DNA of 32,931 nt from positions 1-32,931 of the forward strand of contig JANPKQ010000182.1 of the NCBI GenBank assembly GCA_031426115.1. The letters run 5' to 3'. The notes below the pieces were generated by a model. It did not search any database and was not told the DNA's origin. It saw only the letters and a list, made by a program, of their open reading frames with translations. The translations under genes and the position numbers were made by a program. Position 1 is the first letter of the stretch, and each line of letters starts with the position of its first letter. This DNA comes from Gemmatimonadaceae bacterium. Its GTDB lineage: Bacteria; Gemmatimonadota; Gemmatimonadetes; Gemmatimonadales; Gemmatimonadaceae. Below, one piece after another: positions 1-32,931 of this stretch.

Positions 1-1
1 G

Positions 2-136
2 CTGGCGCTCTTCGAGCGCGCCGTGGACTCCGCGGCGGAGACGGAGCGTGACCGCACGATCTCGCGTGCGGTTGATCGCGTTCGCGCGAAGTTCGGCCCC
101 GACGGGATTTTGCCGGGGGGGTTGAGGGGGAGGTGA
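2..136 (+). CDS. Y-family DNA polymerase IV (DinB-like), 3'-terminal fragment; the 5' end lies outside the window
   Basis: Frame 2 is open from the window edge to TGA at 134-136. The translation ...RAVDRVRAKFGPDGILPGG resembles the conserved DinB C-terminal '(I/V)DxIRxKFG' tail. Only 45 codons are visible. Confidence 0.4.
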   Translation: MALFERAVDSAAETERDRTISRAVDRVRAKFGPDGILPGGLRGR

Positions 137-150
137 ACCCGTCCCGCGCT

Positions 151-356
151 GCAGTTGCCGTTGACCGTTCCCGTCAGCTGGCAGCCTAGCTGCGTGCAGC
201 TCGTCGCACGTTCTTCCAATCGTGAGCGCCGACCGGGTAGCTCCCGGCTCCCTGCTCACGGTTGCAGTTGCCCTTGACCGTTCCCGTTAGCTGGCAGCCA
301 AGCTGCGTGCAGCTCGTCGCACGTTCTTCCAATCGTGAGCGCCGACCGGTAGCTCC
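151..356. repeat. Two roughly 93-bp direct repeats (151-244 and 264-356), about 95% identical and separated by 19 bp
   Basis: Read directly: gcagttgccgttgaccgttcccgtcagctggcagcctagctgcgtgcagctcgtcgcacgttcttccaatcgtgagcgccgaccgggtagctcc versus the second copy, with about 4 mismatches. The repeat lies in the convergent intergenic region between the dinB-like 3' end and the 3' end of the peptidase gene. Confidence 0.85.
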
Positions 357-386
357 CTGCTGTCCGCTCGCGGCTATTCGCTGGCC

Positions 387-431
387 GCTTTCAGCTTGGG
401 GCTTTCAGCTTTGCGCTTTGGGCTTTCAGCT
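387..431. repeat. Micro tandem repeat: GCTTTCAGCT x3 at 387, 401 and 422
   Basis: Read directly in cgctttcagcttggggctttcagctttgcgctttgggctttcagctcc. Confidence 0.8.
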
Positions 432-464
432 CCCAGCACCGCGCTCCCCGTGCGCACGGTCGGG

Positions 465-508
465 TTGGAAGACCGTGCGACGAGCTGCAAGCAGCTTGGC
501 TGCCAGCT
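465..508. repeat. Inverted 44-bp partial copy of the 93-bp repeat (42/44 match to the reverse complement of 289-332)
   Basis: The reverse complement of 465-508, agctggcagccaagctgcttgcagctcgtcgcacggtcttccaa, matches the repeat core agctggcagccaagctgcgtgcagctcgtcgcacgttcttccaa. This could pair with either direct copy to form a long stem. Confidence 0.8.
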
Positions 509-537
509 CACAGCAAGTAACAACTAACAACTACCAA

Positions 538-2388
538 CTACCATCCTACCGGCTTCCCCCGGTTCTGCGCGTCGAGCCACGCCTTGAGGGGCGCGAAGTA
601 CTCGATCATCGCCGTCCCGTCCATCTGCCTTTCGCCGGTCATGTCGTACAGGATCTCCGGCCACGGCTTGCTCTGCCCCGCCTCGAGCATCGTCGCGAGC
701 TTCGCACCCGCCGCCTTGCTGCCGTAGATCGAGCAGCGGTGCAGCGGACCGCTGAAGCCAGCTTCGCGGCAGAGCGCGCGGTGGAACTGGAACTGGAGCA
801 CCCGCGCGAGGAAGTAGCGCGTGTACGGTGTGTTGGCCGGGACGTGGAACTTCGCACCGGGGTCGAAGTCGGTCGCGCTGCGCGCCAGCGGGGCGGAGAC
901 ACCCTGGTACTTGTTGCGGAGCGCCCACCACGCGGTGTTGTAGTCGGCCGGCTTCACTTCACCCGAGAACACCTTCCAGCGCCACTGGTCGATGAGCAGA
1001 CCGAACGGCAGGAAGGCGACCTTGTCCATCGCCTGCCGCAGAAGCAGCGCAGTGTCGGCCTCGGTCCCGGGGACGCGATCGAGCAGGCCCACGCGCTGGA
1101 GGTACTCCGGGGTGATCGACAGCGCGATCGCATCGCCGATCGCTTCGTGGAACCCATCGTTCGCGCCGTTCTTGAACAGGAATGGCTGATTCCTGTACGC
1201 ACGCTGGTAGAAGTTGTGGCCCTCCTCGTGATGCACGACGACGAAATCCTCGCCGGTCACCTCGATGCACATCTTGATGCGCACATCCTCCAGGTTGTCG
1301 ATGTCCCACGCGCTCGCATGGCAGACGACCTCGCGGTCGGCAGGCTTCGTGAACAGTGAACGTGTCCAGAACGTGGGCGGCAGCGAGTCGAATCCGAGCG
1401 AGGTGAAGAATCCCTCGCCGTAGCGCGCCATCCCTTTTGCGTCGGTCTTCTTCGCGCGAAGGAGCGTCGTCAGGTCGAACTGCGGCGCAGCCGTCCTCGG
1501 TGCGACGATGTCGTAGATGTTGCCCCACTCCTGCGCCCACATGTTGCCGAGCAGATGGGCGGGAATCATCCCGCCCGCGGGGACGACGCTCGGACCGTAC
1601 TTCTCGACGAGCTTCGCGCGGACGTACGCATGCAGCGAGACATACAACGGCTCCACCTGCCGCCAGATGCGCTCGACCTCCTTCGCGAACTCGTCGGGAG
1701 GCATATCATATCCCGAGCGCCACATCGAGCCGGCATCGACGAAGCCGAGCTCGCGCGCGCCCTTGTTCGACAGCTCCGCGAAGCGTGAATAGCGGTCGCG
1801 CATCGGCGCACCGACGGCGTGCCATCCACGCCACACGTCGAGCAGCTCGGCAGGATCACGACTTTCCGCGAGGATGCGACTGAGCGCCGTGATCTGGAGG
1901 CACTCCTGGCCCGTTGCCGGTGCCTTTGCGGCACGGCAGTAGGCGCCCTTGCCGTAGTCGGCCGTGAGCCCGACGCTGATGCGCGTCAGCTCGGCAGCCT
2001 CCGTCGGATTCCCCGGCGGCGGCGCCGCCAGCGACAGCCGCAGCAGCGTGAACTTCCGCCGCACGTCTGCGGGAAGCCGCACCCGATCGTAGCGCCGCGC
2101 CTCGAGCGCGAGCTTCTGCGTCGCGACCGCGTATGCCTCCTGCGCCTCCGCAGTCAGCTCCTCGGTGTCGTCGGTGATGAAGTTGTTCGCCACCCAGTCC
2201 GCGCGATTCACCTTGACGCTGAGCTCGGCGAGCTGCTTCTCGGCCCGCGCCATGAAGCGCTGGGCTTCGGCTGCGGTCGGGGCACTCGCGGCCGGACGCG
2301 GGGCGGGCTGCTGCTGCTGCGCATCTGACGGTCCGGCGAGGAGTGTCACCGCAGCGGCGATGACGACGTAGCGAATGGAGGGATTCAT
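538..2388 (-). CDS. M2-family zinc metallopeptidase (peptidyl-dipeptidase A, angiotensin-converting-enzyme homologue), secreted
   Basis: The ORF is 538..2433. HHEEGH (HExxH) zinc motif with ACE-like flanking sequence (FHEAIGDAIALS). I place the start at ATG 2388 (MNPSIRYVVIAAAVTLLAGPSDAQ, a signal peptide), because codon 2433 is TTG and precedes the signal peptide. Confidence 0.88.
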   Translation of the reverse strand: MNPSIRYVVIAAAVTLLAGPSDAQQQQPAPRPAASAPTAAEAQRFMARAEKQLAELSVKVNRADWVANNFITDDTEELTAEAQEAYAVATQKLALEARRYDRVRLPADVRRKFTLLRLSLAAPPPGNPTEAAELTRISVGLTADYGKGAYCRAAKAPATGQECLQITALSRILAESRDPAELLDVWRGWHAVGAPMRDRYSRFAELSNKGARELGFVDAGSMWRSGYDMPPDEFAKEVERIWRQVEPLYVSLHAYVRAKLVEKYGPSVVPAGGMIPAHLLGNMWAQEWGNIYDIVAPRTAAPQFDLTTLLRAKKTDAKGMARYGEGFFTSLGFDSLPPTFWTRSLFTKPADREVVCHASAWDIDNLEDVRIKMCIEVTGEDFVVVHHEEGHNFYQRAYRNQPFLFKNGANDGFHEAIGDAIALSITPEYLQRVGLLDRVPGTEADTALLLRQAMDKVAFLPFGLLIDQWRWKVFSGEVKPADYNTAWWALRNKYQGVSAPLARSATDFDPGAKFHVPANTPYTRYFLARVLQFQFHRALCREAGFSGPLHRCSIYGSKAAGAKLATMLEAGQSKPWPEILYDMTGERQMDGTAMIEYFAPLKAWLDAQNRGKPVGW

Positions 2389-2495
2389 GTGCGTCACGAT
2401 GAAAGGCGTCCAGGTCGAGGGGCCGTCGTTCAACCTACAGGTTCGATGTCCGGCCCTGCAATGGAGGCTCCCTGGCCGTCACGACGAGAGCTTCT

Positions 2496-2747
2496 CATCG
2501 GATGATGCGGATCGAGCGGATGAAAGGGCGAAACCATCGACGGGCGGGGGCTTGGCACTCCAAACAAGTCCCTGCCCAAACCGAGATGGGGGGATTTTCA
2601 AACTGCAACGGCTACTGCACCCCGCGTGGGGATACAGTAGCCGTTGGTTATTTCACCTCAGTGTTCAGATCTTCGCCCAGCGCTCCATCACGCGTCACAC
2701 CCTCGGACCCTGCGCACTTTCATCCGCTCGATCCGCATCATCCGATG
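2496..2747. repeat. Perfect 31-bp inverted repeat pair (2496-2526 and 2717-2747) enclosing 190 bp
   Basis: catcggatgatgcggatcgagcggatgaaag at 2496-2526 is the exact reverse complement of ctttcatccgctcgatccgcatcatccgatg at 2717-2747. It lies between the permease stop (2770) and the peptidase start (2388). Confidence 0.9.
2606..2646. terminator. Strong hairpin: 12-bp perfect stem caacggctactg/cagtagccgttg with a self-complementary loop (ccccgc..gtgggg)
   Basis: Read directly. It is centred inside the 31-bp inverted repeat pair. On the minus strand it lies about 125 nt downstream of the permease stop and is followed by a gtttgaaaat tract. It is a candidate terminator for the permease gene, or part of a structured element. 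Confidence 0.5.
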
Positions 2748-2769
2748 CGATTGCAGTGAGCCCTCCTTC

Positions 2770-5202
<2,433 letters not shown>

Positions 5203-5423
5203 GGGGCCTGAATGGGTGGAGGGAACCGTCTCCGTTCGACAGACCCATTACGGGAATGGTTGTGACGGGGTTCAACGACGTCGGGCCCGGATGCACGAAA
5301 GCCCGACCTTCAAGGCCGGGCCGTCGTGTACCTCGGTACTCGATCAGGCGCCAACGGGCGACGGTACTGCCCGCTGACAACCGTTCACTGAAAACTGTCC
5401 ACTTCGTTCGCCGCTCTCGTTGC

Positions 5424-6947
<1,524 letters not shown>

Positions 6948-6958
6948 GTTGACAGTGA

Positions 6959-7945
6959 TCAGTGATCAGTGGTCGGTGAGCGAGGCGGGGGCGACATCAT
7001 CGCCGGGCCGGCGGTCGCGCTGGCGACGAAGAGCGTCGGGCCCTTCGCGGCGGAGTCGGCGGGCAGAAGGTGATGGCGAGCAGCGGTGAAACCGGCATCC
7101 TCCAGCCACCCGGTGATCTGCTCCCGGGAGAACCCCTGCCAGAGATGGCCCATTGTGCGTCGGTACTCCTCGCGGTCGTGCGGCGTCATGTCCGCGACGA
7201 GGAGCTTGCCGCCGGGACGCAGCGTCCGTCGCGCCTCCGCCAGCGCCGCGGCGGGATCCTCGACGTAATGCAGGACGAGGAAGAGGATGGCCGCGTCGAG
7301 CGAGCCATCCTCGATCGGAAGCGACTCGAGCCGCCCCCGCTCGAGGCTCACGTTCTCCGCACCGGCGAGCCGCTTTCGCGCCGCGCTCAGCATGGCGGCA
7401 GAATCATCGACCGCAATGACGCGAGCAACGAACGGGGCGAGCGATGCGGTGAGCTGTCCGGTGCCGCAGCCGAGGTCACCGACCGTCCAGCGATCATCGA
7501 GCAGCGCGAGCATGGACAGGAGGTCGGCGCCGTGGCCGAACATCTCCGCTCGCATGCGATCCCACTGGTTCGCGGCCGACGAGAAGAACTCCTGCGACTT
7601 CGACCGCCGCTCGGCGAGCACACTGCGGAGTCGCTGCGCATCCTGCGCCGCCGCCGGCCCCTGCGCGACCTGCTCGCGAACGAGGCTCCACAGGCGTTTT
7701 TCCGCGGGCTCCAACCGTGCGGCCGCCATCGTGTACAAGCGACTCGGTCCGTCAGCGCGGGACACCACCCAGCGTTCGTCGCCGAGGGTCTTGAGGTGCC
7801 GGCTGACCGTGGACTGGGGCATTTGAACGACCGCGCACAGCTCCGAGACCGCCAGCTCGTGGCGTTCCAGCACCAGGAGCATCCGGCACCTGGTGATGTC
7901 GGACAGGGCCGACATTGTATCGAAGATGGAGATCGCGGTGGCCAT
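6959..7945 (-). CDS. ArsR/SmtB-family HTH regulator fused to a SAM-dependent methyltransferase-like domain (SahR-like SAH-responsive regulator candidate)
   Basis: N-terminal ArsR wHTH ([41 protein letters not shown]). C-terminal class-I MTase motif I ([11 protein letters not shown]). It is immediately upstream of, and co-oriented with, ahcY. I place the start at ATG 7945 (MATAISIF), because the longer ORF begins at TTG 7996 and would translate through the operator palindrome. Confidence 0.75.
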
Positions 7946-7946
7946 A

Positions 7947-7996
7947 ATATCCGTATATCCGGATATAAGGATATAGCCTTGGGCGCGGCTGGTCAA
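7947..7996 (-). promoter_or_regulatory. 28-bp near-perfect palindrome ATATCCGTATATCCGGATATAAGGATAT (7947-7974) overlapping a candidate sigma70 promoter (-35 TTGACC at 7996-7991, -10 TATCCT at 7973-7968 on the minus strand)
   Basis: The palindrome matches 26/28 and is centred on CC|GG. It contains nested half-sites ATATCC x2 and GGATAT x2. It abuts the regulator start codon and overlaps the predicted -10 and transcription start. That is the classic autoregulatory ArsR-family operator layout. Confidence 0.6.
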
Positions 7997-8004
7997 GTGG
8001 GGGG

Positions 8005-8316
8005 ACTGACCGCGACTACGTACTGCACTTCACTGCTTACTGCGCACGCACTGCGTACTGGCTACTGCGAACGGGTGCAGGAGGGCGTACCGGGCGGCAG
8101 TGCGTAGTGGTGCGCAGTCCCAGTAGTCGCCCACGGACGGAGCGAACGGCGGTACCGGGCGCCCGCCTTCGGCTTGGCCGGTTGCCCGGATTCCTCCCAA
8201 CGACCCGCCGTTCCGCCTGCCGTGCCCGTCCCGCTCTGGCGGTGGGTACCGAGTACTACTTCGTACGAAGTGCGTGCGCAGTAAGCAGTGCCGGTCCGTA
8301 CGTAGTCGCGGTCAGT
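8005..8316. mobile_element. MITE-like non-autonomous element, copy 1 (312 bp; roughly 55-bp terminal inverted repeats ACTGACCGCGACTACGTAC...ACTGCTTACTGCGCACGCACT)
   Basis: The reverse complement of the right end (..agtgcgtgcgcagtaagcagtgccggtccgtacgtagtcgcggtcagt) matches the left end (actgaccgcgactacgtactgcacttcactgcttactgcgcacgcact) in 19-bp and 21-bp perfect blocks. The internal about 100 bp is about 95% identical to copy 3. Confidence 0.8.
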
Positions 8317-8425
8317 AAAACTCCGAAACCCGCTTCGACGCCCGGGGGTAAGATCTGGCTCGGATGAACGCCAGCCGCCTAGATTGCGGTCACGGCCATT
8401 GCCCGCTGCCCGTGGGAGGACCCGC

Positions 8426-9580
8426 ATGTCACGCCCGGTACTCACGCTTCTGGTCCTCATCGCCCTCCAGCCCGCATGCGTGCGGTCGGAGGCGGTCAGC
8501 GAGTGGCCGCTCATTGCCGAGTCGGGGACGCCGGCTGCCCAGGCGGACTCGAGCTTCGCGACGCTCGTCGCCCGGCTGTCCGAGCCGGGCGGGTATTTCG
8601 ACTCCGACAACCTCGTCTCGAACGAGTTGTCCTACGAGCACGTCCTCGGCGCGATGCGGCGGCTCAAGGTGTCCGGCGGGGCGTACATCGGGGTCGGGCC
8701 CGACCAGAACTACACCTACATCGGAAAGGTTCGGCCGAAGATCGTCTACATGATCGACCTGCGGCGTGACAACCTGCTCCAGCACCTGCTCTACAAGTCG
8801 CTCTTCGACATGGCGCGCAACCGCACCGAGTACCTCGCGCTACTCACCGCGCGGCCGGCGCCGAAGAACATTGCGAGCTGGGATCGCCGCGGCATCGATC
8901 AGGTCCTGGCATACATCGATTCGGTCACCCCGCAGCGTGGGCTCTTCGATTCGACGCGTGCCGCCGTCGCGCGAAAGGCGGGGAGCTACGGCATTCCGCT
9001 CGACGCACGCGACCTCGAGACGATCGCCCGCATCCACGGACGGTTCGCGGCCTCGGGCCTGGATCTCCAGTACGAGAGCCTGAACCGGCCATCGCGGCGC
9101 AACTATCCAACCTTCCGCGAGCTGATCCTCGAGCGCGACCTCGAAGGCATCCAGGGGAACTACTTCATCAGCGAAGACGACTTCCAGTTCGTGAAATCGC
9201 TGCACGCGAAGAACCTGATCGTGCCGGTGGTGGGCAACCTCGCAGGAGGTCACGCGCTCCGCGCGATCGGCCAGGACATCGCGGCGCGTGGCGAGCGGGT
9301 CTCCGTACTGTATGTCTCGAACGTCGAGTTCTACCTCATGCGCGAGGGTGGCTTCGATGCGTTCGCGGAAAACGCGAAGACGCTGCCGCGCAACGAGCGA
9401 AGCGTCATCATCCGCAGCTACTTCAACGGGCCGTACACGTACGGGCACCCGCAGTGGGTCCCCGGCTACTTCAGCACGCAGATCCTCCAGACGCTCGAGT
9501 CCCTCGTGACAGAGTACGCGAAGGGGGGCTACACCGAGTATCTCGACGTCGTCACCAAACACTCTCTCCCGCTTCGCTGA
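8426..9580 (+). CDS. Conserved hypothetical secreted protein (signal peptide; Rossmann-like GVGPDQN ... IVYMIDLRRD motif pair)
   Basis: ATG 8426 follows the SD GGGAGGA at 8414-8420. The signal peptide is MSRPVLTLLVLIALQPACVRSEA. No family was recognised with confidence. Strong GC3 bias supports that it is coding. Confidence 0.6.
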   Translation: MSRPVLTLLVLIALQPACVRSEAVSEWPLIAESGTPAAQADSSFATLVARLSEPGGYFDSDNLVSNELSYEHVLGAMRRLKVSGGAYIGVGPDQNYTYIGKVRPKIVYMIDLRRDNLLQHLLYKSLFDMARNRTEYLALLTARPAPKNIASWDRRGIDQVLAYIDSVTPQRGLFDSTRAAVARKAGSYGIPLDARDLETIARIHGRFAASGLDLQYESLNRPSRRNYPTFRELILERDLEGIQGNYFISEDDFQFVKSLHAKNLIVPVVGNLAGGHALRAIGQDIAARGERVSVLYVSNVEFYLMREGGFDAFAENAKTLPRNERSVIIRSYFNGPYTYGHPQWVPGYFSTQILQTLESLVTEYAKGGYTEYLDVVTKHSLPLR

Positions 9581-9587
9581 CTCCATC

Positions 9588-11531
9588 GTGAACCGACGCT
9601 CGTTCGTTCGCCACGCGACACTCGCCGCCGCGGGATTCGGGATCCTCCGCACGCTTCCCGCCTGCGCCGGCGAGCGGGGCAGCGACGCCGACCGCACCTT
9701 TACCGAGCTTCGCGACCGATACTTCCTTCGCCATCTCGAGCTCAACCCCGTCACCTCGACGTACCTCGGCGGCGACGGCTACAGCCCGACCTTGCGCGAC
9801 ATCAACGGCAAGCTGCGCGACTACCGGCCGGCGGCGATGGAATCCGAGCTGCGATTCTACCGCGACATCCGCGACGCAGTTCGCGGGATCGACGCATCCG
9901 CGCTGTCGTCGATCAACCGGATCGATCAGCAGGTGATCGCAGCGCAGGTCGAGTACCTCATCCGCTTCATCGATGTCCGTCACTATCACCAGCGCGCCAT
10001 CGATACCTACGTCGCCGAGCCGTTCCGCGGGATCGACTGGCAGATTCAGCAGATGCGCACGATCGAGGGCGGCCTGCTCGGTACGGAAGAGGAATGGGAG
10101 TTCGTCATCGCGCGGCTGATGGCGATCCCCGCCTACCTCGGCGTCGCTCGCGACAACATCCTCGCCGGGAAGCGCGCAGGGGTGACGGCCGATTGGCGCA
10201 TGATCGAGCGGGATGGGATCGCGGGGAGCAAGGCCAACGCCGAGTACTTCCGCACGACGCTCCCCGCCTCGGCGAGCACCTTTCTCGGGGAGCGCTCCTT
10301 CGCTCCGGCGCTCCGCGAGCGGGTCACCGCGGCGGGAGCCAGCGCCGCCGGCGAGTACGACCGGTTCGCAGAGATGCTCAATCAGTCGTTCGACATTTCA
10401 GCGAAGGTGGAAGGGTTCTCCGCCGCGGAGCAGGAGTACGAGTGGCGCGTGCGCAACGTGCTTCGCGATCCTCGCAGCGCCGAGATGCTCTACGCGCATG
10501 GAGCGGCGGAGGTCGAGAAGTACACGCAGCGGATCATCGAGATCGCAGGGGTCGTCGCGGCCGAGGCGAAGCTCGACCTGCCGTTCGGGAATCGGGACGC
10601 CGCGAACGCGAGCGTGCGAAAGGTCATGGAGCACCTCTCCAATGACTCGCCGAAGAGCGACGACGAGCTCTTCCAGTGGTATCGCGAGGCGGGAGCCCGC
10701 GCGGTGGCGTACGGGCGCGAGCAGGAGATGTTCGATATACCGAACGATTATCAGCTCGAGCTCGTCCCTACCCCGCCCGTCCTGCGGAGCACGATCGACG
10801 CGGCGTACTATCCTGCCCCGCCGCTCAAGCGCTCCGGTGCCGGCCGGTTCTACCTGACGCCAACCGGAAACGACCCGGCGGCGCTGCGCCAGAACAATCG
10901 CGCGTCGATCGCCGACACCGCGATCCACGAGGGGTTCCCGGGGCACGACTGGGAGTTCCGCTACATGACCGAGCACGCGGACCAGATCCCGAAGGTGCGG
11001 TGGCTGACGCCGGGAGCGGTCGAGGACTCGTCCTCGATGTGGGCCGATTCAATCGCCATGGAAGGCTGGGGCCTCTACGCCGAGGAGCTCATGGCGGAGC
11101 CGAGCGCCAACCGTCCATACGGCTTTTACACCGCGGGCGAGTACCTGTACGAGCTGCAGGGACAGCTGCTTCGCGCTGTTCGTGTCAGGGTGGATGTCGG
11201 GCTGCACACCGGGCGGATGTCGTACGATGAGGCGGTGAGCTACTTCACGGAGAACGTGTCCTTTTATCCGGGCGCCTGCGCGCGTGCAGCGCAGGATCCG
11301 ACTGCACGCGCCATCTGCGACTCGGCGAATCGCGCCATCTACCGCTACTCGAAGTGGCCCACCCAGGCGATCACCTACAACCTCGGCAAGAACGCGATCG
11401 TCGAGCTTCGCGAGGCGTATCGTGCGAAGAAGGGCTCGGCCTACTCCGCGAAGGAATTCCACGAGCGGCTGATGCGAATGGGCTCGATCCCGGTCGGCTT
11501 CTTCAGGGAAAGCTTCCTGGCGGAGGCCTAG
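9588..11531 (+). CDS. DUF885-family protein (predicted metallopeptidase-like, HExxPGH motif), Tat-exported
   Basis: GTG start followed by the twin-arginine motif [17 protein letters not shown]. Contains [11 protein letters not shown], characteristic of DUF885. 647 aa. Confidence 0.8.
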
Positions 11532-11536
11532 CGCGC

Positions 11537-12049
11537 GTGGCGACACCGGCCAATCCGGCCGCCGCGCTGCTTCGCACCTGGCAGCGGCTGCATCACCTTC
11601 CTGGCGGCCGCTGGCTCTTCAGCCGTCTCCTCGGATTCCAGGTTCCGTACACCGGCTCCATCAGGGCGACGGTATTGGAGATGCGGCCCGGCTACGCGCG
11701 GGTCGAGCTCCGCGATCGGCGATCGGTGCGCAACCACCTGCGATCGGTGCACGCAGTCGCGCTCGTCAACCTCGGTGAGGTCACGAGCGGCCTGGCGATG
11801 CTCAGCGCCACGCCACCAACGGTTCGCGGCATCGTCACGCGGCTCGAGACGGAGTACCTCAAGAAGGCGCGCGGAACGCTCATCGCTGCGTGTCAGTGCA
11901 CCGTGCCCGGGATCTCGGAGCCGACTGATCTCGAGATCCGCGCCGACATCAGCGATGCAGCGGGCGACATCGTTGCCCGTGTCACGGCGCGCTGGCGTTT
12001 GAGTCCGACGAGCGATGCGGGCGAGCGCAAGCCGGCGGCGCGTCAATGA
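11537..12049 (+). CDS. Hotdog-fold protein (DUF4442/PaaI-thioesterase-like)
   Basis: In-frame GTG at 11537, 5 nt after the DUF885 stop. [28 protein letters not shown] resembles the DUF4442 N-terminus. The alternative start is ATG near 11680. It ends in an ATGA overlap with the next gene. Confidence 0.5.
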
Positions 12050-13098
12050 CATTGCCGGCATCGCCGCGGACACCACTCACCGACCACGCCCGGATCGCGG
12101 TCCCGTTGATCTGCGGCGCGATGTATCCGTGCAGCAATCCGGAGCTCGTCGCCGCCGTCTCCGCTGCCGGGGGAATCGGCATCGTCCAGCCGATCTCGCT
12201 GACCTACGTCCATGGCCACGAGTTCCGCGCGGGCCTGCGACTCATCCGGAGCATCACGCCGAACCCGATCGGCATGAATGCACTCATCGAGGCTTCATCG
12301 CGGTCGTACCATGAGCGCATGACGCGGTGGGTGGACATCGCGCTCGAGGAGGGAGTGCGCTTCTTCGTGACATCGCTGGGCAACCCGAAGTGGGTCGCCG
12401 AGAGGGCTCATTCCGTCGGCGGCGTCGTCTACCACGACGTCACCGAGCGGAAGTGGGCGCTCAAGGGGCGCGACGGCGGCGTCGATGGACTCATCGGCGT
12501 CAACCGTCGCGCGGGAGGGCACGCCGGTCCGAAGGCGGCAGAGGTGCTACTCGAGGAGCTTGGCGACCTTGGACTCCCCGTTGTCTGCGCCGGGGGCATC
12601 GGCGACGCGGCGGATTTCGTTGCGGCCCTGCGGATGGGTTACGCGGGCGTGCAGATGGGCACGCGCTTCATCGCGACCCCCGAATGCAAGGCGTCTGACG
12701 CGTACAAGGCAGCGATCGTCAGCGCCGACGAGGACGACATCGTGCTCAGCGAGCGGATCACCGGCGTGCCGGTCGCGGTGATCCGGACGCCGTACATCGA
12801 GAAGATGGGCCTCGCCGCGGGGCCGGTCTCGCGCTGGCTCCTGCGGCACCGGCGCACGAAAAAATACATGCGCTCGATGTACGCGCTCCGATCGCTATGG
12901 CAGCTGAAGCGCGCCTCGCTGGACACGTCGGAGGCCGCGAAGGAATACTGGCAGGCTGGCAAGAGCGTCGCCGGCATCCATGCCATCGAGCCCGCGGGCG
13001 ACATCGTGACGCGATTCGCCGCCGCCCTCGCGACAACGGGTAGCGACCCGCGCTCCCGTGGGGTGAACGACGCGGTCGCGCCGGCGCCGCGGTCCTAG
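12046..13098 (+). CDS. Nitronate monooxygenase (NMO/2-nitropropane dioxygenase; FabK-like FMN TIM-barrel)
   Basis: Contains [28 protein letters not shown] and [14 protein letters not shown] motifs. Its start overlaps the previous stop (caATGa). Confidence 0.85.
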
Positions 13099-14051
13099 TA
13101 CAGCGCCGGGCCAACCCCGATCGGGCGGTTGATCTTCAACAGGTTGGCGAGCGTAGCTGCGGCTCCGGTGATTGCCGGCGTCCCGGGCAGGCGTCCTGGC
13201 GTCACGGTCGCACCGACGAGGAGCCACGGAATCCGCCGGTCGTCCCCATGCGCGGTGCAGTGCTCGTGAGTCGGCGCGATGCCGGCAACACAGCCGTCTC
13301 CGTGGCCGCCGCCGTGGTCCGCTGTGATCGCGAGTGCCACTTCGCCAGCGGCGATCGCGGGATCGAGCGCCGTGATGAGTCGCGCGAGATGGGCATCCAC
13401 GTCGGCAACCGCCGTGAGATAGGGCGAGGTCAGCGACCCGCCGCCATCGACCCAGCCGGCAGCGTGTCCCGCGGCATCGACGGCGCTGATGTGCACGAAC
13501 AGGATCGTCGGCGCCGAGGCATCCGTGGCGACGCTGATCGCCCCGTCGATGATGCCGGCTGTGGCTTCGGGGGCGGAGATGAGGACGTTGAGCCCGAAGA
13601 ACGACCTGGCCATCTCGATCTGCGAGGGCGGCACCAGCGCACCCCCGATGATGGCGGTGCTCGTGCCGCCCGATGATCGAACCCATTGGAAGATCGACGT
13701 CGCGCCATTCACCAGGAGTGCAATGGCTGCTGTCTCGTCGAGCGCGTTGGTCGTCAGCCCGAGGGTCGTGACATCGCGCCCGGAGAACAGCGAGAGGTGG
13801 CCGGGCACGGTGAGCGACGGCACTACGGTCTGCATGCTGTCGCTCCACTGAGCGCGAGCGCGGAGCGCGGAGAGAGCCGGCATCCGGGCGAGCGCGTCGG
13901 CGCGGAGGCCATCCACCGTCACGAGCACGACGCGGCGCACGGGCGGCTCCCCCGGTTCTGCCGGCGCGATGCCGCACGAGGTCAGAAGCGTGGCCAGGGC
14001 CAGGACACCGATCGGGGGGCGCCGGAGGCGCCGACTGCGGGAGGGAGACAT
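13095..14051 (-). CDS. Alkaline-phosphatase-superfamily type I phosphodiesterase/nucleotide pyrophosphatase, lipoprotein
   Basis: Contains the VVLVTVDGLRADAL metal-binding motif and the lipobox LATLLTSCG. ATG at 14049-14051. Its stop overlaps the NMO stop convergently (cTAG). Confidence 0.8.
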   Translation of the reverse strand: MSPSRSRRLRRPPIGVLALATLLTSCGIAPAEPGEPPVRRVVLVTVDGLRADALARMPALSALRARAQWSDSMQTVVPSLTVPGHLSLFSGRDVTTLGLTTNALDETAAIALLVNGATSIFQWVRSSGGTSTAIIGGALVPPSQIEMARSFFGLNVLISAPEATAGIIDGAISVATDASAPTILFVHISAVDAAGHAAGWVDGGGSLTSPYLTAVADVDAHLARLITALDPAIAAGEVALAITADHGGGHGDGCVAGIAPTHEHCTAHGDDRRIPWLLVGATVTPGRLPGTPAITGAAATLANLLKINRPIGVGPALY

Positions 14052-14346
14052 CGTGGATCAGACGAGACAGAAACCCGCCCCGTCACGCGAGAATCCGGGA
14101 CGATCCCAGCGCGGTGAAGGCTTGTGAGACGTCCCCGCGGAACGCACGTTCTCCCGAACGGGGCGGGCCCCGTCAGGACCGCTTTCCGGTCAGCGCGGGT
14201 GACGCATGTCACGATGCAGTCGGGGGTTGGCGCGCGGCTGAAGTGCGCGACCAGGAAGCGTCCCACTTGGCGCGCGCGCGCGGCGCGGGCGTTGCATGAG
14301 TGGCCGGGAGACACACACCCAGAAATGGCGAGGAGAGCGGTTCATC

Positions 14347-14625
14347 ATGTCGTATCGAACTTTTCTGGATGCAGATGGCGAGGAGTGGCAGGCCTGGGAC
14401 GTGTTTCCCAGCACCGATGTCCGGCGCACGCTCGTCGGGGGCTGGCTTACCTTCCAGTCGCAACGGGAGAAGCGGCGCCTCGCGCCCGTTCCGCTCTACT
14501 GGATGAGCGCCGACGAGGAAGAGCTCCGACGCCTGCTGCGATCCGCCAAGCCGGCGGTCGAGCGCACGGGCGCGCGTGCGGAAATGCCGAACGACACCCC
14601 GTTGGAGATTCCGCCCGCTCCCTGA
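14347..14625 (+). CDS. Small hypothetical protein (92 aa)
   Basis: ATG 14347 (MSYRTFLDADGEEWQAWDV...) is preceded by the SD GGAGAG about 9 nt upstream. GC3 is moderately high. No family recognised. Confidence 0.35.
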   Translation: MSYRTFLDADGEEWQAWDVFPSTDVRRTLVGGWLTFQSQREKRRLAPVPLYWMSADEEELRRLLRSAKPAVERTGARAEMPNDTPLEIPPAP

Positions 14626-14802
14626 CGGTCAACGGGGCAATTTCCTCGACTCGGGACGAGGGGGCGCCGAGCGCTCGAGACGTGCGCTCCGAGGCGGCAG
14701 CATCGACGTTCACAACTCCTGCAACTGCGAACACGGTCAGCGGCCCGAGAGCCGCGCGGTGCAGTGCGAAGTCGGAAGGGAGCGCGTGGCTCGCTCTGGA
14801 CC

Positions 14803-14836
14803 GTCGAGACTCGCGGCGGCGTCAGCGAGTCTCGAC
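14803..14836 (-). terminator. Hairpin gtcgagactcgc-N10-gcgagtctcgac (12-bp perfect stem) 9 nt downstream of the rpsU stop
   Basis: Read directly. No U-tract, as is common in high-GC genomes. Confidence 0.4.
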
Positions 14837-14844
14837 GAGCGGAA

Positions 14845-15033
14845 CTACGGGCGCGCGGCGGTGCGCTTGCGGCGACGAGCGGCGGCGGCCTTGAGCTGGC
14901 GAGCTTCGCTCGGCTTCACATAATGCCGCCGGCGCCGAAGATCCTTGAGGATCCCGGCCTTGAGCAGCTTCTTCTTGAAAACCTTGAGCGCCCAGTCGAG
15001 CCGATCGTTCTCGTCGAGCTTCACTTCGATCAT
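14845..15033 (-). CDS. rpsU: 30S ribosomal protein S21
   Basis: MIEVKLDENDRLDWALKVFKKKLLKAGILKDLRRRRHYVKPSEARQLK has the S21 signature and is followed by a basic tail. 62 aa. Confidence 0.9.
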   Translation of the reverse strand: MIEVKLDENDRLDWALKVFKKKLLKAGILKDLRRRRHYVKPSEARQLKAAAARRRKRTAARP

Positions 15034-15157
15034 TGTGATACCGGAGAAGGAGTTGCCGTGATTCCGCGGGTGCTGCGAGAGAAGCGAACAGCCGGATCGA
15101 TGTGACTCGACCCGGCTGTCGTGCCGTGGCAGAAGTTATCTGCCGCGGCCGGCTACG

Positions 15158-15370
15158 TCAGCCGCCCAGCTTCGTGACGTTCTCGGCGGCAGGACCCTTC
15201 TGGCCCTGCACGATGTCGAACTCGACGCGCTCGCCTTCGGCGAGGGTCTTGAAGCCACTGCCCTGGATGGCAGAGTGGTGAACGAAGCAGTCCTTCTGGC
15301 CGTTCTCGGGCGTGATGAAACCAAAGCCCTTCGCGTCATTGAACCACTTCACTTTGCCGGTCGTACGCAT
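15158..15370 (-). CDS. Cold-shock protein, CspA family
   Basis: [31 protein letters not shown] contains the RNP1/RNP2 motifs. 70 aa. SD AGGGG upstream. Confidence 0.95.
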
Positions 15371-15763
15371 TCTGTACCCCTGATCAAGAAATTGTTGTTC
15401 GGAGTCCGGTAACGCCGTACAGACCGTGGGTCCGTGCTGACGCGATGTGCCGCGCTCCTGTGCTGAAGGGCGATATGCCCATCAGCGTGGCGATGCCATG
15501 AATAGAAAAGAGGCCCGCGAAAACCAGGCCCCTAATGTCTTCATCGGAACTTGTCCACGCTCAAAGCGTGCATCGCCGTCATAACGGTAGTACGATCGGG
15601 CCCGGAATGCAAGAGGAGTTTTGGGAGGATTTCAGGGGCTCCCGGAGCAGCCGCGGCGGCGGGTTCGCGACAGGCGCCGATCAATTCAGTTGGCAGCTCA
15701 TAACATGTTGCTATAAAACAACTTGGCAATACCGCAAATGCGCCACCGCTGAGTTGCCGCGCT

Positions 15764-15896
15764 GAGAACTGACAACTGTGAACTGACAACCGTTCACTTT
15801 CGTTTTTCGACTTCCGATCCACCCCGGATGGTTTGGCGGATGGATCATGAGCGGGAAACGAAGTGAACGGTGGTCAGTTAACAGTTTTCAGTTCTC
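15764..15896. terminator. Large imperfect inverted repeat (39-nt arms 15764-15802 and 15859-15896, 35/39 matching) immediately 3' of the GlsB-family gene
   Basis: The left arm is gagaactgacaactgtgaactgacaaccgttcactttcg. The reverse complement of the right arm is gagaactgaaaactgttaactgaccaccgttcacttcg. The arms flank a 56-nt spacer. The region has lower GC. Confidence 0.6.
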
Positions 15897-15910
15897 GGTT
15901 CCCGGAGCCG

Positions 15911-16162
15911 TCAGGACTTCCGGCGGACCAGCCGGATGATGAACAGCAGCACCACCGCGCCGACGAAGGCAACGAAAATCGTCCCCGCCAGACCGGCGAA
16001 GGGAGTCCCCACCCCGAGCGTGGCAAAAATCCACCCGCCGATGAATGCGCCAACGATGCCGATGATGATGTCGCCGATGATGCCGAACCCTCCGCCCATC
16101 ACGAACGAGGCAAGCACACCGGCGATGAGGCCGACGATGATCCACCAGAGCAGTCCGTCCAT
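15911..16162 (-). CDS. GlsB/YeaQ/YmgE-family stress-response membrane protein (transglycosylase-associated)
   Basis: MDGLLWWIIVGLIAGVLASFVMGGGFGIIGDIIIGIVGAFIGGWIF fits the family consensus. Start placed at ATG 16162, which follows the SD GGGGGA. The ORF extends to 16186. Confidence 0.85.
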   Translation of the reverse strand: MDGLLWWIIVGLIAGVLASFVMGGGFGIIGDIIIGIVGAFIGGWIFATLGVGTPFAGLAGTIFVAFVGAVVLLFIIRLVRRKS

Positions 16163-16343
16163 GTGTCCCCCATGCGTCATGGTCAACTTCGCGAGATAGG
16201 TCGAGCGGTCGCAACTCGCATGCCCCAGACCCGTGGACTGTTGCCCACGGCTCCGCGCTTGACTTCACTTCACGGTTCGGATTGTCTCCGATCCGGCGTC
16301 CGCCGCGCGGATGCCGCCACTTTTACCCACGGGATGGAGAGTC

Positions 16344-17243
16344 ATGCAGCTCGCGATGATCGGACTTGGCCGCATGGGCGGCAACATGGTCGAGCGCCTC
16401 ATCAAGGGCGGCCATGAGCTCGTCGTCTGGGATCGGAGCGCCGACGCCATCGGCAAGTCCGTCGAGGATGGCGCAAAGGCGGCGCGCGATCTCGCCGATG
16501 TCTGCGCAAAGCTCCGGTCGCCGCGCATCATCTGGATCATGGTGCCCGCCGGTGCACCGGTGGACGAGACGATCGCAGCGCTGCGCCCGAACCTCTCGAA
16601 GGGCGACATTCTCATCGATGGCGGCAACTCCAACTTCCACGACACGATGCGTCGCGCGGAGGAGCTGCGCTCGAGCGGCATGGAGTTCGTGGACTGCGGC
16701 ACCAGCGGCGGCATCTGGGGGCTCGCCAACGGCTACTGCCTCATGGTCGGAGCAAGCCCATCGGCGTTCGCGACCTGCGAGCCGATCTTCCGGACGCTCG
16801 CGCCCGAATCCGGCTTCGCGCATGTCGGCCCGTCGGGAGCAGGCCACTACGTGAAGATGATCCACAACGGCATCGAGTACGGAATGCTCCAGGCGTACGC
16901 GGAGGGATACGAGATCCTGCACGCATCGAAGAGCTTCGATCTCGACCTGCACCAGATCGCGGCGGTCTGGAACCGCGGCAGCGTCGTCCGCTCGTGGCTC
17001 AACGAGCTTGCGGAACGCGCCTTCGCGAAGGAAGCGGACCTCGAATCACTCAAGGGCTTCGTCGGCGACTCGGGCGAGGGGCGGTGGACGGTGCAGGAGG
17101 CAATCGACATCGATGTCCCCGCACCGGTCATCACGCTGTCGCTCCTCACTCGCCTTCGCTCGCGGCAGCCCGACTCCTTCTCGGCGAAAGTCATCGCGGC
17201 GCTGCGGAACGAGTTCGGCGGCCACGCAGTGCAATCGAAATGA
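16344..17243 (+). CDS. gnd: 6-phosphogluconate dehydrogenase (decarboxylating), short (about 300 aa) form
   Basis: [19 protein letters not shown] contains the NADP GxGxxG motif. [19 protein letters not shown] is the 6PGDH signature. SD GGAGAG upstream. Confidence 0.88.
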
Positions 17244-18841
17244 CGGAGATGGCAGCGACGCACCCGCTCGCGATCACCGCGCGGCCGACGGAGACGCCGT
17301 CGGTACGACGCTCGCCGGAACGGGCGGATCCGTGCACGGCCATCATCCTCGGTGCCGCCGGGGACCTGACGAAGCGGAAGCTGCTGCCGGCCCTGTACCA
17401 GCTCGCGAAGGAGGACCTGCTCTCCCCGGACTTCCGTGTGCTCGGGATCTCCCGCGAGCCGCTCGGGACCGATGGCTTCCGCGCGCTGATGCGGACGGCG
17501 ATCGAGCAGTCGGATGAGATCGTGGGCGGCCTCGACGAGAAGGTGTGGGAGGCACTCGTCGGGAAGCTGCATTACGTCGCGGCCGATCTCACGGACGTTG
17601 CCGCCTATGAGGCGGTGAGCGCGCAGCTCCGCGAGCTCGAGCACGGACTGCCACCGGCGAAGACGAACCGGCTCTTCTATCTCGCCGTCCCGCCCAGCGT
17701 ATTCGAGGCCGCGGTGCGCGCGCTGTCGGCGAGCGGCCTCGCGCCGCGGACGACCGACCCGACGGCCTGCCCCTGGGTGCGGGTGGTCATCGAGAAGCCC
17801 TTCGGCCGAAGCCTCGAGACGGCGCGACAGCTCAATGCGCTCGTGCTCGAGCTGCTCGCCGAGCATCAGGTCTATCGCATCGATCACTACCTCGGCAAGG
17901 AGACGGTCCAGAACATCCTCGTGCTGCGCTTCGCGAATTCGATCTTCGAGCCGCTGTGGAATCGGCAGAACATCGCGAACGTGCAGATCACGGCCGCCGA
18001 AACGGTCGGGGTGGGCACGCGCGGCAAGTATTACGAGGAGGCCGGCGTCGTTCGCGACATGTTCCAGAACCACCTGTTGCAGCTCCTGACGCTGACGGCG
18101 ATGGAGCCGCCGGTGGAGATGAGCGCGGACGCCGTGCGCGACGAGAAGGTGAAGGTGCTGCGCTCCGTGCGATGGCTGACGCCGGAGATGATTCCCAACG
18201 ATGCGGTGCGGGCGCAGTACGTCGCCGGCCGGATGGAGGGGACGACGGTGCCCGGATTCCTCGAGGAGCAGAACGTCAATCCCGAGTCAATGACGCCGAC
18301 GTTCGCGGCGCTGCGGCTGCACGTCGACAACTGGCGATGGAAGGGAGTGCCGTTCTATCTCCGCTCGGGGAAGCGGATGCCGAAGCGGGTGTCGGAGATC
18401 GCGATCCAGTTCCGGGCGCCGCCACTGTTGATGTTCGGGCACGGGACGCGCGCGCACATGAACGCGAACGTGCTCGTGATGCGGGTGCAGCCCAACGAGA
18501 GTATCTCGCTGCGATTCGAGGTGAAGGTGCCGGGTGCGGCCGTGGCGCTCGAGCCGACGATCCAGGTGACGCCGGTGGACATGGAGTTCACCTATGCGGA
18601 TGCGTTCGGCTCGACGGTGTCGCCGGCGTACGAGACGCTGCTCCTCGATGTCATGGTGGGTGATGCGACGCTGTTCACGCGGAGCGATGAAGTCGAGGCG
18701 GCGTGGAAGGTGACGGATCCGCTGCTCGATTACTGGGAGAAGAACCCGCCGTCGCGGATGCCGCTGTACAAGGCGGGGAGCTGGGGTCCGCCGGACGCGG
18801 ACGAGCTTCTCATGGAGGGGTTCCGCTGGCGGGAGCCGTAG
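17240..18841 (+). CDS. zwf: Glucose-6-phosphate 1-dehydrogenase
   Basis: Contains [30 protein letters not shown] and [15 protein letters not shown]. Its ATG overlaps the gnd stop (ATGA). Confidence 0.95.
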
Positions 18842-18887
18842 CCGCGAAGCTGGAAGTACGACTGGGTTGTCGAGTTCGATAATGTCG

Positions 18888-19436
18888 TTAGCGACGATTC
18901 TCCTCGCCATTGGTCGAATCCCACAATCTCTCGGAAAGGCGCGCCGAGTACACGATCGCAAGCACGTCCGCAACCTCGGTCGAATCCTGGGTGCTGGCGT
19001 GTAGCGACAGATGTCGATCGCGATCGACCTCGCCCCAGTACACCGTCACGAACCATCGGGGTGGGTCTGAAAGTGACGAGGCTCGACGAGTGATTTGAGA
19101 GAACAGAATCGCGCGTCGGCCACCAATGTGCGCGTCGCATTGTGCCGAGCGGGTTGAATGCACTCGATAGGGTCCGTAGCGCAGCTGAACGAGGTTCGAG
19201 TCCGTTCCATAGGTCAGAGTCGTTCCCTCGCGACTGATGGCTGCCCCCAGGTCAGAATAGTGCGGAGGGATCCGAAACGATACGGCCGACGTCGTGATCG
19301 CACGCCACCCAGTGGTGGACACTATTGGCGGCGCGCTGCATGGCTCCAGCGGCTCGCCCGACGCACAGCCGGCCAGGCTGAGGGCGAGCAGGCATCGGCG
19401 AGCCGACCAAAACCGTACCGCTCCATTCGTGGGCAT
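18888..19436 (-). CDS. Hypothetical lipoprotein in a lower-GC patch
   Basis: Signal peptide plus lipobox LSLAGCAS. No family recognised. GC content and codon usage differ from neighbouring genes. Confidence 0.45.
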   Translation of the reverse strand: MPTNGAVRFWSARRCLLALSLAGCASGEPLEPCSAPPIVSTTGWRAITTSAVSFRIPPHYSDLGAAISREGTTLTYGTDSNLVQLRYGPYRVHSTRSAQCDAHIGGRRAILFSQITRRASSLSDPPRWFVTVYWGEVDRDRHLSLHASTQDSTEVADVLAIVYSARLSERLWDSTNGEENRR

Positions 19437-19845
19437 GAACGCACCCCAAGCGCCTTGGAACGGCTAGTCCGCTGGCGTCAATTGGTCAATGAAGAAGCGA
19501 TTCACGGATGCTTCAGGAGGTGGGCAAAAAGTTACACAGCGTGTGCCGTTGCTCAAGCGATCAACGCGCTTTCCCGAGAACGCTTTCCTCACCGCCTCGG
19601 ACTTCCCTCGGGTTGGAGCGTCGACCCATGACGAGCGGACGACGAGCGACCTCTTCCATAAGAATGCCGAAGTTCAGTCCGCCAGTGCGCGAATCCGTGC
19701 CGAGCATCACCAAACATTGCATTTCCGCGCGGAAAAATGTGCAGAAGTCGGTGACTGAAATCACAAAATTGACAACGCCGGTACGCTTCTGGCAATGTGT
19801 GCAATCGCTACCACGACATAACCTTGCAAACGCCGGAGTCACGGT

Positions 19846-20517
19846 ATGAACGGACCACTCAAGAGCATTTTCGTCGGGCTTCTCGTCGCCCCGCTGGCGG
19901 CTGGATGTGCGACGAAGGGCGCCCTCAGGCGCGCAGTTGAAGGCGAGCGGCTTGCGCGAGCACAGGCCGACAGCATGCAGATGCGCGATCTTCAGGCGGT
20001 GCGGATGGACGTCGACGGCGTCCGCTCCGAAGTCACGACACTTCGCGGCGACCTCGCCGCGCTGCGGTCGGAGCTCCAGACGCTGCGCACGGATTTCAGC
20101 GCGAAGATCACGGCGGTCGAGGAAGGCATGCAATTCATGCTTCCCGTGAACTTCGGGTTCGATGACGCGAGCGTTCGGCCCGAGGATGTTCCGACGCTGG
20201 ACCGCTTCGCGTCGGTCGTCCGCAAGTACTACCCGACGTCGCGCGTGACGGTCGAGGGCTTCGCTGATCCTGCGGGCTCGGCGACGTACAACCGCATGCT
20301 CTCCGAGCGTCGTGCCGAGGCCGTTCGCGGCCACCTTGCCCAGACGGGCCTCGATGCATCGCTTGTCCGTGCGATCGGCTATGGCGAAACCCGCCAGGTC
20401 GTTCCGGGCGCTGAGCGTGACGAGTCGGGCGCGCAGATGAATCGCCGCGTCGTATTCGTCATCGAAAGCAAGGATGCCGCAGCGATCATCGCCGCGATGG
20501 ACGGCATCGTTCGGTAA
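19846..20517 (+). CDS. OmpA-family lipoprotein (coiled-coil N-terminal region plus OmpA/MotB peptidoglycan-binding C-terminal domain)
   Basis: Lipobox LAAGCA. OmpA-like motifs VEGFADPAGSATYNRMLSERRAEAV and NRRVVFV. Confidence 0.85.
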   Translation: MNGPLKSIFVGLLVAPLAAGCATKGALRRAVEGERLARAQADSMQMRDLQAVRMDVDGVRSEVTTLRGDLAALRSELQTLRTDFSAKITAVEEGMQFMLPVNFGFDDASVRPEDVPTLDRFASVVRKYYPTSRVTVEGFADPAGSATYNRMLSERRAEAVRGHLAQTGLDASLVRAIGYGETRQVVPGAERDESGAQMNRRVVFVIESKDAAAIIAAMDGIVR

Positions 20518-20538
20518 CGTCGTTCGGATGTTGTAGAG

Positions 20539-20572
20539 CGCGGGGCAGATCACTCTGCCCCGCGTTTTTTTT
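20539..20572 (+). terminator. Rho-independent terminator (10-bp stem cgcggggcag/ctgccccgcg, loop atcact, then T8)
   Basis: Read directly. It starts 21 nt after the OmpA-family stop, and the T-run abuts MITE copy 2. Confidence 0.8.
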
Positions 20573-20835
20573 ACTGACCGCGACTACGCACGCATGGGCA
20601 CTGCTTACTGCGCACGTACTTCGTACGGAGTACCTGGCACACACCGCCGGAGCGGACCTGCAACGGCAGGCGGAAGGACCAGGCGGAAATCGGGAACGGC
20701 GGACTGAGGTGCCAACCCGGTACTGTCAGCGATGAACTCCATCGCCGGGCGAAGGGCGGTTCCAAACCGTACGAAGTAGCCCGTTCGCAGTACGTGCGCA
20801 GTAAGCAGTGCTGATCCGTACGTAGTGCGGTCAGT
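20573..20835. mobile_element. MITE-like element, copy 2 (263 bp; same termini as copies 1 and 3, different internal sequence)
   Basis: It starts tactgaccgcgactacgcacgc and ends gtacgtgcgcagtaagcagtgctgatccgtacgtagtgcggtcagta. A TA is present at both boundaries (ttTA|CTGAC ... GTCAG|TAaa). Confidence 0.75.
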
Positions 20836-20910
20836 AAAGCTGGCATGGGCTCTGCCACCGTTAGCGGCACGATAAATCCACGCCTGCTCCCGCCCGCACC
20901 GAGCCCAGCC

Positions 20911-22446
20911 ATGCACAGCGATTCCGGCGACACCGTCTCCCTCTGGATGGCGACGGCCGACATGCCATCGTATCCGCCGCTCACCGAGAACGCGACCGCC
21001 GATGTCTGCATCGTGGGCGCGGGGATCGCCGGGATGACGACGGCGTACATGCTGACACAGGCGGGACGCAGCGTCGTCGTCCTCGATGATGGACCGGTGG
21101 GCGGCGGCGAGACGGGCCGGACGACCGCGCACATCGCCAACGCGATGGACGACCGCTTCCACCGCCTCGAGCAGCTGCACGGCGAAGAGGGATCGCGCAT
21201 CGCGGCGGCGAGCCACGGCGCGGCAATCGACCGCATCGAGGCAATCGTACGCGCCGAGGGGATCGACTGCGCCTTCGAGCGCGTCGATGGCTATCTCTTT
21301 CTTGGCGGGGACGACAAGGAGGAAGAGCTCGCGCGGGAGCTCGAGGCAACGCATCGCGCCGGCCTCACCGACGTCGAGCCCCTCGATCGCATCCCGAAGC
21401 TGCCATTCGACTCCGGACCCTGCCTGCGCTTTCCGCGGCAGGCACAGTTTCATCCCCTCGCGTATCTCGCCGCGCTCGCGCGCATCGTGACGCGGAACGG
21501 CGGGAAGATTCACACGGGCTCACACGTGGCCGGGTTCGAAGCGAAGCCGCGCCGCCCGCAGGTGAAGACGAGCGACAAGAAGACGGTGACCGCCGACGCC
21601 GTGGTGTTCGCGACCAACAGCCCGATCAATGATTGGGTGAAGATGCACACCAAGCAGGCGCCGTATCGCTCCTTCGTCATCGGCGCCCGCATTCCGCGCG
21701 GTTCGGTGCCGAAGGGGTTGTACTGGGACACGCCCGACCCGTACCACTACATCCGTATCCAGGCCGACGTCGGTGGCTCCGATGTACTGCTCGTCGGCGG
21801 CGAGGACCACAAGACGGGCCAGAAGGACGATGCTCCCGAGCGGTTTGCGCGCCTCGAGGCGTGGACCCGCCAGCGGTTCCCAATGGTGCAGAGCGTCGAC
21901 TATCGCTGGTCGGGCCAGGTGATGGAACCGGTGGACCACATGGGATTCATCGGGCGCAATCCCGGGAGTGATGGAAAGAACGTCTATATCGCCACCGGCG
22001 ATTCGGGACAGGGGATGACCCACGGCACCATCGCCGGCATCCTCATCACCGACCTCATCGTCGGCCGGGAGAACGCGTGGGAGTCCCTCTACGACCCCTC
22101 ACGCATCTCGCTCAAGTCGGGGATGGAGTTCGCGAAGGAGAACCTCAACGTCGCGGCGCAGTTTCGCGATTACGTCACGCCGGGCGACGTCGCATCGCCG
22201 GATGAGATCCCGCCCGGAACGGGCGCGGTCATCCGCCGTGGCCGGCACAAGGTTGCTGTCTACCGCGATGACTCGGGCACGGTGCACGAACGCTCCGCCG
22301 TCTGCACGCATCTCTACTGCATCGTGGACTGGAACTCGACGGAGAAGACCTGGGATTGCCCCTGTCACGGCTCGCGCTTCGACCCGCTCGGCAAGGTCGT
22401 GAACGGACCCGCGATCGCTCCGCTCGCAGAGATCGAGGAGGAATAG
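20911..22446 (+). CDS. FAD-dependent oxidoreductase (DAO-like) fused to a C-terminal Rieske [2Fe-2S] domain
   Basis: N-terminal DVCIVGAGIAGMTTAY dinucleotide motif. C-terminal CTHLYC...CPCHGSRF Rieske ligands. Start placed at ATG 20911 (MHSDSG). The ORF opens at 20845, immediately after the MITE. Confidence 0.8.
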   Translation: MHSDSGDTVSLWMATADMPSYPPLTENATADVCIVGAGIAGMTTAYMLTQAGRSVVVLDDGPVGGGETGRTTAHIANAMDDRFHRLEQLHGEEGSRIAAASHGAAIDRIEAIVRAEGIDCAFERVDGYLFLGGDDKEEELARELEATHRAGLTDVEPLDRIPKLPFDSGPCLRFPRQAQFHPLAYLAALARIVTRNGGKIHTGSHVAGFEAKPRRPQVKTSDKKTVTADAVVFATNSPINDWVKMHTKQAPYRSFVIGARIPRGSVPKGLYWDTPDPYHYIRIQADVGGSDVLLVGGEDHKTGQKDDAPERFARLEAWTRQRFPMVQSVDYRWSGQVMEPVDHMGFIGRNPGSDGKNVYIATGDSGQGMTHGTIAGILITDLIVGRENAWESLYDPSRISLKSGMEFAKENLNVAAQFRDYVTPGDVASPDEIPPGTGAVIRRGRHKVAVYRDDSGTVHERSAVCTHLYCIVDWNSTEKTWDCPCHGSRFDPLGKVVNGPAIAPLAEIEEE

Positions 22447-22555
22447 CGGGGGCCGGCGCGCCTGCCATGGCGTCGGCGTGCGCATCGCGCCAACGTACAG
22501 CCCCGCGCGTCGAGGCCTCGACGGTGATGCGGCGTCCCCAGTCCTTTCGCTGACC

Positions 22556-23293
22556 GTGATCGAAGTCAACCAGCTCACGAAGCTCTACGGCGACCTCACC
22601 GCCGTCGATGGGCTGTCGTTCAGCGTCGCGCCCGGAGAGATCCTCGGACTCGTGGGCCCCAACGGTGCCGGGAAGACCACCACCCTGACGAGCCTCGCGG
22701 GGATCATCATCCCGACCAGTGGGACGATCCGGATCGGAGGCCACGACATCGCGCGCGAGGGAGTGAGCGCGAAGTCCCGGCTCGCGTTCATTCCGGATGA
22801 GCCGCACCTCTTCGACTACCTCACGGTGGAGGAGCATCTGCGTTTCGTCGGACGGCTGTACCGCGTGCCCGACGCGCCCGAGCGCATTCCGCCTCTCCTG
22901 CAGGAGCTCGAGCTGACGGAGAAGACCAAGGCGCTGCCCGGGGAGCTGTCGCGCGGCATGCGGCAGAAGCTCGCGATCGCGTGTGGCCTCATCCACTCGC
23001 CGACCGCCGTCATCCTCGACGAGCCGCTCACGGGACTCGATCCCGCAGGCATCCGGAAGATGAAGTCCACGATCTCCGCGCGCGCGCGCGCCGGCGCCGC
23101 CGTAATCCTGAGCTCGCACCTCCTCCACCTCGTCGAGGAGCTGTGCACGCGGCTGCTCGTCATCAAGCGCGGACGGGTCGTCGCCCTCGGGACCATCGCG
23201 GAGATCATCGCGGTGCGGCCGGAGCTCACCGGGCTCGGACTCGAGGATGTATTTCTAGCGCTCACAGGCGAACCGGGAGAAGCGCTTCGGTGA
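22556..23293 (+). CDS. ABC transporter ATP-binding protein
   Basis: Walker A GPNGAGKTT, signature LSRGMRQKLAIA, Walker B ILDEP. In-frame GTG at 22556 (VIEVNQLTKLYGD). Confidence 0.88.
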   Translation: MIEVNQLTKLYGDLTAVDGLSFSVAPGEILGLVGPNGAGKTTTLTSLAGIIIPTSGTIRIGGHDIAREGVSAKSRLAFIPDEPHLFDYLTVEEHLRFVGRLYRVPDAPERIPPLLQELELTEKTKALPGELSRGMRQKLAIACGLIHSPTAVILDEPLTGLDPAGIRKMKSTISARARAGAAVILSSHLLHLVEELCTRLLVIKRGRVVALGTIAEIIAVRPELTGLGLEDVFLALTGEPGEALR

Positions 23294-25041
23294 GCGAGGC
23301 CCGCGCGGTGTTCGGCGTCTTCGCGTACCTCACGACGACGTCGATGAGGAACCGCTTTCGCGCGAAGGTGAAGCAGCTGAAGAACCCGCGATACTCGGTC
23401 GCGCTGCTCTTCGGGGTCGCGTACATCTGGTTCTTCCTCTTTCGTCCGCCGGGCGCGGGATCCGCGCGGCCCAACCTGTTCGGAAGTGCCAACATCCAGC
23501 TCATCGCATCGCTCGGGGTGTTCATCCTCTTCATGCGCTGGTGGCTCTTCGGCAACGACCGCTCGGCGCTCGCCTTCAGCCCCGCGGAGATCCAGTTTCT
23601 CTTCCCCGCACCCATCACGCGCCGGGCGCTGATCCAGTTCAAGCTGCTGCGGAGCCAGATTGCGATCGTCTTCAACGCGATTCTCTGGGTGCTCATCTTC
23701 GGCCGCGGTGGTGCGGAGTTGCCAGCCGTGCTCCGGGTGATGTCGGTCTGGGCGATGCTGAGCATCTTCACCCTGCATCGCCTCGGCGCGACGATCGTAC
23801 GCGCGTCGACGACGCAGCACGGGAAGGCGGGAGCCCGGCGCAACGTCGTGGCGCTCATCGTCTTCGGCGCGGTCGCCGCGGGCCTCATCTGGACGGCGAT
23901 CACCGGCTACTCGAGCGTGCGCAATGCGTCCGGCATCAGGCAGGTGACCGAGGCGATCACGACGCTGCTGCGCCAGCCCGTGCCGCACGCGCTGCTCGCG
24001 CCCTTCCGGGTGCTGCTGGCTCCGACCTTTGCCAACACCATCGCCGACTGGGCGCCGAAGTTCGCCATTGTCGTCGTCGGCCTGGCGCTCCACTACGTCT
24101 GGGTGCTGCGCACCGAGCTGGCGTTCGAGGACGCGGCGGTCGAAGCATCGGCGGCCCGGGCCAAGCGCATCGAGGCGATGAAGGCGCGCCGCTCGGGCAA
24201 CGCGGCGCCGGTGCGCGCCGGCAACCGCACCTGGATCCCCCTCGCGCCCAGCGGACATCCGGCGATGGCGATCCTGTGGAAGAACATCCTCGCGCTATCG
24301 CGAACCTCCGGGTCATCGATGGTGGGTGTGATGGTCATCATCTCGACCTTCGTCATCATGGCGGTCTTCATCTCCTCCCAGGGACGAACCGGCTTCGCGT
24401 CGCTCCTCGGCTACTTCGCCCTGGCGATGATGGGATTCAGCGTCCTCGTCGGCGCCCGCTTCGTCCGGATCGACCTGCGACAGGACCTCGTCCACCTTCG
24501 ACTGCTGCGCACCTATCCCATCGACGGGTCCGCGCTCGTCGCCGCCGAAATCGCCGGCTCGACGATCGTGCTGACGGCAATCCAGATGGGCCTCCTGCTC
24601 TTCGCCCACGTCGCGCTCCTCTCCGCGCCCGAGGTGCCGCTGGATCCATGGTCGCGTTGGCTGATTGTCGCAGCGGCACCACTGGCCCTGCTCGTGTTCA
24701 ACGCCGCCACGGTCACGATCCAGAACGGCGCCGCCCTGCTCTTCCCCGCGTGGGTGAAGCTCGGCACGGCGAAGAGCGGCGGTATCGAGGTGCTCGGCCA
24801 GAGCCTCCTGACGATGGCCGCGTCGCTCGCGGCGCTCGCGCTCGCGCTGGTCCCGCCAGCGATCGCCGGGGGCGCGACATTCCTCGCGGTGACGACGGTG
24901 TTCGACGGAACCGCCATTGCCGGCGCCGCGGCGGGATGCGCGATCGGTGTTCTGGCGCTCGGAATCGAGGTCGCCATGGCGATGATGATGCTCGGCGAGG
25001 TGTTCGAGCGAGGAGAGATGGTCGGGGTCCCCGCGCCCTAG
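23290..25041 (+). CDS. Polytopic membrane protein, putative ABC-exporter permease partner
   Basis: Its GTG overlaps the ABC stop (GTGA). About 580 aa with at least 10 hydrophobic helices and no ATPase motifs. The architecture resembles the 'putative ABC exporter' family. Confidence 0.55.
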   Translation: MSEARAVFGVFAYLTTTSMRNRFRAKVKQLKNPRYSVALLFGVAYIWFFLFRPPGAGSARPNLFGSANIQLIASLGVFILFMRWWLFGNDRSALAFSPAEIQFLFPAPITRRALIQFKLLRSQIAIVFNAILWVLIFGRGGAELPAVLRVMSVWAMLSIFTLHRLGATIVRASTTQHGKAGARRNVVALIVFGAVAAGLIWTAITGYSSVRNASGIRQVTEAITTLLRQPVPHALLAPFRVLLAPTFANTIADWAPKFAIVVVGLALHYVWVLRTELAFEDAAVEASAARAKRIEAMKARRSGNAAPVRAGNRTWIPLAPSGHPAMAILWKNILALSRTSGSSMVGVMVIISTFVIMAVFISSQGRTGFASLLGYFALAMMGFSVLVGARFVRIDLRQDLVHLRLLRTYPIDGSALVAAEIAGSTIVLTAIQMGLLLFAHVALLSAPEVPLDPWSRWLIVAAAPLALLVFNAATVTIQNGAALLFPAWVKLGTAKSGGIEVLGQSLLTMAASLAALALALVPPAIAGGATFLAVTTVFDGTAIAGAAAGCAIGVLALGIEVAMAMMMLGEVFERGEMVGVPAP

Positions 25042-25093
25042 GGCGCGCCCGCGCGCTGCCGGGCTCGCGGAGTTGGGGATCGGAGGACATCCT

Positions 25094-25489
25094 ATGACCA
25101 TGGCCAAGACTCCTTCAGCGCCGGCGCATCCGAACATCGGACCGCGCGGCTGCCAACGTCGCAAGGGAATGTCCTGGGTGTGGCTTGCGCTCGCCGTCGT
25201 GCTCATCGGCGTCCTTGCCTGGCGTGACGCACCACCTCTCTGGTATTCGCTCACCGCGATCCCGTTCCTGTTCGCATCGCTCGGCGTCTTCCAGGCGCGC
25301 GAGCAGACGTGCGTGTTCCTCGCCGGTGTCGGGAGCCGGGACCTGGACGCAGGGGCCGAGCGCGTGACCGATCCGCAGGTGCTTTCCGTCATGCGCCAGC
25401 GGGCGATGGTCGTGTGGCTGCGCGCGACGCTCGCCACGATCGGGCTCGCCGGTTTCACGGTGCTCATCGCGCTCGCGCGCCAGGGATGA
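25094..25489 (+). CDS. Small hypothetical membrane protein (2-3 TM helices)
   Basis: High GC3. It lies between the permease and the kinase, and its stop overlaps the kinase start (ATGA). The start is uncertain (25073, 25094 or 25171). Confidence 0.4.
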   Translation: MTMAKTPSAPAHPNIGPRGCQRRKGMSWVWLALAVVLIGVLAWRDAPPLWYSLTAIPFLFASLGVFQAREQTCVFLAGVGSRDLDAGAERVTDPQVLSVMRQRAMVVWLRATLATIGLAGFTVLIALARQG

Positions 25490-26862
25490 CGACGCTGCCT
25501 CACATCGCGCCCGATCGGCTGTCGCTCGATACCGGGGAGCATTGGAGTGGCCTCGCGATGGGCGCGGACGACGCAGGGAGCGCAGGGGAGCATGACCCTG
25601 CTCGCCAGCTGCTCGCGCTCCAGCGGGAGCGCGCGGAGCGGCAGCTCAACGCCGTGCGAGGCACCGTCCTGCTGCTGCTCGCGGCGGCGGCGCTCGTCTA
25701 CGCACCGAGCCTGACACCCGGGCTCAACCGGGCGAACGTGCTCGTTCTCGTTCCTTCGCTATCCTGGACGATCGCGCAGTACGCGCTGTTCTACCGGCGC
25801 GCCCGCCTGCCGGGGTGGCTCGCGATCGTGAACCCGCTCGTCGATGTCGCGGGCGTCACTGCGATCATGGCCGCGTACGCGCTCCAGCAATCCGCGGCGC
25901 TCGCGCTCGGTTCGCCGATCTTCCTCGCCTACTTCGCGATTCTCGCTGCTCGCCCAATCGCATCATCCACCTTCAAGGCCGCCGCCGTCGCCGCCCTGAC
26001 CGTGCTCGCCTATGCAGCGCTGCTCTGGTTCCTCATCACGAGCGGACGCGTGGAGGTCGTGGCGAATCCGGTGAGCGCGATGACCGGAGGCGCGATCTCA
26101 TCGCTCGACGAGGGGGCGAAGCTCCTGCTGCTCGCGGTCGCGGGCGCGATCGCGACGTACGCGACGGCGTGGCACGAACGCGTCGCGACGAGCTACTACC
26201 GCGAGAGCGGGACGAGGGCTCGGCTCGAGACGCGTCTGGCGCGCGCGCAGCTCCAGAGCCTCAAGCTGCAGATGCATCCGCATTTTCTCTTCAACACCCT
26301 CAACAGCATCACGACGCTCATCACCGAGGACCCGCTGGCGGCCGAGCGAATGGTGACCGGGCTGAGCGAGCTGTTGCGCATCTCGCTGCGAACCGCGAGC
26401 GAGCAGGAGGTGCCTCTCGAGCGAGAGCTGGAGGTGCTGCGCCACTATCTCACGATCCAGGAGATCCGGTTTCACGACCGGTTGTCGGTGGCACTCGACG
26501 TCGATCCTGACACGCTCCACGCGATGGTGCCGAATCTGATCCTGCAGCCTCTCGTGGAGAATGCGATTCGGCACGGCATCGGCCCGCGCGCGACCGGCGG
26601 CTCGATCGAGGTGCGTGTCACGCGGGTTGGCGACAAGCTACGCATGCGCGTGCACGACGATGGCGTCGGAACCCCCGCCGACGCGATGCCGGTTCGCGAA
26701 GGGACGGGCATCGGCAACACTCGCGCGCGACTGGGCCATCTCTACGGCACGCGCCACCGCTTCGAGATCGGTGGCGCGCCGGGCGCGGGGTTCACGGTGA
26801 TGGCGGAGATCCCGTACCGGGTGGCGTCCGAGGTAGACGGGGACGCTTCCCAACCGGCCTAG
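25486..26862 (+). CDS. LytS/YehU-type sensor histidine kinase (polytopic N-terminal region, His_kinase HPHFLFNTLN box, HATPase_c)
   Basis: Contains LQMHPHFLFNTLNSITTLI and LILQPLVENAIRHG, plus a G-box. No response regulator gene is adjacent. Confidence 0.85.
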   Translation: MTTLPHIAPDRLSLDTGEHWSGLAMGADDAGSAGEHDPARQLLALQRERAERQLNAVRGTVLLLLAAAALVYAPSLTPGLNRANVLVLVPSLSWTIAQYALFYRRARLPGWLAIVNPLVDVAGVTAIMAAYALQQSAALALGSPIFLAYFAILAARPIASSTFKAAAVAALTVLAYAALLWFLITSGRVEVVANPVSAMTGGAISSLDEGAKLLLLAVAGAIATYATAWHERVATSYYRESGTRARLETRLARAQLQSLKLQMHPHFLFNTLNSITTLITEDPLAAERMVTGLSELLRISLRTASEQEVPLERELEVLRHYLTIQEIRFHDRLSVALDVDPDTLHAMVPNLILQPLVENAIRHGIGPRATGGSIEVRVTRVGDKLRMRVHDDGVGTPADAMPVREGTGIGNTRARLGHLYGTRHRFEIGGAPGAGFTVMAEIPYRVASEVDGDASQPA

Positions 26863-26877
26863 CGGTGGATCGAGGGA

Positions 26878-28662
26878 CTACTTCCGCGCTCGCTCCGGTC
26901 GCGTCTCGTCCGCATCGGTTCGGGGCGTCAACGCCGTGACGGCGGGTGCCGCGACGCCATCGCCCGATACGACGCCGCTTCCCCGCACTTCGACATCGGC
27001 GCCGTTGCCCTCAGGGTTCAGCTTGCCGAAGTAGCCCGGCAGCTCCACACCGGCGATATCGCGAAGCACGCTCATCATCGGAGGAAGGGTGTTGGCCATG
27101 TTCTGGAGGAACCCCGACGTTCCGCCTCCCTGCCCGCCCCCGTCCCAGACAACGATCTTGTCGAACTTGATGTTCGAGATGGCCTTCGCCGACGTCTCGG
27201 CGAGCGTGTCGAGGTGCTCGATCATCATGAGCTGGAAGGCCTCCTTCGCGCCGCCGCACGCCTGCACAACTTCGCGCAGCGCATCGGCCTTCTTCGCGAG
27301 GATCTCGTACTCGCCACGCGCCTGCGCCTCCAGCTTCATGTAGATCGCGGCCGCATCGGCCTCGGCGGCAATGCGAACGCTCTGCGCCGCGGCCTCGGCC
27401 TGAACGATCGTGCGCGCCTTCTCGGCCTTCGCCGGCGCCTCGACCTCGGCACGTCGCTCCGCTTCGACGCGCTCGGCATCGGCGATTGCCGCGCGAGCCA
27501 TCGCGCGGTTCTGCGCTTCCTGGACGTATGCCTCGGCCTCGCGCTTCTTCGTCTCCGACAGTTGATAGGCTTCGGCCTCGCGAACCTGGAGCTGCGCGCG
27601 GGTTGCCGCGATCAGTCCCTGAGACTCCGCCTCACCTTCGATGGCCTTCGCCTCGGCGCTCGCGACGAGAATGCGCTTCTTCTGCTCGGCGTCCTTGATC
27701 TGCGACTCGCGCTCGAACGCGGCGCGCTGCTCACCGATGCGCTGCTCCTTGTCGAGCTCCGCGACGCGGACCGCCTGGGTGCGCTGACCTTCCTTGATCT
27801 GCGCGTCGCGCTCGAAGACCGCCATCTGCTCGCCGACCTTCTGCTCCTTGTCGAGCTCCGCCACGCGCACGGCCTTTTCCCGGTCGGCCTCGCGCATGCC
27901 GATCTCGCGGAACTTCATCGCGTTCGCGACCTGCACGATACGCTCGCGGTCCGCCTCGGCCACACGCACCTCGCCGAGCTTCTCCTGCTCGGCCACATCG
28001 CCGCGCGCCTGCTGCACGGCGGTGGACGCCGCCTTCTTCCCGATCGCCTCGATGTAGCCGGAGTCGTCGCGGAGGTCGGTGATGTTCACGTTGATGAGGA
28101 CGAGCCCGATCTTCTTGAGCTCCGGCTCGAGCGACTGCTGCACGCGGTGAAGGAACGCATCGCGATCCTTGTTGATCTCCTCGATGCGCATCGACGCGAT
28201 GACCTGACGTAGCTGGCCGAAGATGATGTCCTGTGCCTGCCGCTTGATCTGGTCGTGGGTGAGGCTCAGCAGGCGGATCGCCGCGTTTTGCCTGACTTCT
28301 GCCTCCGTGCCGATGGCGACGGTAAACACGCTCGGAACGGCAACGCGGATGTTCTCGAAGGAGAGCGCGTCCTTGAGCGGAATGTCGATCTGGATCGGCT
28401 CGAGGCCGAGATAGGCGTATTCCTGGATTACCGGCCAGACGAAGGCACCGCCGCCGGAGATGCACTTCGCGCTCTCGCCGCCGCCGACCCGTCCGGAGAT
28501 CACCAGCACCTTGTTCGACGGACAGCGCTTGTAGCGTGCGACGAACAGGAAGAGCAGGCTGAGGAAGATGACGACAGCGAGCGCGGGGCCCGCGATTGCC
28601 CACATCGGAATCCCGACGACGGAATCGGGAGTGATCTGGAACAGGAAGAGATCAAACGACAT
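26878..28662 (-). CDS. Flotillin-family (SPFH/band-7) protein with a long EA-rich coiled-coil region
   Basis: Start MSFDLFLFQITPDS, N-terminal TM helix, SPFH domain, then a repetitive region with AEAK/EAE repeats (YqiK/FloT-like). The ORF extends to 28698. Confidence 0.88.
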   Translation of the reverse strand: MSFDLFLFQITPDSVVGIPMWAIAGPALAVVIFLSLLFLFVARYKRCPSNKVLVISGRVGGGESAKCISGGGAFVWPVIQEYAYLGLEPIQIDIPLKDALSFENIRVAVPSVFTVAIGTEAEVRQNAAIRLLSLTHDQIKRQAQDIIFGQLRQVIASMRIEEINKDRDAFLHRVQQSLEPELKKIGLVLINVNITDLRDDSGYIEAIGKKAASTAVQQARGDVAEQEKLGEVRVAEADRERIVQVANAMKFREIGMREADREKAVRVAELDKEQKVGEQMAVFERDAQIKEGQRTQAVRVAELDKEQRIGEQRAAFERESQIKDAEQKKRILVASAEAKAIEGEAESQGLIAATRAQLQVREAEAYQLSETKKREAEAYVQEAQNRAMARAAIADAERVEAERRAEVEAPAKAEKARTIVQAEAAAQSVRIAAEADAAAIYMKLEAQARGEYEILAKKADALREVVQACGGAKEAFQLMMIEHLDTLAETSAKAISNIKFDKIVVWDGGGQGGGTSGFLQNMANTLPPMMSVLRDIAGVELPGYFGKLNPEGNGADVEVRGSGVVSGDGVAAPAVTALTPRTDADETRPERARK

Positions 28663-29224
28663 TGGACAGCTCCTTCGTGATTGGGTCGGGAACCACATCG
28701 ACCGTATCGGGCCCGACGACGTCCACGACCAGAATTGGTGCGCCCGTCGGCAGTGCGGCCTGGGATGTCACGGCCTGGTATTCGACGGTGCGGTTCTGGA
28801 GGGTGAGGATCACTTTCCCGGCTCCCTTCCGGTCGCCGGGGATCGCGAGGTACACGGTGCCGGTCGCTCCGACGGCCCCATCGATCAGCACCGAGCCATC
28901 GTCCTCGAGCCGCAGCATCCAGCGTGTCACCAGGGCCGTGCCGATCGTCGCGCCGAGTCCGAGCACGATCCCGAGCGGGAGCGCTGCCAGGAGTCCGAGC
29001 CCGGTCGCCAGCCCCGCCATGCCGCCGACACCGAAGAAGCCCAGGCCCGCCGAGATGGCGCGGACGCTGAGAAGGTTCAATCCTTCGGCTGCACCGTGAC
29101 CCACGTGGCCGTCGTGGTGGTGGACATCGACATCGTGATGGGCGATGCCGAGCACGCCGAGGATCAGCTGCACCACAAGGATGGCGCCGCCGAGGATTGC
29201 GCAGGTAACGAAGAAGGTCTGCAT
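28652..29224 (-). CDS. NfeD-like/YqiJ-family membrane protein (flotillin partner)
   Basis: MQTFFVTCAILGGAILVVQLILGVLG, then the His-rich segment HHDVDVHHHDGHVGHG, then a C-terminal OB-fold-like region. It overlaps the flotillin start by 11 nt. Confidence 0.65.
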   Translation of the reverse strand: MQTFFVTCAILGGAILVVQLILGVLGIAHHDVDVHHHDGHVGHGAAEGLNLLSVRAISAGLGFFGVGGMAGLATGLGLLAALPLGIVLGLGATIGTALVTRWMLRLEDDGSVLIDGAVGATGTVYLAIPGDRKGAGKVILTLQNRTVEYQAVTSQAALPTGAPILVVDVVGPDTVDVVPDPITKELSNVV

Positions 29225-29365
29225 GGCAAACAGAAGATGCGAACGGCGCAGGGGGGCCGCTAGGAGCGTCCGTGTCTCTTCGTTGCCTCGTTCGCGCAGG
29301 GGACCGGAGGCTTCACGGCTGCCAACTCTCGATGCCTGTGCCAGTTGCACCCACCTGATGCGACG

Positions 29366-29398
29366 CAGGGCGAACGACGGTCACTGTCGTTCGCCCTG
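29366..29398 (-). terminator. Hairpin cagggcgaacgac-N7-gtcgttcgccctg (13-bp perfect stem) 20 nt downstream of the VOC gene stop
   Basis: Read directly. It separates the VOC gene from the NfeD/flotillin pair. Confidence 0.5.
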
Positions 29399-29418
29399 TC
29401 CAACCACACAGGGTGCTG

Positions 29419-29880
29419 TCAGCCGTTGATCGCGCTCGGGTCCATCCAGAACACTTCCCAGTGGTGGCCGTCGAGGTCATAGAAGCTTCGCACGAACATG
29501 AAGCCCTGATCCTGCGGATCTGCGGCTTCCGATGCGCCGGCGGCGAGTGCCTTCGCCAGCATCGCGTGGACTTCCTCGCGGCTGTCCACGGAGATCGCGA
29601 AGATCGCGTTCGTCTCGGTACGCGCGTCGCCCACCGGACGCTTGCTGAAGCCGCCGAAGCGCTCCCGGTCGAGGAGCATGAAGTAGGCGTCCTCGCCGAC
29701 GAGCATGCAGGTCGCGCTCGCGTCGGTGAACTGCTGGTTGAACACGAAGTCGAGCGCCTCGAAGAAGCGGATCGAGCGCTGAAGGTCGCTCACCGGGATG
29801 TTGACGAACAGCTTGCGCGGCGTCGTCGGGCGAGTGCCGGCGTTGGTGATGGTCGGGGCGGTTGTCTCGGTCGTGGACAT
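29419..29880 (-). CDS. VOC-family (glyoxalase/bleomycin-resistance-like) protein
   Basis: Contains KLFVNIPVSDLQRSIRFFEALDF...GHHWEVFWMDP. 153 aa. Confidence 0.75.
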   Translation of the reverse strand: MSTTETTAPTITNAGTRPTTPRKLFVNIPVSDLQRSIRFFEALDFVFNQQFTDASATCMLVGEDAYFMLLDRERFGGFSKRPVGDARTETNAIFAISVDSREEVHAMLAKALAAGASEAADPQDQGFMFVRSFYDLDGHHWEVFWMDPSAING

Positions 29881-29910
29881 TGGAGGATTCCGGTTATGTG
29901 GTGAACGGGA

Positions 29911-30243
29911 TCAGCGAGCGGAGCGAAGCAGCGCGCGAACGCGGGCGTCGCGCAGGTAGAGGCCGCCCCAGATGAACGCGGCGACGTAGATCGGGAAGAG
30001 GATGTGTGAGAAGAGCGGATTGTCGATGCGCAGGTGCGTCGCGATCGCGCCGCCGAGGTAGCCGGTCCAGAGGATCGCGCCGAGCGGCGCGGTGCGCGGG
30101 ATGAGGTAGAGCGCGAGGCAGACCAACTGGATCGCGCCGAGGATGGGCAGGTGGTGCGGGGACCAGCCGAGCTGGGTCGTGCCGTCTATTGCTTCCTTCG
30201 CGCCGCTGAATTTCATCGCCAGGTCGAAGATGAGGAAGAGCAC
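29911..30243 (-). CDS. DoxX-like family membrane protein, apparently 5'-truncated at the MITE copy 3 boundary
   Basis: KFSGAKEAIDGTTQLGWSPHHLPILGAIQLVCLALYLIP...YLGGAIATHL matches the DoxX-like loop through TM2-TM4. The first TM helix is missing. The ORF opens with GTG at 30243, and an in-frame TAA lies 6 nt upstream inside the MITE terminus. Confidence 0.55.
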   Translation of the reverse strand: MLFLIFDLAMKFSGAKEAIDGTTQLGWSPHHLPILGAIQLVCLALYLIPRTAPLGAILWTGYLGGAIATHLRIDNPLFSHILFPIYVAAFIWGGLYLRDARVRALLRSAR

Positions 30244-30251
30244 GGCGTTTT

Positions 30252-30558
30252 ACTGACCGCGGCTACGTACTGAACTTCACTGCTTACTGCGCACGCACTG
30301 CGTACGGGCTACTGCGCACGGGTGCATGAGGGCGTCACGGGCGGCAGTGCGTGGTTGTTCGCAGTCCCAGTAGCTTCCCGCCGAAAAGCGCAACAGCACA
30401 CCGGGCGCCCGCTCCTTCTCGGCCGGTTGCCCGGATTCCTCCCAACGCCCCGCCGTTCCGCCTGCCGTGCCCGTCCCGCTCTGGCGGTGGGTACTCGGTA
30501 CCCGGTACGAAGTGCGTGCGCAGTACGCAATGCCGGTCCGTTCGTAGTCGCGGTCAGT
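30252..30558. mobile_element. MITE-like element, copy 3 (307 bp; about 95% identical to copy 1 internally)
   Basis: tactgaccgcggctacgtactgaacttcactgcttactgcgcacgcactgcgtac ... gtacgaagtgcgtgcgcagtacgcaatgccggtccgttcgtagtcgcggtcagt. Confidence 0.8.
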
Positions 30559-30597
30559 CGAAGGCTGAAGGCTGGCAGCTGACTACCTGTCCCGGGC

Positions 30598-31026
30598 CTA
30601 TGCGGTGAGCTGCATCGGGAGGCCGAAGCGGGGAAACAGTGTTTCGACATCGAGGTACGACGTCATGCTCCGGATCCGGTCGCCCTCGATGTCCAGCATC
30701 AGCAGGGCCCACGCTGTCTTGCCGCCGTCCCGATACTGCGCAAAGGCGGGAGTGCCGCCAGACGCCGCCACCGGGACGAGCCTGGAGCCTCTGCAACCGA
30801 TGCCGAAGGTGAGGAGCCATCTCGCGATGGACTCGTGGCCGACGGAGCCGAGCATGCGGTAGCAGTGGCCGGTAAGGGCGGGTCGGCACTGCTCGGGAGG
30901 GCGGCGACATGCGTCTACGATGTCATCGCCGCGGCGTGTGCACCATGGGCGCAGGCGGGATTGTATGATTCCCTGCAGTCGCACGCCGCGGCCGGCAAGG
31001 CGGACCCACGCAACCTCGGAGTATTG
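30598..31026 (-). pseudogene. Gene fragment, C-terminal about 140 codons. It resembles the SnoaL/NTF2-like C-terminal extension of ECF sigma factors and ends ...LDVETLFPRFGLP
   Basis: High GC3 in the minus frame through about 31026. The annotated ORF (to 31275) overlaps the well-supported terB-family CDS on the opposite strand, so the N-terminus cannot be intact. There is no sigma2/sigma4 sequence. Confidence 0.3.
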
Positions 31027-31504
31027 CATGCTCGACGCCATTCGCGCGCTGTTCTCGGGCCAGGCTCCATCGACGCCTGCAAGTGCTGACCCGGCGCCCA
31101 CGGTCGACCCGATCCATCTCGCCGCCTGCGCCCTGCTCCTCGAGATCGCCTGGGCCGACAACGAGTTCTCGGCGCCGGAGCGCGCGCACCTGGAAGGTGT
31201 CCTCACGCGCCACTTCAACCTCGCGCCGGAGGAGGGAACGCGCCTCATGGCAGTGGCCGACGAGGCGCGCCGCAACGCGATCGATCACTACAGGTTCACG
31301 TCGGTATTGAAGAAGAGCTACGACACCGGCCAGAAGATGGTCATGGCCGAGATTCTCTGGGGCCTCGCGCTCGCCGATGGTGAGATCGCCGAGCACGAGC
31401 ACTACCTGACGCGGAAGATCGCGAACCTGCTCGACCTGGAGCCGGGCTACCTCTCGGCTGCGAAGACCGCGGCCGCGACGCGCCACAGGGAGACCAGCGG
31501 ATAA
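31027..31504 (+). CDS. TerB-family (tellurite-resistance-like) protein
   Basis: MLDAIRALFSGQ...IHLAACALLLEIAWADNEFSAPERAHLEGVLTRHFNLAPEE...MAEILWGLALADGEIAEHEHYLTRKIANLLDL is the typical TerB-like two-repeat pattern. Confidence 0.75.
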
Positions 31505-31570
31505 ACCGGTGTGACTGCGGCGCCGCGACGAGCTCTCGGCGCGGCCGCCCTCCGTCGGAACGAATCGAGC

Positions 31571-32197
31571 TTACGGCTTGGGCTTGGAGGGGCCGAAGAA
31601 GAAGGTGAGCCCCACGCCGATGCTCGACGCGTCCACCGTTCCCGTCCCGCCGCTCGACACCTCGTATTCAAGCGCCGTGTAGCGAAGGTCGAACGCGACG
31701 TTGCGCCGCACATACTCGGCCTGGAGCAGCAGTCCGGGATTGTTCGCGAACTCGACACGGTCATTCAGCACGGCGCCGCTCGCTTCCAGGACGTTGCGGA
31801 GGTGCACTGTCGCGCCCGCGCCGAGTCGGATGCCCGCCGGCGTGCGGTAGAAGAGCATGCCTTCCACGGGGAAGCGGAACCAGTTGACATCCTGGTTGGT
31901 TGCCGGCGGGATCGTCCGGTATTTCAGCCCGACGTTGAGCTGCGCATCGACCGAGTGCGCGCCGCGGGTGAACACGCCAAGCACTCCGCCCGCGGTGAGA
32001 AGGAGGCCACCGCCCGCTATCACGTCGGGGGTGCTCCCATCCTCATACGTGAACTGGAGCACTTTCTCGCCGCCATATTCGCCGCTCACGCGGATGGCGC
32101 CGCGGAGGCGCCCCTGCGCGCTGGCCGAGCTGGAGAGAAGTGGAAGGGCAACCGTGACGACGGCGAGGGCGAGATAACGAATGCGCGAGAGGTGCAT
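31571..32197 (-). CDS. Hypothetical secreted/outer-membrane beta-barrel-like protein
   Basis: Signal peptide MHLSRIRYLALAVVTVALPLLSSSASAQ, followed by alternating hydrophobic beta-strand patterning. The start could be 32206 or 32197. Confidence 0.5.
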   Translation of the reverse strand: MHLSRIRYLALAVVTVALPLLSSSASAQGRLRGAIRVSGEYGGEKVLQFTYEDGSTPDVIAGGGLLLTAGGVLGVFTRGAHSVDAQLNVGLKYRTIPPATNQDVNWFRFPVEGMLFYRTPAGIRLGAGATVHLRNVLEASGAVLNDRVEFANNPGLLLQAEYVRRNVAFDLRYTALEYEVSSGGTGTVDASSIGVGLTFFFGPSKPKP

Positions 32198-32396
32198 GGG
32201 TCTCATGACTGGGGTGGAAGGAAGTGCAGGATAATCTCATTGGGACGGTCAGCGCGGGAGGCAGGCAACATCGACACACGTTCGTGGCCCGGCCGTTGCA
32301 CGGCGAGGGCCTCACGAGCAGCGGGGCCGACACGACATCCGTGTCCGGTACGCCGGCGACGCGATGTCCAGACGTTCAATCGACGATGGAGAGCAG

Positions 32397-32931
32397 ATGC
32401 AGCCGACCGATATTCTAACGCAGACAGGTGGCCTTCAGGCGATGGCCCGCGAGCTCGGCGTCAGCGAGAGCGAGGCGGCGACCGGAGCCGCGGCGCTGCT
32501 GCCGGCCATTCTCGGCGGCTTCAAGAAGCAGGCGACAGGGGCTGGCGGGGCCGACGGGCTCGGCGGCCTTCTTGGAAGGCTCGGCGGCGGCGACCTGCTC
32601 GACGATGTCGTGTCGCCAAAGCCGACGAACATCGGCCGCGGCAACGACGTCCTGGGCCAGATCTTCGGCGACAAGGAAGTGAGTCGCACGGTCGCGCAGG
32701 ACGCCGCGGGCAAGACGGGGCTCGATCCGTCGCTGCTGAAGAAGATGCTGCCGATGCTCGCAATGCTTGCCGCGGGCTACATGGCGAAGCAGCGCGGTGG
32801 CGCCGGCGCGACCGGGGGCGGGCTTGGCGGCGTGCTCGGCGGGGTGCTTGGCGGAATGGCCGGCGGCGCGGGACGCGCACCAGGCGGCGGTGGGCTCGGC
32901 TCGATGCTCGACATGGATGGAAACGGCAACC
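32397..32931 (+). CDS. DUF937 (YidB-like) Gly-rich protein, 3'-partial (runs off the window)
   Basis: A frame open from ATG 32397 to the window end is not in the supplied ORF track, which lists only complete ORFs. Contains NDVLGQIFGDKEVSRTVAQDAAGKTGLDPSLLKKMLPMLAMLAAGYMAKQ and GGLGGVLGG repeats typical of DUF937. High GC3. Confidence 0.65.
   Translation, partial: MQPTDILTQTGGLQAMARELGVSESEAATGAAALLPAILGGFKKQATGAGGADGLGGLLGRLGGGDLLDDVVSPKPTNIGRGNDVLGQIFGDKEVSRTVAQDAAGKTGLDPSLLKKMLPMLAMLAAGYMAKQRGGAGATGGGLGGVLGGVLGGMAGGAGRAPGGGGLGSMLDMDGNGN

Follow-up and report, generated by a model that had tools for sequence, protein, structure and literature searches.

Three similar palindromic elements lie beside genes in a single stretch of soil bacterial DNA, raising the question of whether they are mobile insertions or conserved structured leaders and, if mobile, how they moved. 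The window (the whole stretch analysed) is one whole contig of 32,931 bp from an uncultured soil Gemmatimonadota bacterium, and contains three copies. An earlier note on this DNA had described them as MITE-like elements at gene 5' boundaries, and had tentatively proposed a TA target of the Tc1/IS630 type.

Three copies of one palindromic element

Repeat and fold analysis confirmed the elements at the positions first proposed: copy 1 at 8005-8316 (312 nt; minus strand, assigned from the purine-rich core), copy 2 at 20573-20835 (263 nt; plus strand, inverted relative to the other two, as alignment also indicates) and copy 3 at 30252-30558 (307 nt; minus strand). The 18-mer CACTGCTTACTGCGCACG matches six times with at most two mismatches, once in each arm of each copy, against 0.04 matches expected from shuffles. 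Similarly, ACTGACCGCGACTACG matches five times against 0.49 expected, the sixth end carrying a 1-nt deletion. Each copy folds into one long hairpin (z = -5.9 to -10.4 relative to shuffles).

Copies 1 and 3, which occupy unlinked sites with unrelated flanking sequence, align collinearly through about 310 nt, non-repetitive core included. Their alignment gives 87.6% identity overall and 84.3% internally, rather than the internal identity of about 95% estimated at first; the only near-identical stretch is a 74-nt core (8176-8249 in copy 1, where the minus strand reads ..CACCGCCAGAGCGGGACGGGCACGGCAGGCGGAACGGCGGG..; 30421-30494 in copy 3) with one mismatch. Copy 2 had been credited with a different core, but it is the same element inverted: its reverse complement aligns with copies 1 and 3 at 69%, compared with 60-63% for the forward strand, and the repeat finder pairs 113 nt of it with copy 3 at 80% complementarity. 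It also contains ACGGCAGGCGGAA, the core motif as read on the purine-rich strand; the corresponding region of copy 2 (20642-20677, plus strand) reads CACCGCCGGAGCGG..ACGGCAGGCGGAAGG.

As the earlier note held, the elements look non-coding, judging from the lack of any Pfam match in the ORFs that overlap them, the frame-breaking indels that separate copies 1 and 3 in their alignment and the lack of a credible Rfam match. A search of the whole window against Rfam 15 at gathering scores returned no match, and at E values up to 1 gave a single match, to the model of a plant microRNA, which scored 19 bits where the gathering score is 75.

Arms built from degenerate heptamers

The arms of copy 1 (8005-8058 and 8263-8316) are 54 nt long and 89% complementary, those of copy 2 (20583-20640 and 20769-20826, as delimited by the repeat finder) 58 nt and 81%, and those of copy 3 (30245-30319 and 30491-30565) 75 nt and 77%. 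In copy 2, the terminal ACTGACCGCG at 20573-20582 additionally pairs with 20827-20835, which has a 1-nt deletion. Across the elements, the outermost 60 nt are 82-84% complementary. The terminal inverted repeats of about 55 bp described previously are thus real as inverted complementary arms (54-75 nt, 77-89%), but they are degenerate tandem heptamers rather than simple inverted repeats. The first arm of copy 1 reads ACTACGT ACTGCAC .. ACTGCTT ACTGCGC .. ACTGCGT, and variants such as ACTGCGC, ACTTCGT, ACTGCTT and ACTACGT recur without G-runs. Pooled over 12 arms, identity at a lag of 7 is 0.42, compared with 0.26 in shuffles (z = 12.7), and the autocorrelation peaks again at 14, as well as at 4, 11 and 18.

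Eleven arm pairs carry changes on both sides that preserve pairing, and the number of heptamer modules differs among relatives. Fixed termini are not supported: in two relatives from soil metagenomes (L007 and L016), further arm modules flank the ACTGACCGCG end, which thus lies inside longer arms. On this comparison, a fixed transposition unit fits less well.

Insertions beside a promoter, beside a terminator and within a gene

Copy 1 lies between a divergent SahR-like gene (ATG at 7945, minus strand) and a DUF7790 gene (ATG at 8427). As noted earlier, it adjoins the sigma-70-like promoter of the SahR-like gene (7968-7996, minus strand), with a spacing of 8 nt to the -35 element TTGACC (7991-7996). 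The GTCAAG at this promoter is conserved in L031, L034 and L048. The site is empty in the syntenic relative L048, is occupied by an unrelated hairpin in L034 and, in L031, holds a diverged element of the same superfamily that retains the core and its orientation but differs in its arm heptamers and ends.

Copy 2 lies, as reported, between the intrinsic terminator of an OmpA-family gene (20535-20572, plus strand), the T-run of which directly adjoins the element, and an FAD/Rieske gene (ATG at 20911), with 5 nt between the element and the conserved TGGCA-N7-TGCCA box that precedes this gene. The terminator hairpin is also found in L038 and L047. The site is empty in L037 and L047; L038, L039 and L046 have unrelated hairpins at this spot.

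Copy 3 was said to abut the first codon of a DoxX gene. Compared with relatives, it instead replaces about 200 nt that hold the first 34-40 codons of DoxX, its ribosome-binding region and the sequence separating it from an ECF sigma gene. What is left is a 5'-truncated DoxX_2 ORF (29911-30243, minus strand) of 110 codons from a GTG, with a Pfam match that starts at profile position 8; in protein alignment with orthologues of 144 and 152 aa it lacks the first 34 residues. The junction between this ORF and copy 3 creates an in-frame TAA at 30250-30252. The site is empty in L035 and L038.

A position at gene 5' boundaries is therefore not supported as a meaningful rule: copy 2 follows a terminator, copy 3 eliminated a gene's 5' end and related copies in relatives lie directly 3' of stop codons. 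For all three sites there is at least one syntenic relative with an empty counterpart, and comparison of these loci indicates that the elements are insertions rather than conserved structured leaders. We rejected a conserved cis-regulatory leader because orthologous sites lack the element in L035, L037, L038, L047 and L048; the one orthologous position with a related element is the copy 1 site of L031. The proposal of one family of small non-coding inverted-repeat elements that behave as insertions is upheld, and the scenario that could have overturned it, conserved structured leaders at orthologous loci of distant relatives, is excluded by the empty syntenic sites. Because the copies are collinear and share a common arm asymmetry, whole units were copied to unlinked sites, after the split from the closest relatives sampled. 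The insertions occupy short stretches free of constraint, by a promoter, by a terminator and, once, in a gene.

An explanation without transposition is that these are local heptamer palindromes that arise and undergo turnover at their own sites through slippage and conversion between the arms, the dispersed copies arising through ectopic gene conversion between pre-existing arrays. Consistent with this idea, lag-7 periodicity also occurs in 9 of 10 unrelated intergenic hairpins from the window and relatives, frequently anchored by ACTG or TGAC; the heptamer hairpins at the copy 1 and copy 2 spots differ from lineage to lineage; the element of L031 at the copy 1 site combines the same core and orientation with other arm heptamers and ends; and module number changes symmetrically in both arms. 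In Xanthomonas, 70-75 convergent pairs of heptamer arrays are generally not associated with insertion sequences or mobile elements (PMC4692102). However, copy 3 stands where relatives have no array and came with a deletion inside a gene, copies 1 and 3 share about 310 collinear nucleotides including the core and gene conversion requires flanking homology, of which there is none here. We consider turnover in place unlikely as the origin of the three copies.

Target sites and the search for a transposase

In the Tc1/IS630 proposal, the elements are classic MITEs, a full-length insertion sequence with the same ends supplies a DDE transposase and TA is duplicated on insertion. The long inverted ends, with their terminal 16-20 nt well conserved, would suit such elements, and four of the six ends lie in T- or A-runs, as would be expected of an AT-seeking element in a genome of 66% GC. 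The flanking bases are as first described: copy 2 reads TA/CTGACC...GGTCAG/TA, and TA flanks copies 1 and 3 on one side only, although the other TA of copy 3 may have been lost with the adjacent 200-nt deletion. Against this, a two-sided TA occurs in only one of three copies, where it need not be a duplication because it belongs to a symmetric, inverted TTTAC...GTAAA; in L047, which has the closest empty counterpart of the copy 2 site, the junction lacks TA; and related units in L007, L016 and L028 are flanked by CG. No direct repeat or target-site duplication was visible relative to the empty sites, although one of 2 nt may be hidden, because these relatives are diverged (73-92% identical in protein) and their intergenic DNA aligns poorly.

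No transposase domain was found in the 30 other ORFs of the window that were scanned, and the gene tables of the syntenic loci list no transposase. None, IS630-like or otherwise, was found near any real match, and the compared loci contain no RAYT gene. Exact-motif scans of genome, metagenome and viral collections returned non-coding relatives only, with no autonomous partner among them. With no visible duplication and with CG, not TA, beside the relatives, the assignment to Tc1/IS630 is unsupported, and we regard it as improbable.

A lineage-restricted family with a conserved core

When 185,579 species genomes were scanned for exact matches, real relatives turned up in one Gemmatimonadaceae MAG only, and a metagenome scan found them on three soil contigs. 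There was no real match to the element motifs on the viral contigs scanned and none on plasmids, and an nhmmer profile search of about 350 kb of compared loci added no further copies. Copy 2 aligns over its full length, at about 70%, with L007 (1464-1712) and L016 (1046-1284). The syntenic 40 kb of Ga0502575_0000016 contains two elements, and L031 has one between AdoHcyase and MacB, where the window has none. As far as these scans reach, the family is restricted to one lineage.

Between lineages, the core is more conserved than the arms, which hints at some function. The elements might be functional (a small RNA, a stabiliser or insulator at transcript ends, or a platform for a host protein), selected and recruited near genes. 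The conservation of ACGGCAGGCGGAA across lineages (L007, L016 and L031) fits such a role, as does the single mismatch in the 74-nt core compared with 12% divergence overall, and most Xanthomonas heptamer arrays are transcribed (PMC4692102). Nevertheless, the low-mismatch stretch is not significant after position correction (about 0.16), relatives dispense with the elements at all three sites and copy 3 damaged a gene. Copies 1 and 2 are not obviously transcribed, given that the first lies between two divergent promoters and the second after a strong terminator. No sigma-70-like promoter was found within any copy, and the window gave no credible Rfam match. Selection for such a role is, in our judgement, very unlikely to explain the family.

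A model for the spread of the elements

The elements probably form one lineage-restricted family of non-autonomous, non-coding palindromic mobile repeats, MITE-like in the broad sense, that moved in trans. The family is previously undescribed; it adds to a familiar sort of small selfish DNA rather than constituting a new kind of system. Each unit consists of two arms of about 55-75 nt, made of degenerate heptamers, around an asymmetric core that is most conserved at ACGGCAGGCGGAA. We infer that an enzyme encoded elsewhere in the genome does the copying; this step is inference because the mobilising enzyme, an autonomous copy and a target-site duplication were all not found. The enzyme would probably recognise the terminal module (TTTT)ACTGACCGCGACTACG, the hairpin or both. 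Because the sites show no visible target-site duplication, we favour mechanisms that do not produce one, such as a hairpin-based single-strand reaction (HUH/Y1-type) or break repair, over classic DDE cut-and-paste. The arms may then lengthen, shorten and change through heptamer slippage while the complementarity of the two arms is maintained. The elements are most likely selfish, and their local effects (the DoxX truncation and the insertions 8 nt upstream of a promoter and 5 nt upstream of a conserved box) would be incidental.

The unrelated hairpins at the copy 1 and copy 2 sites in other relatives could reflect in-place turnover instead of repeated insertion. A broader reading, which we hold to be unlikely, is that a general and so far undescribed process in Gemmatimonadota builds and spreads intergenic palindromes with heptamer-array arms, of which the present elements are one visible family. 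If such arrays are generated, targeted and homogenised by a single dedicated enzyme or repair route, the paired arrays of Xanthomonas and the heptamers of cyanobacteria may have the same explanation, and this would then be a new class of repeat-generating mechanism rather than another MITE family.

Comparison with known systems

Correia/NEMIS elements of Neisseria and RUP elements of Streptococcus pneumoniae are bacterial MITEs with fixed ends and a TA duplication. Like the present family, they are non-coding units of 0.1-0.3 kb without their own transposase, have inverted ends that fold as a hairpin, are dispersed in intergenic DNA near promoters and terminators and vary in presence among relatives. 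By contrast, the present elements show no duplication, their ends are internal to longer arms in relatives and their arms are degenerate heptamer arrays of 55-75 nt or more, where those MITEs have a unique inverted repeat of 20-30 nt; the known families also belong to another host phylum and have no sequence similarity to ours. BOX elements of S. pneumoniae consist of modules of 45-59 nt; the internal modules vary in number, and the end modules pair to form a stable stem-loop. They resemble the present elements in modularity, variable module count and paired ends, but have no heptamer arrays and no sequence relationship.

REP, REPIN and BIME sequences are moved by RAYT tyrosine transposases; families with long terminal inverted repeats lie next to RAYT-like TIRYT genes, a case which shows that HUH enzymes may be associated with such long repeats (Bertels & Rainey 2011, PMC3116915; Di Nocera et al. 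2013, PMC3733652). They, too, are hairpin-forming extragenic repeats without target duplication that persist for long periods at orthologous sites while changing in place, and several families can share a genome. A REP unit measures 20-40 nt and carries an unpaired tag, GTAG or CGTC, whereas a REPIN is about 70-110 nt (PMC3733652). The present elements do not have this form: they are 263-312 nt with arms of 55-75 nt, have paired ACTGACCGCG ends and lack a foot tag; CGTAG occurs in them within the stem only.

The closest published features to the element arms are the paired heptamer arrays of Xanthomonas, intergenic arrays of GGGAATC of which 70-75 convergent pairs are able to form stem-loops; their length and sequence differ between close relatives, and insertion sequences are generally not associated with them (Rehm et al. 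2015, PMC4692102). The same paper cites Correia elements and, from the cyanobacterium Calothrix PCC 7601, tandem heptanucleotide repeats. Both the Xanthomonas arrays and the present elements have an intergenic tandem 7-nt periodicity in two convergent or inverted arms. However, the Xanthomonas unit is near-perfect, G-rich and quadruplex-forming, whereas the unit here is a degenerate ACTKCKY interrupted by 4-nt inserts. Unlike the Xanthomonas arrays, moreover, the present elements have a conserved unique core of about 100-190 nt between their arms, and have been copied as whole elements to new sites.

One family of polar hairpin elements

Three related hairpin elements lie at 8005–8316 (copy 1), 20573–20835 (copy 2) and 30252–30558 (copy 3). 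Repeat finding connected all six of their ends with one another through direct and inverted repeats. The 18-mer CACTGCTTACTGCGCACG matches six times in the window at up to two mismatches, against 0.04 expected, once per arm per copy; the terminal sequence ACTGACCGCGACTACG is present at five of the ends, against 0.49 expected, and at the sixth it carries a one-base deletion. Each copy forms a single long hairpin (z = −7.4, −10.4 and −5.9 for the three copies against shuffled controls). Taken together, the motif counts, repeat finding and folding against shuffles indicate that the three related elements reported in an earlier note on this DNA are real and beyond chance.

Some of the details reported there changed on measurement. 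Copies 1 and 3, given as about 95% identical in their internal sequence, share 87.6% identity over the whole element and 84.3% internally. Their divergence falls mostly at 8125–8175 and 8250–8262, and the 74-nt stretch at 8176–8249 holds one mismatch. This low-mismatch run of the core (the asymmetric sequence between the arms) has a nominal P of 6e-4, which becomes about 0.16 after allowing for position, so selection on the core is not relied on here. Copy 2 had been assigned a different core; judging by its alignments, it is the same element as copies 1 and 3, but inverted. Read as a reverse complement, it matches them at 69%, against 60–63% in the forward orientation, repeat finding pairs 113 nt of it with copy 3 at 80% complementarity, and besides the common arms the subterminal core motif ACGGCAGGCGGAA is present in the inverted copy. 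The two arms within an element differ, and because the same left/right difference recurs in all three copies, the element has polarity and is copied as a whole. ORFs that overlap the copies had no Pfam match, and core indels of 1 nt and 2 nt separate copies 1 and 3, in agreement with the earlier view that the elements lack coding capacity. These data establish copies 1–3 as one non-coding family, whole units of which have been copied to unlinked sites.

Arms built from heptamers

The arms consist of degenerate tandem heptamers. With twelve arms pooled, identity at lag 7 was 0.42 versus 0.26 in shuffles (z = 12.7), with autocorrelation peaks also at 14 and at 4, 11 and 18; by eye, the arms read ACTACGT ACTGCAC .. 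ACTGCTT ACTGCGC ACGC ACTGCGT ACTGGCT ACTGCGA and similar strings. Module number varies among relatives, 11 stem pairs carry two-sided changes that preserve pairing, and the heptamer-array arms stay complementary. Rfam gave no match across the whole window at gathering scores and, at E up to 1 in the copy 1 region (7950–8400), only a 19-bit chance microRNA hit; no sigma-70-like promoter was found inside any of the copies. That the elements are a functional RNA or a protein-binding element is, in our view, very improbable. A role as intrinsic terminators was dropped because, whichever strand is read, A's rather than U's come after the hairpin; attC sites, retron RNA and IS200/IS605 ends were also considered as identities and not adopted.

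The 7-nt periodicity extends to nine of ten unrelated intergenic hairpins from the window and its relatives, and is absent from the core and from coding controls. Other repeats in the window are built in related or different ways. Hairpins of ACTGACA/ACTGTGA heptamers (15764–15896 and 5355–5425) have 36-nt arms that are 92% complementary, and a fragment of this family lies just behind the AdoHcyase stop codon. A composite repeat at 150–516 comprises two direct copies spaced 113 nt apart (97% identical), about 11 tandem GCTTTCA-type heptamers at 352–431 (identity of 0.63, 0.73 and 0.69 at lags 7, 14 and 21) and an inverted partner at 465–516; at 30560–30585, a short piece related to it, GAAGGCTGAAGGCTGGCAGCTGAC, directly adjoins copy 3. 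A separate MITE-like element at 2493–2750, with the peptidase M2 and MacB-like genes on its two sides, shows no 7-nt periodicity. Its inverted ends, CTCATCGGATGATGCGGATCGAGCGGATGAAAGGGCG, are 38 nt long and 95% complementary, and they also occur at 86–97% identity in contigs of other organisms (L034, 1860–2080; L028, 2623–2678).

Orthologous sites are empty or differently occupied

We mapped the genes of the window with Pfam and reached syntenic contigs of uncultured relatives from three window proteins (SahR-like, flotillin and FAD/Rieske) by way of their homologues. An entry identical (100%) to the FAD/Rieske protein comes from a contig of 32,931 bp, so the window represents a complete contig. 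Among the matches listed, the named homologues were mostly Gemmatimonadaceae, Longimicrobiaceae and other Gemmatimonadota MAG proteins. Within the flotillin/SPFH gene itself, a 99-nt tandem duplication (27661–27858, 72% identical) presumably corresponds to a coiled-coil segment that the protein contains in repeated form.

Copy 1 lies upstream of the SahR-like gene, 8 nt from its −35 box, with the DUF7790 gene 110 nt downstream of the element. The site is empty in L048, which has a 140-nt spacer there; L031 holds a diverged element of the same superfamily, in the same orientation and with the same core, with other arm heptamers and ends, and L034 holds an unrelated hairpin. Immediately before the SahR-like gene, the −10 region overlaps with an AT-rich palindrome, ATATCCGTATATCCGGATATAAGGATATA, at 7947–7975; kept in L031, L034 and L048, this palindrome is presumably the SahR operator. 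L031 has a further element at a place that is free of one in the window, namely between AdoHcyase and MacB. It is a one-armed family member (arm and core, opposite orientation) at 12500–12900, with degenerate modules also right behind the stop codon, at which point the window has about 23 nt.

Copy 2 is directly preceded by the terminator of an OmpA-family gene, and its other end lies 5 nt from a conserved TGGCA-N7-TGCCA box and 75 nt from the FAD/Rieske start codon. Its site is empty in L037 and L047, with 10 nt from terminator to TGGCA box in the latter, and is occupied by three different unrelated hairpin elements in L038, L039 and L046. The box itself (TGGCATGGGCTCTGCCA, 20841–20857, to the right of copy 2) is kept in all five of these contigs. 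By its sequence it would fit a sigma-54 −24/−12 promoter (GG and GC 10 nt apart) and a palindromic operator alike; as an operator, it would serve the FAD/Rieske–ABC exporter operon.

Copy 3, between the DoxX_2 and sigma-factor ORFs, is present in none of the syntenic relatives compared. L035 and L038 have empty sites, and their DoxX genes are intact (144 and 152 codons), with a 65-nt spacer from DoxX to the sigma gene in L038. In the window, copy 3 replaces about 200 nt, including the first 34 DoxX codons, and the remaining ORF begins with a GTG immediately behind a TAA created at the junction; the gene start that copy 3 was earlier said to abut is gone. The ECF sigma/SnoaL-type gene on the other side (about 30608–30930, minus strand) is also a remnant, in which residues 8–25 of the L038 orthologue are fused in frame to residues 240–319, with a loss of about 214 residues. 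Copy 3 thus has a damaged gene on each side.

Because orthologous sites are empty in some relatives and occupied in others, the elements are insertions with turnover rather than conserved leaders, the outcome that the earlier note had said would count against mobility. They inserted after the split from the sampled relatives and truncated one gene. The unrelated hairpins that fill the copy 1 and copy 2 spots (L034, 8976–9195; L038, 9795–9935; L039, 5366–5520; L046, 1–48) show clear 7-nt periodicity in three of four cases (z = 3.9–4.9) and weak periodicity in L034 (z = 2.0); the L038 hairpin resembles the ACTGACA/ACTGTGA family in design and is unrelated to it in sequence. Such occupancy means either strong targeting or fast turnover in place. 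The most unusual aspects of the family are its heptamer-built arms and the repeated occupation of given intergenic spots by heptamer hairpins of different kinds; one generating mechanism behind both is conceivable, and we rate it as unlikely. We also think it unlikely that the copies are heptamer palindromes that arose in place and spread by conversion; the reused spots speak for this reading, and the copying of whole polar units to unlinked sites speaks against it.

Relatives in other collections and possible mode of movement

An exact scan for the 18-mer in 185,579 species genomes returned five stretches, of which two were real, both in one Gemmatimonadaceae MAG and within tandemly duplicated modules directly behind a stop codon. 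Scanning metagenomes for the terminal 19-mer gave 25 stretches: 22 were chance and three were real, each in a soil contig (L007, L016 and L028). A unit with the ends ACTGACCGCG...CGCGGTCAGT in L007 and L016 gives a full-length alignment with copy 2 at about 70%; its neighbours are additional complementary modules and CG rather than TA. Two scans of viral contigs yielded chance hits only, blastn against plasmids found no match, and an nhmmer profile of arm plus core found no additional copies in about 350 kb of related loci.

The general reading of the elements as MITE-like holds, and they are probably mobilized in trans by an enzyme whose gene lies elsewhere; none of 30 other window ORFs scanned with Pfam has a transposase domain. 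The proposed TA target fares less well. Comparison of filled with empty sites revealed no target-site duplication at the three sites, nor was one seen in L007, L016 or L028, although the intergenic DNA of the relatives is too diverged to exclude one of 2 nt. At copy 2, the TA pair may just as well belong to a symmetric TTTAC...GTAAA end, a type common to four of the six element ends. These two observations favour a duplication-free route over one of the Tc1/IS630 type, and a classic TA-duplicating MITE, for which that TA pair speaks, seems improbable. The favoured route would be based on a hairpin or single strand, or on break repair.

Comparison with known repeat families

Small palindromic repeats affect promoters, terminators and gene integrity, and Gemmatimonadota are a common, poorly studied soil phylum for which we found no described palindromic repeats; a literature search on its MITE or REP elements returned nothing relevant. 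The present family offers a clean natural case of a palindromic element truncating a gene (DoxX), and shows insertion hot spots adjoining a terminator and a promoter. For annotation, the 110-codon DoxX ORF and the adjoining sigma-factor ORF of the contig should be treated as remnants.

Copies 1–3 resemble bacterial MITEs such as Correia and RUP: they are alike in size, in location, in folding as a hairpin and in being polymorphic. Of the features that define MITEs, neither a target-site duplication (at the three sites) nor an autonomous partner (in the window) was found. They fail the REP/REPIN definition (PMC3733652) on size and end tag. We class them as a new family within an already known kind of element. 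Their heptamer arms tie them to heptamer arrays of Xanthomonas and cyanobacteria that still lack an explanation, and may help to find the maker of these arrays. Among published features, the GGGAATC heptamer arrays of Xanthomonas come closest to the arms. They form 70–75 convergent pairs and in general were not found together with insertion sequences or other mobile elements, and the study that describes them leaves their pairing in this orientation without an explanation (Rehm et al. 2015, PMC4692102). The paired heptamer-array design is common to those arrays and copies 1–3, whereas copies 1–3 lack the perfect G-rich unit.

Follow-up and report, generated by a model that had tools for sequence, protein, structure and literature searches.

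A conserved link between a PF16962 ABC exporter and a histidine kinase gene with no adjacent response regulator in Gemmatimonadota

Introduction

In a 32,931-nucleotide stretch of DNA from a Gemmatimonadaceae bacterium (contig JANPKQ010000182.1), analyzed here at its full length and called the window, the genes of a putative ABC exporter share a compact cluster with the gene of a sensor histidine kinase which has no response regulator beside it. The locus raises the question of whether the pump and the kinase form one functional unit, what the kinase would sense and to which partner it would signal. Pump-assisted sensing is best documented so far for the BceAB-type transporters of Bacillota. 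If the coupling in this locus were physical, such sensing would have evolved a second time, in a soil phylum that has received little study and from another transporter fold and another kinase family; if the adjacency were neutral, the locus would be ordinary. The conserved link described below is the first functional lead for two unstudied families: the PF16962 pumps, of which no mention and no experimental work was found among the literature searched, and a six-helix kinase input domain which has no Pfam family. Furthermore, it offers an accessible example of an orphan kinase that split off from canonical kinase-regulator pairs, which bears on the branching and insulation of two-component pathways.

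Organization of the locus

The module contains four co-directional open reading frames, and their codon-position GC content is gene-like (Table 1). A sequence-only reading of the window had described them as a four-gene module with three successive four-base overlaps, transcribed as one unit and followed by a convergent gene. Two overlaps were found, GTGA between the ATPase and permease genes (23290-23293) and ATGA between the small gene and the kinase gene (25486-25489). The third, an ATGA between permease and small gene, does not exist: the permease stop codon TAG (25039-25041) and the ATG of the small gene are separated by a gap of 52 nt, with a GGAGGA ribosome-binding site at 25081-25086 ahead of this ATG. 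The next gene is indeed convergent and encodes a flotillin/SPFH protein. Four-base overlaps are frequent in GC-rich operons and are weak proof alone, so that the real evidence is an arrangement kept across lineages; by this measure the conserved module has three genes, ATPase, permease and kinase, and the small membrane protein is found only in the subclade of the window.

Table 1. Features of the exporter-kinase locus and its borders in the window.
Feature	Position	Strand	Description
Upstream intergenic region	22447..22555	+	candidate promoter/operator of the pump operon
DrrA-type ABC ATPase	22556..23293	+	245 aa, GTG start at 22556
Permease, PF16962	23290..25041	+	583 aa, about 12 transmembrane helices
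Small membrane protein	25094..25489	+	131 aa, about three helices, no annotated family
Sensor histidine kinase, PF06580	25486..26862	+	458 aa
Flotillin/SPFH gene	26878-28698	convergent to module	next gene after the kinase

A terminator scan gave no candidate site in the two gaps between genes of the module, which is consistent with co-transcription; its two matches are located inside the permease and kinase coding regions and were not above chance expectation. No Rfam family, tRNA or sigma-70-like promoter was found in the RNA and signal scans. A single transcript is not the rule everywhere, since loci L005 and L095 show a gene on the opposite strand between permease and kinase.

Alignment of the upstream region with those of L003 and L096 shows a conserved block, GCCATGGC...GCCAACGTACAGC, at 22489-22501, and the same region contains a GC-rich palindrome, CGTCGAGGCCTCGACG, at 22508-22523. 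The motif is present at this position only, in L003, its near-duplicate L004 and L096, which are the window-clade loci with an upstream region, and no further occurrence was found in the fetched loci. L096 retains the conserved block despite a different upstream gene. The region is put forward as a putative promoter or operator for the pump operon. The conserved block was inspected by eye as a sigma-54 or ECF promoter and for LytTR-style direct repeats; these readings were rejected, the spacings being inconsistent between orthologues. The DAO-Rieske gene was also discarded as an operon member: it is present in the syntenic lineages only, and neither L012 and L096 nor any of the unlinked pump loci has it.

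The ABC transporter and the small membrane protein

The ATPase matches Pfam ABC_tran (E 1.9e-30), with drrA as the top NCBIfam match (E 2e-59), and shows the Walker A (GPNGAGKT), signature (LSRGM), Walker B (ILDEP) and H-loop motifs, all conserved in its orthologues. The permease matches PF16962 (ABC_export, "putative ABC exporter") with 53.4 bits against a cut-off of 29.7, over profile positions 4-504 of 531, and its homologues carry the same precomputed annotation. The structural model of the permease shows two fused type V transmembrane domains with about 12 helices, and its top Foldseek match is the Rv1217c-Rv1218c exporter of Mycobacterium tuberculosis (PDB: 8K1M, 8K1O and 8K1P). No sequence-level match to PDB chains was found, and profile-profile comparison of the two permease halves returned nothing; the internal duplication is visible in the fold only. 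The ABC-2 type transmembrane fold, here in the form of two fused domains, together with the DrrA-like ATPase identifies the pump as a type V exporter. The pump would be composed of a DrrA-like ATPase dimer and one 12-helix PF16962 permease, and by analogy with other type V exporters its substrate is probably a lipophilic or membrane-active compound.

The small membrane protein belongs to a family of 380 representative clusters (E<=1e-3), whose alignment shows the motifs NIGPRG..RR and FQAR..TCV.LA. No Pfam or NCBIfam domain was found in this protein and ten family members. Among the fetched loci it is restricted to the window subclade and, judged by this distribution, its gene was inserted between those of permease and kinase in one lineage; in that sublineage alone, translational coupling of the small protein to the kinase is predicted.

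The histidine kinase

The kinase contains a disordered N-terminus, a six-helix membrane domain without annotation, a PF06580 His_kinase DHp domain (E 3e-26, 92.1 bits against a cut-off of 25.2) and an HATPase_c domain (E 1e-8). The phospho-accepting His266 is located in the DHp motif HPHFLFN. Across 66 homologues the H, N, G1 and G2 boxes do not vary, with H266, N359, D391xGxG and G406/G408 invariant or nearly so, and the kinase therefore looks active. This DHp His box and the HATPase_c N and G boxes are those of the PF06580 family (GanS, YesM and AlgZ-like), and among solved structures the GanS kinase domain comes closest, with E values of 1e-23 by sequence and 2.5e-11 by fold.

The membrane region had been described as polytopic and loop-poor, in agreement with the topology obtained here, of about six helices with loops of at most 20 aa. 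In the AlphaFold2 model (pLDDT 82.8), one continuous helix, 206-281, joins the last membrane helix to the DHp domain; these features suggest a kinase built for intramembrane sensing. No HAMP or GAF domain was found in the kinase, and residues 1-248 gave no Pfam match, 5TM-5TMR_LYT (PF07694) included, even at E values up to 10. The LytS/YehU (HPK8) hallmarks, a PF07694 domain, a GAF domain before the DHp and an adjacent LytTR regulator, are thus all lacking. The designation "LytS-type" given in the sequence-only reading holds only at the level of the DHp family; by its domain content, without 5TMR_LYT or GAF, the kinase is not a true LytS.

Conservation of the pump-kinase linkage

The ATPase-permease-kinase core was found in seven lineages: the window, L003, L005, L011, L012, L094 and L095. 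In L012 all flanking genes differ and the gene junctions, that of permease and kinase included, overlap by 4 nt; L011 shows a permease/kinase gap of 1 nt. The trio is also retained in L096 with a different upstream gene. This recurrence, which in L012 takes place between unrelated flanks, bears out the proposal that pump and kinase are a conserved unit. In L005 and L095, the gene inserted between permease and kinase is a conserved, lipoprotein-like gene, and its presence indicates that co-transcription is dispensable. The linked loci diverge to as little as 45% identity in the permease and 64% in the kinase.

In the trees, the linked kinases fall into a single clade and so do the linked permeases, with matching branching order, which points to a single recruitment event followed by joint inheritance of pump and kinase. 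Outside the linked clade, 39 evaluable PF16962 loci, as well as L006 and L176, have no kinase; co-occurrence of this permease family with the kinase is therefore a property of one clade, but not of most of the family. Four lineages share a wider synteny, in which the module is preceded by the DAO-Rieske gene and followed by the flotillin gene.

Absence of a response regulator and relatives of the kinase

A domain search across the whole 33-kb window found no Response_reg or LytTR domain in any plausible gene, as the sequence-only reading had noted, and no response regulator was found within about 10 kb in four lineages (the window and the flanks of L003, L005 and L012). As a baseline, a genome-collection scan with the kinase alignment gave 80 generic PF06580 kinase loci, 79 of them evaluable for a regulator; the scan motifs were generic for PF06580, so that it gave hits to C-terminal regions only, spread over many phyla, and did not recover the orthologues. 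A LytTR regulator lies directly downstream in 70 of the 79, leaving nine orphans, and a PF16962 permease is nearby in none of the 80. The absence of a regulator is accordingly a real and unusual feature of the locus.

The kinase tree places the protein in a regulator-less branch nested among canonical kinase-LytTR pairs. In Gemmatimonadaceae these pairs include the kinases P0148, P0195 and P0235, which show 62-65% identity over about 90% of the kinase and the same six-helix domain; they differ in being immediately followed by a Response_reg+LytTR gene, in having no PF16962 pump and in belonging to other clades of the tree. Orphan and paired clades hardly differ in the DHp region, where only 5 of 110 positions show clade-specific substitutions, which, together with the LytTR genes of the paired relatives, makes a LytTR-type partner plausible. 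An altered kinase interface was discarded, as the clade-specific residues number just 12 and are scattered and conservative. Two sister kinases, P0140 and P0166, have neither an adjacent regulator nor a pump, so that the orphan state is not a consequence of the association with the pump, and loss of the regulator probably preceded it.

Possible modes of action

We tentatively prefer a reading, plausible and built by analogy with the logic of the Bce systems, in which the state of the pump is read by the kinase and passed on to a LytTR regulator encoded at a distance; this would be a version of pump-coupled sensing that evolved independently. The kinase would be made in a fixed ratio with the pump and would lie beside it in the membrane, reading its transport cycle or substrate load. 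The last membrane helix of the kinase leads directly into its DHp domain, and the kinase would then phosphorylate a LytTR-type regulator encoded elsewhere, most likely either an orphan or the partner of a paralogous kinase, which would adjust expression of the pump operon and possibly of other genes. A more elaborate form, in which a Gemmatimonadota lineage evolved sensing of flux or occupancy from unrelated parts, through a membrane complex of the exporter and a kinase that gave up its own regulator, with a LytTR regulator shared with a paralogous kinase, appears unlikely; it would make a branched circuit of two kinases and one regulator. Several observations run against reading of the pump: the insert of L005 and L095, the pump-less orphans P0140 and P0166, the nine orphans among 79 baseline kinases, by which orphans of this family are not rare, and the mostly kinase-free PF16962 pumps.

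Alternatively, the kinase alone could sense a membrane-active compound or the membrane state, as in the Lnr system, with the pump as a co-expressed effector and the regulator acting in trans; by removing the stimulus, the pump would then dampen signalling. We consider this somewhat unlikely. It agrees with the kinase membrane domain, nearly unchanged in canonical paired kinases and in pump-less orphans, which must sense without a PF16962 pump, and with the opposite-strand gene tolerated in L005 and L095. The precedent is LnrJK, whose neighbour, the exporter LnrLMN, is dispensable for sensing and represses, or dampens, signalling (PMC7472640); adjacency thus does not imply co-sensing. However, the permease/kinase junctions of L012 and L011, translationally coupled or nearly so, fit better to stoichiometric assembly, and the known Lnr and Bce systems do not have the kinase gene downstream inside the pump operon. 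Neutral hitch-hiking, in which the kinase landed by the pump once, is functionally unrelated to it and serves its own regulon via a distant regulator, we regard as quite improbable. The restriction of all linked loci to one clade, which reduces the association to a single event, the wider synteny of four lineages, the separation of permease and kinase by the insert and the kinase-free remainder of the permease family all speak for it, but the trio is kept with 4-nt overlaps in L012 where all flanks differ, is also kept in L096 beside a different upstream gene, and persists to 45% permease identity while neighbouring genes were reshuffled. Finally, the kinase or its ATP-binding domain might act on the pump itself, independently of any regulator, and modulate it through, for instance, binding or phosphorylation of one of its components. 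Tight gene junctions and the lack of a regulator within 10 kb in any of four lineages are compatible with such action, which is nevertheless very improbable: the His box and DHp surface show exactly the conservation seen in relatives that have a paired regulator, which argues for ordinary phosphotransfer, pump-less orphan sister kinases exist, and we know of no precedent in the PF06580 family.

Comparison with known systems

The proposed signalling through the pump would follow the logic of BceRS-BceAB, the antimicrobial-peptide sensing modules of Bacillota, in which an ABC transporter is likewise found beside an intramembrane-sensing kinase with minimal extracellular loops and the kinase reads transporter activity. 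The resemblance suggested by the sequence-only reading is confined to this logic, and every testable feature that defines Bce systems is different here. BceB belongs to the FtsX-domain permeases and carries a large extracellular domain, while the locus encodes a fused type V permease of PF16962 and no FtsX/MacB-type permease with such a domain. BceS is a two-helix HisKA kinase with an OmpR-type regulator next door, whereas the kinase described here is a six-helix PF06580 protein without a regulator gene in its neighbourhood. Comparison of the kinase model with the BceS chain 8g3a_D gave a match at low TM-scores (0.31/0.40). Furthermore, the kinase gene of this locus lies downstream inside the pump operon.

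In Bacillus subtilis, LnrJK-LnrLMN also combines a polytopic kinase with an adjacent ABC exporter for membrane-active compounds (PMC7472640), but LnrJK induces lnrLMN and has an adjacent regulator of its own, LnrK; the kinase and regulator families differ, and this locus contains no regulator. The Escherichia coli systems BtsS/BtsR and YpdA/YpdB (PMC5552118) are similar in the PF06580 DHp of their kinases; their regulators are of the LytTR type, and they control transporters. They differ in that their regulators adjoin the kinase genes and their transporters are secondary carriers, which are targets of regulation and not operon partners; the input part of a true LytS kinase comprises a 5TM-5TMR_LYT and a GAF domain (PMC5552118), both absent here. 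As for the pump, Rv1217c-Rv1218c (PMC11406275) shows the same design, with both transmembrane domains in one polypeptide and a separate ATPase acting as a homodimer, although it has only about 14-15% sequence identity to the permease of this locus and belongs to a different Pfam family, and the description of that exporter (PMC11406275) includes no associated kinase.

Gene organization of the module and its surroundings

The four genes of the module, which encode an ABC ATPase, a PF16962 permease, a small membrane protein and a PF06580 sensor kinase, were located by ORF listing and codon-position GC in DNA with a GC content of about 66%. The sequence-only reading had described three successive overlaps. 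The ATPase and permease genes overlap by GTGA and the small-protein and kinase genes by ATGA, as it stated; however, there is no overlap between permease and small protein, since the permease gene stops at TAG 25039-25041 and the small-protein gene starts at ATG 25094, with GGAGGA seven bases before. A simple scan of the module detected neither a sigma-70-like promoter nor, in its two intergenic gaps, a terminator-like site, and two terminator-like matches inside the permease and kinase coding regions did not exceed chance expectation. No Rfam families or tRNAs are present. The next gene is convergent to the kinase, as had been reported, and encodes a 606-aa flotillin/SPFH protein. It overlaps the gene of a 232-aa membrane protein without a Pfam family, which lies in what we take to be the position expected for an NfeD partner, and the pair is syntenic in L003 and L005 (L numbers are loci of permease homologues).

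Coordinates of features in the window and in three loci of permease homologues
Feature	Position	Strand	Remarks
Peptidase_M2 gene	538-2433	-	Full-length bacterial angiotensin-converting enzyme homologue, E 8e-231
ORF next to GC dip	14124-14894		No Pfam match
GC dip	15000-16000		0.58 vs about 0.66 elsewhere
ORF next to GC dip	15863-16417		No Pfam match
DAO-Rieske fusion gene	20845-22446	+	FAD-dependent oxidoreductase and Rieske [2Fe-2S]; directly 5' of pump
Upstream block and palindrome	22489-22523
ABC ATPase	22556-23293	+	GTG start
PF16962 permease	23290-25041	+
Small membrane protein	25094-25489	+
PF06580 sensor kinase	25486-26862	+
Flotillin/SPFH gene	26878-28698	-	Convergent to kinase
SPFH and 232-aa membrane protein pair	26878-29350	-
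Lipoprotein-like insert gene, L005	11840-12487	-	Between permease and kinase
Lipoprotein-like insert gene, L095	1640-2236	-	Between permease and kinase
Pump region, L176	7405-11746		RES-domain and AbiEii genes between ATPase and PF16962 permease

According to Pfam, other genes of the window include a peptidase M2, a MacB/FtsX permease, DUF885 and G6PD, and the named homologues point to Gemmatimonadota or Gemmatimonadaceae. The DAO-Rieske gene is syntenic in L003, L005 and L011, and is missing from L012, L096 and all pump loci without kinase. The region of the GC dip shows no tRNA or Rfam match.

In the stretch 35-70 nt 5' of the ATPase gene, the window shares with L003 and L096 a conserved block GCCATGGC...GCCAACGTWCAGC (= GCCAACGTACAGC) and, after it, a GC-rich inverted repeat. 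In the window it precedes a perfect 16-bp palindrome, CGTCGAGGCCTCGACG, and the other two loci show an inverted repeat with an 8-bp stem at the same place. L096 keeps the block despite a different upstream gene, so it is probably part of the pump operon. The block was found nowhere else in the fetched loci and could be assigned to no known promoter type or LytTR-site type; block and palindrome may represent an operator, form a hairpin in the 5'-UTR, or terminate the upstream gene.

The ATPase, the permease and the small protein

The best NCBIfam match of the ATPase is the DrrA subfamily, whose members power ABC-2 exporters, and orthologues share its Walker A, signature (LSRGM), Walker B and H-loop motifs. 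The permease is assigned by Pfam to PF16962, 'putative ABC exporter'; no solved structure is related to it in sequence, and the literature search returned no paper mentioning the family. Its AlphaFold2 model, obtained with 72 homologues, is confident (pLDDT 85.9, pTM 0.83), and according to this model the protein is a 12-helix fused type V permease, which presumably works with a homodimer of the ATPase. The two halves of the permease show no detectable sequence similarity to each other. In L176, a pump relative without kinase, the ABC ATPase is longer (361 aa), and the RES-domain and AbiEii genes look like toxin-antitoxin parts inserted into a transporter operon.

The small protein has 131 amino acid residues, about three helices, and no Pfam or NCBIfam family. 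An exhaustive search gave 380 representative clusters at 50% identity, whose proteins are some 120 aa long and have in common NIGPRG..RR and FQAR..TCV.LA..G.R.LD.G.E as motifs, along with the near-invariant residues N14, R23, G64, Q67, T72, C73, V74 and A77; its relatives among P0241-P0390 likewise lack annotation.

The kinase and the missing regulator

The N-terminus of the kinase is disordered. Its membrane region comprises six helices joined by loops of at most 20 aa, which bears out the polytopic, loop-poor topology attributed to it. Next come the PF06580 DHp and HATPase_c domains; across 66 homologues there is no variation in the phospho-accepting His266 (HPHFLFN), in the N box or in either G box. 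In the AlphaFold2 model of the kinase (pLDDT 82.8) one uninterrupted helix, 206-281, comprises the final membrane helix and extends into the DHp. HAMP and GAF domains are absent, the nearest solved structure is the GanS kinase domain, and a Pfam search relaxed to E 10 assigned the membrane domain to no family. The domains that define LytS kinases, 5TM-5TMR_LYT and GAF (PMC5552118), are both missing from this kinase, so that strictly speaking it is not a LytS: the PF06580 DHp agrees with the proposed LytS-type assignment, but the label is too strong.

In Pfam scans, none of the plausible genes of the 33-kb window had a receiver or LytTR domain, which confirms that a response regulator is absent from it. 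By comparison, 79 of 80 loci of generic PF06580 kinases in reference genomes could be evaluated; a Response_reg+LytTR gene is immediately adjacent in 70 and not in 9, and none contains a PF16962 permease. Three full-length relatives of the kinase (P0235, P0148 and P0195), with 62-65% identity and the same membrane domain, are each directly followed by a LytTR regulator.

Conservation and history of the pump-kinase unit

L003 (71% permease identity) shares all four genes with the window and also its wider synteny. In L005 (54%) the order is ATPase, permease, an opposite-strand lipoprotein-like gene and kinase, and L095 shows the same insertion; the inserted gene, seen in one sublineage, is conserved, and its product of roughly 200 aa carries a signal peptide and a Cys and falls in no Pfam family. 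L011 (47%) has ATPase, permease and kinase with a 1-nt gap and without the small gene. In L012 (46%) the flanks are entirely different and the trio is still complete, each of its two junctions being a 4-nt overlap; the small gene is missing, and no regulator is encoded within 10 kb. L006 (43%) and L176 (46%) have the pump without kinase. A metagenome scan with the permease alignment returned 80 loci, and profile searches of these covered the ATPase, the permease, the small protein, the kinase and a regulator. The kinase is present in L094 and L095 (56-70% identity) and the small gene on the truncated contigs L097 and L098; all other loci (35-44%) contain only ATPase and permease. For 39 of these, 1.5 kb or more of sequence is available downstream, so the kinase is really absent there.

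Profile screen and locus contexts thus reduce the four-gene module of the sequence-only reading to a conserved core of ATPase, permease and kinase, the small gene being confined to the subclade of the window. The core order is conserved even between the unrelated flanks of L012, although the single transcript that had been proposed does not always hold, given the insertions in L005 and L095. Co-occurrence of permease and kinase holds within one clade but not in the rest of the permease family.

Kinases and permeases were each placed in a distance tree, in both cases without bootstrap support. In the kinase tree (neighbor-joining, n=122) a single clade holds every pump-linked kinase, comprising the window group, the L005/L095 group, L011 and L012; in the permease tree (n=100) all kinase-linked permeases likewise group together, with every kinase-less locus outside. 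The branching order is the same in both: L011 and L012 are basal, followed by the L005 group and finally the window group. Monophyly and matching order indicate a single recruitment followed by co-inheritance, which spans down to 45% permease and 64% kinase identity. The pump-kinase unit is real and evolutionarily stable. P0235, P0148 and P0195 fall in three other kinase clades. The immediate sisters of the linked clade are P0140, with neither adjacent regulator nor pump, and P0166, without pump, where the absence of a regulator is less secure because the contig ends about 330 nt past the kinase. The kinase gene likely split from a canonical kinase-LytTR pair and lost its adjacent regulator, after which one branch settled behind the pump.

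Possible modes of action

The favoured but tentative explanation of the locus, which we hold at less than even confidence, is that the kinase would assemble with the pump and read its transport cycle or load, a logic established for BceAB-BceS. This pump-coupled sensing fits the permease/kinase junctions of L012 and L011, translationally coupled or nearly so, the coupling of small protein and kinase in the window, and the loop-poor membrane domain wired straight into the DHp. However, the same membrane domain functions in paired and pump-less kinases, and L005 and L095 tolerate an opposite-strand gene. Furthermore, LnrJK-LnrLMN is the one documented example considered here in which a polytopic kinase is found next to an ABC exporter other than BceAB, and there the pump is dispensable for sensing and dampens it (PMC7472640). 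That the kinase senses independently, with the pump as effector, is a rival reading that we hold at only slightly lower confidence.

A merely neutral linkage of pump and kinase appears improbable. Only 12 positions separate the linked kinase clade from the rest, five of them in the DHp and all conservative, so the docking surface for a LytTR-type receiver seems unchanged; regulator-independent action of the kinase is very improbable. A small part of our confidence goes to none of these four readings.

As a whole, the sequence-only description holds in large part and its interpretation in part. Pump-coupled sensing, possibly convergent, would resemble BceAB-BceS in its logic only; the Bce-defining features that could be checked were all missing here, and the Bce-like resemblance first proposed goes no further. 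Nothing in this locus contradicts established principles, and the unit offers a starting point for work on two protein families that are so far unstudied. The most fitting description of the unit is a case of a known theme, ABC exporters with intramembrane-sensing kinases, restricted to one Gemmatimonadota clade.
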